64,000 nt of DNA from Candidatus Woesebacteria bacterium (GTDB lineage: Bacteria; Patescibacteriota; Microgenomatia; UBA8517), in the NCBI GenBank assembly GCA_016432365.1, contig CP066686.1:410906-474905 (forward strand), given 5' to 3'. Positions 1 to 64,000 of the stretch are shown here, in pieces (the stretch's first letter is position 1; the number at the start of each line of letters is the position of its first letter). Both the position numbers and the translations under genes were made by a program. The notes under the pieces are model-generated. The model searched no databases and was not told where the DNA came from. It was given only the letters and a program-made list of their open reading frames with translations.

Positions 1-1511
1 ACGATATTTGGAGCATCTTTTGGAATAGGTTTGAGTCCTAATTTTCCATCCTTATCATTTACCCAATATTCCAACAATCTGTCTATTCTGGTTATTTCGG
101 GTATCTCTTTACCTATAAGTGCTAGAATTTCCTTGCGTTTTTCCCAGGGAGTTTCCGGTTTTATAAACACCGCGAAATCAAAGTCTCCGTTATGAGCGGC
201 ATAGCCTTTTATTTTGGAGCCAAAAGCCAGGATAAATGGGTAAAAATATTTTGACAACTCGGGGCTGCCCTCAATTTTCCTCGCAATCTCGGTAATGAAA
301 AGCCCATCATTTCGGGCAAAATCCTCTAAATTTATAGGAAGCGGGTTTGATAAGTCGACAACTTCTATTCCAAGCTTTTGGGCAAACTCTGAAGGTAAAA
401 TTGATAATTTTTGCCAGACACTTACGCAGTTAATTATTTCTTCTTTTTCTTCGTTTGTTCCAAATTTCCAGATATCTTTAACGATTGCTGTTGATCTTTC
501 TGCAAAATCTTTGGCTCTGTTCCCCCCTGCTTTGACCAAAACCTCTCCGATTTTCCTCAGACTTCTAATTATAAGAATTTTATCCGTTACTTTTTCCAAT
601 TCAGACCAGGTGATTTTTTCTTGTGCGAAACCATCCGCGATCGAAAGAGCCGCTTGGTTTATGGCTTCATCTTTAAACAACCATTTTTGCCACTTTATTC
701 GTTTTTCGGAAACCTGTTTGACGTAAAGTGAATTTGGATCCAGCTTCACTTTAATTTTGTCTATGTCATCCTCAAGTTTTGAAAGGATCTCATTTAGACC
801 TTCCGGTTTAGACATTTCCGGTTCAGGTGTCATCGTTCCATCCAGAATGAAGGCCACAGCAGGTTTGTGTTGTGATAGTTTTTTGACCACCTCCATTGAT
901 TTGTCGCTGAAGAACTTGCTGTCGTTGGCAACGACAATTCCTTCTGTTAAGGCCACCATAAGTTCTTCTCCCTCAGTCACTTCTAAAATATCAAGGACCT
1001 CCGTTTCGGATACCAATCCGCGGCTTAGAAATTCGGGTAAAAGGTGGGCCGCCTTTCTGGTTCTGGCGGGTTGGCCAAGCCCCGGTTCCAGGTCATCACC
1101 GTCGTTAAAACTGGCCCGCATTTCGCTTTGAAACAGTAGTCGAACCCAGCCGTCGTGAAGCACTTTGGCAAATTCCTGAGCCTGAACAGCTTTGGTTTTG
1201 TTTAAATCGGGCATAATTTGAAAGGGGAGATATAGTATAAGTCTGATATTATTGGGATCGGCTGAAATAAAGTCAGCTAAGCCCTTGTATAGCTGATTAG
1301 CCTCGGATTCCGGGATTTTTCCGTTTTGGACGGCAAGGTCGAGGTCTTCATCGCCCATTTTTTTAAATACACCTCTTAACCTGTTAGCAAGGTCTTTCCG
1401 GATTTCCATTTCATTTATTGGCAGATCGAGGAGGTCGATTGAAATTGGGGGTAAAACATTGGGGAATATAGAGTCTCTCTCTATTTTTTTGTCAGGGTGA
1501 ATTTTTTCCAT
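1..1511 (-). CDS. Large hypothetical protein with a Pol-beta-type nucleotidyltransferase motif. Partial: N-terminus at 1511, C-terminus beyond the window edge.
   Basis: The minus-strand frame is continuous from the ATG (rc of 1509-1511) to position 1. The plus-strand ORFs 295-726 and 757-1131 are antisense artefacts. The motif FGSKIKGYAAHNGDFDFAVF fits hG[GS]-x9-13-DhDh. A sigma70 promoter lies 8 nt upstream of the ATG. Confidence 0.5.
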   Translation of the reverse strand, partial: MEKIHPDKKIERDSIFPNVLPPISIDLLDLPINEMEIRKDLANRLRGVFKKMGDEDLDLAVQNGKIPESEANQLYKGLADFISADPNNIRLILYLPFQIMPDLNKTKAVQAQEFAKVLHDGWVRLLFQSEMRASFNDGDDLEPGLGQPARTRKAAHLLPEFLSRGLVSETEVLDILEVTEGEELMVALTEGIVVANDSKFFSDKSMEVVKKLSQHKPAVAFILDGTMTPEPEMSKPEGLNEILSKLEDDIDKIKVKLDPNSLYVKQVSEKRIKWQKWLFKDEAINQAALSIADGFAQEKITWSELEKVTDKILIIRSLRKIGEVLVKAGGNRAKDFAERSTAIVKDIWKFGTNEEKEEIINCVSVWQKLSILPSEFAQKLGIEVVDLSNPLPINLEDFARNDGLFITEIARKIEGSPELSKYFYPFILAFGSKIKGYAAHNGDFDFAVFIKPETPWEKRKEILALIGKEIPEITRIDRLLEYWVNDKDGKLGLKPIPKDAPNI

Positions 1512-1556
1512 GGCCAGGGATTCTAGCACAAATGAGGCCAAAAGTCAAGGCTATGG
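1511..1556 (-). promoter_or_regulatory. Sigma70-like promoter cccatagccTTGACT-N17-TAGAAT. The -10 ends 8 nt before the ATG, so the transcript is leaderless.
   Basis: rc of 1543-1548 = TTGACT; rc of 1520-1525 = TAGAAT; spacer 17 nt. The same 16-mer aagtcaaggctatggg recurs at 2324-2339. Confidence 0.45.
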
Positions 1557-1570
1557 GATAATTTTTATCC

Positions 1571-1612
1571 AAAAAAAAGGCAGGTACCTAATAAAAAAAT
1601 TAGGCGCCTGCC
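1571..1612 (-). terminator. Rho-independent terminator for the 1637-1996 minus gene.
   Basis: GC stem ggcagg...cctgcc (1579-1584 / 1607-1612) with an inner cctaat/attagg pairing. An A8 run on the plus strand (1571-1578) gives a U-run on the minus transcript. Confidence 0.55.
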
Positions 1613-1636
1613 AGTTTGACTTACAAAGAAATGAAC

Positions 1637-1996
1637 TTAAACGATCCGAGTTGGTGTAGGCCAATCCCTAAGTTCGATTGTGATCTCGGTCCCGGGACTG
1701 TATGCTTCGTACTGTTTGACCAGTTCTTCGATGATCTGGAGGTAGACATCATCATAGATGATAATCTTGTTCGAATCACCTTTTACAATTCCACCTATCA
1801 CCCGGCCGCCATTGTCACGCTCATGTCGTGATTCAACGATCTCAAACGTGTGGTCAAGGATACTCCGGTAGTCACGATAATATGGATTTACTCCGGCGAA
1901 CATCACCCTGATTTCAATTTGGTAGGTTTTGATCCGTTTTTCCAGGAAACTCACCAATGAAACTCCAGGCAAAGTTTTGTTGTTTACAACTTTCAT
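1637..1996 (-). CDS. Hypothetical protein, 119 aa.
   Basis: ORF with RBS AGGAGA 7 nt upstream of the ATG (rc of 2003-2009). Co-directional with the 69-aa gene upstream. No recognisable domain. Confidence 0.55.
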   Translation of the reverse strand: MKVVNNKTLPGVSLVSFLEKRIKTYQIEIRVMFAGVNPYYRDYRSILDHTFEIVESRHERDNGGRVIGGIVKGDSNKIIIYDDVYLQIIEELVKQYEAYSPGTEITIELRDWPTPTRIV

Positions 1997-2040
1997 CAGA
2001 ATTCTCCTTTTTTGAATAGCTGTATCGTTTCTCGACTTGT

Positions 2041-2250
2041 CTAGATCAAGGTGTGTATATGCACAACGGGGTCATTGGCCACAAATCGGATTTCGTCCAC
2101 CCGCGCACTACTTGCGTAACCTACTTTTTTGGGGAGGACGATATAATTTCCCTGTGTCGGGATGGCTGGAAGTTCAATTTCAAAAACTTCAGTCAACTTG
2201 CCGTTTGGGTCACCTTCTTGACGAGCGACAACTAAATGAACACGAATCAT
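2041..2250 (-). CDS. Hypothetical small protein, 69 aa.
   Basis: ORF with RBS AAGGAG 6 nt upstream of the ATG on the minus strand. The overlapping plus-strand ORFs 2037-2252 and 2053-2235 lack start signals. Confidence 0.5.
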   Translation of the reverse strand: MIRVHLVVARQEGDPNGKLTEVFEIELPAIPTQGNYIVLPKKVGYASSARVDEIRFVANDPVVHIHTLI

Positions 2251-2300
2251 GATTTTGCTCCTTTCATAATTTTGATACCAACGTGCCAGCTAACGGGGGT

Positions 2301-2339
2301 ATTCTATCACTTTACTGCCCTTAAGTCAAGGCTATGGGG
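2301..2339 (-). promoter_or_regulatory. Sigma70-like promoter cccatagccTTGACT-N17-TAGAAT for the 69-aa/119-aa operon.
   Basis: rc of 2324-2329 = TTGACT; rc of 2301-2306 = TAGAAT; spacer 17 nt. The upstream element is identical to the one at 1541-1556. Confidence 0.45.
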
Positions 2340-3329
2340 TATGCTGCAACAGCAATATCTCTTCTTTTGTGCCTGAAAAAAGAGTACACTAAAGGTATGG
2401 CAGAGGTACCATCAGGTGTTTTAGCTGAGAGGGACGGGCAAGGGCAGGAAATATATGTGCAAAGCATGGAAAAAAGCGTTGAGGCCAAGGCTAAGGAAAT
2501 TTTTCCATGGGTTAAACCCGGAGTTATAGTTGATGCCGGGGCCGGGGCTGGACCTTTAACCGATCTCCTTTCCAAAAGTTTTCCTGGTAGCACAATTGTT
2601 GCTCTTGATATGTCTTCTGACATGATAGACAGGCTAAACCGCAGATTTGAGGGTAGAAAAAATGTTGAAGTTGTTCATGGCGATATTGACAGTTTTCGTT
2701 ATCGTGAGCCGGTCAGCACTTTTATTAATGTTTCTGTTTTCCATGAAGATTTTTCTTTCAATGGTTACAGTCACGAAAAAATTATTAAAACTCTTATTCG
2801 TCAGAAACAAGCATTGGAAAAAGGTGGTGTTGATATTATCCGTGACGGTGTTCAGCCCGAGCAGGAGGTTTTGTATCTAAGGCCATTAACAGAATTTGCA
2901 TGCGATAGGTTTATTAAGTTTGTAAAGGGTTTTAAACAGGTTCGTGATGTGAATTATATGATCGGAAATTTCCATTCCGACGTTTTTGTGCAAAACGGGA
3001 GAAGAAATTTTGTTGATGCCGATGTCGGTAAGTCCTTTATTGAAATTTCCTCTCAAAATGCCAGCGAAATGTTTAGCAAGTACTTTTATGCGGAAAAAAA
3101 CCTGCCTGTGGAGCTTTCCGAACAATTTGGAATTTGGACACTGCGTGAATACAAAAAAATTTTAACTGACCTAGGATTTACTGTTAAACATGCTGAAACT
3201 TTTCTTTTAGATTACCTCTTAAAAGAACATTATTCAAAAGATTTTGAAGTATTTCATCTAAAAAACGGGGTTTTGAGTAATGCTCCATATCCACCAAGTA
3301 CCATGCTTCTGGTTGGAGAAAAACAGTAA
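2334..3329 (+). CDS. Class I SAM-dependent methyltransferase. Start probably 2397.
   Basis: Motif I VDAGAGAGPLT with downstream acidic residue (IVALDMS). The first ATG overlaps the divergent promoter region. Confidence 0.6.
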   Translation: MGYAATAISLLLCLKKEYTKGMAEVPSGVLAERDGQGQEIYVQSMEKSVEAKAKEIFPWVKPGVIVDAGAGAGPLTDLLSKSFPGSTIVALDMSSDMIDRLNRRFEGRKNVEVVHGDIDSFRYREPVSTFINVSVFHEDFSFNGYSHEKIIKTLIRQKQALEKGGVDIIRDGVQPEQEVLYLRPLTEFACDRFIKFVKGFKQVRDVNYMIGNFHSDVFVQNGRRNFVDADVGKSFIEISSQNASEMFSKYFYAEKNLPVELSEQFGIWTLREYKKILTDLGFTVKHAETFLLDYLLKEHYSKDFEVFHLKNGVLSNAPYPPSTMLLVGEKQ

Positions 3330-3395
3330 GCTCTGAGCGATGCTCATTGCTGTTTTAGCATTGTAGATATTAATCTGCTAAAATTATACGATTAA

Positions 3396-6098
3396 ATGTT
3401 AAATATATTTTCCAAACTTCTCGACCTCAATGCACGCGAAGTCGACCGGCTTAAAAAAATTGTAGATAAAATAAATGGATTTGAAAATAAATATAAAAAG
3501 TTTAAAGACGCCGATTTTAAAAAAGAAACCGATCGATTTAAAAAACTAATAGCTAATGGCTATCAACTAGATACTGTTCTTCCCGAGGCATTTGCATTGG
3601 TTCGTGAGGCGGCATGGAGAGTTCTGGGGCAGCGGTCTTTTGATGTTCAGTTAATAGCAGGAATCGCGCTTTTTGAAGGAAGAGTTGCCGAACAGCGCAC
3701 AGGTGAGGGAAAAACTCTTTCTGCCGTGGCGCCGCTATATCTCCGGGCGTTGACCGGTCGAGGGGTCCACCTTGTAACAGTCAATGACTATTTAGCCAGG
3801 ATTGGGGCCGGATGGATGGGTCCCGTTTACAACTTTTTGGGATTATCTACTGGAGTAATAATTCAGGAAACAAAATCGTTTGTATACGATCCTAAATTTA
3901 GTGACACAAGTCACGGTGATGAAAGACTTTCGCATTTAAAACTTGTTGAAAGAAAAATCGCATACCAGAGTGATATTTTGTACGGTACAAATAACGAATT
4001 TGGTTTTGATTATTTGCGTGACAACATGGTTTCTTCTTTGCCTGAAATGGTTCAGCGTGGACATTATTTTGCAATTGTAGATGAGGTTGACTCAATTTTG
4101 ATCGACGAAGCCCGCACCCCACTAATTATTTCGGCGCCGGACACAGAACCCACAAAAAAATATTACGAATTCGCTTCGCTTGTAGAAAAACTAAACCCGG
4201 ACACAGATTTTAAGATTGATGAAAAAGCCAAAAGTGCAACCTTAACGGAGACAGGAATTACTCGAGTAGAAAAAATACTCGGAATTGACAATCTATATGA
4301 GAAAGATTTTGACTCAATTCATCATATAGAAAACGCTCTACGGGCCAAAACACTTTATCTTCGCGATAAAGATTATGTAGTCAAAGACAATCAAGTCACA
4401 ATCGTAGATGAATTTACCGGACGCCTTATGGTAGGCAGACGCTGGAGTGATGGACTTCACCAGGCGGTTGAGGCAAAAGAAAACGTGACGATTCAACAGG
4501 AAAGCAAAACCTTGGCAACAATTTCCTTCCAGAATTACTTCAGAATGTATGAACATTTAAGCGGAATGACAGGAACAGCATCAACTGAGGCCGAAGAATT
4601 TAGAAAGATATATAAACTTGAGGTAATTGCCATCCCGACACATGTGCCCATGATAAGGCACGATAAACCTGATCAGATTTATAAAACGCTTCGGGGGAAA
4701 TATGGCGCCTTGGTAGAGGAGATTGGCGAATGTTATAAGAAGGGTCAGCCGGTTTTGGTGGGAACGACTTCGATTGAAAAAAATGAAATTATTTCTGAAT
4801 ATCTTAAACGTAAAAAGATTCCTCACAATGTATTGAATGCTAAAAATCACGAAAAAGAGGCAGAGATAATCGCTGAGGCCGGAAAGTTGGGTGCTGTAAC
4901 TGTTGCTACAAATATGGCTGGGCGTGGTGTTGACATAATTCTTGGCGGCGCAACTCCCGAAAGAAAGCCCGGGCTAACCAGCGAAAAATTTTATAAATCG
5001 ACTGAGTTTAAAAAATGGCAGGAATCGCACGACAAAGTAATTAGTGCGGGAGGTTTGCATGTAATTGGAACAGAACGACATGAAGCGAGGCGTGTAGACA
5101 ATCAGTTGCGAGGCCGTGCTGGCCGGCAGGGGGATCCGGGATCGTCACGTTTTTATCTTTCTTTGGAAGACGACCTAATGCGTATATTTGGCGGAGAACA
5201 AATTAGCGGAATCATGGATAGGCTTAATCTTCCGGAAGATACTCCGATTGAAAATTCATTAATTGGCCGCGCCATTGAACAAGCCCAGGTAAAAGTTGAA
5301 GGATTCCATTTTGATATCCGCAAACGCCTTGTTGAATACGATGACGTTGCCAACCAGCAAAGGGAAATCGTCTACAAGTTGAGGAGACGCATACTTGATT
5401 CTTCCGATGTCAAAGAAGAAGTAGTAGAAAAGTTGAACCATCAGATAGAAAAAACCGTTCTTTCATCAACTGATCCGGACCAACTTGCAGTAGGACTTGC
5501 CGAAATGATTCCGTTTGATGATGCCTCGTTAAAAAACATCAAGTTACAAATTTCGAAAATCGACGGTGAAGAGGGGAGGAAAGAGTTTTTGATGCAAATT
5601 CTTACAGATATTTATGGAAAAAGAGAAAAAGATCTGGGGGAAAAAGTTATGCGTGAGGTAGAAAAATATGCCTATCTTGGAGCAATTGATCATCTTTGGA
5701 TGGACCACATTGACCACATTGATGATCTTAGAGAAGGAGTAACACTCAGAGCTTATGGGCAGCGTGATCCTTTAGTCGAATTTAAAAATGAAGCATTTAA
5801 TCTTTTTGAGAGATTAATCGATAGAGTGGATGAAGAGCTTGCCCACAGAATTTTCAGAATCGGTGTGGCCCAACCCCAGTCCGAAATTCCGCTTAATTTA
5901 GCGAGAGAAAATATTGATCGAGGTGACTCAACCGGCTTGTCTGGAAATGCAGACCAAACTTCTAAATCTGGTGCTCCTGCTTTCCAGCCACCAGTAAGCA
6001 GTAAACAGTCAACAGGGAAGATTAGCCGCAACGACCCTTGTTGGTGCGGCAGTGGCAAAAAGTGGAAAAAATGCCATTATCCTCAGGTGCCAAAGTGA
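3396..6098 (+). CDS. secA: Preprotein translocase ATPase SecA.
   Basis: 900 aa. Walker A GEGKTL; DEVDSILIDEARTPLIIS; C-terminal zinc-binding tail CWCGSGKKWKKCH. Confidence 0.95.
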   Translation: MLNIFSKLLDLNAREVDRLKKIVDKINGFENKYKKFKDADFKKETDRFKKLIANGYQLDTVLPEAFALVREAAWRVLGQRSFDVQLIAGIALFEGRVAEQRTGEGKTLSAVAPLYLRALTGRGVHLVTVNDYLARIGAGWMGPVYNFLGLSTGVIIQETKSFVYDPKFSDTSHGDERLSHLKLVERKIAYQSDILYGTNNEFGFDYLRDNMVSSLPEMVQRGHYFAIVDEVDSILIDEARTPLIISAPDTEPTKKYYEFASLVEKLNPDTDFKIDEKAKSATLTETGITRVEKILGIDNLYEKDFDSIHHIENALRAKTLYLRDKDYVVKDNQVTIVDEFTGRLMVGRRWSDGLHQAVEAKENVTIQQESKTLATISFQNYFRMYEHLSGMTGTASTEAEEFRKIYKLEVIAIPTHVPMIRHDKPDQIYKTLRGKYGALVEEIGECYKKGQPVLVGTTSIEKNEIISEYLKRKKIPHNVLNAKNHEKEAEIIAEAGKLGAVTVATNMAGRGVDIILGGATPERKPGLTSEKFYKSTEFKKWQESHDKVISAGGLHVIGTERHEARRVDNQLRGRAGRQGDPGSSRFYLSLEDDLMRIFGGEQISGIMDRLNLPEDTPIENSLIGRAIEQAQVKVEGFHFDIRKRLVEYDDVANQQREIVYKLRRRILDSSDVKEEVVEKLNHQIEKTVLSSTDPDQLAVGLAEMIPFDDASLKNIKLQISKIDGEEGRKEFLMQILTDIYGKREKDLGEKVMREVEKYAYLGAIDHLWMDHIDHIDDLREGVTLRAYGQRDPLVEFKNEAFNLFERLIDRVDEELAHRIFRIGVAQPQSEIPLNLARENIDRGDSTGLSGNADQTSKSGAPAFQPPVSSKQSTGKISRNDPCWCGSGKKWKKCHYPQVPK

Positions 6099-6114
6099 AT
6101 CTGTATGTAAAAGC

Positions 6115-6558
6115 ATGGAATTTAAACGCGATGAATCGAATGGGTCAAAAATGTCTTGGGTCAGAGAATTGGTAGACCCGGATGGATCTTTACCAAAAAT
6201 TGAATTGGAAGACGACCCCCGTCAGAAAGAAAAACATATAAAAAACATATTGCTAGACGGGCAGAAAATTGGTGAACTATCGATAGGCGGAAGCGGCAAG
6301 TTTCGTCATTTTGAAAAAGTTTCCCTTTCGGAAACAGACCGGCCCAAGGGTTGCGGTCTGGCAACTTATCTTTTAGCGATTGAAGAAGCTCAAAAGGATG
6401 GGGCGGTATTCGAAACAACTTCTTGGTATTTGACCGAAGATTCAGTGAAAATTTGGAAAATACTGGCGGAAAAAGGAGTGGCGACGGTTGTTGATGAATT
6501 CGTACAAGTAACTGACGTTCCCCAATTTATGGGCAAATATCGAGTTTATACGAAATAG
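6115..6558 (+). CDS. Small GNAT-fold acetyltransferase-like protein. ORF-track start 6052 overlaps the secA 3' end.
   Basis: R-x-x-G-x-G/A motif RPKGCGLATYLL typical of the GNAT acetyl-CoA loop. Its last 31 codons are duplicated at 8506-8598. Confidence 0.4.
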   Translation: MEFKRDESNGSKMSWVRELVDPDGSLPKIELEDDPRQKEKHIKNILLDGQKIGELSIGGSGKFRHFEKVSLSETDRPKGCGLATYLLAIEEAQKDGAVFETTSWYLTEDSVKIWKILAEKGVATVVDEFVQVTDVPQFMGKYRVYTK

Positions 6559-6580
6559 CCTGATATAATTTTTGCTAAAT
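6465..6580. repeat. Direct repeat copy 1, about 115 bp: the 3' end of gene 6115-6558 plus TGaTATAAT promoter.
   Basis: Aligns with 8506-8620 with 3 mismatches (gaattc/gaattt, gggcaaa/gggtaaa, tagcctg/tagtctg). Confidence 0.85.
6561..6569 (+). promoter_or_regulatory. Extended -10 promoter TGaTATAAT, 9 nt upstream of ATG 6579.
   Basis: TG at 6561-6562, TATAAT at 6564-6569. An identical copy lies at 8602-8610. Confidence 0.45.
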
Positions 6581-7151
6581 GACTGCCAGAACACATAACG
6601 CATTTGCTTTTGCTTCTCTTGTAACAGCGGCTGCTTATTTTCCTCCGACTCACTTAAATTTATCTACCCTGATTCTTGGCATTGTAGGAACGGATATTGG
6701 GGCATTGATTCCGGACATGGATACCGGTGGAAATTATTTGTGGGGGCTTTTGCCGCAAGGCCAGAAATTGGGCGGTTTTTTAAGACGAATATTTTACAAA
6801 CACAGAACGATTACACATTCGCTGTTGGGACTATTTTTGATTTTTAAATTTTTTGCCTGGCTACTTCCCAGGATCTTTAATTCAACTTTTATTGACCCGC
6901 AAATAATTCTTGTGAGCATCATGATTGGTTTTGTTTCGCACCTTATTGCCGACAGTTTTACAGAAGAGGGAATTCCGCTTCTTTACCCGATTCCTTTGAC
7001 ATTTGGAATTCCTCCGATCAAAAAAGTAAGAATTAAAACCGGCCACTGGTTTGAAAATTTTGTAATTTTCCCCGGCATCTGGATTTTCCTAATTTGGTTT
7101 GTAAACATTCATAAAGACATCTTTCTTCAAATTCTCCGGGGGTTAATTTGA
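6579..7151 (+). CDS. DUF457/YdjM-like membrane-bound metal-dependent hydrolase.
   Basis: 190 aa polytopic protein with the conserved His/Asp pattern (HSLLG ... SHLIADSFTEEGIPLLYP) typical of the YdjM family. Confidence 0.5.
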   Translation: MTARTHNAFAFASLVTAAAYFPPTHLNLSTLILGIVGTDIGALIPDMDTGGNYLWGLLPQGQKLGGFLRRIFYKHRTITHSLLGLFLIFKFFAWLLPRIFNSTFIDPQIILVSIMIGFVSHLIADSFTEEGIPLLYPIPLTFGIPPIKKVRIKTGHWFENFVIFPGIWIFLIWFVNIHKDIFLQILRGLI

Positions 7152-7183
7152 TATACTTTCGGTATAGACTACAGAATATTGTT

Positions 7184-8464
7184 ATGGAATATGATAAATC
7201 TTCAGTAAAAAATTCTGAAGTGGACGCTCGTATCCAAGAAGGCGATATTGTTATTTTTCTTGAATCACAAGGAACAGTTGATGGCAAACCTTCAGCGGGT
7301 ACGACCTCTGCTCAGATTTCTTTAATCCATCAGCTACACAGGGATGGGGATAAGGTGATTCTGGCAGATGTCGGCGATAACAATCTAAACAATTTTATCG
7401 TTCCTGGTTCAAGTATTGGCTACGTAAGAACTTCGGAATTGGTACCATTCAGAACTGTGGCCGATGGTGCTTTTGTGCCGGGGGATGAAGAAATAGAAAA
7501 AGAAGAACCTGTGAGTATTAGGATAGGAAAAAAAGATGGTTCAGCTTATATGGTTGATGGTATTTGTAAAGGATACGATTGGCATATAGATGGCTACAGA
7601 GTATCTGTTAAAAACGAGGAAGGGTTAGAAGCTATGCTGCAAGTTGGCAAGGATAATGTCGAAATTAGAAAAGATTCCACAATAGAAGATTTTACAGAAT
7701 TTTGGCTTGAACATAGTAAAAAACGTCCGCCTTATCCTAGTACATATGATAATTCTCAGGTCATGCAGATAGTTAGCCGTGAACCGGAACTCATAAAGAA
7801 ATATTTGCCTATGATTAAAGAGGCTAAAGATGTTTATAAAATATTGGAAATTATCGACAAAAATCCAATGGTTGCACACAAATTATTTGATATTCTTACG
7901 GAAATACCGGAGTTAATAGATGTTTATGCTAAGTTTGCTCTACGTGTGCCTTACTTGTATCAAAATGCAGAAGAGGGTAGGGAATACCACTCGGAACCTA
8001 CCCGGATATCAACCTCCCCCGACCCAGAATTTATAAGAAATAAACTTAATAATATTAAAGAAATCGAACACAAGCTGGAAACATATTTAGAGGGAAGAGA
8101 ATATGCCATAATAGCTGAACCATTGGATGGTTTAGCATTTGTCAGTATTGTTCCGATAAAAGGTAGATCGGGTACAGACGGGGTTTCTATACTGATAGCA
8201 CCCGGGAAGGGAAATGATTTTGTGTCAGTAGCAATTCGAGTTTTTTCTAACGGCACCGTTGATTCGGGTCTAAAGTATAACGATTGGTATGATCTGGGTT
8301 ATATGTTTAAAGAGAACCCGGCAATCGATGAAGAGGAGTTTTTAAATGCTCTGGTTAATAATGTTCCAATGTCAGATGAAATGAATCTGGCTTTGGAAAA
8401 AAGTGGAAGGTCAAATGGTAAACATGGTAAATTCGAAAGACTTGTTCTGCGGAGCGAAGAATAA
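7184..8464 (+). CDS. Hypothetical protein. ORF-track start 7148 is 36 nt upstream in frame.
   Basis: Long ORF, acidic and soluble, no recognised motif. Overlaps the upstream gene by 4 nt if 7148 is used. Confidence 0.45.
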   Translation: MEYDKSSVKNSEVDARIQEGDIVIFLESQGTVDGKPSAGTTSAQISLIHQLHRDGDKVILADVGDNNLNNFIVPGSSIGYVRTSELVPFRTVADGAFVPGDEEIEKEEPVSIRIGKKDGSAYMVDGICKGYDWHIDGYRVSVKNEEGLEAMLQVGKDNVEIRKDSTIEDFTEFWLEHSKKRPPYPSTYDNSQVMQIVSREPELIKKYLPMIKEAKDVYKILEIIDKNPMVAHKLFDILTEIPELIDVYAKFALRVPYLYQNAEEGREYHSEPTRISTSPDPEFIRNKLNNIKEIEHKLETYLEGREYAIIAEPLDGLAFVSIVPIKGRSGTDGVSILIAPGKGNDFVSVAIRVFSNGTVDSGLKYNDWYDLGYMFKENPAIDEEEFLNALVNNVPMSDEMNLALEKSGRSNGKHGKFERLVLRSEE

Positions 8465-8505
8465 TTTTAAAATATGGAAATTGGTTTTCAAGCGGAACGG
8501 CGCGA

Positions 8506-8620
8506 GGCGGAAAAAGGAGTGGCGACGGTTGTTGATGAATTTGTACAAGTAACTGACGTTCCCCAATTTATGGGTAAATATCGAGTTTATACGAAATAGT
8601 CTGATATAATTTTTGCTAAT
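8506..8620. repeat. Direct repeat copy 2. It leaves an orphan 3' gene fragment (…EKGVATVVDEFVQVTDVPQFMGKYRVYTK*) and a second copy of the promoter.
   Basis: See copy 1 at 6465-6580. Confidence 0.85.
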
Positions 8621-9518
8621 GGCAACCAGAATTGAAAATAAAAGTTTTGGCGGAGGAATATATCTATTGATATCTGCTCTAATTTACGGTTTGTATGGAG
8701 TTTATTCAAGATTTATAGGTGCGAGTTTTGGGTCGTTTTCCCAAAGTTGGGTAAGGTCTTTTATAGTTTTAATGATTGTGGTCGTTTTGTTGTTGGTTAA
8801 GAAATTTGAATGGAAGCGGATAGAGAGAAAAGATATAAAGTGGTTTTTGATTTGGATTATACCCACCTCTATTCAACCAGTCATAACATTCACTGCTTTC
8901 AATCATTTACCATTGGCTACAACTTATTTTTTGATTTATTCAACAATGATTTTTGGCGGCGTTTTGTCAGGTAAAATATTTTTCTCGGAAAAATTTAATT
9001 TTGCCAAAGGACTATCATTTTTGTTCATTTTCGTTGGTCTCGTGCTTATATACGGGTCCGATATCAGCTTGGCGACAAATATCTACGTTGTTTTGGCACT
9101 TATATCTGGCTTATTGGTTGGGTTTTGGAATACTCTTACAAAAAAAGTATCCACTCAATATTCGGAATTCCAGATGATGAGTCTCGACCAATTTGCGACA
9201 ATGATTGTTTGTGGGATCGGGGCATTTTTCTTTAGGGAGACTCTACCTCCTCCATCAAATATAAACGCCTGGTTTTGGATTATTGTTTTTGCAGTATCCG
9301 GAGTAGTTACTGTATTTTTCTTGATCAGGGGTTTCAAATATGTGGAAGCCCAAGTCGGTAGTCTTATTCTTCCCATGGAAATTGTTTTTGCTTCAATTTT
9401 TGGACTCTTAATTTTTGGAGAAGTTTTAAAACTCAATACGTATTTGGGAGGATTGTTCATTGTTTTTGCCGCCATCTTGCCGGCGATAGGAAATAAAATA
9501 TTGGGTGAGCGGAAGTGA
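8619..9518 (+). CDS. EamA/DMT-superfamily transporter. ORF-track start TTG 8613.
   Basis: 10 predicted TM helices in a duplicated 5+5 pattern. ATG lies 8 nt after the repeat-borne TATAAT. Confidence 0.65.
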   Translation: MATRIENKSFGGGIYLLISALIYGLYGVYSRFIGASFGSFSQSWVRSFIVLMIVVVLLLVKKFEWKRIERKDIKWFLIWIIPTSIQPVITFTAFNHLPLATTYFLIYSTMIFGGVLSGKIFFSEKFNFAKGLSFLFIFVGLVLIYGSDISLATNIYVVLALISGLLVGFWNTLTKKVSTQYSEFQMMSLDQFATMIVCGIGAFFFRETLPPPSNINAWFWIIVFAVSGVVTVFFLIRGFKYVEAQVGSLILPMEIVFASIFGLLIFGEVLKLNTYLGGLFIVFAAILPAIGNKILGERK

Positions 9519-9557
9519 AAAAAAATTTGATATATTGTGAAAGATATTTTTAACAAA

Positions 9558-10067
9558 ATGGAAAACAAAAACAGTTTGTATGTAGGTATTTTTCTTGTAA
9601 TGCTTGCCCTTGCCGGGGGAATTTATATTTTTTCGACTAAAAATTTGAATAATAATCAACCCTTGGCAACTGCCACCCCATCCGTTACAATTGGGCCTTC
9701 GGCAGAGCCGATAGCGACAAGCTCAGCTAATCCAAAAATGGAAAACAAATTAATAATAGTAGACGAAGTAATAGGAGCAGGTGCAGAAGCAGTTAGTGGC
9801 AAAAAGATAACTGTGAATTATTCCGGGACTCTTACAGATGGAACAAAATTTGATAGTTCCTACGACCGCGGTGTTCCTTTTTCCTTCAATTTGGGTTCAG
9901 GTGAGGTCATTCAAGGTTGGGATCAGGGTTTTGCCGGTATGAAAGTCGGCGGAAAAAGAAAATTAACAATTCCTTCAGACTTAGCTTACGGCCCCAACGG
10001 CATTCCGGGAGCAATTCCCGGCGGCGCCACTTTGATTTTTGAAGTGGAGCTTTTGAAGGTTGAGTAA
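9558..10067 (+). CDS. FKBP-type peptidyl-prolyl cis-trans isomerase with N-terminal membrane anchor.
   Basis: FKBP core GKKITVNYSGTLTDGTKFDSSYDRGVPFSFNLGSGEVIQGWDQG...GATLIFEVELL. ORF-track GTG 9537 abuts a TATATT box, so ATG 9558 is preferred. Confidence 0.85.
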   Translation: MENKNSLYVGIFLVMLALAGGIYIFSTKNLNNNQPLATATPSVTIGPSAEPIATSSANPKMENKLIIVDEVIGAGAEAVSGKKITVNYSGTLTDGTKFDSSYDRGVPFSFNLGSGEVIQGWDQGFAGMKVGGKRKLTIPSDLAYGPNGIPGAIPGGATLIFEVELLKVE

Positions 10068-10068
10068 A

Positions 10069-10326
10069 CTATTCTTCAATAATATCTGTAGCGTTAAAAT
10101 ATCCTGAATTGAAGTTTTGGCTTAAGTTTTCAAGGAAAATTTTTCCGTCCTTCGGAAACACCTTTTCTGGTGTTTCTGCAGCGTAATTTATAATGCCTTC
10201 ACTGTTCAGATTTGCGACAAGACCGCTGTCCCCGTCACATTTAACAGAGTTGTTTTCAAGCACGCAAGTACAAATCACTTTCTGTGACCCGTCATTTTCC
10301 AGTTTGTATATTAATACTTTGGCCAT
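10069..10326 (-). CDS. Hypothetical small protein, 85 aa; last gene of a 3-gene minus operon.
   Basis: ORF overlapping the upstream gene by 16 nt, which suggests translational coupling. Confidence 0.4.
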   Translation of the reverse strand: MAKVLIYKLENDGSQKVICTCVLENNSVKCDGDSGLVANLNSEGIINYAAETPEKVFPKDGKIFLENLSQNFNSGYFNATDIIEE

Positions 10327-11120
10327 ATTGATTCCGTCGATCCAGGATGATAAGTAAAATCATTCATATCGTCCCAGCTAATTTTACCGCGAGCAAGAAA
10401 TTTGTTTGCTTGATTAATTCTGGCAAACATTGCGTCAATTGTTTTGCCCGGAACAAGTTCTTCTAAAGCCTCTCTTAACCTGTTTTGCTTTTCGTCACTC
10501 GTTAGAAAACTGTCATACTGTTTTGCTAAAGTAGTTGGGATGAGTCTGCCTGCTACCATTTTTGATAAATTCTCGGGTATCCATCCTCGGAGCCACTCGT
10601 TGAACGAAACCCCATTGTCAATTGCAATAACCCGACGGTCTTTTATAAATAAGTTTTCCGGTTTCCTGTCTTTATTCCAGACAACATAGTCGAAAATAGC
10701 GATTTCAAACAACTGGCCCCTTACAGCTTCTTTTTCCCCGTCTCCAGTTTCCCTAAGTGTTCGTTTTGGATCCGGAATAAAATCCTGAATACTCCCCTCA
10801 GCCCCATTGATTGTTCTAATTATTGTAGGGGGAACAAGTCCCGGGTGTAGTGCTTTTGATACAAGATATGCGGCCCGTTCCCTTTTATATAACAAACGAT
10901 GCGATTCGGGAAATTCCCATAAGGTGTCTTCACCCCTGCCCGGTTTAAAAACTCCATTTCCATCCCCTCCAAAATATATCAGCTGTACGATATTACTTCC
11001 CCCAATCAAATTTTTTGTTCTACCCTCATCAATAGGAAGAGTTAAGAGTTCCGTTTCTCTTGAGTCTGAAATAGCTAGTATGTCGGGATTTTGAGGGAGA
11101 TCTCTTGGGAGCGCGTCCAT
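10311..11120 (-). CDS. Protein-kinase-like fold protein (atypical, ePK/PI3K-like catalytic motifs).
   Basis: NKDRKPENLFI resembles the ePK catalytic loop HRDLKPEN. IAIDNG lies 17 residues later in the position of DFG. A Gly-rich stretch GGDGNGVFKP is near the N-terminus. Confidence 0.5.
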   Translation of the reverse strand: MDALPRDLPQNPDILAISDSRETELLTLPIDEGRTKNLIGGSNIVQLIYFGGDGNGVFKPGRGEDTLWEFPESHRLLYKRERAAYLVSKALHPGLVPPTIIRTINGAEGSIQDFIPDPKRTLRETGDGEKEAVRGQLFEIAIFDYVVWNKDRKPENLFIKDRRVIAIDNGVSFNEWLRGWIPENLSKMVAGRLIPTTLAKQYDSFLTSDEKQNRLREALEELVPGKTIDAMFARINQANKFLARGKISWDDMNDFTYHPGSTESIWPKY

Positions 11121-11126
11121 TTAAAT

Positions 11127-11630
11127 TTACTTTCCTTCTCTTTTTTCTCGGGATTTTTCTACCAATTCTCTTATACCATTACGCTGAAGAGCAAGAAGTT
11201 TAATATTGCCATCAGAGCTTAGTCGAACTCTTTCAAAAGCCCTTACAAATTCCATGTCACCCTGTATCCTAATAAGTTCATCTACATCTGAGGGCAAATC
11301 GGAACCACACCAAGAGTCCCTAATTTTATCAAAAACCTCCCCAGTCATTACCTGAGGTCCTGCAATTGCCCTGAGAAGTACTGAAAAAACAGGGTCAACA
11401 TTTCCGCGAAAATTAACATCGCCCCTCATCAAATATTCCGGGGTCAACTCGTCCATGTGGTCGCTCATAACGGTAATGTATTCTTTAACCACCTCATCCG
11501 CTCTATCTTCCCACTGCGATGGAGTTGCATCCCAACTCAACCTATTCATAAATCTATTGAAATGCCTGTCAGCTAGGGTTAACTTGTCCAGAAAAGAATC
11601 TTGTCTGCTTTCCTCGTAAAAATGATCCAT
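11127..11630 (-). CDS. Hypothetical protein, 167 aa; first gene of the operon.
   Basis: ATG lies 8 nt downstream of a TTGACA-N17-TAGATT promoter, so the transcript is leaderless. Confidence 0.5.
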   Translation of the reverse strand: MDHFYEESRQDSFLDKLTLADRHFNRFMNRLSWDATPSQWEDRADEVVKEYITVMSDHMDELTPEYLMRGDVNFRGNVDPVFSVLLRAIAGPQVMTGEVFDKIRDSWCGSDLPSDVDELIRIQGDMEFVRAFERVRLSSDGNIKLLALQRNGIRELVEKSREKREGK

Positions 11631-11667
11631 TGATAATCAATCTAAAATATTCAATTTCGAATGTCAA
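11631..11667 (-). promoter_or_regulatory. Sigma70-like promoter TTGACA-N17-TAGATT for the 11630-10069 operon.
   Basis: rc of 11662-11667 = TTGACA. Two TTCGAA palindromes in the divergent intergenic region may be operators. Confidence 0.4.
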
Positions 11668-11721
11668 GATCTAATAACCATCGGTATTCACAAATACTCA
11701 ATTTGTCAGATTCGAAACTTC

Positions 11722-13986
11722 TTGACCGTTAAGTGGAAAAAGATGTTTAAAAAGAATAAAATTCTAATTGCTGGTAATAAAAAAATGGAAACAAGACTAC
11801 CTGTACGAGATCGAATCATTCCCAGAACGCTTGATGTGTTGACTCAACCAATTCGAAGCGGTTTGGATTACGGTTTGCATAAAGTTACGCGTGGTAAATA
11901 TAAGGCCGATCTCGAATTATATTTCGGCCCCCATGAACACAAGTCAGAGATTGATAAAGGTTTACATGATACTGCGCAGGTCCTTACCGACATCGATGAA
12001 AAACTTGCGGGTGGGAGCGAATTCATAGGCGATAAGTTTGAGGTTTGGAAAAAGGTAAAAACCGAACTGGAGGATCATGTTGGCTTAAAAATAACCGACC
12101 AAGTTTTGATAGACCGGAAAGGTGGCAACCATGTTCTATTTGCAGAAAAGGACGACAAAATTGTCCCCATATTTCTATCGGGAGTATCAACCGAGGGCGA
12201 CACGAGAAGTCTTTTTGGCATCGGCAATGAGTATCCAAAAGAAGCAAATACCTCAGAGAACGTAGCCAGAGAATTGACAATATTCAAAATAATGGAGGCC
12301 GAGGCCTTAGAACCGGAAAATTATAAATTGAGAAAGGTTGATTCGGTTGCAAATGATTTTGAACTACGGAGGCATGCACTTTTTGAAAGAGAAGGTGATG
12401 AGTTTGAAGCAATAAGAGCTCAAGGCGCCCTAAGTATAGGCGAGCTGCAAACTGTTTCCAGGCTTTTGCTTTTTGGGGGAATAACTTTTGAAGAAGGAGA
12501 AGTAAGAACAAGTCCGTCACTTGAAGACATTTGGATTAAAACAAGGATGATCTCCATGGGCGAAAATGTGGATACAAAAACAGCTCAGGCAGTAGCTCAA
12601 AAAGAAATTGCTCAATTCGCTAAGGAGGTCGTTTATTTTCGTTTGGCCCAACAATATTTTGTAGAACACCCCGACGTGACCAGAGAATTTATGAAATCGG
12701 AATACTACCTCCAACATCGAAAAGATTTTATAAATTCGCATCTTGCTGCCCGTGGCCAAACGGAAGAAAAAATTGCCGAAGCTATGCTTGCGAATTATTG
12801 TCTTGCAAGGTTCGAAAAAACAGACATAGAAAATTCTCCATCCCAAAAATACATTAAGGATAAAGAAGGCTTCATGGGGGATATTGACAACTTTTTGACA
12901 GGTTTGGGTGTCTTTGTCCCGGGTGAAATTAGAGATTTAGCTACAGAGCTAAAAGGAGCCTTAGTCAATAAAGTTATAAGCTACAATCAAAGATATGTTG
13001 CCCTGGCCGAGGCCAAACGATCTTTAGAGAAGGTTGCAAATGAAATATGGCGCCACAAAGAAACACGGAAAATATTTGATCGATTGGTACAGCTGTCTCC
13101 ATTTGATTTTGTCGATGATAAAGAAAAACCGGTAAAAGTATTCAGAGTGATTATTGGTAATTTAGGTCTTGCCAAGGTTCCAGGTGAGGGTAAATTCACA
13201 ATGTCGAGCTATTTACCAAAAGTTCCATATTATCCGGAAGGCAGTGAGGTTTTGCCGTTCGATCCCGAAAAGGCAAGACACGCAAAAATTATCGATTCGA
13301 TAAAGTGTATATTTGACGGGAGTGTTTTGCCGCCAAGCGGTTCTGGTGAAAAGGCTAGCGCATATGAATCTCAGGTGACGAGAATTTATACGGAAGGAAC
13401 CACGATTTTAAGATTTTTGACTGAAGATCCGAGAATCCCTGATAACGTTAGGGAATTTGTACAAGCAATAACAAGCGACAATCTTGGCCAAAAAATTCTG
13501 GAACGTTATGGTCCGGTTAGCGATCAAGATCCTCAAATAGTCAACAGGTTTTTTAAAGACGGCTTCGACCGTTTTCAGACAATGATAACCCATCGTTATG
13601 TCACCGATTTTGTTAGAGGAGTCGAAACAAATTTAATACTTCTTACGGGGGGCACAGGGGATAAAGTAAGCAGGCAATTTATGGGGGATTGGAAGAATTT
13701 TGATTTTTCTCAATTACCGGATGAAGTTGTAGATAAAGCGATTGAGATGACACTCGCGGACGGCAAACACAGACTTGAGCTACTTAACCATGAGACGTCG
13801 GAAAGAACAACGCTAAAAGATAAGCAGGAACTTTTGGAAAAAGTTTTCGGTTGGAATACTTACGATATGTGGTTTTTGAGATGGGAGAAATTCTGGAATG
13901 TTTGGAATACTTTGGGGGGCGCTTGGGACTGTATATGTTTTATGAGAAAACCGATATTTAACCCTGGCACCATCAAGCAATTTTGA
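11722..13986 (+). CDS. Large hypothetical cytoplasmic protein, about 750 aa; start uncertain (11722 TTG, 11743 ATG or 11782 ATG).
   Basis: Long ORF divergent from the kinase-like operon. No P-loop or other recognised motif. Confidence 0.55.
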   Translation: MTVKWKKMFKKNKILIAGNKKMETRLPVRDRIIPRTLDVLTQPIRSGLDYGLHKVTRGKYKADLELYFGPHEHKSEIDKGLHDTAQVLTDIDEKLAGGSEFIGDKFEVWKKVKTELEDHVGLKITDQVLIDRKGGNHVLFAEKDDKIVPIFLSGVSTEGDTRSLFGIGNEYPKEANTSENVARELTIFKIMEAEALEPENYKLRKVDSVANDFELRRHALFEREGDEFEAIRAQGALSIGELQTVSRLLLFGGITFEEGEVRTSPSLEDIWIKTRMISMGENVDTKTAQAVAQKEIAQFAKEVVYFRLAQQYFVEHPDVTREFMKSEYYLQHRKDFINSHLAARGQTEEKIAEAMLANYCLARFEKTDIENSPSQKYIKDKEGFMGDIDNFLTGLGVFVPGEIRDLATELKGALVNKVISYNQRYVALAEAKRSLEKVANEIWRHKETRKIFDRLVQLSPFDFVDDKEKPVKVFRVIIGNLGLAKVPGEGKFTMSSYLPKVPYYPEGSEVLPFDPEKARHAKIIDSIKCIFDGSVLPPSGSGEKASAYESQVTRIYTEGTTILRFLTEDPRIPDNVREFVQAITSDNLGQKILERYGPVSDQDPQIVNRFFKDGFDRFQTMITHRYVTDFVRGVETNLILLTGGTGDKVSRQFMGDWKNFDFSQLPDEVVDKAIEMTLADGKHRLELLNHETSERTTLKDKQELLEKVFGWNTYDMWFLRWEKFWNVWNTLGGAWDCICFMRKPIFNPGTIKQF

Positions 13987-14519
13987 TGAAGTTTTTTAAA
14001 AGATACACGAAAGTTTGGGGGATATTAATTGCTGTATTAATTTCCCTGTTAATTTTTATCTTCCGGGACAAGCTTGCCGGCCTTCAGACTTATGGCTTTT
14101 TTGGTCTTTTCTTGCTAAACATAGTTGGTAGCGCAACATTGTTTTTACCCACCCCACTTTTTTTATCGGCATTTGTTGCTGGTTCAATTTATAACCCAAT
14201 TTTAGTGGCAATAGTAGCGTCAGCCGGTTCGGCTATTGGGGAACTTACCGGGTATCTGGCCGGTTATGGGGCGGAGGATATTTTGGAAAAAGACATAAAA
14301 GTCCAAAAGATTAAAGGGTGGATGAAAAAGCGAGGCTTTTTGACTCTTTTTTTGTTGGCGGCAATTCCAAATCCGGTATTTGACATGGCTGGGTTTGTAG
14401 CCGGGGCAACAGATGTTTCGGTTAAAAAGTACCTAATCGCTGTTTGGTTGGGAAAACTTGTTAAATTTTCTGTGATATCGTATGCCGGAGCGAGCTCGCT
14501 GGCATTATTTGGAGTATAA
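13983..14519 (+). CDS. DedA/YqaA (SNARE-associated TVP38) family membrane protein.
   Basis: Conserved pattern LPTPLF ... G..IGELTGYLAGYG. Confidence 0.6.
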   Translation: MMKFFKRYTKVWGILIAVLISLLIFIFRDKLAGLQTYGFFGLFLLNIVGSATLFLPTPLFLSAFVAGSIYNPILVAIVASAGSAIGELTGYLAGYGAEDILEKDIKVQKIKGWMKKRGFLTLFLLAAIPNPVFDMAGFVAGATDVSVKKYLIAVWLGKLVKFSVISYAGASSLALFGV

Positions 14520-14526
14520 TCTGGCC

Positions 14527-14769
14527 ATGAGTGAAGCCCAATTTGATCCGGACAAAATCAGATTAAGTTTAATAAATGATGCCTATAAACGTGGCATGAG
14601 ATATGGACAGATAACCCCAGATATGCAGATTGCACAGTGGATGGCAATCGGTTTAAAACGTTTGGAAGAAGGTAAAATTCTTACATCCGAAGCATTGGAA
14701 GCTATAGACAGAATGGGCGGAACCGATCACCCCGATCCGTTTATCGATCCCCGAAGGAAATTAATCTAG
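14527..14769 (+). CDS. Hypothetical small protein.
   Basis: ORF only; the ORF-track start 14482 overlaps the upstream gene. Confidence 0.3.
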   Translation: MSEAQFDPDKIRLSLINDAYKRGMRYGQITPDMQIAQWMAIGLKRLEEGKILTSEALEAIDRMGGTDHPDPFIDPRRKLI

Positions 14770-14789
14770 TTTGATGCTAAAATCTCCTC

Positions 14790-15890
14790 GTGGCCAAAAA
14801 ATACTTTAAATCGAAAAATGGGGACATTTCCCTTCCTGTTTTTTTTCCAGATGCTACGCGTGCCGTTGTAAGATCAATTGATACAACAGATCTGGAAAGT
14901 ACCAAAACTCCGGGGATTTTAGTCAACACCTTTCATTTGTGGCAGGGACTTGGAAAAGATGTCCTGAAAAGGTTTGGCGGAGTTCGTGAACTTATGGATT
15001 ACAAAGGAGGGGTAATTTCCGATTCCGGCGGATTTCAGGTTATGTCTGTTATTAAATCCGGGCAGCTAAAAGGCAAAATTACGGATGAGGGAGCCGTGTT
15101 TTACCCGTCACAAAATAAAAAGAAGATTCTTACACCCGAAAAATCTATCGAATTTCAGATGACCCTTAAAACCGATATGGTGGTTGTACTGGATGACTTT
15201 ACCGATCCTAAATCAAATTACGATGAGGCTAAGATATCTGTAGAAAGAACTCTGGATTGGGCCAAGCGGAGTAAAAACGAATTCGATAAAATTTGCAAGG
15301 ACAGAAAGCTCTCGATTGATGCGCGCCCCTATATTTTGGGAGTGGTACAGGGAGGAAAATTTCAAGATTTAAGGGAGTACTGCACCAAAGAACTGGTAAA
15401 AATAGGATTTGACGGTTTGGGTTATGGGGGTTGGCCGATTACGGAAGAGGGGAGTTTTGATTACGATTCCGCAAAATCTATTGCCAACAATGTTCCGGAG
15501 GACTATTTTCTCTATGGACTTGGAGTGGGCAAACCCAACGAAGTCGTTGAATGTTCTAAATTAGGTTTCAATATTTTTGATTGTGTTTTGCCTACACGCG
15601 ACGGCAGGCACGGAAGGCTGTATGTTTACAATGCAACATCAATAAAAGGAATTGACGTTTTTGCCCCGAAAATTTATTCGTTTTTTACTCCGAGCAAGGA
15701 AGTTTATTATAAAGATACATCTCCGGTCAGCCTTGCTTGTGATTGTCTACTTTGTACCCGCTATTCAAGGGCATATCTTGCTCATTTATTTAAAATCGGA
15801 GATTTTACAGCTGGGCGCTTGGCCACCATCCACAATCTTCGTTTTTACTCCATTTTGATGGAGAAGATTGGAGAAAAACTTCGGGGTTGA
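14790..15890 (+). CDS. tgt: tRNA-guanine transglycosylase (queuine tRNA-ribosyltransferase family).
   Basis: DSGGFQ substrate motif. Zinc site CDCLLCTRYSRAYLAHL (CxCxxC...H). Confidence 0.8.
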   Translation: MAKKYFKSKNGDISLPVFFPDATRAVVRSIDTTDLESTKTPGILVNTFHLWQGLGKDVLKRFGGVRELMDYKGGVISDSGGFQVMSVIKSGQLKGKITDEGAVFYPSQNKKKILTPEKSIEFQMTLKTDMVVVLDDFTDPKSNYDEAKISVERTLDWAKRSKNEFDKICKDRKLSIDARPYILGVVQGGKFQDLREYCTKELVKIGFDGLGYGGWPITEEGSFDYDSAKSIANNVPEDYFLYGLGVGKPNEVVECSKLGFNIFDCVLPTRDGRHGRLYVYNATSIKGIDVFAPKIYSFFTPSKEVYYKDTSPVSLACDCLLCTRYSRAYLAHLFKIGDFTAGRLATIHNLRFYSILMEKIGEKLRG

Positions 15891-15927
15891 CATATTGAGA
15901 TATTTGAGCTTATACTTCGGCACTTAC

Positions 15928-16596
15928 ATGGAAGACGGTCAAAATACAGGAAATAGTCAGGTTCAAGCTCCACCTCAGGAAACTTTATCTCCGAATGTGT
16001 CTTTTCCAACTGTTGGTCAACCTCAAAAAGGGGGCGGTGCCAAGACTCTTCTTGTTGTCGGTATTCTAGTCTTGGTGGCGATTTTGGGTTTTGTGATTTA
16101 TAAAAGTGCAACCAGTAAAGGCGAGGCCTTGGCCGAGCCCACTCCTATCGAAAATCAAATAGTCGGAAATCAGGATGTAAATACAGATACACCCACGCCT
16201 GTCGCAACAGCCAAACCTATTGATAAAACCCAGGTTTCGATCCAAATTCAAAATGGCACAGGTATTACAGGAGAGGCCGCCTACCTTCAAACTGCTCTTA
16301 AAGATTTGGGATATACAGATGTTAAGGTTGGAAATGCAGGCGATCAGACAGCTTCGGTTACGGTTGTTACTTTTAGTAGCTCTCTTGATTCGGCAGCCGT
16401 CAGCGAGTTAACTCTAAAACTTAATTCTATTTACCAGAATGTTACCGTTAAAACCTCAAGCACACAGACATTTGATGTAGTAGTTGTTACAGGACTAAGG
16501 AAAGGTACAACTGCAAAGCCTTCTGCCTCACCTTCACCCAAACCAAGCACCTCTCCAAGCGTAAGTCCTAGCACATCTCCAACTGGAACTCAATAG
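15928..16596 (+). CDS. Membrane-anchored LytR_C (cell-envelope-associated attenuator C-terminal) domain protein with Ser/Pro-rich tail.
   Basis: TM anchor, then VSIQIQNGTGITGEAAYLQTALKDLGY typical of the LytR_C domain. The ORF-track start 15868 overlaps tgt. Confidence 0.5.
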   Translation: MEDGQNTGNSQVQAPPQETLSPNVSFPTVGQPQKGGGAKTLLVVGILVLVAILGFVIYKSATSKGEALAEPTPIENQIVGNQDVNTDTPTPVATAKPIDKTQVSIQIQNGTGITGEAAYLQTALKDLGYTDVKVGNAGDQTASVTVVTFSSSLDSAAVSELTLKLNSIYQNVTVKTSSTQTFDVVVVTGLRKGTTAKPSASPSPKPSTSPSVSPSTSPTGTQ

Positions 16597-16701
16597 TTTC
16601 ACACCGTCCCACAGCCTGTGAAAACTCGTGTGAAACAAGCCTTAGAAGCGAAGTCCCCCGAAGCGGAACATTTTTCGCGAAGGGGGAAAATAATTATCCT
16701 G

Positions 16702-16722
16702 TGATACAATTATTTTGCCGTG
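16702..16722 (+). promoter_or_regulatory. Extended -10 TGaTACAAT, 9 nt upstream of GTG start 16720.
   Basis: Same TGn-TAnAAT-N9-start pattern as at 6561 and 8602. Confidence 0.35.
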
Positions 16723-17169
16723 CAACAGTTTTCCCAGATCTTAAGTTTTATCAGCCGGAGCTTTAATTTAAATCTCGGCAAGTTTTCTATCCCTGTAACT
16801 TATTGGGAGGTAGGCGCAATAATTTTTCTCATTTTCCTTTTAATTTTGAGTATGGCTCAGTTTAGACGCCATTATGTGGACTATGGTCTCAAGGGGGGTA
16901 TTTTCGGTGTGGTTATTGGATTCCTACTGGCCTTAGTTTTGGAAGGATTTTTGATTGTCGGGGGCAAAACCGCCGTGACTGAGTTTTTAGGCTGGAAAAA
17001 CGCTCCAAAGCCTTTGCAGGTAGCCTTAGATGCCGGCAAAACCCAACTTATTCAGGTTTTGGGAGTAAGTAGTCCGGACAACTCCACATTCCAGGGTGCT
17101 TTGGAAAATATTCAGACTTTAAGCCCCGCGGACCTCAAAAAGGTCAAAAGCCTCATCTGCCAACCCTGA
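16720..17169 (+). CDS. Hypothetical membrane protein, 149 aa.
   Basis: Two TM helices then a soluble tail; GTG start. Confidence 0.45.
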   Translation: MQQFSQILSFISRSFNLNLGKFSIPVTYWEVGAIIFLIFLLILSMAQFRRHYVDYGLKGGIFGVVIGFLLALVLEGFLIVGGKTAVTEFLGWKNAPKPLQVALDAGKTQLIQVLGVSSPDNSTFQGALENIQTLSPADLKKVKSLICQP

Positions 17170-17206
17170 CCCATAGTTTGACTTTCTGGTGTGTTTTTGA
17201 TATAAT
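17170..17206 (+). promoter_or_regulatory. Sigma70 promoter cccatagtTTGACT-N17-TATAAT.
   Basis: TTGACT 17178-17183; TATAAT 17201-17206. The cccatag upstream element matches the promoters at 1550, 2333 and 18610. About 95-nt leader with AGGAGG RBS before GTG 17300. Confidence 0.55.
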
Positions 17207-17299
17207 AGCCCTTCGTTGTTAGTTTTTCGTTGTTAAGTACATTAACAGCTTCAAGAGAAAATAATTCAAATTCAACACTTACCTTGAAAGGAGGCAAAA

Positions 17300-18472
17300 G
17301 TGAACGAAAGATTTAGAGTCAACTTGTTTGACTGTACCAATTGCGGAACGACCAAGATCTATGCATTTCTTCACGAATGTCCTGGTTGCGGAACCCCGAA
17401 TCCTGGCCAAGGTCATTGGTATCCTGGGCCCTATGTGACTGATATCAAAATGTTGCAGCTTGCGGCCAAAGAGCCTTTTTGGAAGTGTTCCCATTGTGAA
17501 GGATCAAACTTCGGAGAAGACAAAAGCAAGGGCTGTCAGCATTGCGGACATGAATACGACCCGAGCGATATCAGCGCAAAAGTTATCCCAGGCGGAACCA
17601 GCCAAACGAACGCTCCAAGGCGTCCGGCTGTGCACGATTCGTCCTATTATGTTCCTGCCGATCTTCCCTCACCCAAGGTCGTTCATTCCAGCCCGAGTTA
17701 TCAGCGGAGCATGGTCAGTTCGCTGCCTAGTTACAAAAGTAGCGGCAGGAGTGGACTGAGGCTTGACGGACAGACGCTTGGAATTGCGGCAGTAATCTTG
17801 GTGATAGTTGCTCTTTTGGGGGCATTTTTGTTCGCCAAGTTTCACACAACTGCACACAATGCTGAGTTTACTGGGCCTTCTTGGACGCGGTCATTCGACG
17901 TTCAACGGTTTGAGGTTGTACATGAATCAGACAGCACATCCAACCCTCCAGCTTCGGCCTACAACATAGATTCTTGGGTTACCACTGAAAAAAAAGAGGT
18001 GACACGGTCGGAGGAATATACAGTTCCAAAAACCTGCCACCATAGTGAAGATTTGGGCAATGGATTTACTCGCGAATGGGACGAAGACTGTAGTTATACT
18101 GCTACAAGACAGGTCTTTGATCACTACGATTACATCGACACAACTCACTACAGTTACGATCACAATGAGTGGGTTTTTTACCGGACTATCAGCGAGAGTC
18201 GAGACAACTTCGAGCCGTTTTGGCCTGCTTACAACCTAAATCTGGAGGGCCAGACTGTTCTCGGCGCTGAAAGAGCGGTGAATTATCGTGAAACCTACAC
18301 GCTCAAATTCGATTGGTACGATAAAGATGAAACCAAATTTACGGCTATTTATAAGGTTTCTGAGGCCGAATGGCACCAGTATGTTGTTGGTGAGTACTAT
18401 CCGATCGAAGTAAATAGCCTGGGTGAAGTCAGGAACAATCCTCTTCAGGATAAACTTAACCCGCCGGAGTAA
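17300..18472 (+). CDS. Double zinc-ribbon membrane protein with an extracytoplasmic C-terminal domain.
   Basis: CxxC...CxxC twice (CTNCG...CPGCG; CSHCEG...CQHCGH), then a Pro/Ser linker, one TM helix and about 200 aa outside. First gene of the higher-GC island. Confidence 0.55.
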   Translation: MNERFRVNLFDCTNCGTTKIYAFLHECPGCGTPNPGQGHWYPGPYVTDIKMLQLAAKEPFWKCSHCEGSNFGEDKSKGCQHCGHEYDPSDISAKVIPGGTSQTNAPRRPAVHDSSYYVPADLPSPKVVHSSPSYQRSMVSSLPSYKSSGRSGLRLDGQTLGIAAVILVIVALLGAFLFAKFHTTAHNAEFTGPSWTRSFDVQRFEVVHESDSTSNPPASAYNIDSWVTTEKKEVTRSEEYTVPKTCHHSEDLGNGFTREWDEDCSYTATRQVFDHYDYIDTTHYSYDHNEWVFYRTISESRDNFEPFWPAYNLNLEGQTVLGAERAVNYRETYTLKFDWYDKDETKFTAIYKVSEAEWHQYVVGEYYPIEVNSLGEVRNNPLQDKLNPPE

Positions 18473-18609
18473 ATCTCTTGAAGCTTTAGTTGAACCTTGG
18501 GACTGGAAAGTCAATTTGTCGATCTTTGACACGTTGATACTACCAGTCCCTGTTTGTTTTTCCCCATAATTTTTAATTTTAAATTATTAATTATAAATTT
18601 ATGTTTCAT

Positions 18610-18647
18610 CCCATAGCTCTTGACTTTTTCTATTTTTCTGGTATACT
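18610..18647 (+). promoter_or_regulatory. Sigma70 promoter cccatagctcTTGACT-N16-TATACT.
   Basis: TTGACT 18620-18625; TATACT 18642-18647. The long leader carries the aacatcttgagattc motif at 18721-18735. Confidence 0.45.
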
Positions 18648-18778
18648 TGCCTCACGTCTTTTGACTGGGAAACCGGTCAGTTTTTTTGCGACTGGGATTT
18701 CAGTGTAAAAAGTGAACATTAACATCTTGAGATTCAAAGATAGTTAAAACATTTCAAAAAGGTTCAAGGAGGAACCAA

Positions 18779-20482
18779 ATGAATAAGCGAAACAGATTCT
18801 TCAAAATCCTGTTTGCAGTGGCGGCCATCATAGCTGTCACAGTTGCCTGCGGTGGTGGATCTGGTTTGGCGACCGATAATGGCGCTTTGCGCATTGTTGC
18901 CGACCCCACCATTCAACTTCTCGATTCCAACGGAATTCTTTCGTCGTGCGGCGTGCCGTACACGATCGAATACCTTGGATCCGTGGAGATGAAACTGAAA
19001 GTCCAGGATTATTCAACAAGTAATCCAGGCGATGTGGACGTCTTCTGGGCCGCTAGTCCAATTTGGCTTCCCGGCAGTTTTGTGGTTAACAAAACCCCAA
19101 TCATGGGCTCGTATGTCGTGTTTGGAGTTAACCCGAATATTGCCTCGCAGTTCGGTTGGAACCCGGTCAATGGCGTCTATTTCAACAACATCATGCAGGC
19201 GTCAAACTCCCGTGCGTTATCATTGGGGATAGCTTCGGCTTCACAAGATGACGCGGCCGCTAATTTCAATTTAGCGGGGCTTACGGCGCTTAAAGGTACC
19301 GGTGAGCCGTTGTATGCTGAGGACCTGGGCAATCCGGCGATTACCGATCCGATGAAGACTTTCTACTCGAACGTCTCTCTCGGATCCAATCATTCCGGCG
19401 ATCTGGCTACGAAGTTTGTTGCGGATCAGTTGTCCGGCAATCCCCAACTCAACAGTTTTGTACTGCCTGAGGCGATGGCCATTTCGGTTAATCAGCAGTT
19501 GACTGCCAAAGGCGCAAGCCCGATGACTGTCTTCTATGTTAAGGACGCGGTCGGTCTGCAAAGCTTTACCATGGGTTACACCAAGGATTCAAGTGATGCC
19601 AAGCAGGAAAGTTTCAATACGCTTGTAAAGTGCTTGACCTCTGCCGATACACAGAAGAAGTTACAAAACCTTGGTTTCCGTGCCGGTGGCGTTGGTATGA
19701 AGATCGAAAATCCCAATACTAGCGTTTTCAATCCCGCTTGGGGATTCGATGGTACGGCGGAATATCTTACCGTGAATCTTCCGAAGTTTCCGGTGATCGA
19801 AACCGCCCTCAACACCTATCAACTTGCGTGGAAAAAGCCGTCTTGTACTGTCTATGTTTTGGATTTTTCTCCATCCATGGACCCTGATGGGAGAGCTCAA
19901 CTCCTGGCCGCTATGAAGCTTTTGCTCGGCCCGGATGCAGCCAAGTACACTCTGCAGACAGGACAAAATGATTCGACTTACGCTGTTACTTTTGCGGATC
20001 GAATCTTGTCGCAGTACTCTGTGAGTGGCAACGATGCCGCCAGTTTGTATGCGGAAACGCCAGCTGATCAACTGCGATATGCACCGAACGACGCGAAAAA
20101 AGAAAATCCGCTCAATCCTTACGACGCAAATTCGCTCTTTGGAAAGATCTACTATGAACCGTTTGGTAACGCAACAGACATTTATGGATCCGTTGTTTAC
20201 GGACTTCAATTGGCTGTTCAGAATTGCAGAGCGGATCAGCTTCCAGCGGTTGTGTTTCTTACCGACGGTGAGCGTACTGCCGGGCCCAAATATTCGTATC
20301 TTAAGGATTTTGTGAATGATAACAACTTACAGATCCGTGTGTATGCGATTTTGATGGGCGACGCGGATGAAGGGGTTTTGGCTGAGATCACGGCACTTAC
20401 CAAAGCAGGCGAACCTTGCGATGGCCGTACAGGAGAAGACGCACTTGTGCGTTGTTTCCGCAATATCCGAGGCAGTAACTGA
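18779..20482 (+). CDS. Lipoprotein with a C-terminal von Willebrand factor A (VWA) domain.
   Basis: Signal peptide plus lipobox-like AVTVAC. MIDAS motif DFSPSM (DxSxS) and the downstream LTDGE motif. The N-terminal 330 aa shows weak similarity to ORF 20500-21603. Confidence 0.65.
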   Translation: MNKRNRFFKILFAVAAIIAVTVACGGGSGLATDNGALRIVADPTIQLLDSNGILSSCGVPYTIEYLGSVEMKLKVQDYSTSNPGDVDVFWAASPIWLPGSFVVNKTPIMGSYVVFGVNPNIASQFGWNPVNGVYFNNIMQASNSRALSLGIASASQDDAAANFNLAGLTALKGTGEPLYAEDLGNPAITDPMKTFYSNVSLGSNHSGDLATKFVADQLSGNPQLNSFVLPEAMAISVNQQLTAKGASPMTVFYVKDAVGLQSFTMGYTKDSSDAKQESFNTLVKCLTSADTQKKLQNLGFRAGGVGMKIENPNTSVFNPAWGFDGTAEYLTVNLPKFPVIETALNTYQLAWKKPSCTVYVLDFSPSMDPDGRAQLLAAMKLLLGPDAAKYTLQTGQNDSTYAVTFADRILSQYSVSGNDAASLYAETPADQLRYAPNDAKKENPLNPYDANSLFGKIYYEPFGNATDIYGSVVYGLQLAVQNCRADQLPAVVFLTDGERTAGPKYSYLKDFVNDNNLQIRVYAILMGDADEGVLAEITALTKAGEPCDGRTGEDALVRCFRNIRGSN

Positions 20483-20499
20483 AGAAAGGAAATTATACA

Positions 20500-21603
20500 A
20501 TGAAGCGAAACCAACTTTTCATTGTCGGTGCGGCCCTGATGCTACTGGTCTTGGTGGCCATCGTGGTTGTACCGAATGTTTTCAAGACAACCCCCAAGAC
20601 TACAATCACGTGTCTGGGCGGACAAGTCTTTTTGGCCGATGAAGGTATGCAACAGCGCCTGCTGGATGAGTACAACATCGAGGTCAAATACGTTTCCTCC
20701 GGATCCTTTGAAATGAAGGATAAAGACCTGACTGGTATTGACTGTGCCTGGCCCGGAAGCGCCCCAGCGGCAGCCGATTTTGTCAGTGCGCACAAGGACA
20801 TCGTGCTTAAGAAAGATACGATGTTCCGTACGTTCAACCTGTTCTTCACCCGCAAGGATCTGGGCTACGAAGATGCTTTTATCAAAGCAGGTTACGTTTA
20901 CCAGAAAGACGGAGCCGACTTTATGCCCATGGCGCCCATTATCGAAGCCATGAAAGCTCACAAGACATGGGAAGAAATTGGCGTTCAGGGCGTGCCGGGA
21001 TTCGTGAATATCAAGTATTCTGCCCCGGAATCGTCTGGCGGCGGTCTGCAGCACCTGTTCTTGCTTTGCAGTTACCTTATGCCTGGCGGTGAGAACGGCG
21101 GACTTCCGTGCGATGCTGCAAATTTGGGCCCCGTATTACCGACTCTGGTTGACAACTGGAATTTCCAGGGTGGGCAGACCGGCTCAAGTCCCGAGTGGTT
21201 CAAGGCGTGGCTGCAAAACAGCAGGAGCCTTCCTTTGGGAGCAAGTTCAGAAAGTCTATTCCTGGGCTACTACAATCAATTGCCTGCCGATCAGAAAAAG
21301 GCTGCACTGGACGACATCGTCGGTATTTATTCGGAATGGACGATTGGAACTGACCATGTCTTCATCGCGATTACACCCAACGGTGTGAGACTGCTGGAGA
21401 TTTTGCAATCGGATCCATATTTCGCCCAGCGTGCATGGGATGCCTATGGTATGCGCACCGCATTCGGTGGCCTTGGCGCTAAGCCCGGACAAACGGATGT
21501 TCCTTGGATCGTCGCAGAGCCGCTTGCAATAAGCGAGCCCAAGCAGGATGCTACACAAATGATCACCTGCGCGATCAATCCCGCGAAATGCGCACCCAAG
21601 TAA
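20500..21603 (+). CDS. Signal-anchored extracytoplasmic protein, possible paralog of the N-terminal domain of the VWA lipoprotein.
   Basis: N-terminal TM/signal. YVSSGSFEMKDKDLTGIDCAWPGSAP resembles YLGSVEMKLKVQDYS...DVDVFWAASP in 18779-20482. Confidence 0.5.
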   Translation: MKRNQLFIVGAALMLLVLVAIVVVPNVFKTTPKTTITCLGGQVFLADEGMQQRLLDEYNIEVKYVSSGSFEMKDKDLTGIDCAWPGSAPAAADFVSAHKDIVLKKDTMFRTFNLFFTRKDLGYEDAFIKAGYVYQKDGADFMPMAPIIEAMKAHKTWEEIGVQGVPGFVNIKYSAPESSGGGLQHLFLLCSYLMPGGENGGLPCDAANLGPVLPTLVDNWNFQGGQTGSSPEWFKAWLQNSRSLPLGASSESLFLGYYNQLPADQKKAALDDIVGIYSEWTIGTDHVFIAITPNGVRLLEILQSDPYFAQRAWDAYGMRTAFGGLGAKPGQTDVPWIVAEPLAISEPKQDATQMITCAINPAKCAPK

Positions 21604-21770
21604 GTTGAATCTCAAGATTTAGTTTTACGGCGACCGCGCTGACATTTAGGCCATTAATTTGGTAAAATGTCAGCCGGTCGCCAGATTCATTGAGTTCAGA
21701 AATCATTTCTGGATTCAAAAATCATATTTTTGCACGTTAACATCTTGAGATTCTAAGAAAGGAGTAGCTC
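21604..21770. repeat. Structured intergenic repeat element E1.
   Basis: Contains gaatctcaagat (21607-21618), ttttacggcga, a 19-bp inverted repeat (21629-21647 / 21665-21682), a cagaaat-c-atttctg hairpin (21696-21711) and aacatcttgagattc (21739-21753). Homologous to E2 at 23789-24019. Confidence 0.55.
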
Positions 21771-22394
21771 ATGAGCGATGATTTCAAAGAGAAAGTGGCA
21801 GCTAACGCCGGCATTATTGCCATCGTGTCCGCCACGATCATGTTTTTGATTTCCTATTTGGTGCTCAGTAACGTAACACAAGGGAACTGGTTGAAGTCAC
21901 TTGTAGTGGCAGCGGTTTTCTTTGGTGTTACTGTCTTGGGCGTCTGGTTGATGGCAAGCCAAGTGGTTGATGCCTATACTCTGGACGCGGCAGACAACAT
22001 CGGCGACGTGAACAACCAGTTGAAAAGACTGCGTGGTTACGCGATGGAAATCAAAGATCCTGCGGTTAAAGCGATTCTTGGCAAGATCAGCAAGGATACC
22101 GTCGCACTTGTCAAATTCACCCGTAGACACCAACCATCGTCATTGCTGTCGTGCGCGACCGTGCTTGAAGCATGGTTTGAGATGATTATCAAAAACGCGG
22201 CAAAATGTGCTGAGGTTGGACAAGAAACGGATTACTTCAAGAATCAAAGTGCGATCTACAAAACTGCATTGAAAGGATTTGAAGGCTTCGATCAATTTTT
22301 GATCAACAGCATAAATCTAATCACTGCAGGTTCCGATCCTGAATTTGAGGCCAATTCCAAGATGCTTGACGCATCGCGGTTCAACCTGATCTAG
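21771..22394 (+). CDS. Two-TM protein with helical C-terminal domain; candidate XpaC-like (5-bromo-4-chloroindolyl phosphate hydrolysis protein family).
   Basis: Two N-terminal TM helices plus an alpha-helical cytoplasmic domain, immediately upstream of a candidate TelA-like gene. Called from architecture and neighbourhood only. Confidence 0.4.
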   Translation: MSDDFKEKVAANAGIIAIVSATIMFLISYLVLSNVTQGNWLKSLVVAAVFFGVTVLGVWLMASQVVDAYTLDAADNIGDVNNQLKRLRGYAMEIKDPAVKAILGKISKDTVALVKFTRRHQPSSLLSCATVLEAWFEMIIKNAAKCAEVGQETDYFKNQSAIYKTALKGFEGFDQFLINSINLITAGSDPEFEANSKMLDASRFNLI

Positions 22395-22483
22395 TTAGTC
22401 GAAGTGCGGCTAGGTCGACACATCCAATTTTCAAGAATTCGAGCTAAAACTAGCTCGTTTCTATTCATATCTAAGGAGATAAA

Positions 22484-23788
22484 ATGAACGTTGATCCCAA
22501 CAAACCCGGTTTGTCAGTTGATGTCACCCCTGTTCCAGTCGCCCCCGCAACGGATGTTCTGTCCAATGTGGCGAGTGCGCCAAATGGTCCTCAGGGCGTC
22601 GTGGCTCGTGACCTTCTGGACGGTAAAGCGCAGATCAAGGCCGACAGAGAAGCGGAAGGCGACTTTGTTGCCCTTTTCGAAAACGCCGAAGCGCTTACGA
22701 ATTACGGCAACACCGAACTCGAGCCGCTCAACAAGCTGATCGACGACGCTGCCGCGCAAATTCCCCCAGTCGTCATCCCTGAACTGCAGGCCAAGATGGG
22801 CGAATTGCATCGGGATATGCGCAAACTTTCCGGCAAGTATGACATGGGCAATCCCAAGGTCATCGCCTGGGTTCGCGATTCCGTGGCTGGCATCAAGCGG
22901 GGCTGGTTCACCGGAGAGTCCATCTTTGATGCCATCCTCTTCGATGCGAAGAACACTTACCAGAAGCTCGACACGGTCAAGGCTGTTGTCAAGCCGAAGG
23001 AATTGCAGGCTGTCAAGAATGTTGGGCTGTTGGACACTTTCTATCGTACCAACGATTCGGAAATCCTGGCCCTCATCTATCGCATTGCGGTTATGGAATC
23101 GATCCAAAGCCTCGGCGAGGCTGCCGCGCGCAACATCAAAGCGGATCCCGGAAAGCCCTCGGATCAGCCTTTGATCACGAAGCGCAATTTGTTGACGGAG
23201 TTCGCCAACAACATGTCGCTGAAAAGTTCCAGTTTCAAAGGCCGCCTGTTCCTTGGTTGGGCAAACGGTCCTCAGTTGATCACCAAGCGCACGTTGAACC
23301 TTTCGCTCGCCGTTCGCTTGAACATGATCACCAACGTTTCCCTCCCGAGCGTCAAATTCGCGGTCGAACAGTGGGAACTGGCGATTCAAATGCAACAACT
23401 GGCCAGCATCATCGAGTTGACCGAGAATTTCAACAATGAAGTTCTGACCCAGGCTGCCAAAGCCGGCGCTCAGGTTGCCGCTTACGTTGTTGATACGACC
23501 CAGGCCCCTGCCTTGCGCCCGGAGTCCATCAAAGCAATCGCAGACGCCATTGCTTCCCAGGCTGACGCTACCGCTCAGGCATACGTGCTTGGCCTTCAAC
23601 GCCGCCAGGAAGCCGATAAGGCAATCTTCGATTCGCAGAAGCTTATCGCCAATTCACAGAACAAGGTTTCGGACGCGTTCTTGAACAAGGTGATCGCGAA
23701 TGCGAACACGGCACGCCAAGTCGCCCGCAACGAGCAAAACGAATTGCTCGCTCTGGCGAAGCAGGTTCCCGCGGCCGCCGCTGCGTAA
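22484..23788 (+). CDS. Candidate TelA/YaaN-family (toxic anion resistance) protein.
   Basis: 434 aa, predominantly helical, Ala/Gln-rich C-terminus. Its size and pairing with an XpaC-like gene match the conserved xpaC-yaaN arrangement. Not verified by alignment. Confidence 0.45.
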   Translation: MNVDPNKPGLSVDVTPVPVAPATDVLSNVASAPNGPQGVVARDLLDGKAQIKADREAEGDFVALFENAEALTNYGNTELEPLNKLIDDAAAQIPPVVIPELQAKMGELHRDMRKLSGKYDMGNPKVIAWVRDSVAGIKRGWFTGESIFDAILFDAKNTYQKLDTVKAVVKPKELQAVKNVGLLDTFYRTNDSEILALIYRIAVMESIQSLGEAAARNIKADPGKPSDQPLITKRNLLTEFANNMSLKSSSFKGRLFLGWANGPQLITKRTLNLSLAVRLNMITNVSLPSVKFAVEQWELAIQMQQLASIIELTENFNNEVLTQAAKAGAQVAAYVVDTTQAPALRPESIKAIADAIASQADATAQAYVLGLQRRQEADKAIFDSQKLIANSQNKVSDAFLNKVIANANTARQVARNEQNELLALAKQVPAAAAA

Positions 23789-24019
23789 CTGAATCTCAAG
23801 ATCTAAAAAGAGGTGGTAGACCATTTAAAACGGTTTACCACCTCTGGTACTTTTACGGCGATCAGCCAAACTTTAGTTGTCCCCCTGGACTTCTACCGTT
23901 TGACTGATCGCCCGATTATTTGAGTACAGAAAAATCTTAAATTTCTGTCATCAAACAGATCGAATTTCGTTTCACAAATCGCACATTTCCATATTCAAAA
24001 AAAGAAAGGAAGAAGCATC
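23789..24019. repeat. Structured intergenic repeat element E2.
   Basis: gaatctcaagat (23791-23802); hairpin agaggtggtagacc/ggtttaccacctct (23809-23845); ttttacggcga plus inverted repeat ggcgatcag/ctgatcgcc (23857-23912); acagaaa...tttctgt hairpin (23926-23948). Confidence 0.55.
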
Positions 24020-24502
24020 GTGAAAACGTATCAGTTATTGATCTTTCTGGGAGTGATCCTTGGTTTGGCAATAGGAGTTGCTTCCCAGATCCACCAGCTT
24101 CAGGGCATGTTATCCAACATTGGCAATTTTATTGTCGATTTGTTGGTGTTTGTAGTGACCCTCGTTGGTGCCGGATTTTTGGGCTGGTTGGCCAAAGCAT
24201 ACGGCATCGCGGCTCTCGACATCAATGTTTGGCCGGAGAAAAACATGACTGCCAATCAAAGGTACGCGATTTTATCGGTACTTCTATTGGCTACATTCTT
24301 CGGTTGGATTTGGGTGGCTATGGCCCTTGTCGTTCCCGGAAGTTGGATGTATGCAATTGGAACCGATGGGTTTTGGTGGTCCGGCGCCTTTGAAACACCG
24401 CCCGTTTTATGGGGTGTTTGGGGTGCAGTATCATTTCTGATTGCATGGTCTTCCACAGACCACCGACCGGGTTATCGCCTTTTCAACGGCGAAGCTGACT
24501 GA
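24020..24502 (+). CDS. Hypothetical 4-TM membrane protein, tandem paralog A.
   Basis: GTG start with RBS AAGGAAG. Shares WLAKAYGIAALD..W.EKNMT...W..G...W.G.FETPP..WGVWGA with the next gene. Confidence 0.5.
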   Translation: MKTYQLLIFLGVILGLAIGVASQIHQLQGMLSNIGNFIVDLLVFVVTLVGAGFLGWLAKAYGIAALDINVWPEKNMTANQRYAILSVLLLATFFGWIWVAMALVVPGSWMYAIGTDGFWWSGAFETPPVLWGVWGAVSFLIAWSSTDHRPGYRLFNGEAD

Positions 24503-24515
24503 AGGAGAAAAGATT

Positions 24516-25058
24516 ATGAATAAACAGCAGTTTGGTCTTGTTGTTGCGGTCATTGTGGCTGTGATTTTAGGGATAGGTTATATGATCCCTCAGTCACATT
24601 CTCTGGTTGACGTAGTCGTCAAGATTTTCGTGGGAATAGTGATGTTTGTCGTCAACCTTGCGGTTTTCCTGCTGACTCTGGGTGGAGCACTTCTCTTGGC
24701 CTGGCTTGTTAAGGCCTATGGTATTGCTCTGCTGGACATGAAGGTTTGGAAAGAAAAGAACATGACAGATGGACAGCGCATCGGCATTGGAGCAATCTTG
24801 CACGTTCTTGCTTTCGTGCTCTGGGTCGGCGCTCCCTACCTGCTCATTCAACCTGGTACCTGGATGTACTGGATTGGTACCCATGTTGGATGGTATGGCG
24901 TTTTTGAAACTCCTCCCATCTGGTGGGGAGTCTGGGGTGCACTTACCTTTTTCTTCGGTTGGTACAATACGGATCACGAACCGTTTTACCGAAAACTTGA
25001 GAGGTGGGAGGAAGAGCGTGAAGACAAGGCTCGGAGGCAGCGAGATGCCAGTAACTAA
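24516..25058 (+). CDS. Hypothetical 4-TM membrane protein, tandem paralog B. ORF-track start 24441 is upstream in frame.
   Basis: ATG with RBS GAAGGAG. Clear paralogy to 24020-24502. Confidence 0.5.
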   Translation: MNKQQFGLVVAVIVAVILGIGYMIPQSHSLVDVVVKIFVGIVMFVVNLAVFLLTLGGALLLAWLVKAYGIALLDMKVWKEKNMTDGQRIGIGAILHVLAFVLWVGAPYLLIQPGTWMYWIGTHVGWYGVFETPPIWWGVWGALTFFFGWYNTDHEPFYRKLERWEEEREDKARRQRDASN

Positions 25059-25413
25059 TACCATTTCCGGCGATATCTTTTTGATCACCTTGCCCGGCTT
25101 TCCGGACCTAGTGATTGACCCGGCCGACGTTGAGGAATTGGAGAATGCCTCCTTTTACCGAGTCAGCGGCGTGTTGATTGATGACTTGGTAACGTTCATT
25201 GTGACCCCGTATTTCGGAGGTTCTTACTTGAGCGTAACGTATACCGATGGAGATCGGGTTGAAGATGATTCTACGCGTGGCCGTGGTGAATGTCACTTCA
25301 CCCATACGGTGAAGCAGGACGAGGAACGAGTTTCGCTTGAAATATGGTCGGGTGAAAAATCCGATGCAAATAACACCAAGCGGACAGTTGTCCTGATCTT
25401 TAATGTGAAGTAG
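25045..25413 (+). CDS. Hypothetical small protein, about 122 aa.
   Basis: ATG at 25045 overlaps the upstream stop by 14 nt. This is the 3' part of ORF-track 24769-25413, whose 5' part is antisense/out-of-frame overlap and is rejected. Confidence 0.3.
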   Translation: MPVTNTISGDIFLITLPGFPDLVIDPADVEELENASFYRVSGVLIDDLVTFIVTPYFGGSYLSVTYTDGDRVEDDSTRGRGECHFTHTVKQDEERVSLEIWSGEKSDANNTKRTVVLIFNVK

Positions 25414-25460
25414 TTTCCGGCCCCGATCGGGTTTTAATAACCTGACCGGGGCTTTTTTTT
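25414..25460 (+). terminator. Rho-independent terminator closing the higher-GC island.
   Basis: Palindrome cccgatcggg followed by tttt, and gccccg...cggggc followed by tttttttt. Confidence 0.6.
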
Positions 25461-25484
25461 GGCAAAATGAGATATAATTCAGTC

Positions 25485-26537
25485 ATGCAGGAACTTAAAC
25501 AAAAAGTTGATGAGCTTTTGATCCGCCTAAATAAGCTGATCGAGGTTATTGGTCTTCCCGAAAAAAAGCAAAAAATAGTCGAGCTTGAGGCTAAGGCGTC
25601 CGAGCCTACACTTTGGGATGATCCAAACCAGGCACGTGCAGTTACCCAGGAGCTTTCGGACATTAAAAAGGAAGTAGATGAAATTTCCGATCTAAAAAGC
25701 ACCCTGGAGATTCTAACCGAGGTTCAGGACGAGGAAGAGGTCAAAAAGGCCGAAAAGACCCTAGCCAGGCTGGAGCTTGTATCCTATCTTTCAGGAGAAT
25801 ATGATGCCAAGAATGCCCTAATTTCGATCCATGCGGGCCAAGGAGGCACGGAGGCTATGGATTGGAGTAATATGCTATACCGCATGTATCTACGTTTTTG
25901 TGAACGTAGGGGATGGCCCACGGAGAACCTAGATTATACCTCGGGCGAGGAAGCCGGTATTAAGAGTGTTACCTTCAAAGTTACAGGGCATTATGCCTAT
26001 GGCTACCTAAAAAGAGAGGCGGGAACCCACAGGCTGGTGCGTCAGTCTCCTTTTAATGCGGATAAGCTCAGACAAACCTCGTTTGCGTTATGTGAAGTCA
26101 TGCCTGAACTAACCGATACAGACCTCCATGACATGGAAATTAAAGACAGCGACTTAGAATGGCAGTTTATTCATGCCGGTGGGCACGGGGGTCAGAATGT
26201 TAATAAAGTTGCTACAGCGGTCCGACTTACCCATGTTCCATCAGGAATTGTGATTACAGCTTCAACCGAACGTTTTCAGGAACAAAATAGAAAAATAGCC
26301 CTGGATCTTCTTCGCGGAAAACTATGGATTAGACAGCAGGAGATTGAAAAAGGAGTCAAAAAGGAAATTAAAGGGGACTATCGGCCTGCTTCCTGGGGAA
26401 CTCAAATCCGTTCCTATGTTTTACATCCATATAAAATGGTAAAAGATCTTCGTACTCAGGTAGAAACCGGCAATACAGATGCGGTTCTTGACGGAGAGAT
26501 AGATGAATTCATAGACGCGGAGCTTAAACTTCATTAA
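25485..26537 (+). CDS. prfB: Peptide chain release factor 2. ORF-track start 25467.
   Basis: GGQ motif (HAGGHGGQNVNKV) and the RF2-specific SPF tripeptide (RQSPFNAD). A TATAAT box lies 6 nt upstream of ATG 25485. Contiguous ORF, no +1 frameshift site. Confidence 0.9.
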   Translation: MQELKQKVDELLIRLNKLIEVIGLPEKKQKIVELEAKASEPTLWDDPNQARAVTQELSDIKKEVDEISDLKSTLEILTEVQDEEEVKKAEKTLARLELVSYLSGEYDAKNALISIHAGQGGTEAMDWSNMLYRMYLRFCERRGWPTENLDYTSGEEAGIKSVTFKVTGHYAYGYLKREAGTHRLVRQSPFNADKLRQTSFALCEVMPELTDTDLHDMEIKDSDLEWQFIHAGGHGGQNVNKVATAVRLTHVPSGIVITASTERFQEQNRKIALDLLRGKLWIRQQEIEKGVKKEIKGDYRPASWGTQIRSYVLHPYKMVKDLRTQVETGNTDAVLDGEIDEFIDAELKLH

Positions 26538-26595
26538 AAAATTCCTCTCAGGCGAAATCCGGCTCGTGCTTTTCAGATATGCCTGAGAGATTTGT
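26538..26595. terminator. Bidirectional terminator hairpin between convergent prfB and 26596-27090.
   Basis: Inverted repeat ctctcaggc ... gcctgagag flanking a U-rich loop. Confidence 0.45.
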
Positions 26596-27090
26596 TTAGC
26601 GTGTACCACTAAGAATCATCCAAGGTGGGACTACTAAAAGAATGGTGACGAGAATAGAAGCACATATTGACGCTATCTTTTGGCTTTTGCTGGAATTTAG
26701 TACGAGGTTGATCTCACCAAGAGTATTTTCAGCCTGGATGTCGACAGTGCCCTTGGAAGTGACTTTCAATAAACCCTGTACTCTGGTGTGCCCGTGAGCA
26801 ATGTGTGTAAAACGGTTGAAAGCTTTTGACTCTATCTTTAGATCTCCAGTTTCGAGGACAAACTCTTTTTCCGAGCTAGCCGAAATTCTGATGACACTAA
26901 AGGGTTCAAATTTCAAAAAAGCATTTTGATTTTCGGAAAGTGTAAACGTTAGCGGGTTACCATGTTGTCTTGTTGGGACAAAGCCCGGAATCAAAAACAT
27001 GGCAAGCAATATCAAGTACAGAGTTCCTACGAACAACCACATAAACGGCGGGTTGGCAATTAAAAAGTCTACGAACTTTAAAATGTCCAT
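26596..27090 (-). CDS. Hypothetical membrane protein with N- and C-terminal TM helices.
   Basis: ORF, 164 aa, hydrophobic termini. Confidence 0.45.
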   Translation of the reverse strand: MDILKFVDFLIANPPFMWLFVGTLYLILLAMFLIPGFVPTRQHGNPLTFTLSENQNAFLKFEPFSVIRISASSEKEFVLETGDLKIESKAFNRFTHIAHGHTRVQGLLKVTSKGTVDIQAENTLGEINLVLNSSKSQKIASICASILVTILLVVPPWMILSGTR

Positions 27091-27201
27091 CTTATCTCCT
27101 TATTATTTTGAATGTGCACAAGCAGGGAAATTGTAGATTTGAATACAGTTAAAGTCAAATAATCATTGTTGTGGTCTTGCCAGGTGTGGTATATTAAGTT
27201 G

Positions 27202-27630
27202 ATGGAAAATCAGACTCAACCAGCTGTAAAAATTCCTAAAATGTCAAAGACTTGGCCACTCATCGTTGGGGCTTTCTTGGTGGTAATAGCTGGAGTGGGA
27301 GTTGCCTGGCTTCTTTTTTCTAAAGTTATTAACAAAGGACCTTCATCCGTTGCCGCTCCCGGGTCAAAAGTTACTGCTACGGAAGCAGGAAGGTTAGACC
27401 CCAAAATTCAGTATCACGACGCGATTGGAACAATTGTGGCAGGTGGAATTGGGAATGAAGGAACTCATCATCTTCAACGTGATGGTGGGGTAAGTCAAAC
27501 TGTATACCTTACCTCTAGCGTAATCGATTTGGAAAGCTTTGTCGGTAAAAAGGTCCGCATTTGGGGTGAGACATTGGCCTCCAAAAAAGCCGGTTGGTTA
27601 ATGGATGTTGCCAAAATTCAGGTTCAGTAA
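27202..27630 (+). CDS. Hypothetical membrane-anchored protein.
   Basis: ATG lies 6 nt after the extended -10 TGgTATATT (27187-27195). TM anchor then a soluble domain. Confidence 0.45.
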   Translation: MENQTQPAVKIPKMSKTWPLIVGAFLVVIAGVGVAWLLFSKVINKGPSSVAAPGSKVTATEAGRLDPKIQYHDAIGTIVAGGIGNEGTHHLQRDGGVSQTVYLTSSVIDLESFVGKKVRIWGETLASKKAGWLMDVAKIQVQ

Positions 27631-27681
27631 GTCCCCTTGGGTCTGGTAATTTTCCTTTTCACTTGCTAAATTGTAGTTGCC

Positions 27682-28332
27682 GTGATCAACTTCAAAAATG
27701 TCACAAAAAAGTTTGGATCCGTCGTTGCTGTTACCGATGTTTCATTCGAGGTTAAAAAAGGGGAGTTTGTTTTTATAACAGGTCCTTCAGGGGCAGGTAA
27801 AAGCACAATTTTAAAATTAATTCTGGGGGAGCTTACGCCGGATAGTGGAACTGTTACTGTTGATGGAATTGATCTCAAAAATTTAAAGTCTAAAGATGTG
27901 CCGTTTTTTCGCCAGAAGATTGGTACTGTATTTCAGGACTTTAAAGTTCTACCCGAACGCACAGTTGGTGAAAATGTAGAAGTTGCCTTGGCTGTTATCG
28001 GGCTTCCCGAGAATGAATGGAAAGAGCGAATCAATCATGTTCTTAAACTCGTCGGTCTTACCAAACAAATAAATCTTTTTCCTTCCCAGCTTTCCGGAGG
28101 CGAACTTCAAAGGGTTTCACTTGCCCGTGCCTTGGTTGTAAACCCCAAACTGCTTTTAGCAGACGAACCTACAGGGAATCTTGATTGGGAGACATCCGAA
28201 GGGGTAGTTAAGTTATTTGAAAAAATAAATGAGGAAGGAAAGACTGTCATAATGGCCACACACAATATGGATATAATTAAAAAATTTAAAAAGAGAATAA
28301 TAAATATCGTTGGTGGTAAAATAGAAAGATAG
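27682..28332 (+). CDS. ftsE: Cell-division ABC ATPase FtsE.
   Basis: Walker A GPSGAGKST; signature LSGGELQRVSLARAL; Walker B LLLADEPTGNLD. Confidence 0.9.
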   Translation: MINFKNVTKKFGSVVAVTDVSFEVKKGEFVFITGPSGAGKSTILKLILGELTPDSGTVTVDGIDLKNLKSKDVPFFRQKIGTVFQDFKVLPERTVGENVEVALAVIGLPENEWKERINHVLKLVGLTKQINLFPSQLSGGELQRVSLARALVVNPKLLLADEPTGNLDWETSEGVVKLFEKINEEGKTVIMATHNMDIIKKFKKRIINIVGGKIER

Positions 28333-28451
28333 GTCAAAAGGTAAAAGTTAAAAGGCAAAAGTGCAATTCAAAAATGAAAAGTTTGAGAAATTGTTTTGAG
28401 TTTTGAATTTTGATTTGTATTTTTTGACTTTTGAATTTAAATTTTTAAATT

Positions 28452-29369
28452 ATGTCTAATATTCATTTCCGTACAGCATTCGGTTATATAAGAAGGTCTC
28501 CTTTTCAGGCGTTTGCTGCCACGTTTGTTCTGACTTTAACTTTTTTTGTTGCAACACTTGTCGCAACTTTGGTCTATAGCTCCTCAAAATTAATTACTTA
28601 TTTTGAAACACGACCACAGGTAATTGCTTTTTTGAAAGACGATACAAGTCAAACAGATATTGCCGAATTGCAACATAAACTTGAGGCAGATTCCCGAGTA
28701 AAGGAAGTTAAATATGTCAGCAAAGAGGAAGCTCTTTCCATTTACAAAAACGCGACAAGCGATAATCCGCTTCTTGGGGAACTTGTAAGTCCCTCAATTT
28801 TTCCTGCATCTCTCGAGTTTTCAGTCAAAGACCTTTCCTTTGCTCAGGCAATCATTGACCAGGTAAAAAGTGAAAAAATAGTGGACTCGGTAGGTTTTAC
28901 CGCGGCCATAGGTGGCGAATCGAGTCTTAAAGATGTCGTTTCAAGATTAAGAACGATAACAACCTACGTAAGAATAGGTGGAATCGCATTTGTTGGAATT
29001 CTTGGTGCCGCGTCCTTTGTTGTCCTTCTGATTATAATCAGCATGAGAATGGCAGTACGTAAAGAAGAAGTGGAAATTTTGGATTTGATTGGTGCCACCC
29101 CAGCATTTATCAGAAGTCCGATTATTGTCGAAGCCCTTTTCTATTCATTGTTTGGCGCATTTTTAGGTTGGCTCATTTCCTTTATCGTGATTCTTTATTC
29201 TGCCCCTTCCGCGGTAACCTATTTTGGGGAAATTCCTGTTCTTCCCAAAGACACTCTGGGACTTTTTGAACTTTTTGGAATATTTTTGGCAATTGAATTA
29301 ATTGCAGGTTTAATACTGGCACTGAGCGGAAGTTTGTTCGCGATTTCTAGAGCCAGGAAATCAAGATAA
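28452..29369 (+). CDS. ftsX: FtsX-like permease.
   Basis: Follows ftsE. One TM, a large extracellular loop, then three C-terminal TM helices (FtsX topology). Confidence 0.8.
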   Translation: MSNIHFRTAFGYIRRSPFQAFAATFVLTLTFFVATLVATLVYSSSKLITYFETRPQVIAFLKDDTSQTDIAELQHKLEADSRVKEVKYVSKEEALSIYKNATSDNPLLGELVSPSIFPASLEFSVKDLSFAQAIIDQVKSEKIVDSVGFTAAIGGESSLKDVVSRLRTITTYVRIGGIAFVGILGAASFVVLLIIISMRMAVRKEEVEILDLIGATPAFIRSPIIVEALFYSLFGAFLGWLISFIVILYSAPSAVTYFGEIPVLPKDTLGLFELFGIFLAIELIAGLILALSGSLFAISRARKSR

Positions 29370-30562
29370 TGAGAAATGCAAAAAATTTTTTGGTTTTCGC
29401 AACAATCCTCCTAGCATTAGTTTTGATAGGTAGGTTCACTTCTGTTTTGGCCGACGATTGTGACAATATTCCTTCAACACCGGATAGAATTGATGAAAAA
29501 ATTAAGTGTTTGGAGTCCGTAGTTCTTCAAAAGAAAACACAGGCAAGTACGCTCAAAAATCAAATTGCTCAATTTGATGCGCAAATAAGGCTAACAACTT
29601 TAAAAATCGCTGACACGGAAGCCAAAATTCTTCTTTTGGGTGGCAGGATCGATCAATTGGAAGTTTCGCTTGATAGCCTGACTAAAGCTTTCAGCTCTAG
29701 GGCAGTTGAAACTTATCGTTTGTCGCGGTTCGAAACCAATTTTACTTTTGTTTTAACAGCCCCCGACATCAACGATGCAGTTTCAAGATTTCATTATCTA
29801 AAACGTATTCAAGAAGAAGACAGAAGTCTCCTAGAAAGGCTTCAGACTGCCCAAACTACGTATCAAAATCAGAAACAGGATCAGGAAGAATTACAGACCC
29901 AGCTTACAAAACAGAAAGCAAATTTAGGTGCTCAAAAAATAGCTAAGGCGAATCTTTTGACTGCTACCAAAAATGATGAGACTAAATATCAATCTCTGCT
30001 TTCACAAGCAAAGGCCCAGCTTGCAGCCTTCAGAAATTTTGTGGCTGCCCAGGGTGGAGCGTCGATTTTAACAGGACAAACGAAATGTGATTCTTGGGGT
30101 TGTTATTACAATCAAAGGGATAGCGAATGGGGGAATATTGGAATGGGCGGATCTTCTTATTCAATGGCCGGATACGGATGTTTGGTTACATCTGTTTCCA
30201 TGGTTGCCAGTCATTTCGGAAAAAACATCAAGCCCGGGGATATTGCGGTAATACCTAGCGCATTTGTACCCGGAACCGGTTATCTTTATTCTAATTTTTC
30301 GGTTAACGGAATAAATGTTACGGTTTCAAAAAATTCCAAGGACATTATAGATTCAGAGCTTGCCGCGGGACGGCCAGTAATCGCAGGACTTTTTTCCGGA
30401 CCCGATCATTTTATAGTTATTACCCGTAAAGATGGCGATAAATATATAATGCGGGATCCTTTCTTAGAAAACGGAGCGGGGGGCGATGGAAGCGGTAGAC
30501 CCCTAACCGATAAATATAGTTTTTCTGATATAACAAGTCTTCGTTTGGTTAGCTTCAACTAA
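29369..30562 (+). CDS. PcsB-like secreted coiled-coil protein with a C-terminal papain-like (C39-like/CHAP-like) cysteine peptidase domain.
   Basis: Signal anchor. A long Q/K/L-rich coiled coil of about 200 aa. C-terminal domain with a Cys (YGCLVTS) and a downstream His (GPDHF). Immediately follows ftsEX. Confidence 0.55.
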   Translation: MRNAKNFLVFATILLALVLIGRFTSVLADDCDNIPSTPDRIDEKIKCLESVVLQKKTQASTLKNQIAQFDAQIRLTTLKIADTEAKILLLGGRIDQLEVSLDSLTKAFSSRAVETYRLSRFETNFTFVLTAPDINDAVSRFHYLKRIQEEDRSLLERLQTAQTTYQNQKQDQEELQTQLTKQKANLGAQKIAKANLLTATKNDETKYQSLLSQAKAQLAAFRNFVAAQGGASILTGQTKCDSWGCYYNQRDSEWGNIGMGGSSYSMAGYGCLVTSVSMVASHFGKNIKPGDIAVIPSAFVPGTGYLYSNFSVNGINVTVSKNSKDIIDSELAAGRPVIAGLFSGPDHFIVITRKDGDKYIMRDPFLENGAGGDGSGRPLTDKYSFSDITSLRLVSFN

Positions 30563-30586
30563 TTAAAGGTTGTATGATTAATCAGT

Positions 30587-31411
30587 TTGCAATATATGAA
30601 ACCCTGCATCAAAGTGGTTTTGTTATTTATAGCGATCGCATTTATTTTTCCTTCAAGAGTTAGTGCCTGGTCGATTGCGATTTCAGATTTACCGACAGCG
30701 ATGGATCAGTCAAATGAAACTGAGGTAAATGTTTTTTTGAATTGTAGCGGGTGCGGTGATTCGTACATGCGCGGGGTATTTTATCCAAGCGGAACTAATT
30801 ATTTCGGTCTTACTCAAAACAACCTGGGGGAATGGATAGGATCGGATAATGATAGGTCCAAATATTTTAAAATTGCCAAAACGGACCTTATTGAGGCAAG
30901 TTGGAGCGGCAAAATTCGTGTTAAACTCGATCTATCAGACCCAGGATACATTGGACCTGGAGAATATTTATTCAAAATCGGGAGATATACTTCGGCCGGG
31001 GACGCCGGCGCCGATTGGTCGAATGAACTTTCAATAAAGATTACTGGCCCAACTCCGACACCTACTCCGTCACCAACTCCTGCCCCAACTCCTACACCGA
31101 CCCCCACACCGTCGCCTTCAAAAACTCCGACCCCCGTTCCCGTCCCTACGAAGACCCCCACACCAAGGTCAATTCCAACATCAACCCCGGAAATTCTAGG
31201 TGCAGAAACGATCGTCTCAACTCAGGCAACAATTATTACTGACCAGGAGGCGGAACTTTCCACCACTTCCCCTGCCTCAAGTCAAAAAGAGGTCGCTGAT
31301 CAGAAAAAGTTTCCATTTGTTGCGGTAGTGTTTGTGGCGGTGGGATTTTTACTTATCGGCTTTTCGGGGTACCTGGCATTTAGAAAAACCAAACTGCCCT
31401 CAGACCTTTAA
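30587..31411 (+). CDS. Secreted surface protein with a Pro/Thr-rich linker and C-terminal TM anchor.
   Basis: Signal peptide ending VSAW. PT-repeat region encoded at about 31036-31150. C-terminal hydrophobic helix plus a basic tail. Confidence 0.5.
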
Positions 31412-31429
31412 TATTGGTATACTATTTAG

Positions 31430-31852
31430 GTGAATAGGAAAATTTTGAAACAATTTGATCTTTGGTTCCCGGTAGTAGTATGGGCTTATCTGATATTTAA
31501 TTTTTCTTCAGGGAGGGTGCCTGTAGCCTCAACAGTTTTTTGGCAGGACTTTGCTGTAAAAAAAACCGGCCACATGCTTCTTTTTGGAGCCTTGGCGATG
31601 TTGATTTATCGGGGTCTTCTCGGAGAAAATATTCCCAAAAAGAAAGCTGCTATTTGGGCCGTAATATTGGCCTTTTTTTATGGTGCTTCTGATGAATTTC
31701 ACCAGATGTTTACTCAGGGGCGCGAAGCGCGTGTGCGGGATGTCGCATTCGATACGTTGGGAGCCAGCCTTGTTATTTTTCTTACGTATAGATTTTTACA
31801 AAAGTTACCTAAGAAGGTACAATTCGTTTTGAAAGATATTGGTTTTGAATAA
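31430..31852 (+). CDS. VanZ-like family membrane protein.
   Basis: GASDEFHQMFTQGREARVRDVAFDTLG matches the VanZ family signature. GTG start. Confidence 0.6.
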   Translation: MNRKILKQFDLWFPVVVWAYLIFNFSSGRVPVASTVFWQDFAVKKTGHMLLFGALAMLIYRGLLGENIPKKKAAIWAVILAFFYGASDEFHQMFTQGREARVRDVAFDTLGASLVIFLTYRFLQKLPKKVQFVLKDIGFE

Positions 31853-31853
31853 A

Positions 31854-32846
31854 ATGAAAAAAATACTTGTAACAGGCGGAGCTGGTTATATTGGGAGCTT
31901 CATGGTCAGGGAACTCCAATTGACAGGGTTCGACCCTGTCATTCTCGATGATCTTTCTCAGGGGCATAGAGAATCGGTTAGTGGTTTCAGATTGGAGGAA
32001 ATCGATCTTGTTACCCAAAAAGATAAACTCGATGCTCTTTTCTCACAGGAAAAATTTGACGGGGTTGTTCACATGGCCAGTTTTATCCAAATGGGGGAAT
32101 CTTTTAAAGACCCTGCCAAATACTATCGTAACAACGTCGGAGGTTTTATCAATTTGCTTGATTCAATGAAGGCAAATAATGTTAAAAATATAATTCTATC
32201 TTCCAGTGCCGGGGTTTATGGCAATCCTGTTAAGGTTCCCATCCTTGAAGACGATCCAAAAAATCCACTTAACCCCTATGGTGAAACTAAGTACATGATG
32301 GAACGAATGCTTGAGGATTATGACACTGCCTATGGAGTTAAATTTATTAGTTTTAGATATTTTAACGCGGCTGGGGCGGCACAGGATGGAAGCATAGGAG
32401 AGGCACATCCGGACGAGAGCCACTTAATTCCGAATGTTATTAAATCGGTTTTGTCTGGTGGCGAGTTTACACTTTTTGGTGACGACTATGATACACCTGA
32501 CGGCACCTGTGTCCGCGATTATGTCCACGTCTTAGATCTCGTAGTTGCGCACTCGTTAGGTATAGAAAAATTAATTTCCGGGTCAAACAGTGCCTTTTAC
32601 AACGTGGGTATAAATAGGGGATATTCTAATAAAGAAGTAATAAATATGGTGGAATCGGTATCTGGTCAAAAGGTAAATGTTAAAATTGCCTCAAAAAGAG
32701 AAGGTGATGCAGATGCTCTTTTTGCATCAAATGAAAAAATTAAGAAAGAATTAAATTGGGAACCAAAATACGGTCTCAAAGAAATAGTTGAGTCTGCGTA
32801 TCTTTGGCACAAAAATAACCCTCAGGGATACAATAGTGATCGTTGA
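31854..32846 (+). CDS. galE: UDP-glucose 4-epimerase.
   Basis: N-terminal Rossmann MKKILVTGGAGYIGS and the catalytic Y..K region of NDP-sugar epimerases. Length and conserved blocks match GalE. Confidence 0.85.
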   Translation: MKKILVTGGAGYIGSFMVRELQLTGFDPVILDDLSQGHRESVSGFRLEEIDLVTQKDKLDALFSQEKFDGVVHMASFIQMGESFKDPAKYYRNNVGGFINLLDSMKANNVKNIILSSSAGVYGNPVKVPILEDDPKNPLNPYGETKYMMERMLEDYDTAYGVKFISFRYFNAAGAAQDGSIGEAHPDESHLIPNVIKSVLSGGEFTLFGDDYDTPDGTCVRDYVHVLDLVVAHSLGIEKLISGSNSAFYNVGINRGYSNKEVINMVESVSGQKVNVKIASKREGDADALFASNEKIKKELNWEPKYGLKEIVESAYLWHKNNPQGYNSDR

Positions 32847-32877
32847 TTCAGTGGCTCCTAAGGGCTAATATGGATTA

Positions 32878-33813
32878 ATGAAACTGCTTAAATTTCTTCG
32901 GCATCTATTTATTCCTCATGAATCCAACAATCAAAAGGGTAGGATTCTACATCCATCAAGCCTCTCTTTAATTGCAGTTTTTTTAATTGCATTTCAGGTG
33001 CTTCTCAGTGTTTTTCCCAGGAGTCTTCCACGTGTTTTGGGTTATGCTGCCAATATTTCTCCGGCCGAAGTAATCCGTTTGACCAACGCTCAAAGAGCGG
33101 CAAGTGGTCTTTCTCCTGTTTCGGAAAACTCGAAGCTTGATTCGGCGGCTTTGGCCAAAGGTAATGACATGTTGGCGAAAGGATACTGGGCCCACTTTGC
33201 GCCGGACGGGACGTCCCCTTGGAGTTTCTTTATGAACTTTGGTTATAAATACCAATATGCAGGGGAAAATTTGGCCCGCGATTTTAGTAATGCCAATGAC
33301 GCTGTTAATGCTTGGATGAATTCTCCGTCTCATAGAGAAAATATTCTAAACTCCAAATACAAAGAGATTGGTATTGGTGTTGTTGAGGGTAACTTAGCGG
33401 GAGTTAACACAACAATTATTGTTCAATTTTTTGGAACTCCGCTGGGTGGGGCTCCGGTGGTTTCAGATGTTCAGGCTCGGGAACCTGCAAAAACAACTAT
33501 TCCTAAGCCCTCAGCCGCTCCAGCTTTGACCACTGCTAAACCCGAGCTTGTTCCCGTTATAACAATTACTCCGACCCCGTCCCCAGTGCCTTCACCGCAA
33601 GCAGTTTCGGTTAAATTTGTTTCACCTTTTAGTTCAACTAAAAATCTTTCATTAGCGGTACTCGGATTACTTCTTATGGCCCTTTCGATCGATATAATAG
33701 TTGTCAGAAGAAAGAGAATTGCCAGGATAGGAGGTAGAACACTTGCCCACATTGCTTTTCTTGGAATGATTCTAGCGGTTATACTGATACTTAAGGCAGG
33801 ACAGATAATATAA
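32878..33813 (+). CDS. CAP/SCP (YkwD-like) domain membrane protein.
   Basis: RLTNAQRAASGLSPV ... GHWAHFAP ... NAVNAWMNSPSHRENIL ... EIGIGVV are CAP-domain signature blocks. TM helices lie at both ends. Confidence 0.65.
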   Translation: MKLLKFLRHLFIPHESNNQKGRILHPSSLSLIAVFLIAFQVLLSVFPRSLPRVLGYAANISPAEVIRLTNAQRAASGLSPVSENSKLDSAALAKGNDMLAKGYWAHFAPDGTSPWSFFMNFGYKYQYAGENLARDFSNANDAVNAWMNSPSHRENILNSKYKEIGIGVVEGNLAGVNTTIIVQFFGTPLGGAPVVSDVQAREPAKTTIPKPSAAPALTTAKPELVPVITITPTPSPVPSPQAVSVKFVSPFSSTKNLSLAVLGLLLMALSIDIIVVRRKRIARIGGRTLAHIAFLGMILAVILILKAGQII

Positions 33814-33821
33814 TAATTATT

Positions 33822-34079
33822 ATGAAATCTTTTGTAAGGGACCTACCACATTACATGCTTCTAATAGGTATTCTTTTTGCTGGTTTTGCCGGCCTTATAC
33901 TTTTTTCTTACGACAGCAACTTCCAAATTGCAGTGGCGTTAGCTACCGGAATTTCATATGTCTCATGGGGGTTAATTCATCATCATATTCACAGGGACTT
34001 ACATTTCGAGGTTTTTATGGAATATCTGGCTGTGGCTATTTTGGGAACGGTGATTCTTTTTTCCTTGATTTTACAATAG
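33822..34079 (+). CDS. Hypothetical small 2-3 TM membrane protein.
   Basis: ORF only. Confidence 0.3.
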   Translation: MKSFVRDLPHYMLLIGILFAGFAGLILFSYDSNFQIAVALATGISYVSWGLIHHHIHRDLHFEVFMEYLAVAILGTVILFSLILQ

Positions 34080-34105
34080 CGCAACCTGTATACTTTCAGC
34101 TACAA

Positions 34106-34996
34106 ATGAATAAAGTTCGAAAAGCAGTTATTCCCGCCGCCGGCTTCGGAACCCGTTTTCTACCTCAAACCAAGGCCATGCCTAAAGAAATGCTTCCGAT
34201 TGTGGACAAACCGGTTATTCAATATGTTGTCGAGGAGTTGGTTGAGGCTGGAATTCAGGATATTTTTATAGTGACGGGTTATCACAAGCGGGGGATTGAA
34301 GACCATTTTGATTCTCCAAATCTTGACCTTATCGAAAATCTTAAGATGGGTGGGGAAAAGAAACGCCATTTACTTAAGGAGGTTGAAAAAATCTCAAATA
34401 TGGCCAACTTTGTCTATGTCAGACAAAAAGGTCCATACGGAAACGGTACCCCACTTCTTAATGTAAAGCATCTTATAGGGGACGAGCCCTTTATCTACAC
34501 TTGGAGTGATGATTTTATTAAAGCTGAGCCCAATAGGTTTAAACAGCTGATAAGTGCTTACAATAAATATGGAGCTAGCTGCCTTGCAAGTCTGAGGGCC
34601 AAAAAGGACGAGGATTATGATAGATATGGCAATTCGGGTGGGAGTTTTGTTGAAGACGGCATAATGGATGTCGATAAAATCGTAGAAAAGCCAGGTAGAG
34701 ACAAAGCCGTTTCAGATCTAATGAATGTTTCTGGATACCTTTTTACTCCCGACATTTTTGACTACTTAGATACAGCTCTTAAAAACCTAAAAGACGGAAA
34801 CGAGCTTTATTACAACGATGCGCTTAAATTGATGTTGGAGGATGGTAAAAAAGTTTTAGCTGTCGAAATTAAGAACGGTAAATATTACGATACTGGTAAC
34901 AAAATGGAATATCTTAAAACCGTCGTTGAGTTCGCCCTTGACCGTTCGGACATAAACGGTGAATTTAAGGAGTATCTCAAATCACTCAAAATTTAG
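34106..34996 (+). CDS. galU: UTP-glucose-1-phosphate uridylyltransferase. ORF-track start 33965 is an upstream in-frame extension.
   Basis: KAVIPAAGFGTRFLP nucleotide-binding motif. A TTGATT-N18-TATACT promoter lies 11 nt upstream of ATG 34106. Confidence 0.85.
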   Translation: MNKVRKAVIPAAGFGTRFLPQTKAMPKEMLPIVDKPVIQYVVEELVEAGIQDIFIVTGYHKRGIEDHFDSPNLDLIENLKMGGEKKRHLLKEVEKISNMANFVYVRQKGPYGNGTPLLNVKHLIGDEPFIYTWSDDFIKAEPNRFKQLISAYNKYGASCLASLRAKKDEDYDRYGNSGGSFVEDGIMDVDKIVEKPGRDKAVSDLMNVSGYLFTPDIFDYLDTALKNLKDGNELYYNDALKLMLEDGKKVLAVEIKNGKYYDTGNKMEYLKTVVEFALDRSDINGEFKEYLKSLKI

Positions 34997-35056
34997 CCTC
35001 GAGTCGAACCTAACCCCATAAGGCATCCTTATATGACACTCCGTGTCCTATAATAA

Positions 35057-35085
35057 TTGACTTTCTGGACTGTGTAGTGTATAAT
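35057..35085 (+). promoter_or_regulatory. Consensus sigma70 promoter TTGACT-N17-TATAAT upstream of rfbB.
   Basis: TTGACT 35057-35062; TATAAT 35080-35085; ATG 35099 lies 13 nt downstream. Confidence 0.5.
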
Positions 35086-35098
35086 GGCGGTTTCGGCT

Positions 35099-37018
35099 AT
35101 GAACATATTAATTACAGGTGGGGCGGGCTTCATTGGAAGCAACTTCGTCCACTATTGGATCAAAAAGCACCCCAATGACAAGATAAGGGTCCTGGATGCG
35201 TTAACTTTTGCCGGCAACAAGGCTAACTTAAACGGAGTTTTAAGAAAAATCGACTTTGTGGAGGGTGATATCACTAGTCACGACCAGGTTGCTGCAAGCA
35301 TGAAGGGGATTGACACGGTGGTCCATTTTGCCGCGGAAAGCCATGTGGATAGAAGCATTTTTGACCCAAGCAGGTTCTGGAAAACAAATGTTGAAGGAAC
35401 TCAAGTTTTGCTTGAAGAAGCTCTAAAAGCCAAAGTACCCAGATTTCACCATGTTTCAACAGATGAGGTTTATGGTGAGTTGGCGCTCGATTCTAAAGAA
35501 CGTTTTAATGAGGATACTCCCTACGCGCCCCAACCTGACAACCTTTACGCTATAAGTAAAGCCGAGGCAGATCGTGTTACCCGCGAATTCTACAAACAAA
35601 CTGGCATGTTTATTACAATTTCTAACTGTTCCAATAATTACGGACCTTTCCAATTCCCCGAGAAATTTATTCCTATTTTGGTTACGAATCTTATCGATGG
35701 CTATAAGGCTCCGGTTCATGGTGACGGTCAGCATGTCCGCGACTGGATTCATACCAGTGACCATGCTACGGCGGTGGACCTAATACTCGAAAAGGGAAAA
35801 CCGGGAGAGACCTACCTAGTAGGAAGCAGGAATGATGTTCCAAATAAATATATCGCCGAACGTATCGTCAACCTTTATGGAAAGGACGATAGTTGGATCA
35901 AATATGTTCCCGACAGACATAGTAACGATAGACGTTACGCAATCGATTCCACAAGGATGATTAAGGAGTTAGGTTGGAAACCGGCAATTACTCGCGAAAA
36001 TTTTGACGATGGCCTAAAAGACACAATTTCCTGGTATAAGGGACACCCCGAATGGTGGAGACCGCTTCTAAAAAGGAAAGCCATGATTGCCGACGGAGAT
36101 CAAAAGGTTTTCGCATACGTCGAAATCGATCGCAATTTAGGTAAAACAAAGTTTATATACAAAGAACAAGAGGAGGGTAAAAAGGACAAACTTAAGTCCA
36201 GAATGCTTGGAAGCGATCCCAACAAAGTGTCGTTAATTGTACACAAACTTAAAAGTCATGCTTGGTATAAAAACTCCAGCAAGCCAATTCAAAAGAAGGT
36301 TGTTGATTTGGTCAAGATTGCCAGAACTTCAGGTTTTGTAGACGATTTGGCAAATAGACCGGAACTTATGGGAACTTTGAAGCAAAATAAAATAGTAAAA
36401 ATTGAATATTCTCCTGACAAATTTGGGATTTATGGGGTTGCTATATGGTTTGAAGTGGAAAACCCACAAGGTGAAACTCATGTAGAAGGGTATTATTCTT
36501 GGGCGATGGGAGTCAAATCCGGGGCTAAACTTTTGGTTCTTATCCGCCACAAAGACAGGATTACTCATTTAGCTCTAACTAAAGAGGAAAAATTCCCGAT
36601 GGGCTCTGTTATTTACAATTTGGCCGGTGGGTTTCCCAGAATTAACGAATCGGTTTTCGACCTTATTCACCGTAAACTGGAGGATGATTTGGGAATAGAT
36701 GTTAAAAACGGTTCCGTAAAACTTGGCGAAATCATTGGGCTCGGACGTGTCATGCCCGATAGCGGAATGACAAATAACCATCCGTTTTTATATGCACTGG
36801 TACTAGACCTTGAGGACAATATTTTTCCTCCTATCAAGATGGGTGAAATTTATGAGGGAGCCGGAAAATTGGTTCTTTGGCCGATAGAGCGTTTGCAGGA
36901 ACTTGTAAATAAGGTTGATGATTCCTACTTTTTGTCAGCTTTGGCAAGGCTCACATTGAGCGGTGTCAGCGACATCAAATTGGGTGATAAGCGAGTAGTT
37001 TGGCAAAAACACCAATAG
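35099..37018 (+). CDS. rfbB: dTDP-glucose 4,6-dehydratase fused to a C-terminal Nudix-like domain of about 300 aa.
   Basis: N-terminal ILITGGAGFIGSN and the Y..K catalytic region of RmlB (about 330 aa). The C-terminal extension contains the degenerate Nudix box GGFPRINESVFDLIHRKLEDDLGI (G-x5-E-x7-R-K-L-E-D-D-L-G-I). Confidence 0.8.
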   Translation: MNILITGGAGFIGSNFVHYWIKKHPNDKIRVLDALTFAGNKANLNGVLRKIDFVEGDITSHDQVAASMKGIDTVVHFAAESHVDRSIFDPSRFWKTNVEGTQVLLEEALKAKVPRFHHVSTDEVYGELALDSKERFNEDTPYAPQPDNLYAISKAEADRVTREFYKQTGMFITISNCSNNYGPFQFPEKFIPILVTNLIDGYKAPVHGDGQHVRDWIHTSDHATAVDLILEKGKPGETYLVGSRNDVPNKYIAERIVNLYGKDDSWIKYVPDRHSNDRRYAIDSTRMIKELGWKPAITRENFDDGLKDTISWYKGHPEWWRPLLKRKAMIADGDQKVFAYVEIDRNLGKTKFIYKEQEEGKKDKLKSRMLGSDPNKVSLIVHKLKSHAWYKNSSKPIQKKVVDLVKIARTSGFVDDLANRPELMGTLKQNKIVKIEYSPDKFGIYGVAIWFEVENPQGETHVEGYYSWAMGVKSGAKLLVLIRHKDRITHLALTKEEKFPMGSVIYNLAGGFPRINESVFDLIHRKLEDDLGIDVKNGSVKLGEIIGLGRVMPDSGMTNNHPFLYALVLDLEDNIFPPIKMGEIYEGAGKLVLWPIERLQELVNKVDDSYFLSALARLTLSGVSDIKLGDKRVVWQKHQ

Positions 37019-37036
37019 ACCGTATAATTACTTCAT

Positions 37037-37624
37037 ATGATGCGGTTCGACCCCGGTAAGCATATCAAAAAGACGTCTATTCCGGGAGTTGTTCTCATTG
37101 AGCGTCCAATCTTGGGTGACGCCCGCGGGTTTCTTCATGAACCATATAACAAGGAAGAACTCAAAGCCGCGACCGGGGTTGAATTTAACCCGGTCCAGTG
37201 GACTCATGCGTATATAAAACCAGGTGTAGTGAAGGCGGTTCATTCGGAGGATTGGAACAAATTAATTTATCCGATAACAGGAATTCTCTACGCTCCGATT
37301 GTGGACCTCCGGCCCGAGAGCCCCACTTTTGGCAAGGTGGAATATATTACAATCGACAATACAAAAGAAGATTCTCCGAGACATGCTCTCTTTTTGCCGA
37401 GTGGGGGAATTGGAAATTCAATTGGCGTTTTGGGGGATGAGATGATGCATTATTTTTATTTAATCGATGAATATTGGGACGATTCAAAGGCTAGGGGGGT
37501 TGCATGGAACGATCCGGATTTAAACATTAAGTGGCCGGTGGAGAATCCCATACTTTCCGAACGTGACCAACACAATCCCACCTTGAGAGAACTTTTCCCT
37601 GAAAAATTTAAGAACAAAAAATGA
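37037..37624 (+). CDS. rfbC: dTDP-4-dehydrorhamnose 3,5-epimerase.
   Basis: Cupin-fold RmlC blocks: RGFLHEPY, VQWTHAYIKPGVVKAVHSE, ALFLPSGGIGNSIGVL. Confidence 0.85.
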   Translation: MMRFDPGKHIKKTSIPGVVLIERPILGDARGFLHEPYNKEELKAATGVEFNPVQWTHAYIKPGVVKAVHSEDWNKLIYPITGILYAPIVDLRPESPTFGKVEYITIDNTKEDSPRHALFLPSGGIGNSIGVLGDEMMHYFYLIDEYWDDSKARGVAWNDPDLNIKWPVENPILSERDQHNPTLRELFPEKFKNKK

Positions 37625-38523
37625 AAAAAGTATTGATAATCGGCGGGACTGGAATGGTAGCTTCACGGTTTGTTGATTTGACAAAAAAAATCTTGGATAT
37701 CACTTCAATCGACGAAAAGACCTTGGATATTACAGATGGTATAGCGGTAGAAAAATATCTGGAAAAAAATAAATTTGATGCAGTAGTAAATTTTGCCGCT
37801 TTTACAAATGTTGATGCGGCTGAGAAAGAAACAGGCAACGAAGAAGGGCTCACCTACAGATTAAATGTGTTAGGACCAAAAAATTTGGCTGAATACTGTA
37901 ACAACAACAATACTTTTTTAGTTCACATCTCTACAGACTTTGTTTTTCCCGGAACAGAAGGGCAGCCTGGCCCGTACGATGAAGATGCGCCTTTGCCGGA
38001 GACTCCAACCGGAATTGGCTGGTATGGTTGGACAAAAAATAGAGCGGAAGTAATGATTCAAAGTACCTCCACAGACTACGCTATTGTAAGGTATGCATAT
38101 CCTTTCCGTGCGGCACCTTTCGAATTGAAAAGCGATTGGGCTAGGGGAGTGATCAAGTTGTATGAGGAGAAAAAGTTATATCCTCTTTTTACCGACCAGA
38201 CTCAAAGCGTTATCTTTATAGACGATTTGGTTGAACCTCTAGTTAAAATTATTGACGGGAAACTTAATGGTGTTTTTCATATCGCCTCAAAAGATACTAC
38301 AACTCCGCATGAAATAGCTTCATATCTATTGGAAAAATATGTAGGTAAGCCTGTGGAACTTGAAAAGGGTCTGATGGCGGAATTTCTGAAAGCCCCGGGA
38401 AGAACTCCAAGGCCCCGAGTCGGTGGATTTAAAGTCGAAAAAACGCAAGCTAAGTTAGGGGTTCAGTTTAAAACCTGGAAAGAAATGGTTGATGAGTTTG
38501 TAAGTCAGCTTAATAAACAATAA
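37621..38523 (+). CDS. rfbD: dTDP-4-dehydrorhamnose reductase.
   Basis: MKKVLIIGGTGMVASRF Rossmann start. About 300 aa, directly after rfbC with a 4-nt overlap. Confidence 0.8.
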   Translation: MKKVLIIGGTGMVASRFVDLTKKILDITSIDEKTLDITDGIAVEKYLEKNKFDAVVNFAAFTNVDAAEKETGNEEGLTYRLNVLGPKNLAEYCNNNNTFLVHISTDFVFPGTEGQPGPYDEDAPLPETPTGIGWYGWTKNRAEVMIQSTSTDYAIVRYAYPFRAAPFELKSDWARGVIKLYEEKKLYPLFTDQTQSVIFIDDLVEPLVKIIDGKLNGVFHIASKDTTTPHEIASYLLEKYVGKPVELEKGLMAEFLKAPGRTPRPRVGGFKVEKTQAKLGVQFKTWKEMVDEFVSQLNKQ

Positions 38524-38560
38524 AAAGACTCGGATCGTTTTTCTCGACACGAGTCTTTTG
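38523..38560 (+). terminator. Rho-independent terminator after rfbD.
   Basis: aaagactcg ... cgagtcttt stem followed by a T-run. Confidence 0.5.
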
Positions 38561-38577
38561 GGGCATTTGCTGTTTTT

Positions 38578-38772
38578 TTAGGTGATTTGGAAAATGTAGC
38601 CAAAGTAGGCTAAGACAGCTATGGCAAACAGCACCAGTCCCCTTATGGCCCATGTGTTCTGTCTTGGGGTCATTGGTGCGTAAAGCCCGCCTGATACAGC
38701 AAAGATCCAGTGAAATATCGCAATTACCAAACACACAATTGCAAGAACGCTAAAAAACTCACTTAGTTCCAT
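38578..38772 (-). CDS. Hypothetical small 2-TM membrane protein, 64 aa.
   Basis: ORF only; hydrophobic. Confidence 0.3.
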   Translation of the reverse strand: MELSEFFSVLAIVCLVIAIFHWIFAVSGGLYAPMTPRQNTWAIRGLVLFAIAVLAYFGYIFQIT

Positions 38773-38866
38773 AAGTTGCTCCTTATTTGAACAAATAGAC
38801 AGATTTAAGAGAATACGTTTCTACTTTATCAGGGAGAATATAACATATTTGTCGAATGAAGTAAAG

Positions 38867-39526
38867 TTATGGGATGTCAGAATTTGGTTTGTCGTTCCTC
38901 CATTCAGAAATTTTCTTGTGATTCCCCGAAAGAAGCACCTTGGGTACTTTCCATCCGCGATACACTTCGGGCCTAGTGTACTGCGGATATTCGCTTTCCA
39001 TTCCGGAAAAGGACTCCTCAGTTAAGGATTTGGGTTTTATAACATTTGGGATTAGCCTTGTAACAGTATCAGCTATAACCATGGCCGGGATTTCCCCGCC
39101 GGTCAAAACATAATCTCCTATGGAAACTACGTCATCTACTAAATTTTCAGCGACTCTATTATCAATGCCTTCGTAATGTCCACAGAGGATAATCATCCTT
39201 TTGAGTTTTGAGTATTCGTTCGCCTTATCTTGTGTAAATTTTGCACCCCCAGCCGAAGTCAGTATGATTTTTTGCCCCTTAGTGCCAGGTTTAGCTTTAA
39301 TAGATTTAAGACAGGCATCAATTATATCAACCCTAAGAATCATTCCTGCCCCTCCTCCATAGGGTCTGTCGTCTACGTTTTTTCTTACACCTTCTCCGAA
39401 ATGTCTTAGATCCACTATGTTTAAATCTATAAACTTTTTATCTTGGGCACGCCACAATATAGATTGGTTCATTGGCCCATCAAACATTTTCGGGAAAAGT
39501 GTGATTATGTCAATTTGCATGATCAT
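38867..39526 (-). CDS. trmD: tRNA (guanine37-N1)-methyltransferase.
   Basis: IDIITLFPKMFDGP ... YGGGAGMIL ... LCGHYEGIDNRV ... EISIGDYVLTGGE are canonical TrmD SPOUT blocks. Confidence 0.9.
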   Translation of the reverse strand: MIMQIDIITLFPKMFDGPMNQSILWRAQDKKFIDLNIVDLRHFGEGVRKNVDDRPYGGGAGMILRVDIIDACLKSIKAKPGTKGQKIILTSAGGAKFTQDKANEYSKLKRMIILCGHYEGIDNRVAENLVDDVVSIGDYVLTGGEIPAMVIADTVTRLIPNVIKPKSLTEESFSGMESEYPQYTRPEVYRGWKVPKVLLSGNHKKISEWRNDKPNSDIP

Positions 39527-39542
39527 ATTGTATCATTAAGGC

Positions 39543-40691
39543 ATGGAGAAAGTTGTCATAGTCATGCCTGCTTACAACGAAGCTCAAAATGTTGCTCTCA
39601 TGGTTCACGAGCTTTTTTCTAAGGAGTTTCCTAAAATTGACGGAGTGGAAATGCATCTTTTGGTGGTTGATGATTTTTCTCCCGACGGAACAGGTGATGT
39701 GGTGAAAAATTTAATGAAGCATCACAAAAATCTCCACATTCTTCAAAAAGAGAAAGAAGGGTTAGGGTGGGCATATGTTCGTGGTATGCAGTACGCTATG
39801 CACAAACTTCATGCAGATGCGGTTTTGGAGATGGATGCGGACTTCCAGCATCCCCCGAGATTTGTTAAACCAATGGTGGATGCCTATTTAAAAGGTGCTG
39901 ATTATGCAATCGGATCCAGATACATTAAAGGGGGTTCTGTTCCATCTGAGTGGGCATTAAGCAGAAAGGCGGTAAGTTTTTTTGGAAATTTATTTATTCG
40001 GACTGTTCTACTTAATTTCAAAGTTCACGACTTGACTACTGGTTTTAGATTGTCGAGGGTAAAAGGGGTACTCGATAAAATCGAGTTGGAAAAATTAATG
40101 GATCTGGACCGTTTTGCTTATAAAGTTGATCTTTTATATCAGTGTCTTAAAAACTCGAAAAAAACTGTAGAAGTTCCGCTTGAGTTCGCTGCAAGAACTA
40201 AAGAAAAATCTAAATTTAATTGGAAAGAAATGGTGGCAACTTTTACAGTCGCTATCATTCTGGGAATAAAAGATAAACAGAGATTTATTAAATTCGGAAT
40301 CGTTGGAGGGACCGGTTTTGTCGTTAACTTTTTAGGACTTGAGATTTTGAAGCGTTTCGGATTTACAACTTTTATGGCAACACTCTTGGCAACAGAGGCG
40401 GCGATTATTTCTAACTTCATTTTCAATAATATTTGGACATTCAAAGACAAAGTTATTACAAAAGTGTCTGATATTTTTGTCCAATTTTTTAAATTTAACC
40501 TTTCGTCGCTGTTTGCAGTTATCGTTCAACCCTTTATTGTTTCGGGGGCGGTTAGTATTTTTGGTGACACTTCGTTAGTTCGTCTTGGGGCATTATTATT
40601 TGCTTTATTCGCCGTTGTTTTGCCTTACAATTACATTGTCTATAATGTTTTCATCTGGCGAACATGGAAAATCCCCAAATTTTCCAGATGA
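39543..40691 (+). CDS. GT2 polyprenol-phosphate sugar synthase-like glycosyltransferase fused to a C-terminal GtrA-like 4-TM domain.
   Basis: VVIVMPAYNEAQNV, VVDDFSPDGT and the DAD acidic motif. C-terminal KFGIVGGTGFVVNF ... NNIWTFKDK is GtrA-like. Confidence 0.8.
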   Translation: MEKVVIVMPAYNEAQNVALMVHELFSKEFPKIDGVEMHLLVVDDFSPDGTGDVVKNLMKHHKNLHILQKEKEGLGWAYVRGMQYAMHKLHADAVLEMDADFQHPPRFVKPMVDAYLKGADYAIGSRYIKGGSVPSEWALSRKAVSFFGNLFIRTVLLNFKVHDLTTGFRLSRVKGVLDKIELEKLMDLDRFAYKVDLLYQCLKNSKKTVEVPLEFAARTKEKSKFNWKEMVATFTVAIILGIKDKQRFIKFGIVGGTGFVVNFLGLEILKRFGFTTFMATLLATEAAIISNFIFNNIWTFKDKVITKVSDIFVQFFKFNLSSLFAVIVQPFIVSGAVSIFGDTSLVRLGALLFALFAVVLPYNYIVYNVFIWRTWKIPKFSR

Positions 40692-40763
40692 GACAGAAAA
40701 GATCTCTGGCTTGCCAGAGTAGCCTTATCTGGCGAACATGGAAAAATCCGTTTGCAGATAAAT

Positions 40764-41174
40764 CTAAGAAGACGTAACAGGAACTCTAAATTTATACCCG
40801 TAGTTAATCAAACCGGCATCTCCGTCCTCCTTTAGCTTTCTCGTCACCATTTCTACTTTGGTACCAATTTCTATCGGGGTATCTGTGTCCGGCAGATCTG
40901 TTAATTGAGCGGTTATCATCGGCCCCTCTTCGAGTTTTACTAAGGCGACTTGGTATGGGACGGATCCTTCAAAGCCGGCAGGTGGTTCATAAATTATGGT
41001 TGATGAATATATTTCTCCTTTTCCACTCATCGCAAACGGAATATGAGCTTCTCCGTGGCAATCGGGACAAACATCACGTGGAGGAAAGACTTTGTGTCCG
41101 TTTTCGCATACCTCGCCTACTAGCCTGTACCTTTGCGCATTCAATCTCCAGTGACGGGGAATTTCGTGTCCCAT
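40764..41174 (-). CDS. DUF35-family zinc-ribbon plus OB-fold protein.
   Basis: LVGEVCENGHKVFPPRDVCPDCHG (the FPPR rubredoxin-like knuckle of DUF35) followed by a beta-rich OB region. Confidence 0.6.
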   Translation of the reverse strand: MGHEIPRHWRLNAQRYRLVGEVCENGHKVFPPRDVCPDCHGEAHIPFAMSGKGEIYSSTIIYEPPAGFEGSVPYQVALVKLEEGPMITAQLTDLPDTDTPIEIGTKVEMVTRKLKEDGDAGLINYGYKFRVPVTSS

Positions 41175-41236
41175 ACACAGTTAGTCTGGAGTTCTCACCA
41201 AAACCCATGGTTCGACTTCACTCACCACAAGCTTTA

Positions 41237-42397
41237 TTAGAGGAATGGTCCCCAATTGCTGATTGGCATTACATTTTGGCTTAAGAAAGCCAACGAGAAA
41301 AGATAGATGGGGATAATTATTACCGCGAATGCCACCTTAAATTCTTTTTTAACTAAAACATCGGAAAAAGCTACAAAGAGAAACGGTACTATTGGTAAGG
41401 AATACCTCATCAGATCTCTGTGGGCAATAAAAAGAGAGAGGATATAGAAAATACCGACAAAAATTCCATACTCAAATTCTTTTTTCTGAAAGAGTCTGTA
41501 TACCCCGATGGCTCCAAAAAAATAAATAAAGATTATTTCCTCAAGCCAAAAAGTTCCGACCCAGGGTGCGGAATAATTAAATATCGAAAAAGGAGGGAAA
41601 ATCAGATGAATATTATCTCCCGAATGAAAATACGCCCAAAAATCACCTTGGGTTAGGAAATAAAATGTAAATACCAACAAAAGTGACAATGGAATTAAAA
41701 GAAGAGGATATGTTTTTTTGAAATTTAACTTTTCTATTAATTTATTGCCGGAAACATTAATTCGGTCGCGAATGAACGGGATTAAAAGGTAGGCAAAATA
41801 GGAGATGAATAAAAGAATTCCGGGCGATTTTGTTAGTTGGGCGACGGCACCCCAAACTCCGGCAAGTAAATACTTTTTATTTTTAAAGAAATAAAGGGAC
41901 GCAATAATACCTGCGACAAAAAGTGGATCGGCTGACCCAACCGATCTCACCACTAGCCAACGCGCCGGGAATATTGAAAATAAGAATGTCAGGAAAAGTG
42001 CGTTTTTTTCGTCGGTGTATTGGCCAATCAATTTAAAGAAAAAGTACGTTGCGAGGACCCCGGACATTAAAGTCACAATTAGCATTGCGTAAGGGTAGTT
42101 TGTTACGGTTCCTACAAGACGAATCAAAATAGGGAAAAGGGGAAAGTGTGCCGTATAGTATTCGGTCGAAAGCGGAAATTGGAAGCCGGACTCGATTGCA
42201 ACCTTGTTGTACATAGTTTTGGCTGCAACCATGTAGAGCGGTCCGTCATAGTTCGCGACAATTGTCGCCAATCCGTTTTGCCGCAGAGGGACTCTCCAGA
42301 GTGAGCTTAAACGAAATACAAAAGGCAGCCAAATCAAGACGGTTGGGACTAGCGAAAGAAGGGCAATCGTGGCTAAGTTCTTCAATTTTCCGTGCAT
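41237..42397 (-). CDS. Polytopic integral membrane protein of about 11 TM helices, probably GT-C-like.
   Basis: 386 aa, highly hydrophobic. Flanked by glycosyltransferase genes. Confidence 0.5.
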   Translation of the reverse strand: MHGKLKNLATIALLSLVPTVLIWLPFVFRLSSLWRVPLRQNGLATIVANYDGPLYMVAAKTMYNKVAIESGFQFPLSTEYYTAHFPLFPILIRLVGTVTNYPYAMLIVTLMSGVLATYFFFKLIGQYTDEKNALFLTFLFSIFPARWLVVRSVGSADPLFVAGIIASLYFFKNKKYLLAGVWGAVAQLTKSPGILLFISYFAYLLIPFIRDRINVSGNKLIEKLNFKKTYPLLLIPLSLLLVFTFYFLTQGDFWAYFHSGDNIHLIFPPFSIFNYSAPWVGTFWLEEIIFIYFFGAIGVYRLFQKKEFEYGIFVGIFYILSLFIAHRDLMRYSLPIVPFLFVAFSDVLVKKEFKVAFAVIIIPIYLFSLAFLSQNVMPISNWGPFL

Positions 42398-42422
42398 GTT
42401 TCAAATATAGCACGTTGCGTGT

Positions 42423-43154
42423 TTGATATGCTACACTGCTTTTGTGGCTAAATTAATTCAAGAGATATCGGTTTTTCTACCGACTTACAATGAAGAATCA
42501 AACATAGGTCTTGTTATCGTCAAAACTACCGAAGTACTCAAGGCTGTCGCCGAAAAATGGGAGCTTTTAATAATCAATGACGGTTCAACCGATTCAACGC
42601 GGGAAGTTGCCCTCACATTTTCAAAATTTGATAAAAATATCAGACTAGTCGATAACGAAAAAAACATGGGTTATGGGGCAGCGCTTGCATCCGGTTTTTA
42701 CAATTCAAAATACGAATGGATTGCCTTCATCGATTCTGATGGCCAATTTGATCTTGCCGAGATTGTAAACTTTATCGAAAAACAAAGGAATACAAAAGCA
42801 GACCTGGTCATAGGCTATTACGTATCACGAAAGGTGAGCTTTGGAAAAAAAATTACGAGCAGAATGTGGGAGACGTTAGTCTATCTGCTGTTTGGCCTTA
42901 AAGTACATGATATCGATTGCGGTTTTAAGTTGATTTCCAAAAAAGTGCTAGATAAAATTTCAAAATTGGAAAGTGAACGTGGAGCTTTTGTATCAAGTGA
43001 ACTCTTGATTAAGGCAAAAAAAGCAGGATTTAAAATCGAGGAAGTTCCGGTTACTCATTACCCCAGAATTAAAGGAGTGGGAACCGGAAGAAATATAAAT
43101 GTTATTCTAAAGAGTTTCGCCGACCTGTTTAGACTTTGGAGAAAACTCAAATGA
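42423..43154 (+). CDS. GT2 glycosyltransferase (Dpm1/polyprenol-phosphate sugar synthase-like).
   Basis: ISVFLPTYNEESNI, IINDGSTDST, DSDGQFD. Confidence 0.8.
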   Translation: MICYTAFVAKLIQEISVFLPTYNEESNIGLVIVKTTEVLKAVAEKWELLIINDGSTDSTREVALTFSKFDKNIRLVDNEKNMGYGAALASGFYNSKYEWIAFIDSDGQFDLAEIVNFIEKQRNTKADLVIGYYVSRKVSFGKKITSRMWETLVYLLFGLKVHDIDCGFKLISKKVLDKISKLESERGAFVSSELLIKAKKAGFKIEEVPVTHYPRIKGVGTGRNINVILKSFADLFRLWRKLK

Positions 43155-44722
43155 AATTAATAATTAATAATTTAAAATTCAAAATTACAAACTTTATAAA
43201 ACACAATAAAACTGAAGTGCTTTTGTTGATTTTAATTTTGTCAGTTGCGGCATTTTTTAGACTTTACAGAATTTCTGATTACATGACGTTTTTAAGCGAT
43301 GAGGGACGGGATGTAATTATTGTTAGAAGGTTTATTACCGAACTTCACCCACCTCTGATTGGGCCTGGGACTTCAGTTGGAAATATGTATTTGGGGCCGC
43401 TTTATTACTATATGATGGCCCCGGCTCTATTGCTGGCAAACTTTTCTCCAGTGGGACCGGCAATCCAAATTGCACTTTTGGGAGTTGTGACGGTTTTCTT
43501 TGTTTGGTTTGTTGGACGAAAATGGTTTCCTTCGGGGGAGAAGGTTGCCTGGGGAGCATTAATTGTGGCTGGTCTTTATGCGATTTCACCAACGGTTATA
43601 GACTTCTCAAGATCTTCCTGGAATCCAAATATAATGCCTTTCTTTTCGTTACTTTCCATATATTCAATATGGAAAGTATACGAATCCCGCGGAGCCTTGC
43701 GCGGAGTGGGATGCTGGCTTATAACATTGGGGATTTCCTACGCCTTTGTTCTTCAGTCTCATTATCTTGGTCTTTTGCTTGCCCCAACACTTTTTGTTTT
43801 TTGGTTATTAACGTTATTCAAAATTAAAAATGACAAACTTGTTAAAGCTATATTTGTCCGCTCTTCGCTCTTGGCTTTTTTGCTCTTTGCTCTTTTGATG
43901 TCTCCACTATTAATCTTTGACATACGCCATAATTGGCAAAATTATAATGCGATAAAAATATTTTTTACTTCCAGCCGTGATGTTGGCCTTCCTCTTTTGG
44001 CATATTTATCAAAAATTTGGACAACTTCCCTTATGCTTTTTACGAATTTGCTTATGGCTAAAAATATGTATTTGGGAACTTTGGCGGTTTTGGTTTCAAT
44101 AATATTTTTGGGCTGGATTTACAAAAAGCATTTTTTGAGAGGTGCCTACTTGCTTCTGTTTTTATGGATTGCGGTGGGTCTTATTGGAATAGCTGCTTAT
44201 AGAGGGCAGATTTATGACCATTATCTTGGTTTTTTGTTTCCGGCACCGTTTTTGTTATTAGGAGCTTTTGCTCAAAAAGTTTTGGATAGTAAAAACTTGT
44301 TGGCTAAAATTTTATTCTCTCTAACCATTGGGTGTGTAGTCTTTTTTAGTTTACAAAACGACCCTCCGTTTGTTAATCCCGGGTATCAAATGCCCAGGGT
44401 AATTTCAGTGGCAAAAGTTATACAGGAGAAGGCTGGTGGGGCCAAATTTAATTTAGCTGCCATATCAGATTTTGATGATAGAAGTGTTTATCTATATTTT
44501 CTAACCATTTGGGGTGCTAGAGTGGTTGATACCGACCCTTCCACTTCTGAATTTACACAAACTGATCAGCTCTTTGTTGTATGTGAATATGAAAAATCTA
44601 GGTGCGATCCGACACATAGCCCTTCCGCCTGGATTACCAGGTTCGGATGGACTAAAATAGTGGATGAATGGGAAGTTTGGGGAGGAACTCTTTATAAACT
44701 AGGCCACGCGAACTCAAAATGA
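43136..44722 (+). CDS. GT-C superfamily (ArnT/PMT-like) membrane glycosyltransferase, paralog 1.
   Basis: Loop-1 motif DEGRD plus GP..G..YLGPLYYY. Paralogous to 45689-47188 and to the C-terminal half of 47194-50310. Confidence 0.6.
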   Translation: MEKTQMKLIINNLKFKITNFIKHNKTEVLLLILILSVAAFFRLYRISDYMTFLSDEGRDVIIVRRFITELHPPLIGPGTSVGNMYLGPLYYYMMAPALLLANFSPVGPAIQIALLGVVTVFFVWFVGRKWFPSGEKVAWGALIVAGLYAISPTVIDFSRSSWNPNIMPFFSLLSIYSIWKVYESRGALRGVGCWLITLGISYAFVLQSHYLGLLLAPTLFVFWLLTLFKIKNDKLVKAIFVRSSLLAFLLFALLMSPLLIFDIRHNWQNYNAIKIFFTSSRDVGLPLLAYLSKIWTTSLMLFTNLLMAKNMYLGTLAVLVSIIFLGWIYKKHFLRGAYLLLFLWIAVGLIGIAAYRGQIYDHYLGFLFPAPFLLLGAFAQKVLDSKNLLAKILFSLTIGCVVFFSLQNDPPFVNPGYQMPRVISVAKVIQEKAGGAKFNLAAISDFDDRSVYLYFLTIWGARVVDTDPSTSEFTQTDQLFVVCEYEKSRCDPTHSPSAWITRFGWTKIVDEWEVWGGTLYKLGHANSK

Positions 44723-45705
44723 ATTACAAACAATCTTTAGAAATTTTAGAAGAGATAAAGAAGTCCAAAAAAGTTTTGGTAAATTGCCATCGAAGTCCGG
44801 ACCCTGACAGCGTTGGTAGTGCAACTTCAATGTTCCTTGCACTGAAAGAATTGGGGAAAGACGATGTTACTATTATTTCTCCCGACGAGATTCCCGATAA
44901 CTGTAAATTTTTACCAAATTCAAAGTCGATAAAAGTTGTAAATTTTGATGATTTTGATTTTTCTCAATATGACATCTTTATAATAGTTGATTCCGGTAAT
45001 TGGAACCAGACAACCGGAAAAGATAACATTCTGTCTTCCAAAATACGAAAAGTGGTGATAGATCACCATTATACAAACACAAAGGAAGGTGATATTAATC
45101 TTGTCGATGAAAAAACAGGTTCATGTTGCGCTCTTTTATTTAAAGTATTTTCGGATTGGAAATTGGAATTAACTACAGATCTTGCTACGTCACTTTTGAC
45201 AGGTATAATCGCGGACACAATGTCTTTTCAAACGGACATTATCGGAGACTCCGCATTTTCGGTGGCTGACACCCTTGTCAAAAAAGGTGCGGACAGAAGG
45301 AATATACTTCATAATCTCTACATGTCACGCCCCATCGATGAAATACATTTGATGGGAGAAATGTTAACAAAGGTCACCGTTGAGGAAGAGGCTAATTTTG
45401 CCTGGGTGGCTGTTCCTAAAGATCTCACTAAAAATTATCCGGGAAGTCGAGATGCAAAAAGTTATGTAGCTGGGTCATTTATCCAATCTATAGAAAATAC
45501 GGATTTCGGTTTTGTTCTCGAACAATTTGATAACTATTGTTCAGTTAGTTTTAGGTCAAGAAATGATTTTGACGTTTCAAAAATTGCAGAAAAATTGGGT
45601 GGCGGGGGACATAAATCGGCTTCAGCTGCACGTCTTTATATGCCTTTTGATCAGGCTGTAATCAAGGTTTTGGAGACGGCCAGAAAGTATGCGAAAAAAG
45701 ATTAA
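44719..45705 (+). CDS. nrnA: DHH/DHHA1 phosphoesterase, NrnA-like nanoRNase/pAp phosphatase.
   Basis: DHH motifs HRSPDPDSVGS, DHHYTN and the C-terminal DHHA1 GGGHKSASAA. Confidence 0.75.
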   Translation: MNYKQSLEILEEIKKSKKVLVNCHRSPDPDSVGSATSMFLALKELGKDDVTIISPDEIPDNCKFLPNSKSIKVVNFDDFDFSQYDIFIIVDSGNWNQTTGKDNILSSKIRKVVIDHHYTNTKEGDINLVDEKTGSCCALLFKVFSDWKLELTTDLATSLLTGIIADTMSFQTDIIGDSAFSVADTLVKKGADRRNILHNLYMSRPIDEIHLMGEMLTKVTVEEEANFAWVAVPKDLTKNYPGSRDAKSYVAGSFIQSIENTDFGFVLEQFDNYCSVSFRSRNDFDVSKIAEKLGGGGHKSASAARLYMPFDQAVIKVLETARKYAKKD

Positions 45706-47188
45706 ATCTTCATTGGTATTCAATTATCTTCTGATTATAATTTTGGGATTGGGGGCATTCCTCCGGTTATATAGGATTAATGAACTTCTAGGCTTCTGGT
45801 TCGATCAAGGGCGTGATGCGTTAGTTATCTGGGACCTTTTACATAACGGTAAGTTTTTTTTAATAGGGCCAACAACAGGGCTTGCCGGAATTTTTAGAGG
45901 TCCTTGGTATTATTGGTTGATTACTCCATTCTATTGGATAGGACGCGGAAATCCCGTTTATCCTTCGATTTTTTTGATATTTACGACGATTGCTGCTCTG
46001 GGAGTAATTTACTATTTGGGTTACAAAATTCAAGGAAGAGTTACGGGACTAATTGCGGCGACGATTGCCGCTTTCTCCTTTTATATAATTGAAGCATCAA
46101 GATGGTTGTCTAACCCCACTCCAATGCTTCTATTATCTCTTGTAATGGTTTTTGGAATGTATATGGTTGTGGAAGGAAAAAAATGGGGATGGTCAATAAT
46201 CTCTTTTTGTTTTGGTTTATCGCTTTTTAATTTTGGTTCATCGGGGGAATTTTTTTATTTTCCAGTATTGTTGATTTTTACCATTTGGCAAAAGAAAAAT
46301 TGGCCGGATTTAAAAAACTTATTATTTTCTGTATTGTTGTTTATAATCACTTTTGCTCCTTTAGTAATTTTTGATTTTAAACATGATGGGATTTTAAGAA
46401 ATAATATTTATCAATCATTTGTATCCGAGAAGAGCTTCATCGTTCCGACAAAAAAGTTTTTAGTAGAAAGGACTGTTATTTATTATGACGTTTTTACAAA
46501 AAAAATATTTGATGCCAGGGGGGAGAGAGAAAAAATTACCCTGAGCATAATTGCTTTATGGTTTTTGGTTTCAACCCCAAAATATTTAAAGAACAAAAAT
46601 ATTTCTCTACTAATTTTGTTTCTTGTCTCTCCGATTGTCGGATTGTATTTTTACCAGGGCAACAATGCGGTCTTATACGATTATTATTTCACCGGATACT
46701 ATTTAATATTTGTTTTATTGCTTGGAATAGTCTTAGGTAATATGTGGAAATTTACCATAGGAAAAGTTTTTGTATTGTATTTTATTTACTTGTTTATAAG
46801 CGCAAATTTTTCAATTCTCTTACCAAGATTAACAGAAAGATCTACCAATATTAATAGTGTAATAATTTTGAGTGATCAGAAAAAGGCAATAGAGTGGGTT
46901 TATAACAACGCCGGCGATAGAAACTTTAATATTGATGTATATGTGCCGCCCGTCATACCCTATGCATATGACTATTTATTCAAATGGATCCCCACTACGC
47001 CAAGGCTTCGCGGGGCAAGTGGTAAACTTACTGAAAATCAAACTTCCTTACTATATACTTTGTACGAGGTTGATTTGGCCCACCCCGAACGAATCGGTGC
47101 TTGGTTAGAAAGGCAGAAAGGAATTGGTAAAGTCTTAAAAGAGGAAAATTTTGGAGGAATAGTCGTGCAAGAAAGGGTGAGAATCTAA
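45689..47188 (+). CDS. GT-C (ArnT-like) membrane glycosyltransferase, paralog 2.
   Basis: FDQGRDALVIWDL ... GPTTGLAGIFRGPWYYW. Confidence 0.6.
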   Translation: MRKKIKSSLVFNYLLIIILGLGAFLRLYRINELLGFWFDQGRDALVIWDLLHNGKFFLIGPTTGLAGIFRGPWYYWLITPFYWIGRGNPVYPSIFLIFTTIAALGVIYYLGYKIQGRVTGLIAATIAAFSFYIIEASRWLSNPTPMLLLSLVMVFGMYMVVEGKKWGWSIISFCFGLSLFNFGSSGEFFYFPVLLIFTIWQKKNWPDLKNLLFSVLLFIITFAPLVIFDFKHDGILRNNIYQSFVSEKSFIVPTKKFLVERTVIYYDVFTKKIFDARGEREKITLSIIALWFLVSTPKYLKNKNISLLILFLVSPIVGLYFYQGNNAVLYDYYFTGYYLIFVLLLGIVLGNMWKFTIGKVFVLYFIYLFISANFSILLPRLTERSTNINSVIILSDQKKAIEWVYNNAGDRNFNIDVYVPPVIPYAYDYLFKWIPTTPRLRGASGKLTENQTSLLYTLYEVDLAHPERIGAWLERQKGIGKVLKEENFGGIVVQERVRI

Positions 47189-47193
47189 TTAAG

Positions 47194-50100
47194 ATGAACA
47201 AAAGCTGGTTAAAAATATTAATTTTTACTTTTTTGATTGGAGCTGTGATTTGGGCCGGAAAGGGAATCTTTAAATACAGTATTTTTAGCACCCATGACGG
47301 TGACCACCACATTGCCCGTGTTTTCGACGTAATTCAGACTGCTAAAGAGGGGCAGTTTCCATTAAGATGGGCGGGGAGTCTTGATTATTTTTGTGGTGTT
47401 CCAATTTACAATTTTTTCTATCCTTTAATTTATTACCTCGCAGCTGCAATATATCCATTTGCGAAAGATGTAATTTTTACTCTTAAAATAATTAACTTTT
47501 TATCACTCCTTTTAGGGACACTGTTTTTCTATTTTTGGATTAGGACGGAGACAGATAAAGAATTACCGGCCATTGGTGGAGCACTTACTTATTTATATGC
47601 ACCTTACCGTTTTTCGCTTATTTTTGTCAGGGGAAGTCCTGAGTATCTTGCATACGCAATTTTACCGATCGTTTTGTTTTTTTATGCCTTGTGTTTTAAA
47701 TCGAATGGTAAAAGGTTTGTCGTTTATGCTTTCTTGGCAGGTTTGACGGGTGCCATTCTTACAATTTCCCACAATTTTGCGGCGATGTTTTTAATGCCGA
47801 TAATCCTCGCATATTTGATAATTAAGATTTGGCTTTACAAGTTTAATCTTTCAAAAATAGCTTGGATTGCATTTTCTTTTTTGAGTTCGTTTGGGTTGGG
47901 GTCTTTTTTCATCGGTCCGGCATTGATGGAACAGAAATTTACCCAGATCGGCTTAAATTTTATCCAGTGGCGAGAACACTTTCCAACATTAGGACAACTT
48001 CTTAAATCAAATTGGGGTTATTTCTATTCATCATTGGGGACTGCAAATGACGGAATGAGTTTTATGTTGGGGTATGCGCAGTGGCTAATTATTGGTATCG
48101 GGGGAATATTTATTCTATTTATTTTGGTTCAGATTTTTCGAAAGAAAGTTAAGCTTTGGGAATCCGTTAAAGAAAATATTTGGGTAATTTTCTATCTTGT
48201 CGCATCGCTTTTCACTATTTATCTAATCCTCCCTATATCAATTCCACTTTGGGAGAAGATAAAGCCGCTGCAAGAGATTCAATTTTCCTGGAGACTTTTG
48301 GGGGTCGCAGTTTTTACGACTAGCGCTCTTTTTTCTTTTACGTTGGCAAAAATCAGGACGAATTATGTTTATATAGCTCTTTTCGTTGGTGTAAGCTTTT
48401 TGACAGTTTTTGGTACAAGAAATTTCATGTTGCCGCAACCGGTTTCGAGCGAAGATGTTTATAGGTATACCGACTACGAAAAACTTCATCCACATAGATA
48501 TTCTACAACTACATTAGGAGATGACGTGATCTCTGCAGGGGCGAAAAAGGCATGTTGGTTTTCAACGCCCCCCGTATCTACAAATGTCGATGAAAAAATT
48601 GATTCGGTAGTTGTGGAAAAAGGCAACACATTTGGATCTATCAAGTTTTCGATAGATAAAAACAAAATAAAAGGAGACAAAATTGTTATTCGTTTGGGAT
48701 ATTTTCCGGATATTCACAACATTTCACTAAACGGTGGAAGTTATTTAAAATACTCAAATTGTAATGGACAAGTTTGTTTTGATGCCGGGAATACCAAAGA
48801 TGGAGAAAATTTTGTTTCTTGGAAAGTGGGTCAGAGTAAAATTGAAAGCACATTCAATTACCTGACGGTGGCGTTTCTAACATTCTGGTTAATGCTTCTA
48901 GTGATTTTTCTGACCGGAATTAACAAAGACAGGAAAAAATTAATATATTTTGTTTTGTTGGCAATCACATTTTTCATTTTTATGTTTTTTAGAAGTTATA
49001 ATTTGCTTGGTCGGGTCGGTTTTGGTTGGGACCAGGAGAGAGATGCTTTGGCTACTACGAATATTCTTGCCGGGAAATTCACACTTCTAGGTCCTAGAGT
49101 TCAGGGCCCTGCCGGTTTTTTTCTTCCTCCATATTTTTTCTACATGCTTGCACCCTTTTACAAACTATTTAACTTGAGCCCCCTGGCTACCGGCGGATTC
49201 ATTGTTTTTTGGTCAATTCTGACTTTTGTTGTAAGTTATTTAGTAATTTCCAAAGTCTTTAATAAAAAGACAGCGCTGATTTTCTTGGCGCTTTGGGCAG
49301 TAAACCCCTTAAGTGTCTCCGTTGACACGATTGCCTGGAATCCTGTAATGGTTCCTCTTTTGTTTGTTGTTTTGATTTATTTAATTTACCTTTATCTTAA
49401 AAAGACAAAGGCGAAATACATTTTCTTGACCGGAATAATCTTTGGAATGGGTTTAAGTTCCCATCTTCAATTTTTGTTAATTACCCCGGTATTTATTCCG
49501 TTGTTGATAGATATATTTAAAAATAAAAGATTAAAGGACGTTGCCTTTCTGGTTTTGGGATCCGTGATACCTTTCTTTCCAATTCTACTTTTTGATTTGA
49601 GACATAATTTTTTAAATTTAGGTCAAATAGCAGGTTTAGTTAAAAGCGGAGGAGAAGGTGCTAGTAGGGTGATGATAGTTTGGGAAAGAGCCTCTTCCTT
49701 TATGGTGGGTGGCTCACCTTCGGTATTGCTGGGAACTTTAATTTACTTAATCGTTTCGATAGGCCTTTTTATAATTGCAAAGAGAATTAAAAACATTGAT
49801 CAGGGGAAAATTTTGCTTAGCTTGGGTAGTGTCTGGGTCACAAGTCTTCCTCTCTTTTATATATTGATAAAAAGTCCGTCGGAATATTATTTTAATTATT
49901 TACTGATTCCTTTTATTTTTTTTATAAGTCTTTTGCTCAAAAATTTGAAAAGTCTTGGAGTATTAATATTAGCTGGAATTATGATTTACTTTATTTTCCA
50001 AGCTAGGCCGTTACTAAAAGATGTAGCGTTAAGTTTAAGAGAAAAGGAACAGGCTGTTAGTCTTTTGAGTAAAGTAACCCAGAAATCGAGCCCTTTCAAT

Positions 50101-50310
50101 ATTTCTTTCGATGTGCCGTTTAATGAAGATACGGGTTTTAGATACCTTTTAAATTATTATAAAATTAATTATTCGGGAAGCCCCAACGATCCGTTGATAG
50201 AATTCGTAATCCCGCGTCAAAAAAGGCCGGTTACATTTGCTTTCACACAAATCGGAATTTTTATTCCGCCTCAGTGGATGAAAACAAACTGGTCGGTTAG
50301 GACTAAGTAA
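47194..50310 (+). CDS. Two-module polytopic membrane protein, 1038 aa: an N-terminal module related to the gene starting at 63390, and a C-terminal ArnT-like GT-C module.
   Basis: The N-terminal THDGDHHIARV...FPLRW...NFFYPLIYY parallels MQDDLQAFRVY...IPCRW...NFYPPLPYY at 63390. The C-terminal WDQERDAL...GPAGFFLPPYFFY matches the paralogs at 43136 and 45689. Confidence 0.55.
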   Translation: MNKSWLKILIFTFLIGAVIWAGKGIFKYSIFSTHDGDHHIARVFDVIQTAKEGQFPLRWAGSLDYFCGVPIYNFFYPLIYYLAAAIYPFAKDVIFTLKIINFLSLLLGTLFFYFWIRTETDKELPAIGGALTYLYAPYRFSLIFVRGSPEYLAYAILPIVLFFYALCFKSNGKRFVVYAFLAGLTGAILTISHNFAAMFLMPIILAYLIIKIWLYKFNLSKIAWIAFSFLSSFGLGSFFIGPALMEQKFTQIGLNFIQWREHFPTLGQLLKSNWGYFYSSLGTANDGMSFMLGYAQWLIIGIGGIFILFILVQIFRKKVKLWESVKENIWVIFYLVASLFTIYLILPISIPLWEKIKPLQEIQFSWRLLGVAVFTTSALFSFTLAKIRTNYVYIALFVGVSFLTVFGTRNFMLPQPVSSEDVYRYTDYEKLHPHRYSTTTLGDDVISAGAKKACWFSTPPVSTNVDEKIDSVVVEKGNTFGSIKFSIDKNKIKGDKIVIRLGYFPDIHNISLNGGSYLKYSNCNGQVCFDAGNTKDGENFVSWKVGQSKIESTFNYLTVAFLTFWLMLLVIFLTGINKDRKKLIYFVLLAITFFIFMFFRSYNLLGRVGFGWDQERDALATTNILAGKFTLLGPRVQGPAGFFLPPYFFYMLAPFYKLFNLSPLATGGFIVFWSILTFVVSYLVISKVFNKKTALIFLALWAVNPLSVSVDTIAWNPVMVPLLFVVLIYLIYLYLKKTKAKYIFLTGIIFGMGLSSHLQFLLITPVFIPLLIDIFKNKRLKDVAFLVLGSVIPFFPILLFDLRHNFLNLGQIAGLVKSGGEGASRVMIVWERASSFMVGGSPSVLLGTLIYLIVSIGLFIIAKRIKNIDQGKILLSLGSVWVTSLPLFYILIKSPSEYYFNYLLIPFIFFISLLLKNLKSLGVLILAGIMIYFIFQARPLLKDVALSLREKEQAVSLLSKVTQKSSPFNISFDVPFNEDTGFRYLLNYYKINYSGSPNDPLIEFVIPRQKRPVTFAFTQIGIFIPPQWMKTNWSVRTK

Positions 50311-50325
50311 TATACAATAGTTAAT

Positions 50326-51108
50326 ATGAGAAAAATTTTCCTCTCAGTCGTGATCCCAGCTTACAATGAAGAATATAATTTGCGTACAGGCGTATTGGAT
50401 TCGGTCTATGACTATTTAATTAAACAAAAATATACCTGGGAGATTTTATTTGTTGATGACGGTTCCACAGACAATACTGCAAAATTGGCATTGGATTTTG
50501 CGAAAAGTCATAAGCAAAGCTTGGCAAAATCAGAATATGGTAAAAACTTTTTGGTTCTCAGCGAACCACACAGGGGTAAGGCGGGGACTGTTATCGCTGG
50601 TGTATTGGCAGCAAAAGGAGAGATTGTTCTTTTTACGGATACGGACCAGGCAACTCCGATTGATCAAATCGCTAAAGTATTACCGAAATTTGAGAGTGGT
50701 TATGATGTGGTCATTGGATCGCGACACGGGCGCGAGGGCGCTCCACTAATTCGTAAAATCATGGCCTGGGGATTTTCTTTTTTGAGACTTTTGGTTTTGA
50801 GACTTCCGTATAAAGACACCCAATGCGGGTTCAAGGCTTTTTCGAAAAATGCCGCAAAAGAGATTTTTAAACGTCTCGAAATTTTTGATTCAAAAAACAA
50901 AAACGTGGGCGCTTCAGTTACGGCGGGTTTTGATTTGGAAATTTTATATGTGGCCCGTAAACTTGGCTATAAAATTGCCGAGGTTTCCGTAGACTGGCAC
51001 CACAAAGAGGGTACAAAAGTTGATCCGATTAAAGACTCGATTGAAGGTCTTCGTGGACTTATTATGGTTCGTATCAATGCACTTCAAGGAAAATACAGGC
51101 GTTCATGA
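50326..51108 (+). CDS. GT2 glycosyltransferase (polyprenol-phosphate sugar synthase-like).
   Basis: LSVVIPAYNEEYNL, VDDGSTDNT, DTDQATP. Confidence 0.8.
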   Translation: MRKIFLSVVIPAYNEEYNLRTGVLDSVYDYLIKQKYTWEILFVDDGSTDNTAKLALDFAKSHKQSLAKSEYGKNFLVLSEPHRGKAGTVIAGVLAAKGEIVLFTDTDQATPIDQIAKVLPKFESGYDVVIGSRHGREGAPLIRKIMAWGFSFLRLLVLRLPYKDTQCGFKAFSKNAAKEIFKRLEIFDSKNKNVGASVTAGFDLEILYVARKLGYKIAEVSVDWHHKEGTKVDPIKDSIEGLRGLIMVRINALQGKYRRS

Positions 51109-52232
51109 TTAAGAAAAGACGCTTTTTACAAAATATTTTAACTTTTCTTATATTGGTCATTACTATATTTTTTCAATTAAAATATATAAAAGATAATAAA
51201 GGTCTGTTTCAGGAAGAATTTAACCCGACTATCCACAAAAATCTTTATTCTCAATCTCAGTATGTAATGGAAAATCCCAAATCGGTAATTCCGGATGAAA
51301 TTGTTTATGCGCATTCGGCTTGGGAATATTTACACGGCACGGACCCCATTATGTTGAACGCAGAACAACCGCCTTTGGGTAAATATTTAATCGGGCTTTC
51401 GGAGTTGTGGTTTGATAATTCAAGATTCACCGGCCCAATTTTTAACTTTGCCATACTTATTGCATTGTATTTGCTTGCAAACACAATACTTGAATCAAGA
51501 TTTCTTAGTTCAATAATAGTACTTATATTCAGTTTTGAAAAATTGTTCATTGCCCAAGTTAGATATTCGCCCACATTAGATAATATTCAAGTCGCCTTTA
51601 TCCTTTTCAGTTTATATTTTTTCATTAAAGCCGTTTTCAAGAAGAAAATTCCCTATATGTCTTTGGTTTTTCTGGGACTGGTTGTCTCGACAAAATTCTG
51701 GATAACGGGAATTGTGTTGTACCTTACATATTTAACCTTTATTGTATTTAGTAAAAACCGTAAAAGAATATATAATTTTTTGGTATTCTCACCAATTGTC
51801 GGAATAGTAAATCTGGTTTCGTACCTTCCCTCATTTATCTTTCATGATTTATCTCTAATACGTTATATAGGATTGCAAAAGTATATTTATGTTTGGCATA
51901 GTGGAAAACTTCAGCCAAATTTTATTGCTCCTTTTGACCTACTGCTTTTTAATAAATGGCATCATAGTGGAACAATTATCCCGAGTGTTGATTGGCAAAT
52001 AACCTGGCCTGTAATAACATTAATCTCCTTGATTGGAATCGCATATACAGTATATCGATTTAAAAACATTGATTTAAAAATACTTCTTTTGAATTTATAC
52101 ATATTTTTCTATATGGGCTTACTCATTTTTAGCGACACAAATGCCAGGTATATGTTCCCTCTTGTTCCGATTTTGTACATTGCCTGTGTGTGGAATATTA
52201 AAAGATTAATTATTTGGTATAATAAGGAATGA
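51105..52232 (+). CDS. Polytopic membrane protein, probably a glycosylation-related GT-C-like protein.
   Basis: 375 aa with about 10 TM helices. 4-nt overlap with the upstream GT2 gene. Confidence 0.45.
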   Translation: MIKKRRFLQNILTFLILVITIFFQLKYIKDNKGLFQEEFNPTIHKNLYSQSQYVMENPKSVIPDEIVYAHSAWEYLHGTDPIMLNAEQPPLGKYLIGLSELWFDNSRFTGPIFNFAILIALYLLANTILESRFLSSIIVLIFSFEKLFIAQVRYSPTLDNIQVAFILFSLYFFIKAVFKKKIPYMSLVFLGLVVSTKFWITGIVLYLTYLTFIVFSKNRKRIYNFLVFSPIVGIVNLVSYLPSFIFHDLSLIRYIGLQKYIYVWHSGKLQPNFIAPFDLLLFNKWHHSGTIIPSVDWQITWPVITLISLIGIAYTVYRFKNIDLKILLLNLYIFFYMGLLIFSDTNARYMFPLVPILYIACVWNIKRLIIWYNKE

Positions 52233-52528
52233 AGAAATTAGGTTTTTTACAGGCCTTGGGAGTGGTGCTTTATTGTTCTCTGATCGGTATTTTCTTTTGG
52301 CAAGGATCAAAGATATTTCCTGAGCCAAACCTTCCTTTTGGCCCGATAATAATGCTCCTTTTGCTTTCCACCTCCGTACTTATTTGCGGTCTGATTGTTT
52401 TTTACAAACCATACAAGTTGTTTTTTGAAGGCAAAAAGACTGAGGCTATAAAAACCGTTGCTTACACTGCGTTTTGGCTTTTTCTTTTTCTATTTCTTTC
52501 CCTTCTCTTGATGGTTGTGTTTAAGTAG
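52229..52528 (+). CDS. Hypothetical small 3-TM membrane protein.
   Basis: ORF only; translationally coupled to the upstream gene. Confidence 0.3.
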   Translation: MKKLGFLQALGVVLYCSLIGIFFWQGSKIFPEPNLPFGPIIMLLLLSTSVLICGLIVFYKPYKLFFEGKKTEAIKTVAYTAFWLFLFLFLSLLLMVVFK

Positions 52529-53708
52529 CTTTGTACTGTCTATCTCTTAAAGTTTTTCTGGAGAATATTAATTGTGCAAGAATGAACCCAAGCAGAAGAA
52601 TCCCCAAATACATTGCCGTAGTTTTGGCAGAAATTTTATCCGAAAGCGAACCGATAAAATATGCGCTCAGAACGTAAGGGATATTTTTAATCATGTTAAA
52701 AGTAGAAATAGTTGTGGCACGGAACTTTGAATCTGTGTTCTGATTGATGGCAATAGATGCAAGATTGCCAGATATTGCCTCGAGCGAAGAACGAAAAACT
52801 AAAGATAGCCCTCCCATGATAAGCCCCATCCATGGTGAAAAAAGAAATGTTATGACTATCAATATTCCGATAAATATTATTGATAAGTTTCCCTTAAACA
52901 ATCTATTTATAAACGGCGTCAACTGTGACGCCAAAGCGGAAATAATGAATACAGCAGACCATAAAATTCCCAACTGTTCCGCGCTAAAACCAAACTCGAA
53001 TCCCAAAAAGCTATCCAACATTTCGGAGGCTATTACTACAAAAAAACCTATCGATAGAAGAAGTATCGTCTGTTTTTTGATATCAAGATTTTTAAAAAGT
53101 TCCTTTAATCCTTGCCCCGTTTGACTGACAAAATTTCTGAAGGAGAACTTAATGGAGTCGATATGCGGTTCAATTAAGAAAAACGAAGCAATAAGCCCTA
53201 TCATATACCCAAATGCATTCCCGTAAAATGGAAGGGTGGGATTTATCTTGTACATGAATCCTCCAAGAATACTGCAAATTGCTGGAGCAATAAGAGAGAG
53301 AGTGTTTGTGTTTGAGATTTTTCTATCATAGGTTCCTTCCTCACCACTTTCTTTGAGGGTATCAAATATCAAGGCATCAATCGTACCCGAATAAAATGCT
53401 CCCCCAACACACATAACAAAAACAGACAAGGCCAACATTTGAAAGTTTGGGGCGGTAGCCATTATGAAGGCGCCAACAGTTTCCAACGTGAAGGCAATAA
53501 TTAGTGTTTTCTTTTTGCCAAACAAATCGGCAATTGCGCCGGTCGGAATTTCCGCTAGTGTCATTGTAAGGATAAGAATAGTTTCTATTATTCCAATCCC
53601 CGCATAATCTGTAAAACGCAAATAATAAAAAATCCAAATTCCCAACCAAAACCAAGTGTTTTTAGAAAAAGCCAAAATGTAGGCAATTGTTATATTTCTT
53701 TTAAGCAC
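52521..53708 (-). CDS. MFS transporter. Probable GTG start at 53708; the ORF-track extends to 53828.
   Basis: 12-TM architecture. MFS loop motif GAIADLFGKKKTL. TATAAA lies 9 nt upstream of GTG 53708. The upstream in-frame extension would code through an operator-like inverted repeat. Confidence 0.65.
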   Translation of the reverse strand: MLKRNITIAYILAFSKNTWFWLGIWIFYYLRFTDYAGIGIIETILILTMTLAEIPTGAIADLFGKKKTLIIAFTLETVGAFIMATAPNFQMLALSVFVMCVGGAFYSGTIDALIFDTLKESGEEGTYDRKISNTNTLSLIAPAICSILGGFMYKINPTLPFYGNAFGYMIGLIASFFLIEPHIDSIKFSFRNFVSQTGQGLKELFKNLDIKKQTILLLSIGFFVVIASEMLDSFLGFEFGFSAEQLGILWSAVFIISALASQLTPFINRLFKGNLSIIFIGILIVITFLFSPWMGLIMGGLSLVFRSSLEAISGNLASIAINQNTDSKFRATTISTFNMIKNIPYVLSAYFIGSLSDKISAKTTAMYLGILLLGFILAQLIFSRKTLRDRQYKAT

Positions 53709-53843
53709 AATAATAATTTTATACTCAAGAAACTTGAGTTTGCACCAGCAAACAAAAATTTCGAGTATATAATCTCTTGCGAGAGTTGCAAACTCGAGTA
53801 AGAGGAGTATACAACTTAGTGATGTCAATTATCCAAGTAATCA

Positions 53844-53872
53844 TTGACAATAAATTCCTCTATTATTATTAT
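53844..53872 (+). promoter_or_regulatory. Consensus sigma70 promoter TTGACA-N17-TATTAT.
   Basis: TTGACA 53844-53849; TATTAT 53867-53872; ATG 53883 lies 10 nt downstream. The ORF-track start 53844 is the TTG of the -35 box. Confidence 0.45.
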
Positions 53873-53882
53873 TATGCCTCAT

Positions 53883-54443
53883 ATGCAGGAAAGATTAAAA
53901 ACAAATGAAAAATTATTTGAAGGGATTAAAGTTTATTATTCCGGTTCTATTAAAGGCGCTCCGGAACTTGACCCCGATTTTGCATGGAATCTTGTGCAGT
54001 TTATGAAAGAAGGAGGGGCAGATGTACTGAGCGAGCATGTTGCCGGAAGGAACAAAGACGAAATGGATCGGGTAAGAGCAGAAAAATTAGGGATAACTGT
54101 CGAGGCCTTTCGCGGTATTCCCCGGGAAGTTTACGTAAGAGATATAATTAGAAAACAGGATTTAGAATGGGTCGATCAGGCGACACATATGGTTGCCCTT
54201 GTTAATGCACCAAGTCATGGGGTAGGCATGGAACTCCAAGAAGCTATTTTAAAACCGAGGTTGGGTTTAAATCAGACACCAATACTTTGTCTTATTCATG
54301 AAGATGTTTACAACAACTTGTCGGGAATGGTAGCCGGGGTAAGCGAACAGGAAAATCCTGAGTTTTATGTCAAAAAGTACAAAACACTCCAAGAGGCTAA
54401 AGACTTGGTTTCAAACTTTCTTACAGGAAGTCTTCAAAAGTAA
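53883..54443 (+). CDS. Nucleoside 2-deoxyribosyltransferase-like (Rcl/DNPH1-like) protein.
   Basis: The N-terminal block VYYSGSIKG and the active-site-like block SHGVGMELQEA resemble the NDT/Rcl family. Confidence 0.45.
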   Translation: MQERLKTNEKLFEGIKVYYSGSIKGAPELDPDFAWNLVQFMKEGGADVLSEHVAGRNKDEMDRVRAEKLGITVEAFRGIPREVYVRDIIRKQDLEWVDQATHMVALVNAPSHGVGMELQEAILKPRLGLNQTPILCLIHEDVYNNLSGMVAGVSEQENPEFYVKKYKTLQEAKDLVSNFLTGSLQK

Positions 54444-54466
54444 TTTGTGTTAAAATTTGACTACTC

Positions 54467-55996
54467 ATGAAAAAGTTTCTGAGAGATTGGAAATGGGTGA
54501 TATTGGCGGGAATTCTTATATTGGGTTTTGGTTTTGCACTCCGTATTTTCCACCTGACAATTATTCCAGTTTTTGCTGATGAGGCTATTTATATTCGTTG
54601 GAGCCAGATAATGGCTTCTGAGCCGACTCTGAGGTTCTTACCCCTCTCAGATGGAAAACAACCTCTATTTATGTGGATTTTGATGTTCTTCGTCAAGAAA
54701 GTAACGGACCCTCTTTTTGCCGGTAGACTTCTTTCCGCCGTCTCGGGGATTGGAAGCATGATCGGTATTTTTTTGCTGACCTATTATATTTTTAAATCAA
54801 AACTTAGTGCGCTTTTTGCTTCAATTTTTTGGGCAGTTTCTCCGGTAACGTTATTTTTTGACAGGATGGCCCTCGTTGACTCGATGCTAACCTGTTTTGG
54901 AATATGGACGCTTTATTTGGGTCTAATTGTTGCTGACACAAAAAGGCTCGATATGGCTATGATTTTGGGGTTTGTATTGGGTTTTGCCGGACTTACAAAG
55001 TCTCCGGCCTTATTTTTTGCAGCACTCATTCCTGTCTGTGTGATTCTGCTCAAAAAACCGAAGGACGTTTTTAAATACGCAGGTCTTTTGGGTGTTGCCT
55101 ATGTTATCGCTTTCGGAATGTATAACATTCAGCGCCTTGGGCCAAATTTTGGAATGTTATCATCCCGCACATCTGATTATGTTTTTCCGTTATCGAGAAT
55201 ATTAGTTTATCCAACCGATCCTATTCGATATAATTTGCCTACTACTCTCAATTGGTTAGTCGCAATGGGGCCTGTCGGTCTCCTTCTTTTGGCCATTATT
55301 GGTATTGCGATAAATTTTAGGAAACAGACGAAACATATATTGATATTGTGTGTATGGTTTATTGCGCCACTTATTTATGAAGCAGAATTTAGCAAGAGTT
55401 TCATTTTGAGATACATCCTTTTTTTACTTCCGCCACTCTATATACTTGCCGCCTCAGCATTTAGTAATCTTGCCAATAGGTGGAAATATTTAGTTGCAAT
55501 TTTTCTTGCGGCTTTCTTTTTACAAGCCGGTATATTTGATTACTTTTTACTTGTCAGTCCGCAAAGGGCAAATTTTCCTGCTCGTGAAAGATCCGGATAT
55601 TTCCAGGAATGGACGTCGGGGATTGGAATAAAAGAATCGGCAGATTATATCAGAAATATACATAATCTAAACCCCGGACAACAAATAGTTGTAGGAACTG
55701 AGGGATATTTCGGTACGCTCCCTGATGGCTTTGCAATGTATGTGCAAGATTTGTCGAATGTCATAGTTGTGGGAACAGGACTTGCAATAAATAAAATCCC
55801 TCAACCCCTAGTTGAGGCCAAAAAGGCCGGGAACCCGACGTATTTTATAGTTAATAAATCAAGGCTTATTGTTGATCCTTCAAAATTGAACCTTAAGCTT
55901 ATCCAGGAATTTCCCAAGGAGCCGCGTGTTCCCGGAACAACTGAATTTTTACACAACGGACCACAAGATGCTCTTTATTTATTTGAACTGAAATAA
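54467..55996 (+). CDS. GT-C (ArnT/PMT_2-like) membrane glycosyltransferase.
   Basis: First-loop motif FADEAIYIRW and about 12 TM helices. Confidence 0.7.
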   Translation: MKKFLRDWKWVILAGILILGFGFALRIFHLTIIPVFADEAIYIRWSQIMASEPTLRFLPLSDGKQPLFMWILMFFVKKVTDPLFAGRLLSAVSGIGSMIGIFLLTYYIFKSKLSALFASIFWAVSPVTLFFDRMALVDSMLTCFGIWTLYLGLIVADTKRLDMAMILGFVLGFAGLTKSPALFFAALIPVCVILLKKPKDVFKYAGLLGVAYVIAFGMYNIQRLGPNFGMLSSRTSDYVFPLSRILVYPTDPIRYNLPTTLNWLVAMGPVGLLLLAIIGIAINFRKQTKHILILCVWFIAPLIYEAEFSKSFILRYILFLLPPLYILAASAFSNLANRWKYLVAIFLAAFFLQAGIFDYFLLVSPQRANFPARERSGYFQEWTSGIGIKESADYIRNIHNLNPGQQIVVGTEGYFGTLPDGFAMYVQDLSNVIVVGTGLAINKIPQPLVEAKKAGNPTYFIVNKSRLIVDPSKLNLKLIQEFPKEPRVPGTTEFLHNGPQDALYLFELK

Positions 55997-57477
55997 TGGA
56001 AAACGAACACGTAGACCCTACATCTGAGATCTCCTTAGAAACCGTTAAAGAACGTTCCATACGTGGTATTGTCGTTCTGACTGGCAGAACATTTTTGCTT
56101 CAGATAATTGGGCTTATTGCCCAACTGTTTTTGTTTGCGTATTTAGGTAAATACGAGTTTGGGGTTTTTGCAATAGTTAGTGCAATCATCAATTTTCTTG
56201 TTTATTTTTCCGACATTGGCCTGGCTGCCGCCCTTATTCAAAAAAAAGACAAGCCCACAGATTCTGATTTAAAGACAACATTCTTTATCCAACAATTACT
56301 GGTGCTTTCGATTATTGCAGCTGTTGTTTTGCTGTCACCATTTTTTGTTCAGAAATATTCGCTCAATCAGGATGGACAACTACTTTTGTATGCGCTCGCG
56401 ACATCTCTCTTTTTTTCGTCTTTGAAAAGCATTCCGTCGGTTCTTCTTGAACGGAAACTTGAATTTGTAAAACTTGTACTTCCTCAAATTCTGGAACAGG
56501 TTGTTTATAATGTTGTGCTGGTTTTATTTGCTATGAAAGGGTTTGGTCTCATGAGTTTTACATACGCGGTGCTATTGCGTGGAGTTGTTGGGGTGATAGC
56601 GATTTACATACTTCAACCTTGGATGCCGGGGATAGCTTTTTCAAGAAAAACATTAAGCGGATTATTTAAATTCGGAATTCCGTATCAGATTAATACTTTT
56701 CTCGCAACCTTCAAGGATGATGGAATGACATTGATTTTGGGTGGAATACTTGGTCCCGCCGGCGTAGGGATTCTTTCTTTTGCTCAGAAAATTTCCAGGC
56801 TTCCTCTAACATTTTTTATGGATACAGTGACTAGGGTTACTTTTCCTGCGTTTTCGCGTATGCAGGATGCAAAGATCGACTTGGAACGGAGTGTCACACG
56901 GTCCATTTTTTTTATTTGTCTTTTGGTATTTCCCAGTCTTGCCGGAATTTCAATTTTAGCGCCAATACTGGTTCGTGTTGTACCCAGATATAATCAATGG
57001 ATTCCGGCGCTTATCCCCATTATTTTTATTTCAATTAATTTTATGTTTGCAGCCGCAACCACCCAATTGACTAATTTATTAAATGCCATTGGTAAAATTA
57101 AGATCACATTCTATTTGATGATTATGTGGACAGTTCTTACGTGGGCTTTTATACCTATCCTTGCGATAAAGTTTAACGTTGTCGGGGCAGCTATTGGTTA
57201 TGCAATGGTCGGGGCATCCTCAGTCATTGCGATTTTTATTACTAAGAAATATGTAAATTTTTCTATTACAGATTCAATGATTAAACCCGCAATTGGGACT
57301 ATTGTTATGGGTATCGCACTTATAGTTTTACGTAGATTTTTATCGGTTAGCCTAGTTTCCATGGAAATCCTAACAGTTACAGGAATAGTTGTATATGGAA
57401 CCTCAATGATTTCGATGATGGGACTATCTCTTATTGAAGACGCTAGAAGAAGCTTCAAAACTATTTTTAACAAGTAA
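55996..57477 (+). CDS. Wzx-like polysaccharide/oligosaccharide flippase (MOP superfamily).
   Basis: 493 aa with 12-14 TM helices and the typical polysaccharide-biosynthesis-protein architecture. Lies within a glycosyltransferase cluster. Confidence 0.7.
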   Translation: MENEHVDPTSEISLETVKERSIRGIVVLTGRTFLLQIIGLIAQLFLFAYLGKYEFGVFAIVSAIINFLVYFSDIGLAAALIQKKDKPTDSDLKTTFFIQQLLVLSIIAAVVLLSPFFVQKYSLNQDGQLLLYALATSLFFSSLKSIPSVLLERKLEFVKLVLPQILEQVVYNVVLVLFAMKGFGLMSFTYAVLLRGVVGVIAIYILQPWMPGIAFSRKTLSGLFKFGIPYQINTFLATFKDDGMTLILGGILGPAGVGILSFAQKISRLPLTFFMDTVTRVTFPAFSRMQDAKIDLERSVTRSIFFICLLVFPSLAGISILAPILVRVVPRYNQWIPALIPIIFISINFMFAAATTQLTNLLNAIGKIKITFYLMIMWTVLTWAFIPILAIKFNVVGAAIGYAMVGASSVIAIFITKKYVNFSITDSMIKPAIGTIVMGIALIVLRRFLSVSLVSMEILTVTGIVVYGTSMISMMGLSLIEDARRSFKTIFNK

Positions 57478-57522
57478 AACTTCTAAGTCGCAGGGATCTA
57501 TGATTAGTGGTACAATTTAGCC

Positions 57523-58422
57523 ATGGCTTCGAAGATTTCGGTTGTAATTAATACACTAAACGAGGAGGAAAACCTTTCCCGCGCAATCCGTTCAGTTAAA
57601 GGGTTTGCAGATGAAATTGTAGTCGTTGATATGGAGTCTACGGATAAAACTGTTGAAGTGGCCAAAAAACTTGGTGCAAAGGTATTTCTTCATAAAAAAA
57701 CTGGATATGTAGAACCCGCCAGAAACTTCGCAATTAGTAAGACGATGAATAGTTGGATATTGGTATTGGACGCGGATGAGGAGATCCCGGAAAAACTTGC
57801 TGAAAAAATTACGCAAATTTTGAAGGAACCAAAAGCAGACTACTTCCGAATACCACGTAAAAATATTATTTTCGGCAAGTGGCTAAAACATTCAAGGTGG
57901 TGGCCGGATTATAACATTAGGCTTTTCAAAAAAGGATCTGTTTCCTGGAATGAGGTCATTCACGCCGTCCCTATGACACAGGGGGTTGGAGGAGAACTGG
58001 AAGCCATTGAGGGACTTTCGATAGTTCATCGCAATTACGATACGTTAGAACAATATGTCGAGAGAATGAATAGATATACTTCTCAGCACGCACTCCTTAA
58101 AGTAAATGAAGGTTACAAGTTTTCCTGGAAAGATATAATCACAAAACCATCAAACGAATTTTTCAGTAGATATTTTTTTGGTGAAGGATACAAAGACGGA
58201 TTACATGGTCTTTCTCTTTCTCTTCTTCAAGCTTTCTCCGAACTGGTAATGTACCTTAAAATCTGGCAAAACGAAAAATTTATGGAAAAAGATTTGAATA
58301 TTAGCGAGGTCAATTTGCTAATGCGCGACGAAGAAAAGGAACTTCATTATTGGCAGGGAGACTCTCAATTTAAAGAATCGGGAAAGTTAACCGATCGCAT
58401 TCGAAGAAAATTAAGGATTTAA
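57523..58422 (+). CDS. GT2 glycosyltransferase.
   Basis: ISVVINTLNEEENL, VVDMESTDKT, LDADEEIP (DxD-like). Confidence 0.75.
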   Translation: MASKISVVINTLNEEENLSRAIRSVKGFADEIVVVDMESTDKTVEVAKKLGAKVFLHKKTGYVEPARNFAISKTMNSWILVLDADEEIPEKLAEKITQILKEPKADYFRIPRKNIIFGKWLKHSRWWPDYNIRLFKKGSVSWNEVIHAVPMTQGVGGELEAIEGLSIVHRNYDTLEQYVERMNRYTSQHALLKVNEGYKFSWKDIITKPSNEFFSRYFFGEGYKDGLHGLSLSLLQAFSELVMYLKIWQNEKFMEKDLNISEVNLLMRDEEKELHYWQGDSQFKESGKLTDRIRRKLRI

Positions 58423-58423
58423 A

Positions 58424-59365
58424 ATGGCAAATAAACCCAAAGTATCGATAGTAATACTAACCTGGAATCAATGTGAGATGACTAAAAATCAACTTGCAGG
58501 GGTCGCCAAACTTGATGTAGCCGGTCTTGATGTGGAAATGATTGTTGTGGACAACGGATCAACTGACGCAACAATAGAGGAGCTAACCAAATTTGAACTT
58601 CCAAACATGAAATATAAATTTATCGAGACCGGTTCAAATCTGGGTTTTGCTGGCGGAAATAATATCGGAATAAAAGACGCGATCGAACGAGGTGCAGATT
58701 ATGTAATTTCGATGAATAATGATCTGATACTTGCCAAAGATATTTTAGTCAAGCTTGTTGAACTTGCGGGATCTGATAAAAAAATAGGCCTTATTGCCCC
58801 TAAAATGTATTTTGCCAAGGGCTTTGAATTCCACAAAAACAGATACAAAGAGTCGGAGTTGGGCAAGGTAATTTGGTATGCCGGAGGGGTTTTGGATAGG
58901 AACAATGTTTATTCCGAACATCGAGGGGTAGATGAAGTAGATCGTGGTCAATATGATGAAATCTGCGATACAGATTATGTAAACGGGGCTTGTTTCCTGA
59001 TTACTAAGGATTTGATTAAAAAAATAGGATTAATTGACGAAATATTTTTCTTATATTGGGAAGACGCTGACTATTCTGAAAAGGCCAGGCGTGCAGGGTT
59101 TAGGGTGATGTACACTCCGGAAACACACCTTTGGCATATGGTTTCGGTTAGCACCGGTAAAAGCGGGAGTCCATCGAACGACTACTTCATTATCAGAAAC
59201 CGGTTAATTTTTGGTTTAAGATATTCAAGTCTTAGGACAAAATTTGCGCTGTTTAGAGACAGTATCCACTTACTTTTTAGCGGACGCGAATGGCAAAAAA
59301 AAGGTGTCATTGATTTTTATTTGTGCAGATGGAAGTCGGGAAGATGGTTAAATCGTAAAAAATGA
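58424..59365 (+). CDS. GT2 glycosyltransferase (rhamnosyltransferase-like).
   Basis: VSIVILTWNQ, VVDNGSTDAT, SMNNDLIL. Confidence 0.8.
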   Translation: MANKPKVSIVILTWNQCEMTKNQLAGVAKLDVAGLDVEMIVVDNGSTDATIEELTKFELPNMKYKFIETGSNLGFAGGNNIGIKDAIERGADYVISMNNDLILAKDILVKLVELAGSDKKIGLIAPKMYFAKGFEFHKNRYKESELGKVIWYAGGVLDRNNVYSEHRGVDEVDRGQYDEICDTDYVNGACFLITKDLIKKIGLIDEIFFLYWEDADYSEKARRAGFRVMYTPETHLWHMVSVSTGKSGSPSNDYFIIRNRLIFGLRYSSLRTKFALFRDSIHLLFSGREWQKKGVIDFYLCRWKSGRWLNRKK

Positions 59366-60072
59366 AAACTTCAATCTCTGCAATTATTTTAAAAGGTGGA
59401 AAAATAGATGATCTACTTTATAGAAAGTGTTTGGATTCTCTTTCGTTTGTCGACGAAAAAGTTATTGTAGATACAAGTAAAATAAAAGGCAGCTTTGCCG
59501 ATTGGAGGAATTATGGAGCCAAAAAGGCAAAAAGTGACTGGCTTTTATATGTGGATATTGATGAGCAAGTCACCCCACCTCTTGCAAAAACTGTTTTGCA
59601 AGTTGTCACGTCTGACGACTTTTCCGGTTACGCAATACCAAGACGTAATATTTTTTTGGGGCACACGATGCGTTGGGGTGGGTGGTATCCGGATTATGTT
59701 TTAAGACTTATTAAAAAGGACAAATTAATCAGATGGGAGGGAGATCTTCATGAGCAGCCCAAAATCAAAGGCGAAATTTGTCATTTGAAATCTCCGCTAA
59801 TTCACAACAGTCATAGAAGTTTATCCGAGATGATAGAAAAAACCAATGAGTGGAGTGAGATTGAGGCAAGATTGTTATTCGATTCGGGGCACCCGAAAAT
59901 GAATTTTTTTAGATTTTTTACGGCTGGTTTTAGGGAGTTTTGGTATAGGGGGATTCGTAATCTGGGTTTTTTGGATGGAACTACCGGCGTGATCGAAACA
60001 ATTTATCAAACTTTTAGCAGACTGATTACATATTCAAAATTGTGGGAACTACAATTGAAATATACAAAATAA
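59362..60072 (+). CDS. GT2-like glycosyltransferase (short, LPS-core-type).
   Basis: ISAIILKGG ... WLLYVDIDEQV acidic motif. 236 aa. Confidence 0.5.
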   Translation: MKTSISAIILKGGKIDDLLYRKCLDSLSFVDEKVIVDTSKIKGSFADWRNYGAKKAKSDWLLYVDIDEQVTPPLAKTVLQVVTSDDFSGYAIPRRNIFLGHTMRWGGWYPDYVLRLIKKDKLIRWEGDLHEQPKIKGEICHLKSPLIHNSHRSLSEMIEKTNEWSEIEARLLFDSGHPKMNFFRFFTAGFREFWYRGIRNLGFLDGTTGVIETIYQTFSRLITYSKLWELQLKYTK

Positions 60073-60102
60073 TAAATCAAATAGCAAAGATATAAATAAA
60101 AT

Positions 60103-60459
60103 ATGCAAAAGGAAGAATTTAAAAAGAGAGTTTATAAATTCGTTTTAAGGTTAATTAAATTTATTGGAACATTGGATTTAAAAGACGTTGTTTGTAGAGT
60201 AATTGCAGATCAACTTACCAGGAGTGGAACGAGCATTCTCTCGAACTATATTGAAGGATATTCTTCAAGTTCAAGAAAAGAATTTATCAACTATTTTGCA
60301 ATTTCTTTGAAATCGGCAAATGAAAGCAAAGTATGGTTAGCGCTTCTCAGAGATAGTGGCAAGTGTGAAAAAAGCGAAGCGAACTATCTTTTAGAGGAGC
60401 TTGAAGAGATCTCAAAAATATTTGGTGCAAGTATTCTTACACTAAAAGGCAAGAGATAA
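60103..60459 (+). CDS. Four-helix-bundle protein (23S rRNA intervening-sequence protein family).
   Basis: 118 aa; the pattern YKF...L.KF.......D...Q..RS..SI..NI.EG matches that family. Confidence 0.5.
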   Translation: MQKEEFKKRVYKFVLRLIKFIGTLDLKDVVCRVIADQLTRSGTSILSNYIEGYSSSSRKEFINYFAISLKSANESKVWLALLRDSGKCEKSEANYLLEELEEISKIFGASILTLKGKR

Positions 60460-60514
60460 TTTTTGATTTTCAATATGTATTTTTACTATTTAATATTTAA
60501 TATTTTATTTTAAT

Positions 60515-61555
60515 ATGATGAGGGCGGCAATATATAATCCATATCTCGATACTTTAGGTGGTGGTGAAAGATACACGGCATCTTTTATAAAAGTTCTTTT
60601 GAACTCCGGCTGGAAAGTGGATATTGAATGGAATGATTCTTCAATAACAACTTCAATGCATGATAGATTTGGGATAGATCTAAGGGGTCTGGAAGTGGTG
60701 AAAGATATAAAAAGAGGAGACGGCTACGATTTGTGTTTTTGGGTATCTGACGGCAGCATTCCCACATTAAGATCCAGAAAAAACATTCTTCATTTTCAAG
60801 TTCCGTTTCATAATATTGGAGGAAACAACCTTCTTAATAAAATGAAACTTTTTCGTATAGAGGAAGTTATTTGTAACTCCGGGTTTACAAAGAAAATTAT
60901 CGACAAAGAATATGGAGTTGAGAGTACGGTTGTTTATCCACCCGTTGATGTCGATCATATAAAATCTAAAAGAAAAGAAAATTTAATTTTATTTGTAGGT
61001 AGGTTCTCTCAATTGAAACAAAATAAAAATCAGGATATTTTGATTGCAACATTCAAAAAGCTAGTTGACCTTGGACTTAGGGACTGGAGGTTGATCCTCG
61101 CCGGAGGAATCGAAATAGGAGTTACCGACTATCTCAGAAGTATGGAAAAATCGTCAGAAGGTTATCCCATTGAGATTTTAAAAAGCCCCGATTTTACAAC
61201 ACTTAGAGACCTTTATGGGAAGGCAAGGATTTTTTGGTCTGCATCCGGTTTTGGTGAGGATGAAGAAAAAAATCCCGATAAAGTCGAGCATTTCGGAATA
61301 ACAGTAGTTGAGGCCATGTCGGCTGGTGCGGTTCCTATTGTTTTTAATGCCGGCGGGCATAGGGAAATTATTAAAGATGAAGATAATGGGTTTTTGTGGG
61401 AATCTACTGGCCAACTCGTAAAGATTACAGACAGAATTATTAAAGATAAAGGTTTTTACTCTGCTGTTTCAAAAAAAGCTAAAGATGATTCTAATTTTTT
61501 TTCGTTCACTCAATTTGAGAAGAAAATCCTCCTCCTTACATCATCTGGCTTTTAG
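60515..61555 (+). CDS. GT4-family (GT-B fold) glycosyltransferase.
   Basis: C-terminal block EHFGITVVEAMSAGAVPIVFNAGG (E-x7-E motif region). Confidence 0.75.
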   Translation: MMRAAIYNPYLDTLGGGERYTASFIKVLLNSGWKVDIEWNDSSITTSMHDRFGIDLRGLEVVKDIKRGDGYDLCFWVSDGSIPTLRSRKNILHFQVPFHNIGGNNLLNKMKLFRIEEVICNSGFTKKIIDKEYGVESTVVYPPVDVDHIKSKRKENLILFVGRFSQLKQNKNQDILIATFKKLVDLGLRDWRLILAGGIEIGVTDYLRSMEKSSEGYPIEILKSPDFTTLRDLYGKARIFWSASGFGEDEEKNPDKVEHFGITVVEAMSAGAVPIVFNAGGHREIIKDEDNGFLWESTGQLVKITDRIIKDKGFYSAVSKKAKDDSNFFSFTQFEKKILLLTSSGF

Positions 61556-61580
61556 TCTTTACGTAGGCTAAAATCAGGGT

Positions 61581-62486
61581 ATGGATAGCAAAAACTTCAC
61601 GGTTTCTGTCGTTATACCAAGCTATAACGGTGAAAAATTGATCGAAAAAAACCTTCCCAAAGTTTTAGCTGCAAAGGCCAATCCCAAAAATCAAATAAAA
61701 GAAATAATAATCGTCGACGACGGTTCGATCGATGCAAGTGTAACTTTAATAAAAACGAAATTCCCTTCAGTAAAACTCATTAAGCATACTAAAAATCGTG
61801 GTTTTTCTGCGGGGGTGAATACGGGTGTAAGGGCTTCTAAAGGGAATTTAATATTGCTTCTAAATACGGATGTTTTACCCGAAAACAACTTTCTTGAACC
61901 TGTTTTTAAGCATTTTATGGACGCACGGACTTTCGCAGTTTCTCTACACGAAAAGGGATACGGTTGGGCTAGAGGATATTTTTCTGAAGGATATATTCAA
62001 CTTGGAATGGGGGAGGAAGGTAACTCCGTGCATTCGAGTTTTTACGTAAGTGGGGGGAGTGGAGTTTTTAGAAGAAGTTTGTGGGTTGAACTAGGGGGTA
62101 TGGACGAAAAATTGCTTTCTCCTTTTTATTGGGAAGATATAGACATATGTTATAGAGCGGCAAAACGGGGATATTTGAACCTTTGGGAACCCGACGGGCA
62201 TGTGGTACACAACCACGAATCTACAATCAGTAAATTTTCCAAGTCCTATGTTCAAAAAGTTCGTGAGCGGAACCAACTTTTAATGTTATGGAAAAATATA
62301 CATTCAAAAAATTTGATTAGAAAACACATTGCCGGCCTTTTTATGCGGCTTATCAAGCACCCCGGTTATATAAGAGTAATACTTATGGCTTTGGGACGAA
62401 TAGGGATCGCAATTAAAGCTCGAAAGAAAGAAATTAAAGAGAGTAAAGTTTCCGACGAGGCAGTTTTCTCAAAATTCACAGGTTAA
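61581..62486 (+). CDS. GT2 glycosyltransferase.
   Basis: VSVVIPSYNGEKLI, VDDGSIDAS, NTDVLP. Confidence 0.8.
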   Translation: MDSKNFTVSVVIPSYNGEKLIEKNLPKVLAAKANPKNQIKEIIIVDDGSIDASVTLIKTKFPSVKLIKHTKNRGFSAGVNTGVRASKGNLILLLNTDVLPENNFLEPVFKHFMDARTFAVSLHEKGYGWARGYFSEGYIQLGMGEEGNSVHSSFYVSGGSGVFRRSLWVELGGMDEKLLSPFYWEDIDICYRAAKRGYLNLWEPDGHVVHNHESTISKFSKSYVQKVRERNQLLMLWKNIHSKNLIRKHIAGLFMRLIKHPGYIRVILMALGRIGIAIKARKKEIKESKVSDEAVFSKFTG

Positions 62487-62487
62487 T

Positions 62488-63321
62488 ATGTATATCGAGC
62501 TTTCCATAATTATCGTTAATTTAAATACTAAGGACCTCACAATCGGATGTATTAGGTCCATCGAAAAAGAAGCAAAAAATATTTCTTTTGAGGTACTTTT
62601 GACAGACAATGGCAGTAATGATGGTTCGGTTGAAGCCTTTAAAAAAATAAAGGAAGAGAAGTATTGGAAAAAACGCTTCACCTTAATTTTAAATGACAGC
62701 AATACCGGTTATGCAAAAGCGAACAATCAGGGAATAAGGCGCGCAAAAGGAAAATATATATTTCTTTTGAATAACGATACGGTGGTTCACAAAGAGGCTC
62801 TTCAAAATCTACTAAAATTTGTAAAAAACACTCCGGATGCCGGAGTTGTCGGGTCGCGACTTCTTAACATCGACGGCAGTTTACAAATGTCTTGTTTTAA
62901 TTTTCCGACCATAACGAACGCTGTGAAGGAGTATTGGTTGGGACAAAAGGGACTATTTGAGAAATTCGCTCCGCGCGGTAAAGATCCTGTTGCGGTCGAT
63001 TCGGTAGTTGGGGCTGCATTTTTAATAACACCTGTGGCTAAAAAACGGGTCGGAATCTTAGACGAACGTTATTTTGCCTATTTCGAAGATATTGATTATT
63101 GTCGACAGACATGGAAACAGGGGTTAAAGGTCTATTATCTTCCGAATTCTGTAATTACCCATTATCACGGGGCCACATTTAAAAAGTTGGGAGACGAGTC
63201 AATTCGTTGGAGGAAATTAATTCCTTCCAGTAAAATCTACCATGGTTTTTTTAAACATTACGTTATAAACGCAATACTTTGGGCGGGACAAAAATGGCAA
63301 AAAATATTTCAAAAAAATTAA
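62488..63321 (+). CDS. GT2 glycosyltransferase.
   Basis: LSIIIVNLNTKDL, LTDNGSNDGS, LNNDTVV. Confidence 0.8.
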   Translation: MYIELSIIIVNLNTKDLTIGCIRSIEKEAKNISFEVLLTDNGSNDGSVEAFKKIKEEKYWKKRFTLILNDSNTGYAKANNQGIRRAKGKYIFLLNNDTVVHKEALQNLLKFVKNTPDAGVVGSRLLNIDGSLQMSCFNFPTITNAVKEYWLGQKGLFEKFAPRGKDPVAVDSVVGAAFLITPVAKKRVGILDERYFAYFEDIDYCRQTWKQGLKVYYLPNSVITHYHGATFKKLGDESIRWRKLIPSSKIYHGFFKHYVINAILWAGQKWQKIFQKN

Positions 63322-63389
63322 TAGTCATCCTTTTAATTTTTCTTATTTCCCCAACATTTTTTAAGCTACTTCAGCCTGGCTTTTTTCCT

Positions 63390-64000
63390 ATGCAGGACGA
63401 TTTGCAAGCCTTTCGTGTATATGAAATGGACAAGTGTTTTACCGATCTTCAAATTCCTTGCCGTTGGGTTCCGGATGCGGGGTATGAATATGGCTATCCG
63501 CAGTTCAACTTTTACCCACCTTTGCCGTACTACCTCGGTGCTGGATTGCACAGGGTGGGTATTCAGTATATTGACACCGTTAAGATTCTTTTTATTTTAG
63601 GTTACATACTTTCGGCAGTCACAATGTTTGTCCTGATTGCTGAGATGTTTGGTGTATGGGCGGGGATGGTGGCATCACTTCTCTATACATATATTCCTTA
63701 TAAAGCGGTCGAGGTTTATGTAAGGGGGGCTCTTAGCGAATTTTGGGCTCAAATATTTTTCCCTCTAATTTTGTGGGCAATATACAAACTTGTTAAAACC
63801 GGAAAAATAAAATATCTAATCTGGTTTGCTTTTGCCTCCGCTGCGCTTGCAACGACACACACTTTGATGACTATGGTTTTTGTACCGATCGCCGTCGTCT
63901 GGGCCATTTATTGGTTGATACGGAAAAAATGGGGAAACTGGACTAAAGTTATGTGGGGGGGGATTCTGGGTTTTGGGCTTTCAGCTTTTTTCATTCTCCC
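63390..64000 (+). CDS. Partial polytopic membrane protein (C-terminus beyond window), paralog of the N-terminal module of 47194-50310.
   Basis: Open frame from 63322 to the window end. First ATG at 63390 (MQDDLQAFRVYEMDKC...RWVPD...FNFYPPLPYY). Not in the ORF track because there is no stop codon inside the window. Confidence 0.45.
   Translation, partial: MQDDLQAFRVYEMDKCFTDLQIPCRWVPDAGYEYGYPQFNFYPPLPYYLGAGLHRVGIQYIDTVKILFILGYILSAVTMFVLIAEMFGVWAGMVASLLYTYIPYKAVEVYVRGALSEFWAQIFFPLILWAIYKLVKTGKIKYLIWFAFASAALATTHTLMTMVFVPIAVVWAIYWLIRKKWGNWTKVMWGGILGFGLSAFFIL

Follow-up and report, generated by a model that had tools for sequence, protein, structure and literature searches.

The RNA polymerase alpha subunit's C-terminal domain binds UP elements, whose proximal subsite at promoters of the Escherichia coli rrnB P1 type extends from −46 to −38 and has the consensus AAAAAARNR. 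Class II activators, such as CRP, FNR, NtcA, and lambda cI at OR2, bind sites centred near −41.5. These sites are 14–22 bp long and dyad-symmetric, they usually replace or weaken the −35 element, and they belong to coherent regulons. Other systems use short cis elements that small polymerase-tethered factors read, namely the “−44 AGCA” element of Spx and the alpha C-terminal domain in Bacillus, and the AT-hook site of WhiB7 upstream of the −35 in Actinobacteria; both control defined stress regulons. A general description of UP elements is available (PMC12641261), and core promoters are known to differ between lineages, with an extended −10 (TGn/TRTG) in Firmicutes and a divergent −35 in Bacteroidota (PMC12641261).

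Here, we describe a sequence element, the “box”, that lies just upstream of the −35 hexamer in a Candidatus Woesebacteria bacterium. The starting point was an initial annotation of a 64-kb stretch of DNA (“the window”, meaning the whole stretch analysed), which proposed that the heptamer CCCATAG is an UP-like or activator-binding element defining a small regulon. We show that the box, as a cis element, is conserved and linked to apparently functional promoters of the sigma A type, and that it is lineage-wide rather than the mark of a four-gene regulon.

Box promoters in the window

CCCATAG occurs four times in the window, and every copy is fused to a −35, lying 1–3 nt 5′ of a perfect TTGACT. 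In all four cases, a 16- or 17-nt spacer and a TGn-extended −10 follow, the latter being absent from the other strong promoter-like sites of the window. The hexamers and the 16–18 bp spacing typical of sigma-70 (sigma A) promoters are found at each site, with TAGAAT, TATAAT, or TATACT as the −10. The heptamer alone is not enriched (4 observed vs 4.99 expected), whereas CCCATAG-N1-3-TTGACT was observed 4 times vs 0.01 expected and was seen at most once in any of 100 shuffles; the enrichment is a property of the composite with the −35 only. All four promoters of the initial annotation were thus recovered, although the constant two-nucleotide gap that it placed between heptamer and −35 was not: the gaps are 2, 2, 1, and 3 nt in promoters A, B, C, and D, respectively. 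No matches were obtained when the window was scanned for Rfam families and tRNAs.

Promoter A (1509–1559, minus strand) consists of the box atCCCATAG at 1559–1551 (heptamer 1557–1551), the gap cc, TTGACT at 1548–1543, a 17-nt spacer ending in TGc (TG at 1528–1527), and the −10 TAGAAT at 1525–1520. After a further 8 nt, the ATG at 1511 opens a 621-aa nucleotidyltransferase-like protein, for which the NCBI annotation (P0001) has the identical start codon; the predicted mRNA is leaderless. Promoter B (2301–2340, minus strand) has the box acCCCATAG at 2340–2332 (heptamer 2338–2332), the gap cc, TTGACT at 2329–2324, a 17-nt spacer with TGa, and TAGAAT at 2306–2301, and it precedes a 69-aa ORF (2250–2041) and a 119-aa ORF (1996–1637). 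As had been noted initially, a 16-mer (CCCATAGCCTTGACTT) is identical in promoters A and B; the identity stops after those 16 nt. A putative intrinsic terminator on the minus strand at 1571–1612 reads GGCAGGCGCCTAAT-T7-ATTAGGTACCTGCC followed by T8; it would terminate the 69/119-aa operon, leaving promoter A insulated from that operon.

On the plus strand, promoter C (17168–17206) has the box gaCCCATAG (heptamer 17170–17176), which begins immediately 3′ of the stop codon of a 149-aa gene, the gap t, TTGACT at 17178–17183, a 17-nt spacer with TGa, and TATAAT at 17201–17206; its target is a 390-aa zinc-ribbon membrane protein (17300–18472). Promoter D (18608–18647, plus strand) combines the box atCCCATAG (heptamer 18610–18616), the gap ctc, TTGACT at 18620–18625, a 16-nt spacer with TGg, and TATACT at 18642–18647, upstream of an operon encoding a 567-aa lipoprotein-like protein (18779–20482) and a 367-aa protein. 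About 15 nt into the promoter D transcript, at 18661–18687 on the plus strand, lies a hairpin (TTGACTGG-GAAA-CCGGTCAG, then U7) with a folding z of −2.87, which looks like a terminator or attenuator. In L039 and L106, two related loci, the pairing survives a G-to-A change in the 3′ arm, by which a U·G wobble becomes a U-A pair.

Two further promoters have degenerate boxes, bringing the number of box promoters in the window to six (with copies at 35047, plus strand, and 38873, minus strand). Promoter F (35045–35085, plus strand) has gtCCTATAA, the gap taa, TTGACT at 35057–35062, a 17-nt spacer, and TATAAT at 35080–35085, with an ATG at 35099 that opens an epimerase/dehydratase-like gene. The initial annotation had listed the promoters at 35057 and 53844 as lacking the element; this is right for 53844, but the promoter at 35057 has the degenerate CCTATAA-taa-TTGACT (35047–35062). 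Promoter E (38837–38875, minus strand) has atCCCATAA, the gap c, and the −35 TTTACT (CCCATAA-c-TTTACT at 38873–38860), followed by a 17-nt spacer with TGt and the −10 TATATT; the TAA within its box doubles as the stop codon of the preceding gene, and its target is a 64-aa membrane ORF (38772–38578).

Consensus, position, and orientation

The box as a whole spans 10 bases, is orientation-specific, and has the consensus RNCCYATAGT, with CCCATAG as its core. It is positioned 0–4 bp 5′ of the −35 hexamer, covering roughly −45 to −38 and centred at about −41 ± 2. Box promoters make up a distinct class, whose full consensus is TTGACT, a 16–17-nt spacer, and TGnTAnAAT. The distance from box to −10 has a sharp peak at 31–33 nt, in the forward orientation only. 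In the main class of sites, the gap to the −35 stays within a 5-bp range, and overlap with the −35 was never seen. A compensation rule, by which a longer gap between box and −35 would be offset by a shorter spacer, was apparent in the window but found no support in 119 genome matches.

Two positions of the consensus were left free by the search pattern and are nevertheless biased. The R at −2 is present in 97/101 CPR matches vs 11/18 non-CPR matches, and the T after the box in 83/101 vs 6/18. A few cases had suggested a palindrome, CCTATAGG, that a dimeric factor could bind. This idea was rejected on the basis of 120 metagenome sites, where CCTATAG is followed by T in 67/120 and by G in 7/120: the palindrome-completing G is present at only 6% of sites, and the box-to −10 peak is forward-only, so dyad symmetry of the kind expected for a dimer is lacking. 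Nor is the box an A/T tract like a UP element, since three or four positions of its 8-base core are G/C.

A minor class of promoters has the full 8-mer CCCATAGT within the spacer between −35 and −10 (4/297 promoters vs ~0.04 expected by our own estimate). Two of these loci (L002 and L032) have the spacer copy, and the other two (L075 and L247) have it in addition to an upstream box, with the two copies 20–21 bp apart. The spacer copies are easier to reconcile with a DNA-binding regulator distinct from polymerase than with one of the polymerase subunits. The two common variants of the heptamer are unevenly distributed: CCCATAG promoters are nearly absent from CCTATAG-seeded loci (1/35), whereas CCCATAG-seeded loci hold both variants.

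Distribution and conservation

A scan for the strict composite across a collection of 185,579 species genomes yielded at least 118 loci; among the matches listed, ~100 are from CPR genomes and ~18 from elsewhere, as compared with ~26 chance matches that we estimate for the whole collection. Genomes with the composite include those of other Microgenomates, of WWE3 and Saccharibacteria, and of allied ultra-small bacteria (CPR/Patescibacteria), with Parcubacteria seemingly under-represented. About 40% of matches are labelled “Gammaproteobacteria”, apparently wrongly, as judged from synteny with Woesebacteria, a “chromosome” of just 915 kb, and SecA, ThrRS, and DnaB proteins whose scores are nearer to Gram-positive homologues than to those of E. 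coli. A phage scan gave just 5 matches, all without CPR-type flanking bases.

The box is also common where it was not searched for. Among motif-unselected TTGACW/extended −10 promoters in related genomes, ~20/46 are preceded by the box, and the top 6-mers upstream of these 46 non-seed promoters are CCTATA, CTATAG, CCCATA, and CCATAG, each observed 6–8 times vs ~0.1 expected. Similarly, 7 of 54 unseeded copies of CCTATAG have TTGACW 0–3 nt further on, an arrangement that the reversed control heptamers never showed.

Orthologues of the promoter A gene, with 37–48% protein identity, have CCTATAG, CTCATAG, or CCCATAA at the same place. Promoter D is retained in L039 and L106 as well as in L027, which is more diverged, and L100 has a box promoter at the junction equivalent to that of promoter C. 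The slot equivalent to that of promoter B has a CCTATAGccTTGACT promoter in L121. The gene slots beside promoters B and C vary between related genomes. That the heptamer forms a real element joined to the −35, as initially proposed, is supported by its orientation, its sharp positioning, and its retention at orthologous promoters. The proposed small regulon, by contrast, finds no support, given the presence of the box at ~20/46 motif-unselected promoters, its occurrence in several lineages, and the lack of a common function among its targets.

Start sites, target genes, and transcription machinery

For 46/229 box promoters, including promoter A, the ATG of an ORF of at least 80 aa lies 6–15 nt after the −10; there are 0 such cases at 0–5 nt and only 3 at 16–28 nt. 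This spacing provides indirect support for placing real transcription start sites at box promoters, and ~20% of box promoters appear to yield leaderless mRNAs. At least one gene call (in L121) puts the start codon within the promoter.

The genes 3′ of box promoters belong to heterogeneous Pfam families and include both housekeeping and IS605/TnpB genes; the absence of a common target family argues for general rather than specific use. A secreted/membrane-protein theme was considered and rejected, with an N-terminal hydrophobic segment in 32% of targets vs 33% of controls. At tRNA genes in related loci, the box with a TTGACT promoter was found at 0/59, most having an extended −10 without a −35, and the idea of a stable-RNA strength element was rejected for this reason. 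A suspected link to rRNA at L066 and L112 was unconfirmed, no 16S gene being found after either promoter.

In the primary sigma factor, region 4.2 is canonical and additional domains are absent, which implies that the reader of the box is something else. An extra sigma domain was rejected as the reader, with both primary sigma factors found to be canonical; that of L081 has a complete C-terminus without extension, and the end of that of L099 is masked. Searches found no second sigma-70 paralogue in the ~0.9 Mb examined, no rpoA gene in the sequence gathered here, no autoregulated binder gene 3′ of the spacer-box promoters, and no recurrent DNA-binding gene family 3′ of box promoters that would be an autoregulated candidate.

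Possible mechanisms

We favour, with moderate confidence, an explanation in which the box serves promoters across the lineage as an auxiliary element, recognised by a part of the general transcription machinery. The box would provide an extra sequence-specific contact beside sigma region 4, made by a general component, for which a small RNA polymerase-associated factor is a likelier candidate than the alpha C-terminal domain, and this contact would help to recruit or stabilise polymerase at box promoters. The spacing, free to vary between 0 and 4 bp, points to a reader on a flexible tether. Some observations count against this explanation: with a perfect −35 and an extended −10 already present, extra recruitment is not obviously needed; the box is specific and contains G/C, unlike the A/T-rich sites of the alpha C-terminal domain; and it is missing at tRNA promoters, meaning that it is no general element for stable-RNA strength. 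The broader claim, that a large part of the CPR (Microgenomates, WWE3, Saccharibacteria, and their allies) uses a previously undescribed RNCCYATAGT core-promoter element read by a general, DNA-binding factor associated with polymerase or by an alpha C-terminal domain of altered specificity, we put forward tentatively, as quite possible but short of probable.

The main rival to a reader within the general machinery is a conserved global transcription factor, apart from RNA polymerase, with the box as its operator. Such a factor could be dual, activating from about −41 and repressing from within the spacer, or a pure repressor that tames very strong promoters; repressor-controlled promoters typically do have consensus core elements. 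A short, well-defined site of 8–10 bp at only a subset of promoters, the spacer and double boxes in the four loci named above, and the unequal usage of CCTATAG and CCCATAG between sequence sets are all in keeping with it. Against these stand targets that have no common function and include mobile IS605/TnpB genes, the failure of any DNA-binding family to recur 3′ of box promoters, and the 5-bp range without −35 overlap, which looks like co-binding with polymerase and not like competition. We regard a global factor as doubtful, yet as deserving serious attention. A dedicated activator that controls a few transcription units of this genome is improbable. It would fit a box common to four of the window's strongest promoters, all driving poorly characterised genes, but the box extends to six promoters in the window and to several candidate phyla, it precedes nearly half of the motif-unselected promoters in related genomes, its targets are functionally heterogeneous, and its promoters have a consensus −35 (the motif-unselected ones included), unlike those that depend on an activator.

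The box could also be a −10-like hexamer, working either as a second, upstream promoter in tandem or as a decoy for sigma region 2. YATAGT shares 4–5 of its 6 positions with TATAAT, 82% of CPR sites have the final T, and TATAAT is found in perfect form within variants such as CCTATAAT; however, no −35, no TGn, and no signal further upstream accompany the box, CC precedes the hexamer, a C at position 1 deviates from the consensus T, and the G at position 5 is the rarest base there in the true −10s of the same promoters (9/119), making this very unlikely. Least credible of all are chance, recent local duplication of a promoter cassette, and the boundary or recombination site of a mobile cassette, which have effectively been refuted. 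Although promoters A and B have an identical 16-mer and the slots beside promoters B and C differ among related genomes, chance would give the window just 0.01 copies of the composite, similarity between sites ends at the functional elements, the box is kept across candidate phyla and diverged orthologues, it is always 0–4 nt from a −35, and neither flanking repeats nor recombinase genes were seen. Likewise, the copies do not behave as a dispersed repeat or mobile element of the REP or MITE type: promoters A and B cease to be identical after 16 nt, and every copy in the window is tied to a −35.

Significance

To our knowledge, the transcription signals of the Patescibacteria, a very large and mostly uncultivated radiation, are almost unstudied, and literature searches found no published description of the box. 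Since the box marks strong promoters, it offers a sequence-only route to promoters and start sites in Patescibacteria, and it helps to fix the annotation of gene starts. Box promoters also provide a ready stock of strong promoters for use in the new Saccharibacteria genetic systems, and the box itself could be used as bait for a further part of the machinery that transcribes CPR genomes. Should the reader belong to or ride on RNA polymerase, the box would be a new element of bacterial promoter grammar, and the reading of RNCCYATAGT would add a sequence-specific contact to those by which bacterial promoters are recognised.

Comparison with known systems

The box resembles the UP element in several respects: both abut the upstream edge of the −35, both accompany near-consensus core elements, and both allow a few base pairs of positional freedom, as expected of a flexibly tethered reader. 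They differ in that the UP element is an A/T tract, whereas the CPR box is a specific, orientation-specific CCYATAGT with G/C positions, and the box is absent from the tRNA promoters that were looked at. The initial description as “UP-like or activator-binding” was therefore right as to the kind of element; a classical UP element is not what it turned out to be, given the G/C-containing, specific sequence and the tRNA promoters without it. Like a class II activator site, the box is centred at about −41 ± 2, beside sigma region 4; unlike such a site, it is only 8–10 bp long and asymmetric, accompanies a perfect −35, and has heterogeneous targets instead of a coherent regulon. A repressor operator overlaps the core elements or the start site; the main-class box never overlaps the −35 (gap of 0–4 nt), whereas the minor class (4/297 vs ~0.04 expected) lies in the spacer. 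The architectures of Firmicutes and Bacteroidota promoters are, like the box, clade-wide additions to the −35/−10 grammar, but the box lies upstream of the −35, and the primary sigma factor looks canonical here. The Spx and WhiB7 systems differ from the box in sequence and lineage, and no homologous factor was identified here. Nonetheless, they share with it a short, asymmetric element right upstream of the −35, which in their case is read by a polymerase-riding factor, and a mechanism of this type appears to be the most compatible with the box data.

The CCCATAG box in the window

CCCATAG occurs four times in the window, close to the 4.99 copies expected by chance. Its placement is nevertheless non-random: every copy (4/4) is followed 1–3 nt downstream by a perfect TTGACT, whereas CCCATAG-N1-3-TTGACT is expected 0.01 times in a shuffled window, and none of 100 shuffles contained more than one. 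This bears out the proposal in the initial annotation that the heptamer precedes the −35 element at four promoters, which we refer to as A (1509–1559, minus strand), B (2301–2340, minus strand), C (17168–17206, plus strand) and D (18608–18647, plus strand). The coordinates first assigned to these sites are correct, and the 16-mer common to A and B is real; the gap to the −35 element, described as a fixed 2 nt, is actually 2, 2, 1 and 3 nt. All four sites have a 16 or 17 nt spacer, −10 hexamers of TAGAAT, TAGAAT, TATAAT and TATACT, and a TGn extension that is missing from the other good candidate promoters of the window (35057+, 27158−, 15887+ and 53844+). The 35057 promoter (35045–35085, plus strand) had been listed as free of the element; it carries a degenerate copy, CCTATAA-taa-TTGACT. 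A second degenerate copy, CCCATAA-c-TTTACT-17-TATATT, lies on the minus strand at 38873–38837. A purine is found at −2, two bases before the heptamer, in all six sites, and promoter A is immediately preceded by a predicted strong intrinsic terminator.

Many proteins encoded in the window have no family assignment; one 269-aa protein (10311–11120, minus strand) has a weak match to a PI3/PI4-kinase catalytic domain (E = 1.6e-6). Two direct-repeat copies of 114 nt in the window (6465–6578 and 8506–8619) share 97% identity and are spaced 2041 nt apart; one covers the 3′ end of a 168-aa ORF and the other lies just upstream of an EamA transporter gene.

Consensus, variants and position

In the full-consensus, sigma-A-type promoters that carry it, the box is a conserved cis element of fixed orientation, located roughly between −45 and −38. 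We scanned 185,579 species, with one genome per species, for CCCATAG-N1-3-TTGACT-N13-14-TGNTANANT, and used the flanking positions left free by this pattern as an internal control. A purine at −2 was found in 97/101 CPR matches vs 11/18 non-CPR matches, and a T directly after the heptamer in 83/101 vs 6/18. These CPR-biased flanks extend the full box to R-N-C-C-C-A-T-A-G-T.

A pattern-independent set consisted of 46 TTGACW-N13-15-TGnTAnnnT promoters from the CPR loci and the window, none of them a locus seed. Just upstream of the −35 element, the most over-represented 6-mers were CCTATA, CTATAG, CCCATA and CCATAG, each observed 6–8 times vs ~0.1 expected, and ~20 of the 46 promoters had a CCYATAG-like sequence. 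CCTATAG, which was not a search pattern in the CPR loci, had a TTGACW 0–3 nt downstream in 7 of 54 cases; for reversed control heptamers, the number within this range was zero. The distance from non-seed boxes to the extended −10 element peaks sharply at 31–33 nt, while the distributions for the reverse orientation and for scrambled controls are flat.

At least 120 sites came from a metagenome scan with the T variant (CCTATAG), and their flanks match those of the C variant (CCCATAG). Among the sites listed, 83% have a purine at −2, and gaps of 0, 1, 2 and 3 nt occur at 10, 45, 38 and 27 sites, respectively. The box is followed by T in 56% and by G in just 6%, which rules out the palindrome CCTATAGG. 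In the T-variant contigs, the C variant is promoter-linked in 1 of 35, while genomes with the C variant use both forms at promoters, suggesting that C-variant use is lineage-restricted.

Distribution across CPR genomes

The strict composite scan matched at least 118 loci, against a chance expectation of ~26 for the whole collection (an estimate that assumes uniform base composition). Among the matches listed, ~100 are CPR loci, with names that include Woese-, Levy-, Curtiss-, Woyke-, Blackburn-, Collier-, Ames- and Gottesmanbacteria, WWE3, Dojkabacteria and Saccharibacteria; Parcubacteria labels appear on just two, and ~18 are spread through unrelated phyla, in line with chance. Judged by these matches, the element is lineage-wide and not confined to the window genome. 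Synteny with the window is seen for a locus from Ca. Woesebacteria GW2011_GWB1_39_10 (L106) and its relatives L039, L100, L027 and L025. In rumen Firmicutes (Ruminococcus flavefaciens, Oscillospiraceae; L045, L068 with two copies, and L097), a repeated promoter-like element of >70 nt, GCATAGC-CCCATAG-(A/G)-TTGACTTTTTCGGGGCGGTTTGGTATAAT, contains a tandem CATAG motif.

About 40% of the matches listed are labelled “uncultured Gammaproteobacteria”. At least some of these genomes appear to behave as CPR genomes: one is syntenic with the window and Woesebacteria, another entry is a “chromosome” of 915 kb, and in two others ThrRS and DnaB are far closer by score to Gram-positive homologues than to those of E. 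coli. The window SecA likewise scores better against Bacillus and Mycobacterium proteins than against the E. coli protein. Taken with the synteny and the identity of the promoter A product described below, this score places the window in the Microgenomates group of CPR/Patescibacteria. The MAG labels “uncultured Gammaproteobacteria” and “uncultured Pseudomonadales” (TPA assemblies, among L003–L117) appear to be systematically wrong.

Orthologous promoters

The product of promoter A is 100% identical to HYV90_02390, a hypothetical protein of Candidatus Woesebacteria bacterium. Orthologues of this gene, fetched by protein similarity alone (37–48% identity), retain the whole promoter architecture, with the box differing only within the consensus: CCTATAGccTTGACT...TGtTAAAAT, 8 nt, ATG in L121 and L122; CTCATAGtaTTGACT-17-TAAAAT, 8 nt, ATG in L120; and CCCATAAttTTGACA-17-TAAAAT in L123. 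In L121, the gene slot equivalent to promoter B likewise carries a CCTATAGccTTGACT promoter. L039 and L106 have nearly identical copies of promoter D; in L027, which is more diverged, only the box, −35 and −10 remain, upstream of the orthologous lipoprotein-like gene.

The slot after a conserved 149-aa gene (window 17170–18609; L039 3145–3780, L106 5230–5800, L100 6840–7400) holds differing genes in each genome. In the window it is occupied by the gene for a zinc-ribbon membrane protein of 390 aa and in L100 by that for another membrane protein, each with a box promoter. In L039 and L106, there are small two-gene modules resembling a ribbon-helix-helix antitoxin and RelE-like toxin, with their own promoters that do not include the box.

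Probable leaderless mRNAs and leaders

An ATG opening an ORF of ≥80 aa lies 6–15 nt after the −10 element at 46 of 229 box promoters, with distances peaking at 6–9 nt; there are none at 0–5 nt and three at 16–28 nt. This clustering is the hallmark of leaderless mRNAs whose start lies at the canonical distance, as expected of working promoters, and ~20% of box promoters appear to produce such transcripts. Promoter A is among the 46, and the NCBI annotation has the same start codon (1511). In L121 (10001), an automatic gene call begins at a GTG that falls within the promoter and precedes the true ATG.

The promoter D transcript (window 18654–18778, plus strand) contains a hairpin, UUGACUGG-GAAA-CCGGUCAG followed by U7, ~15 nt after the start, with a second GACUGGG copy after it. 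Promoter D and its ~130-nt leader are conserved as DNA in L039 (3830–3933) and L106 (minus strand, ~5100–5220), where the 3′ arm has a G-to-A change that replaces a U·G wobble with a U-A pair and so keeps the pairing; the 655-aa ORF that comes first downstream in these genomes has no tblastx match to the 567-aa gene of the window. The hairpin may act as an attenuator or belong to a small RNA. Separately, TTTGGGGAAAGGRGCATTTGCGC occurs ~25–35 nt downstream of box promoters in L066, L089, L093 and L112 (MAG labels Gottesmanbacteria, Taylorbacteria and, twice, “uncultured Gammaproteobacteria”). It matches no Rfam family, is followed by no 16S gene, and is a candidate for an undescribed leader or non-coding RNA. 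L112 also has a sub-threshold type III hammerhead ribozyme match (3463–3517, plus strand; 34.6 bits vs a gathering score of 48.5), flanked by a box promoter and a tRNA/23S rRNA cluster.

Downstream genes and promoter classes

The initial annotation had suggested a small regulon, to be checked by gene-class enrichment. This idea is not supported: in sets of 101 and 109 box promoters, the first downstream genes have no Pfam family in common. Most have no Pfam family at all, and those assigned include PheS, GatC, DEAD-box helicases, kinases, glycosyltransferases and IS605/TnpB genes. The box is thus rejected as a regulon marker on the heterogeneity of its genes, and as a marker of membrane or secreted proteins by comparison of downstream products. 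Downstream of CCTATAG-box promoters in metagenome loci L129–L248, 4/109 first genes are of the IS605-type OrfB/TnpB, and 1/109 products has a Cas12f1-like TNB domain match. L094 (285–1583, plus strand) encodes, in a single 433-aa ORF, a fusion of peptide deformylase (N-terminal) and methionyl-tRNA formyltransferase (C-terminal).

A role as a strength element for stable RNAs is also rejected, since none of 59 tRNA genes in related loci has the box. Most of their promoters have an extended −10 element (TGnTAnAAT) and no recognisable −35, which gives two distinct promoter classes in one CPR genome.

Possible readers of the box

No description emerged from full-text literature searches, with partial journal coverage, that took in the motif itself and promoter elements of CPR, Patescibacteria or Saccharibacteria, and the retrieved passages of a 2025 cross-phylum promoter survey that includes Nanosynbacter start sites report no such box. 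We rate the box as a putative auxiliary upstream promoter element. It would serve as the contact for a protein beside sigma region 4; this reader would bind together with RNA polymerase rather than in competition with it, and would be a general component, not a pathway-specific regulator. Co-binding by a general reader is suggested by sharp placement with no −35 overlap, the 0–4 bp spacing, perfect core elements and the unrelated genes served, mobile-element genes among them; spacing variation of 0–4 bp is expected of a flexible tether.

An unusual sigma factor is rejected as the reader because both primary sigma factors found have a Bacillus SigA-like region 4.2; L081, the complete one, lacks a C-terminal extension, the C-terminus of the other (L099) is masked, and ~0.9 Mb contain no further sigma-70 paralogue. 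YATAGT resembles a −10 hexamer, but it is preceded by neither a −35 nor a TGn motif, and the true −10 elements of these promoters have G less often than any other base at the corresponding position. The leading alternative is a global regulator separate from RNA polymerase, and a minor architecture lends it support: at 4 of 297 promoters vs ~0.04 expected, the −35/−10 spacer contains the full 8-mer CCCATAGT. Two of these four also have an upstream box 20–21 bp away, which would put both boxes on roughly the same helix face.

The suggestion of a UP-like element holds for position, which matches the proximal UP subsite, but not for sequence, which is unlike known alpha-CTD sites. On this combination, we consider a small factor associated with the polymerase a more likely reader than alpha itself.

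Follow-up and report, generated by a model that had tools for sequence, protein, structure and literature searches.

The 114-nt direct repeat in the SecA–FKBP slot of this Candidatus Woesebacteria genome is probably, though by no means surely, the scar of a local rearrangement that arose by illegitimate recombination within the lineage. Rather than a mobile gene cassette, it has the look of a commonplace duplication scar by which a single promoter was rewired. One copy of the repeat joins the 3′ end of a small gene, here called A, to the gene for a YdjM-like hydrolase; the other lies beyond YdjM and a further gene, Z, and abuts an EamA transporter gene. Positions below refer to the window, by which we mean the whole 64-kb stretch of DNA that was analysed. 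The features are as follows.

6115 to 6558, forward strand: gene A (HYV90_02415), 147 aa, GNAT fold; its native 3′ end is the coding part of copy 1
6465 to 6578, forward strand: repeat copy 1, comprising the last 30 codons and stop of gene A (6466 to 6558) and then a 20-nt intergenic promoter
6561 to 6569, forward strand: extended −10 box TGATATAAT of copy 1, 9 nt before the YdjM ATG at 6579
6579 to 7151, forward strand: YdjM/DUF457 membrane hydrolase (PF04307, E = 6.6e-25)
7184 to 8464, forward strand: gene Z (HYV90_02425), 426 aa, two domains, with a variable N-terminal region of ~100 aa
8465 to 8505, forward strand: unique 41-nt spacer that separates copy 2 from the Z stop, with the left duplication junction at 8505/8506
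8474 to 8599, forward strand: putative 41-codon ORF read from the sequence, MEIGFQAERRE plus the orphan fragment, with its ATG 9 nt past the Z stop
8506 to 8619, forward strand: repeat copy 2, comprising an orphan 30-codon fragment of A (8507 to 8599) and the promoter copy, abutting the EamA ATG
8602 to 8610, forward strand: extended −10 box TGATATAAT of copy 2, 8 nt before the EamA ATG at 8619
8619 to 9518, forward strand: EamA-family transporter (PF00892, E = 9e-25), with the copied promoter upstream

Anatomy and physical reality of the repeat

The two copies lie in the same orientation and agree at 111 of 114 bases (6465 to 6578 versus 8506 to 8619). Each of the three differences, at 6501/8542, 6534/8575, and 6559/8600, is a C in copy 1 that reads T in copy 2, and the longest perfect runs between the copies are 36 and 32 nt. 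The 32-nt core of the repeat has exactly two matches in the window against none expected, and the pair is the sole repeat longer than 44 nt within the 64 kb. Similarity ends sharply on both sides, falling from 97% to background level at 6464/8505 on one side and at the ATGs on the other, with a 1-nt indel (AAATG versus AATG) that shifts the register just 5′ of the start codons. Both differences in the coding part are synonymous (chance probability about 0.10), and outgroup codons indicated no ancestral state for the three mismatches. A repeat running on into the first codons (ATGaCtgCCAGAA versus ATGgCaaCCAGAA) was considered and rejected: MTART is native to YdjM in all relatives, and such an extension past the ATG would put four differences into 13 nt beside three in 114 nt. 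The junction would therefore lie at or before the ATG. Nothing in the window or in the 22 loci compared resembles the 41-nt spacer.

An earlier, sequence-only reading of this DNA had described direct repeats, an orphan C-terminal gene fragment, and a promoter copy before each of two genes, and this anatomy is borne out. Its count of three mismatches was correct; its repeat ends (6580 and 8620) overshoot the true ones at 6578 and 8619, where the indel intervenes. The gene 3′ end is indeed within the repeat, as 30 codons and not 31, and the orphan fragment that it placed at 8506 to 8598 exists in the frame 8507 to 8599.

We confirmed the 114-nt repeat as a physical feature of the genome, as opposed to an artefact of assembly. 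As an independent check, we used Logan contigs (k = 31) from run SRR12113421. Three contigs match the window with zero mismatches, and their ends and starts (6494, 6504 to 8535, and 8545) are exactly those predicted from the 31-mers common to the two copies; because the contigs break where two copies predict, the repeat cannot be ascribed to misassembly, an error that the sequence-only reading had wished to see excluded. Two of the three contigs are each present in three samples. One (L018) carries the 8505/8506 junction, running from Z through the 41 nt into the start of the repeat, and another (L019) links the copy-2-specific T8575 and T8600 to EamA; across the contigs, copy-specific variants join copy 1 to YdjM and copy 2 to EamA. 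It is thus extremely improbable that the repeat is an artefact or a chimera of two coexisting strains. The source is a metagenome-assembled genome, and at k = 31 the graph leaves the first mismatch unphased relative to the other two; taken by themselves, the Logan unitigs would formally also allow an “excised” resolution, namely A–promoter–EamA and a circle of 2041 bp. However, artefactual repeats are normally exact, and these copies differ at three sites. Moreover, the junction of Z plus 41 nt to the repeat is found in an independently assembled contig and in three samples, the variants of each copy are linked to YdjM and EamA, respectively, and the stretches shared between the copies, at ≤36 nt, are far below the sequencing read length, so that the original assembler could span them.

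The noncoding part of the repeat carries the extended −10 box, found 9 and 8 nt before the two start codons just as had been proposed. In the window, the pattern TGnTAnnnT ends 4 to 13 nt before the first start codon in 9 of 58 genes against 0.6 expected, a 15-fold enrichment just upstream of gene starts, and SecA is among the carriers. The box is therefore probably a leaderless-type extended −10 promoter of the kind typical of the host genome, its activity being predicted from the motif. The same TGATATAATTTT occurs 6 nt upstream of the YdjM ATG in a relative (L020).

The coding part belongs to gene A, whose product is identical to P0001. A homolog search returned only three clusters and no second strain; the only two homologs both lie directly after SecA and are followed by a flavokinase or a NUDIX gene. 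The label “GNAT-like” given from the sequence holds at the level of fold, with no match to a Pfam or NCBIfam profile at E ≤ 0.1 and none to a PDB sequence. All of the top 50 PDB matches found by Foldseek with the AF2 model (pLDDT 79.8, pTM 0.73) are GNAT acetyltransferases (E down to 7e-5, TM about 0.5), and R76-P-K-G-C-G81, invariant in the three homologs, matches the R-x-x-G-x-G motif. Membership in the GNAT superfamily is thus supported as a fold-level prediction. Gene A is intact at copy 1, its C-terminus is conserved in the homologs, and the 30 codons found again in the orphan fragment encode the last two β-strands of the fold.

Resident genes of the SecA–FKBP interval

The SecA-to-FKBP interval is a hypervariable, rearrangement-prone slot across Woesebacteria. 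The sequence-only reading took YdjM and Z to be a two-gene insertion or exchange at an att-like site, a proposal that is not supported: both genes are syntenic, and we found no recombinase, tRNA, or empty site. Its labels for YdjM and EamA agree with the Pfam matches listed above. YdjM, for which we collected 391 homologs, is found downstream of SecA in each of the six Woesebacteria relatives examined (L014, L015, L016, L017, L020, and L021) and between SecA and FKBP in five of them (L014, L015, L016, L017, and L020). In L014 and L017 it comes immediately after SecA; in L015, L016, L020, and L021, one to eight variable genes lie between the two. SecA and YdjM identities run in parallel (82/81, 79/77, 82/76, 81/73, and 69/64%). 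By this sequence comparison, YdjM is a resident, vertically inherited syntenic gene and not cargo.

The start of Z is more likely ATG 7184, judged by alignment with its homologs, which gives 426 aa instead of the 438 aa first assigned. Profile and structure searches, suggested earlier as a route to its identity, yielded no match in Pfam, NCBIfam, PHROG, PADLOC, or PDB profiles and an AF2 model that is unusable (pLDDT 36). An all-against-library HMMER search gathered 25 relatives with the two-domain build, one of them with an S1-like N-terminal match. In the closest relatives, L001 and L003, where SecA is 96% identical in amino acids, Z homologs are located between SecA and EamA, and the order SecA…Z…EamA…FKBP is common to these loci and the window. 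Nucleotide identity of Z, EamA, and FKBP to L001 and L003 is in the same range as that of SecA. Z, too, is a resident of the locus. Its final 261 nt are 97% identical to L001 and L003, against about 80–86% for the remaining locus, a peak that shows recent recombination between lineages at this site.

EamA stands out by what precedes it. The gene is 83% identical to its L001 ortholog, and the L001 upstream region is unrelated, homology beginning only at 8627; 162 nt in the window (spacer, copy 2, and first EamA codons) stand against 3.1 kb with three genes in L001. When genomes were scanned with EamA, no relative exceeded 83% identity, and homologs elsewhere have SecA or other genes upstream. 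An empty site, in which A would be followed directly by EamA, had been suggested as a check and is absent from the relatives examined.

A separate direct repeat of 80 nt (90% identity) is present in the sister lineage, where it brackets a pair formed by a 234-aa gene and Z, the second repeat copy starting just past the Z stop. In both lineages, EamA shares upstream sequence with the gene preceding Z, and these sequences differ between the lineages. The L001 repeat motifs (a palindrome and CATTTCAAAA...CCCAA) are absent from the window, and the 234-aa and 244-aa genes are not paralogs. By eye and unaligned, the repeats of the two lineages have no visible common core.

Origin of the second copy

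Copy 1 is probably the original and copy 2 derived, because gene A is intact there with a conserved C-terminus and because TGATATAATTTT precedes YdjM in L020. On the local reading, copy 1 would join the true 3′ end of A to the native extended −10 promoter of YdjM, and copy 2 would be a secondary partial copy, set 41 nt past the Z stop, its other end fused to EamA at the ATG or no more than a few bases away. The process would be illegitimate, microhomology-guided recombination within the lineage, by either of two routes. A 2041-bp tandem duplication of A-3′ end, promoter, YdjM, and Z may have been followed by deletion of the second YdjM–Z copy up to the EamA start; alternatively, a single template switch during replication may have copied the 114 nt and skipped whatever separated Z from EamA. 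Either way, the upstream region once belonging to EamA would be gone, the gene would now be driven by a copied YdjM promoter, and the orphan 30-codon fragment of A would be a by-product. The second alternative of the sequence-only reading, a segmental duplication whose inner copy was lost, comes close to this. Its description of the event as recent is right in relative terms only, the copies being 2.6% apart against ~14–19% for the flanking genes compared with the nearest sister lineage.

Several observations weigh against a local origin. Neither the preduplication state nor the intermediate with the full 2-kb tandem was seen in the relatives and contigs searched, the left junction has no clear microhomology, and the tandem-duplication route needs two events, the second ending at the EamA ATG. 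Convergence on a consensus might also explain the 12-nt promoter match to L020, and the sister-lineage 80-nt repeat at Z hints at a recurrent Z-linked process outside the model. A less likely but credible account is displacement by DNA from a sibling strain, through homology-facilitated illegitimate recombination (HFIR) or a Campbell-type single crossover. The resident chromosome would have read SecA–A–promoter–EamA, and a fragment or circle from a close relative would have brought in A 3′ end–promoter–YdjM–Z, with homology in A as its anchor and an illegitimate join at 8505/8506; the old A 3′ end–promoter–EamA would have shifted downstream as the orphan, and the three mismatches would measure strain divergence, not time since the event. 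The structure fits arrays formed by C-terminal displacement, in which an orphan 3′ fragment with short homology comes after an intact gene, as proposed via HFIR for Rhs and T6SS loci (PMC5361080). The 97% identity at the end of Z also points to recent exchange between lineages, and the SecA–A and SecA–EamA adjacencies both occur in other lineages. However, no genome was found in which EamA directly follows A. The box appears native to YdjM, so the supposed resident state would need a prior precise deletion of YdjM, and displacement thus requires two events in two strains. YdjM and Z moreover sit in their usual syntenic slots, and measurements of HFIR put its frequency orders of magnitude below that of homologous recombination (PMC5361080).

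Two readings would give the repeats a working role. It is rather improbable that they are the active part of an integrase-free gene-swapping process, in which Z modules are recurrently inserted and popped out and a neighbour’s promoter region is duplicated; the sister 80-nt repeat, the high conservation of the 3′ end of Z between lineages (97%, compared with about 85% elsewhere), and the upstream sequence shared by EamA and the pre-Z gene are compatible with it. Very unlikely is a mobile cassette moved by site-specific recombination at an att-like site, with the repeats as attL and attR and YdjM plus Z excisable. The block of 1.9 kb is indeed discrete, flanked by near-identical direct repeats that leave the target gene with its 3′ end restored, and the Z-containing pair of the sister lineage is flanked by direct repeats as well. 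Against this, the block and the ORFs scanned within 30 kb contain no integrase, transposase, or relaxase, and no tRNA or tmRNA target or other Rfam match lies in or near the repeat, which also has no excess RNA structure. The ends of the block have no terminal inverted repeats, folding of 8440 to 8625 revealed no attC-like structure (z = −0.09), and the cargo would be a vertically inherited syntenic gene; the two lineages’ repeats do not share the core that such a site would lead one to look for, as far as the unaligned comparison by eye goes. Searches of metagenome and viral contigs found neither Z relatives nor an exact match to the 32-nt core. The local rearrangement thus remains the reading we favour.

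Comparison with known systems

Neither a new mobile element nor a new recombination system comes to light here. The locus offers an example, verified in independent contigs, of how a compact Patescibacteria genome with little recombination may rewire gene expression through a 114-nt promoter copy, and the two copies would make YdjM–Z deletable by homologous recombination. As a rearrangement hot spot, the SecA–FKBP slot is useful for comparative and population studies of accessory-gene gain and loss in reduced genomes.

Transposon and IS insertions are marked by a target-site duplication of 2–14 bp, terminal inverted repeats, and a transposase, whereas the repeat here is 114 nt long and the block has neither inverted repeats at its ends nor a transposase. 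With integron gene cassettes, the locus shares promoter-proximal genes in a variable array, but it lacks IntI and attC imperfect inverted repeats, and the repeat itself carries the promoter. Integrative elements bounded by attL and attR resemble it in that the direct repeats include a gene 3′ end and the gene is intact on one side; they differ in that we found no integrase, tRNA target, or empty site in relatives and that the “element” would consist of 1.9 kb of resident genes.

The orphan-module arrays of Rhs, CdiA, and T6SS loci (PMC5361080) come nearer, with an intact gene, an orphan 3′ fragment with short homology some genes later, and a position between conserved genes that varies among relatives. 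Unlike in those arrays, the orphan matches the resident 3′ end at 97% identity instead of being a different polymorphic toxin tip. Gene A is a small GNAT fold and not a toxin, the next gene is EamA and not an immunity gene, and the “incoming” genes are syntenic residents.

The locus also resembles a remodelled tandem or segmental duplication: the direct repeats share one orientation, one is native and the other truncated with abrupt boundaries, there are no mobility genes, and the downstream gene sits behind a copied promoter. The full 2-kb tandem intermediate is not seen here, and the right junction falls at a start codon. The latter fits a leaderless-type promoter, whose distance from the ATG is important. 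In bacterial duplication, amplification, and remodelling, a duplication is followed by a deletion that creates the junction.

The repeat and its neighbors

The segments 6465-6578 (copy 1) and 8506-8619 (copy 2) are identical at 111 of 114 bases, which confirms the near-identical direct repeats described in the sequence-only reading. The three differences, at 6501/8542, 6534/8575, and 6559/8600, each pair a C in copy 1 with a T in copy 2, and the perfect runs between the copies are 36, 32, 24, and 19 nt long. At the left edge, identity falls to background directly at 6464/8505; the right edge is a 1-nt indel within an A-run, before the start codons ATG 6579 and ATG 8619. A 32-nt core of the repeat occurs exactly twice in the window (expected, 0), and no further repeats longer than 44 nt were found in the 64 kb.

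Features at the locus (window positions)
6115-6558: gene A, 147 aa, GNAT fold
6466-6558: coding part of copy 1, the last 30 codons of A plus stop, followed by 20 nt containing TGATATAAT (6561-6569)
6579-7151: YdjM/DUF457 protein (PF04307, E 6.6e-25)
7184-8464: gene Z
8507-8599: coding part of copy 2, in the same frame as that of copy 1, followed by the same box at 8602-8610
8619-9518: EamA transporter (PF00892)

The box ends 9 nt before the start codon in copy 1 and 8 nt before it in copy 2. The orphan C-terminal fragment of A in copy 2 and the box ahead of both genes, as originally described, are thus present. An in-frame ATG 9 nt past the Z stop opens a possible 41-codon ORF (8474-8599) that includes this orphan fragment.

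The earlier "GNAT-like" label for A is not backed by any sequence match in Pfam, NCBIfam, or the PDB but holds at the level of the predicted fold, because the top 50 PDB structure matches of its AF2 model (pLDDT 79.8) are all GNAT acetyltransferases (E down to 7e-5) and R76-P-K-G-C-G81 is unchanged across the three known homologs. The duplicated tail comprises the final two strands of the model. For Z, previously given as an unknown 438-aa protein, the preferred reading starts at ATG 7184 and gives 426 aa. Z does lack annotated relatives (Pfam, PHROG, PADLOC, PDB-profile searches, and library matches), and structure prediction gave no usable model; its family is rare and two-domain, with 25 matches among 1.8 billion representatives.

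The source of the window is a Candidatus Woesebacteria MAG, in which it forms part of a contig of 1.08 Mb (locus tags HYV90_02415 and HYV90_02425). We checked the window for mis-assembly against k=31 Logan contigs assembled independently from run SRR12113421. Three contigs, L022 (ending at 6494), L018 (6504-8535), and L019 (starting at 8545), matched with 0 mismatches, and their ends are the exact de Bruijn breakpoints expected from 31-mers common to copies with three mismatches, which supports the assembly. They link the Z-spacer-repeat junction at 8505/8506, copy-1 variants to YdjM, and copy-2 variants to EamA; L018 and L019 are each present in three samples. An "excised" resolution of the repeat graph is formally compatible with a k=31 graph, in which the first mismatch is not phaseable with the other two, but the runs common to both copies are far shorter than one read.

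Direction of copying and promoter context

Copy 1 carries, in its coding part, the genuine and conserved C-terminus of intact A. Its promoter part looks native to YdjM; in L020, a relative's locus with another gene between SecA and YdjM, the same TGATATAATTTT lies 6 nt before the YdjM ATG. In L001, from a close relative, the sequence ahead of EamA shows no relation to the repeat, and L001 and the window are homologous at the nucleotide level only from 8627 onward. These observations make copy 2 the derived one. The gap between Z and EamA is 3.1 kb with three genes in L001 vs. 162 nt in the window, where it consists of a 41-nt spacer, copy 2, and the first EamA codons. The spacer has no match in the window or the 22 fetched loci.

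Of 58 crude gene calls, 9 have a TGnTAnnnT box whose end lies 4-13 nt ahead of the first start codon (expected, 0.6), so leaderless-type extended -10 promoters seem to be a normal expression mode in this genome. Box-bearing genes include SecA (3376-3384) and TGT (14775-14783), and other boxes lie at 54448-54456 and 57508-57516. The duplication would hand EamA a predicted extended -10 promoter identical to that of YdjM, with the 30-codon A fragment as a passenger. An SD-like 4-mer is present in only 13 of the 58 window genes, and the sequence points to frequent leaderless or near-leaderless expression in this Woesebacteria genome. A separate 31-nt direct repeat (87% identity, TG(A/C)AC(A/G)TTAACATCTTGAGATTC...) at 18713-18743 and 21731-21761, ∼40-65 nt ahead of two genes that lack annotation (ATG 18779 and ATG 21771), may be a shared regulatory site; its first copy lies in an intergenic stretch 92% conserved vs. 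L001.

The SecA-to-FKBP interval across relatives

YdjM (∼190 aa) is widespread in Woesebacteria (391 homologs) and was downstream of SecA in every context fetched.

Gene order at relatives' loci containing YdjM
L014: SecA-YdjM-DUF5674-...-FKBP-VTT-TGT
L017: SecA-YdjM-FKBP
L015/L016: SecA-(one or two large genes)-YdjM-FKBP
L020: SecA-240aa-YdjM-...-FKBP
L021: SecA-(8 genes including a Phd/ParE pair)-YdjM

Identities to the window for SecA/YdjM pairs were 82/81, 79/77, 82/76, 81/73, and 69/64%; YdjM tracks SecA, the pattern predicted by vertical inheritance. The closest relatives, L001 and L003, have a SecA 96% identical in amino acids to that of the window and lack both A and YdjM. Their Z homolog lies between SecA and EamA within an 8-gene island, followed by EamA-DUF5674-FKBP-VTT-TGT. 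In more distant lineages, SecA is immediately followed by EamA (L011 and L012) or by an A homolog (L008 and L009). This comparative context, which we ranked as the decisive evidence, establishes the SecA-to-FKBP interval as a hot spot with content differing by lineage and YdjM and Z as its residents, not a newly arrived cassette.

The SecA-to-YdjM slot holds a Phd/ParE toxin-antitoxin pair, a C39 peptidase, and a DsbA-like protein in L021 (2594-6991) and one 1592-aa ORF in L015 (3210-7988), which in L016 (3241-7988) is divided into 658 aa (phosphoesterase) and 934 aa. Such unrelated inserts across Woesebacteria make the slot look like a general hot spot for insertion. A second lineage-specific island runs from FKBP to the VTT-domain gene (10069-14004) and contains an 85-aa ORF, a PI3/PI4-kinase-like 269-aa protein, a 167-aa protein, and a 754-aa protein without family matches; L001 and L003 lack it, with VTT immediately after FKBP. 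Contig CAZBTH010000006.1 (GCA_964494885.1; L010/L001) is filed as "uncultured Gammaproteobacteria bacterium," yet its SecA is 96% identical and its locus syntenic with the Woesebacteria window; a wrong classification of the record or a binning error for the contig is probable.

Origin of the repeat

In L001/L003, a 234-aa gene and the Z homolog are bracketed by an 80-nt direct repeat (90% identity, 2168-nt spacing; L001 9111-9190 and 11279-11358). It opens with the palindrome TATCCGAATAATCGATTAATCGGATA, its second copy begins 6 nt past the Z stop, and upstream of EamA there is part of a third copy, CGATTAATCGGATA (L001 14279-14292). By sequence, the repeat has the appearance of a shared operator or promoter module. 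The motif CATTTCAAAA..TGCC..T.CCCAA, absent from the window, precedes four consecutive L001 island genes (234 aa, 244 aa, APH-like, and Bro-N-like; sites at 12138-12180, 13334-13376, 9165-9190, and 11333-11358), which points to an accessory island under common regulation.

The last 261 nt of Z (8204-8464 vs. L001 11012-11272) differ at 8 positions (97% identity, likewise vs. L003). Identity to these loci is about 80-86% elsewhere, ∼64-91% over the remainder of Z, and 76-95% over SecA; at the N-terminus, the first ∼100 aa of Z reach only about 45% identity to L001. Homology of the 3′ tract ends precisely at the stop codon. The tract is probably a recent product of homologous recombination between lineages that reached a homology boundary, which would mean that these lineages exchange DNA at the locus. 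Taken together, the 80-nt repeat and this tract give a small probability, which we consider slight, to recurrent movement of Z-containing modules by a repeat-generating process.

No integrase or transposase was present among the ORFs scanned (0-30 kb), and no tRNA or Rfam element, inverted repeat, or hairpin was found, which counts against site-specific or transpositional insertion. The two-gene insertion at an att-like site that had been proposed is not supported, because the scanned ORFs include no mobility genes, no tRNA target was found, YdjM and Z are residents, and the empty site, A directly followed by EamA, was found in no relative. The segmental duplication offered as its alternative fared better: the repeat is best explained as the scar of a duplication that took the promoter with it, in a variable chromosomal slot, with more than one route left for the remodelling. 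A 2041-bp tandem duplication (junction 8505/6465) could have come first, with the second YdjM-Z copy then deleted as far as the EamA ATG, or a double template switch could have copied 114 nt while skipping the DNA between Z and EamA. We lean slightly toward one of these two routes; both are confined to one lineage, consistent with YdjM and Z being residents. Displacement between strains by homology-facilitated illegitimate recombination, a process put forward to account for orphan arrays at Rhs and T6SS loci (PMC5361080), is rather unlikely here, since it requires an A-promoter-EamA strain; none was found, and such a strain would itself need a precise earlier deletion.

The copies of the repeat diverge by 2.6% vs. 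14-19% for the flanking genes relative to the nearest sister lineage. The event, earlier suggested to be recent, therefore postdates that split but is not necessarily very recent. The repeat is a fresh instance of an already known kind of event.

Follow-up and report, generated by a model that had tools for sequence, protein, structure and literature searches.

A minimal kinase of the PI3/PI4-kinase type and a small protein of 85 aa form a two-gene module that appears to be ancestral to its Patescibacteria clade. The kinase, encoded here in the genome of a Candidatus Woesebacteria (Patescibacteria), is a stripped-down bacterial relative of the eukaryotic type II phosphatidylinositol 4-kinases (PI4KII). 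The new result is its partner: the 85-aa gene is paired with the kinase across the ultra-small Patescibacteria. The reading we favour, with a probability of about 0.6, is that of a soluble, active kinase for which the 85-aa protein serves as substrate or subunit. Homology, fold, conserved residues, the linkage of the two genes and the correlated divergence of their products are observed here; catalysis, physical interaction of the two proteins and the identity of the substrate are inferred.

The stretch of DNA analysed (the window) comprises 64,000 nucleotides, and the four ORFs reported in an earlier note are all present, those of the minus strand being divergent from the fourth. The minus-strand operon begins with an accessory, lineage-restricted 167-aa ORF (11127..11630), continues with the core gene of the module, the 269-aa ORF of the soluble minimal PI3/PI4-kinase-like protein (10311..11120; NCBI HYV90_02445), and ends with the conserved second gene of the module, the 85-aa ORF (10069..10326). 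The divergent neighbour, also lineage-restricted, is a large ORF on the plus strand (11722..13986) with a maximal length of 754 aa. This is the longest possible ORF, annotated as 747 aa by NCBI, and the protein probably measures 733-747 aa: since the alignment with its 731-737-aa homologs begins at about M22, the true start is probably ATG 11743 or 11785. Stop and start signals had been described as overlapping, which is the case at the 269/85 junction (16 nt) but not upstream, where a gap of 6 nt separates the 167-aa stop from the kinase ATG. The kinase's partners were likewise said to lack a recognisable domain, and indeed the 85-aa sequence has no Pfam, NCBIfam or PDB match and the 167-aa and 754-aa proteins have none in Pfam or the PDB. 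Neither a signal peptide nor a TM segment is found in any of the four proteins.

The 269-aa protein belongs to the PI3/PI4-kinase branch (PF00454) rather than to the eukaryotic protein kinases (ePKs). It matches the Pfam PI3_PI4_kinase profile over residues 139-222 with 28.6 bits (gathering threshold 27.1; E=1.6e-6), an annotation that most of its homologs carry in precomputed form, and the ePK Pkinase HMM does not match it at E<=1. Compared with the PDB, the family profile finds PI4KIIbeta/alpha at E=1e-17, Fam20A/C at ~1e-12 and Vps34 at 2e-3. The AF2 model of the protein (pLDDT 86.8, pTM 0.87) displays a kinase fold made of an N-terminal beta-sheet and a helical C-terminal part, for which PI4KII structures lead the Foldseek ranking (E~7e-9, TMq up to 0.64), followed by Fam20 and then PI3K/Vps34, with a probability of 1.00 for the PI4KII, Fam20 and Vps34/PI3K structures. 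Sequence, profile and predicted structure thus support the earlier description of a compact atypical kinase with PI3K/PI4K-type catalytic spacing. Both checks proposed along with it came out in its favour: the predicted structure is a kinase fold that matches type II PI4K structures best, and the catalytic D, N and DNG residues are kept in homologs.

The catalytic loop, N149-K-D151-R152-K-P-E-N156 (residues 149-156; 10653..10676, minus strand), aligns with DRGNDN of PI4KII, and the DFG equivalent at the start of the activation loop, D168-N169-G170 (10611..10619, minus strand), aligns with AIDNGLAF. D151 and D168 are 17 residues apart, which agrees with the assignment of DNG to the DFG position at the spacing known from PI3K. 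The segment NKDRKPENLFI had also been likened to the ePK loop HRDLKPEN. The motif is there, but since K153, P154 and E155 are variable among homologs, the likeness is particular to this sequence; with K-P-E not conserved and no Pkinase match, ePK membership was rejected. N149, D151 and R152 are kept in both clades of the family (CPR; Actinomycetota/Chloroflexota), and position 156 is N in all 24 CPR sequences with a residue there and H in 34/34 sequences from Actinomycetota/Chloroflexota. In 36 homologs there is no variation at K59, E81, D144, D151, D168 and G170, and next to none at N149 and R152.

A Gly-rich stretch, GGDGNGVFKP, is present at residues 51-60 as described, but it had been misassigned as the G-loop: GGDGNG lies in the predicted beta2-beta3 turn. 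The counterpart that pairs with the PI4KIIalpha G-loop is G40-G41-S42-N43 (10992..11003, minus strand), located between predicted strands E36-38 and E45-50 of the AF2 model. In the profile alignment, GGsN of the 269-aa family stands opposite QGSSGSY of 4hnd_A, and N occupies position 43 in 23/25 sequences of CPR and 34/34 of the other clade. The predicted ATP-binding lysine is K59 of VFKP (10944..10946, minus strand), which aligns with the lysine in the VFKPK motif of PI4KIIalpha/beta, in PI4KIIalpha presumably K152. The substitution K152A inactivates PI4KIIalpha (PMC3974213). Given the conservation of K59, E81, D151, R152, N156, D168 and G170, the 269-aa protein is probably active as a kinase.

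The 85-aa protein is predicted to be a compact alpha/beta protein without recognisable relatives. Its AF2 model is of high confidence (pLDDT 96.6), and the fold has no significant match in the PDB or BFVD. A family search among 1.84e9 cluster representatives gave 98 matches at E<=1e-3, about 95 of them small stand-alone proteins. Just ahead of the last predicted strand, S74-G75-Y76 (10099..10107, minus strand) could be a phospho-acceptor or interaction site; position 74 is S or T in 57/65 family members and position 76 is Y in 62/65.

In 16 of about 23 CPR loci, distributed over several candidate phyla, the 85-aa gene lies immediately 3' of the kinase gene on the same strand, and the same holds for three of the four divergent 85-aa homologs looked up. 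The junctions range from -16 to +20 nt, the 16-nt overlap of the window included, and the 85-aa gene is probably translationally coupled to the kinase gene. Occurrences of the 85-aa protein extend over the whole CPR clade of the kinase tree. In 97 of 105 locus pairs its conservation exceeds that of the kinase (46.7% vs 34.2%), and the identities of the two proteins correlate across these pairs (r=0.62). Since the other genes around the pair in CPR loci are of the housekeeping kind and unrelated (PNPase, CTP synthase, LepA, DUF2207), the unit is the kinase with the 85-aa gene.

Directly upstream of the 167-aa ATG lies the best sigma-70-like match of the region, TTGACA and TAGATT at a distance of 17 nt (11639..11667, minus strand; 10/12 consensus positions). 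It is a consensus match at the place given for the promoter (11631-11667); promoter-like sites in the region are not above chance (6 found vs 9.0 +/- 2.9 expected). As the match ends 8 nt ahead of the ATG, the transcript would have little or no leader. The two TTCGAA palindromes pointed out in the intergenic region are there as well (11656 and 11711), but they are not conserved. TTCGAA is under-represented across the window (17 sites vs 34 +/- 6 expected) and absent from the intergenic region of L007, the one relative with the same divergent arrangement, so the palindromes give no support for an operator.

In the mechanism that we propose, the kinase would bind ATP via the G40-N43 loop and K59, the latter probably positioned by E81; D151 and N156 would carry out phosphate transfer, with D168 holding the metal. 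It would act jointly with the 85-aa protein, which may be a dedicated phospho-acceptor, with S/T74-G-Y76 as candidate site, or else a substrate-presenting or regulatory subunit. A more specific version, to which we hold only tentatively, is that the pair constitutes a previously undescribed Patescibacteria-wide phosphorylation switch, in which a minimal PI4KII/Fam20-type kinase devoid of the insertions specifically phosphorylates, or is gated by, a dedicated 85-aa protein of new fold.

The first alternative to weigh is the model of the earlier note, in which the 85-, 269-, 167- and 754-aa genes make up a single obligate system for signalling or with an effector role. In the window the four stand side by side, and so do at least three of them in L007, whose contig ends before any 85-aa gene could show. 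In the more distant L008 the four are again adjacent in a different colinear order (identities of 41% for the kinase, 33% for the 754-aa and 24% for the 167-aa protein), and a neighbourhood kept despite rearrangement suggests a functional link. However, L004 and L006 possess 754-aa homologs with no kinase within 8 kb, in L004 within a FKBP-754-VTT-...-TGT synteny and in L006 in another context. In L005 the 754-aa gene is 7 kb off, while it stands beside the kinase gene in the window, L007 and L008; the 167-aa gene adjoins the kinase in the window and L007 but is about 5 kb away in L005. Homologs of the 167-aa protein were found only in P0081, P0082, L005, L007 and, distantly, L008, and those of the 754-aa protein number only 4 in 5.8e9 sequences, plus L008, in contrast to the widespread kinase/85-aa pair. 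Moreover, where distant kinase homologs have large proteins as neighbours, these are unrelated, and a secretion signal is absent from all four products. The 167-aa and ~740-aa proteins are accessory and restricted to a Woesebacteria-related lineage; the co-occurrence check, which left only the kinase and the 85-aa gene conserved across Patescibacteria, does not bear out the four genes as the conserved unit, and an obligate four-component system is accordingly quite unlikely.

Two further alternatives concern what the kinase acts upon. It might phosphorylate a small molecule, a metabolite of the inositol, sugar or cofactor type, and the 85-aa protein would then serve as accessory or carrier subunit and not as phospho-acceptor. 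TIGR03843 loci found here carry a His_Phos_1 enzyme, and this family mostly acts on small phospho-metabolites; Fam20B/xylosylkinase-type relatives are among the profile and fold matches, and the latter include compact superfamily kinases with non-protein substrates such as TkArkI. For the sister clade TIGR03843/SCO1664, an invariable linkage to the mycothiol gene mshC has been reported (PMC4255298). The CPR pair, however, has no consistently linked metabolic gene, its clade differs from TIGR03843 (N156 vs H, DNG vs DHG), and it would be unusual for a simple metabolite kinase to have a partner that is strictly inherited along with it and better conserved than the enzyme itself, all of which makes this explanation unlikely. 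That the protein is a genuine phosphatidylinositol (4-)kinase, acting on inositol lipids scavenged from, or located in, the membrane of a host cell, would accord with type II PI 4-kinases being its best sequence and structure matches, with the PI4KII-type DRxxxN and DNG kept in the CPR clade, and with the dependence of Patescibacteria on exogenous lipids. Yet the protein is acidic and soluble and has no hydrophobic segment, PI is not known from Woesebacteria or their hosts, and the insertions forming the PI pocket and membrane interface of PI4KIIalpha (palmitoylation, RK-rich, I3) are all missing (PMC3974213). As every one of these is absent, membrane phosphatidylinositol is an unlikely substrate to judge from the sequence, and since protein kinases figure among PI4KII's own structural neighbours (PMC3974213), we regard a lipid kinase as improbable.

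A kinase gene that overlaps tightly with the gene of a small protein in one bicistron, amid flanking genes that differ from genome to genome, also recalls a selfish module of the toxin-antitoxin or HipA type, in which the small protein would neutralise a toxic kinase. The same broad kinase-fold group includes the toxins of the HipA type. The HipA-like kinase CtkA, moreover, is cited among the structural neighbours of PI4KIIalpha (PMC3974213). Against this, the predominance of the small protein in conservation (97/105 pairs) is the reverse of what such a module would lead one to expect. Divergence is generally faster in antitoxins than in the toxins they accompany. A DNA-binding domain is lacking, as is any HipA, HTH, PADLOC or PHROG match. 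Among 50,697 phage records the kinase is all but missing, and on plasmids it is represented only by actinobacterial SCO1664-type genes; the 85-aa protein has no phage match. The pair is spread over the whole CPR clade, to judge from the kinase tree, and the ~6-12 kb read around each copy showed no second kinase gene, so that a toxin module is highly improbable. The soluble kinase working with the 85-aa protein remains our preferred reading.

Among known systems, HipA/CtkA modules resemble this pair in that a compact non-ePK kinase and a small protein share a bicistron. Unlike in HipA modules, the kinase gene comes first, and the partner lacks an HTH and is the better conserved of the two proteins; on these grounds, and for want of HipA/HTH/PADLOC matches or more than a marginal presence in phages and on plasmids, HipA-type membership was rejected. 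The Fam20/Golgi casein kinases (Fam20A, B and C; PDB 4KQB, 5YH0, 5WRR) are second-best by profile (~1e-12) and by fold (E~4e-7), with an alignment that spans both lobes. Fam20 proteins are enzymes of the secretory pathway. The 269-aa protein has no signal peptide or TM segment and scores 13.4 bits with Pfam Fam20C (threshold 26.8), and it was not placed in this family.

The closest prokaryotic family is TIGR03843/SCO1664 of Actinomycetota and Chloroflexota, which has the core residues K59, E64, E81, D144, N149, D151, R152, D168 and G170 in common with the 269-aa protein. The catalytic loops differ (DRxxxN and DNG in the CPR clade vs DRKxGH and DHG), and in the kinase tree the window protein falls into a separate clade. 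TIGR03843 loci contain as linked genes a small soluble DUF3090 protein and a His_Phos_1 phosphatase, a parallel to the 85-aa partner, though DUF3090 has no profile similarity to the 85-aa family. With a score of 89.1 bits (cut-off 172.4), and with DUF3090 and His_Phos_1 genes absent from the window and CPR loci, membership in TIGR03843/SCO1664 was discarded.

The best match by both profile and fold remains the type II PI 4-kinases (PI4K2A/PI4K2B; PDB 4HNE, 4PLA, 4WTV). Common to both families are the GxxN/G-loop, the VFKP lysine, the Y-x-x-E helix, (V/I)P(P/R)T, GSxQxF, DY(I/V)xxNxDRxxxN and AIDNGLxF. The catalytic domain of the 269-aa protein is some 100 residues shorter. Compared with the CPR profile, PI4KIIalpha has an inserted cysteine-rich segment of ~19 residues with the CCPCC palmitoylation motif, which serves as membrane anchor and contributes to the PI pocket (PMC3974213), and the RK-rich and I3 insertions (~36-42 and ~21-23 residues) are absent from the CPR family as well. 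Since it is devoid of all three membrane-anchor and PI-pocket insertions, the 269-aa protein falls outside the type II PI 4-kinase family; in contrast to PI4KII it is soluble and bacterial, and its 85-aa partner has no eukaryotic counterpart. Should the pair prove to be a phosphorylation switch, its kinase would represent a stripped-down prokaryotic version of the kinase core from which eukaryotic PI4KII and Fam20 were elaborated.

The 269-aa protein encoded at 10311-11120 on the minus strand is a kinase of the PI3/PI4-kinase branch. With 28.6 bits it exceeds the gathering score (27.1) of the Pfam family PI3_PI4_kinase, and with 89 bits it falls well short of the cut-off (172) of NCBIfam TIGR03843, the SCO1664 family. 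A profile of 36 family sequences matches type II PI 4-kinases (PI4KII) beta/alpha at E=1e-17, Fam20A/C at about 1e-12 and Vps34 at 2e-3. The same order is returned by Foldseek for the AlphaFold2 model built from the 36-sequence alignment (pLDDT 86.8, pTM 0.87), namely PI4KII structures (E~7e-9, TMq <=0.64), followed by Fam20/Golgi casein kinases and then by PI3K/Vps34. The earlier note had called the protein a compact atypical kinase and would have withdrawn the call if no kinase fold were predicted or if the motif residues were not conserved. Pfam, profile, AlphaFold2 and Foldseek results all agree, and the call survives on both counts. D151, D168 and G170 are invariant in the 36 homologs; K153, P154 and E155 vary.

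The other invariant residues of this alignment are K59, E81 and D144, and N149 and R152 are nearly so. The profile alignment pairs the family from Patescibacteria (CPR) with PI4KIIalpha at the G-loop (GGsN with QGSSGSY), the ATP-binding lysine (vFKP with VFKPK), the helix carrying E81 (YkRERAAYLv with YLSEAGASLVD), the catalytic loop (DRkseN with DRGNDN) and the DFG-equivalent (aiDNGlsF with AIDNGLAF). Because these active-site residues are conserved and K59 aligns with the lysine of VFKPK, which we take to be K152 of PI4KIIalpha, the enzyme is predicted from its sequence to be active. The K152A mutation abolishes the activity of PI4KIIalpha (PMC3974213). All motifs quoted in the earlier note are present (NKDRKPEN at 149-156, DNG at 168-170, GGDGNG at 51-56), as is K59, but two of them have to be read differently. 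The resemblance to the HRDLKPEN loop of eukaryotic protein kinases is a coincidence of this one sequence, as the lysine, proline and glutamate concerned are not kept in homologs, and the Pkinase HMM gives no match. GGDGNG, pointed out as an N-terminal Gly-rich stretch, sits in the predicted beta2-beta3 turn, the G-loop counterpart being G40-N43.

The locus belongs to a Candidatus Woesebacteria metagenome-assembled genome (Patescibacteria, Microgenomates group) and lies on a 1.08-Mb contig. Its four ORFs were placed exactly by the first reading: 85 aa (10069-10326), 269 aa and 167 aa (11127-11630) on the minus strand, and 754 aa (11722-13986) on the plus strand. NCBI annotates the last three as hypothetical proteins (HYV90_02445, 269 aa; HYV90_02450, 167 aa; HYV90_02455, 754 aa). 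Overlapping stop and start signals, said to run through the operon, occur only at the 269/85 junction (16 nt); at the 167/269 junction, 6 nt separate the stop from the ATG, which is preceded by a Shine-Dalgarno-like GAAGGA run. The proposed promoter corresponds to a sigma-70-like match (10/12) at 11667-11639 on the minus strand, directly upstream of the 167-aa ATG, and promoter-like sites across the region show no excess over shuffled sequence. Two TTCGAA palindromes do exist in the intergenic region, but a role as operator was rejected since the hexamer is scarce in the window and absent from the intergenic region of L007, the only relative sharing the divergent arrangement. It occurs 17 times in the whole window (sites include 11656, 11711 and 11852) against 34 +/- 6 expected from dinucleotide-preserving shuffles, all 100 of which gave at least 17; restriction-site avoidance could be a cause of this window-wide scarcity. 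The 754-aa reading frame is only the maximal ORF, and the real start is probably ATG 11743 (NCBI, 747 aa) or ATG 11785 (homologs of 731-737 aa). Rfam and tRNA scans of the window gave no matches.

The conserved partner of the kinase is the 85-aa protein. When the window proteins were run by tblastn against 87 loci, 16 of about 23 CPR loci were found to have its gene (36-59 % identity) immediately after the kinase gene and in the same orientation. Of the four most divergent members of the family that were looked up, three occupy this position too. The junctions measure -16 to +20 nt wherever the start is unambiguous, and the rest of the neighbourhood in these loci consists of unrelated housekeeping genes. 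In 97 of 105 locus pairs the small protein is the better conserved of the two (46.7 % vs 34.2 %), and its identities correlate with those of the kinase (r=0.62). Of the cluster of four genes first described, the kinase and the 85-aa gene are widely kept together; the 167-aa and 754-aa genes are lineage-restricted.

Searched exhaustively with phmmer, 1.84 billion cluster representatives yielded 98 matches to the 85-aa protein at E<=1e-3; small stand-alone proteins, mostly of 80-90 aa, make up about 95 of these. Conserved positions include Q15, C21, G32, G44, P58, D60, G61, F64, L68, F72, S/T74, Y76 and A79. In the very confident AlphaFold model (pLDDT 96.6), a three-stranded meander is followed by a helix, two short strands, two short helices and a last strand, and Foldseek finds nothing significant for it in PDB (best E=0.45) or BFVD. 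NCBIfam likewise gives no sequence match, and a search for fusions with the kinase found none. The idea of a reduced DUF3090 was rejected as there is no profile similarity, and the multi-stretch matches in three very large proteins (P0157, P0170, P0178) were dismissed as chance beta-rich matches to Ig-like, RCC1 and PKD repeat proteins.

The 167-aa and 754-aa proteins are lineage-restricted accessories, with about five homologs for the former and, for the latter, four in 5.8 billion sequences plus the one in L008. As stated at the outset, none of the partners carries a recognisable domain: the 85-, 167- and 754-aa proteins are all without sequence matches in Pfam and PDB. In the window the minus-strand order is 167, kinase, 85, with the 754-aa gene divergent; L007 repeats this as far as the kinase, its contig ending before any 85-aa gene could show. 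In L008, kinase, 85-aa, 167-like and 754-like genes follow each other on a single strand. In L005 the kinase and 85-aa genes lie about 7 kb from the 754-aa gene, and the 167-aa homolog stands apart, at a distance of about 5 kb from the kinase gene. Both L004 and L006 have a 754-aa homolog, in FKBP-754-VTT-...-TGT synteny and in a different context, respectively, and no kinase was found within 8 kb of either. These differing arrangements suggest that the association with the kinase is real but facultative. Large unannotated proteins next to distant kinase homologs, among them one of 612 aa in L001 and one of 837 aa in L003, were rejected as remote 754-aa homologs by tblastn, hhalign and hmmsearch. 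Several of the large neighbours are housekeeping proteins (PNPase, CTP synthase, LepA, DUF2207). The 180-aa gene that precedes the kinase gene in L003 was also rejected as a 167-aa homolog.

The backbone FKBP, 754-aa homolog, VTT/DedA, ..., TGT, LytR_C (window 9537-16596) is syntenic with L004 and L005; in the window, the minus-strand operon is placed between the genes for FKBP and the 754-aa protein. From VTT to TGT the window has a lone 95-aa ORF (14482-14769), and no counterparts of the DUF1761 and PBP genes that L004/L005 have there were detected. Further on, between the LytR_C and RF-1/PCRF genes, five consecutive plus-strand ORFs (17300-23788; 390, 567, 367, 207 and 434 aa) lack any Pfam match at E<=1e-4 and lie within the GC-richest part of the window (0.45-0.51 vs about 0.40); unannotated ORFs also stand between the LytR_C and PCRF genes of L004. 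Upstream of the EamA transporter gene, a 438-aa ORF (7148-8464, plus strand) has no Pfam or NCBIfam match, and tblastn (E<=1e-2 or lower) did not find it near kinase or 754-aa homologs in any of the loci searched.

Across species-representative genomes, kinase relatives occur in many lineages of Patescibacteria (Staskawicz-, Davies-, Sung- and Zambryski-bacteria, Paceibacterota, Parcubacteria and Saccharibacteria-labelled MAGs) and, beyond these, in Chloroflexota and Actinomycetota. A neighbour-joining tree sets the CPR clade apart from the Chloroflexota/Actinomycetota (TIGR03843) clade. The former has DRxxxN...DNG, as do eukaryotic PI4KII, whereas the latter has DRKxGH...DHG. The neighbours of TIGR03843-clade kinases are DUF3090 and a His_Phos_1 enzyme (e.g., L032, L037, L041, L047 and other Actinomycetota/Chloroflexota loci), a locus also carried by mycobacteria, and an invariable link of SCO1664 with mshC has been reported (PMC4255298). 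This kinase and both neighbours are apparently uncharacterised in the literature searched, which mentions SCO1664/DUF3090 in passing only. Three MAG records titled 'uncultured Gammaproteobacteria bacterium', L008 (CAYMDS010000034.1), L011 and L018, look unreliably labelled, since their kinases group with those of Patescibacteria, the 85-aa gene is present in L008 and L018 as well, and GC content is about 38-42 % in all three. The one kinase-like match among phage records is weak (2358-2780; 33.6 % identity over residues 57-174); it lies in a 14.9-kb contig from human faeces without annotation ('Bacteriophage sp.', MT835969.1) and may be either a wrongly binned fragment or a rare copy carried by a phage.

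The reading we favour, with a probability of about 0.6, is an active soluble kinase working with the 85-aa protein. The two would form a stoichiometric pair, as linkage, probable translational coupling and correlated divergence suggest. The most economical models for the small protein, given its high conservation and its conserved S/T74-G-Y76 site, would make it either a dedicated phospho-acceptor or a regulatory/presenting subunit. That the kinase acts instead on a small molecule would suit the metabolic setting in which sister-clade genes occur, but is unlikely, as the CPR pair has no consistently linked metabolic gene. Slightly less likely still is an obligate system of all four genes, which is contradicted by L004, L005 and L006.

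A true PI kinase is improbable because the PI4KII insertions are missing. A toxin-antitoxin-like module is the least credible proposal: the small protein is the better conserved of the two, a DNA-binding domain is absent, PADLOC and PHROG give no meaningful matches, and phages and plasmids carry almost no members of the family. A defence-system or phage origin was rejected as well, on the PADLOC and PHROG searches.

Much of bacterial diversity belongs to Patescibacteria, whose genomes are very small; a two-gene module that many of their lineages have retained therefore probably has an important role. The presence of a kinase-like protein as such is not new, since Pfam detects the domain. No description of the CPR clade, its insertion-free architecture or the 85-aa partner was found in the literature searched; a 2026 preprint on kinase-like domains of the oral microbiome concerns another family, in Bacteroidota. 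The 85-aa family is well defined, with a confident predicted fold and without known relatives, and its strict linkage to the kinase provides a directly testable substrate-or-subunit hypothesis for two "hypothetical proteins" of a poorly understood phylum. Solving either the CPR pair or the SCO1664/DUF3090/phosphatase locus by mshC could inform the other.

Three elements of type II PI 4-kinases are missing from the 269-aa protein: the palmitoylation (CCPCC) segment, the RK-rich insertion (about 37 aa) and the I3 insertion (about 21 aa). In PI4KIIalpha these elements, together with the activation loop, build the membrane interface and the PI-binding pocket (PMC3974213). The 269-aa protein, which is acidic and soluble and in which no hydrophobic segment or signal peptide was found, is not a member of the type II PI 4-kinase family. 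The closest structural neighbours of PI4KIIalpha are themselves protein kinases, i.e., CtkA, Golgi casein kinase and actin-fragmin kinase (PMC3974213), and the fold therefore leaves the substrate class unfixed. As a minimal core with PI4KII-type motifs, the bacterial enzyme is a simple, soluble system in which to model the catalytic core of type II PI 4-kinases and Fam20 kinases, and bears on the origin of both eukaryotic groups.
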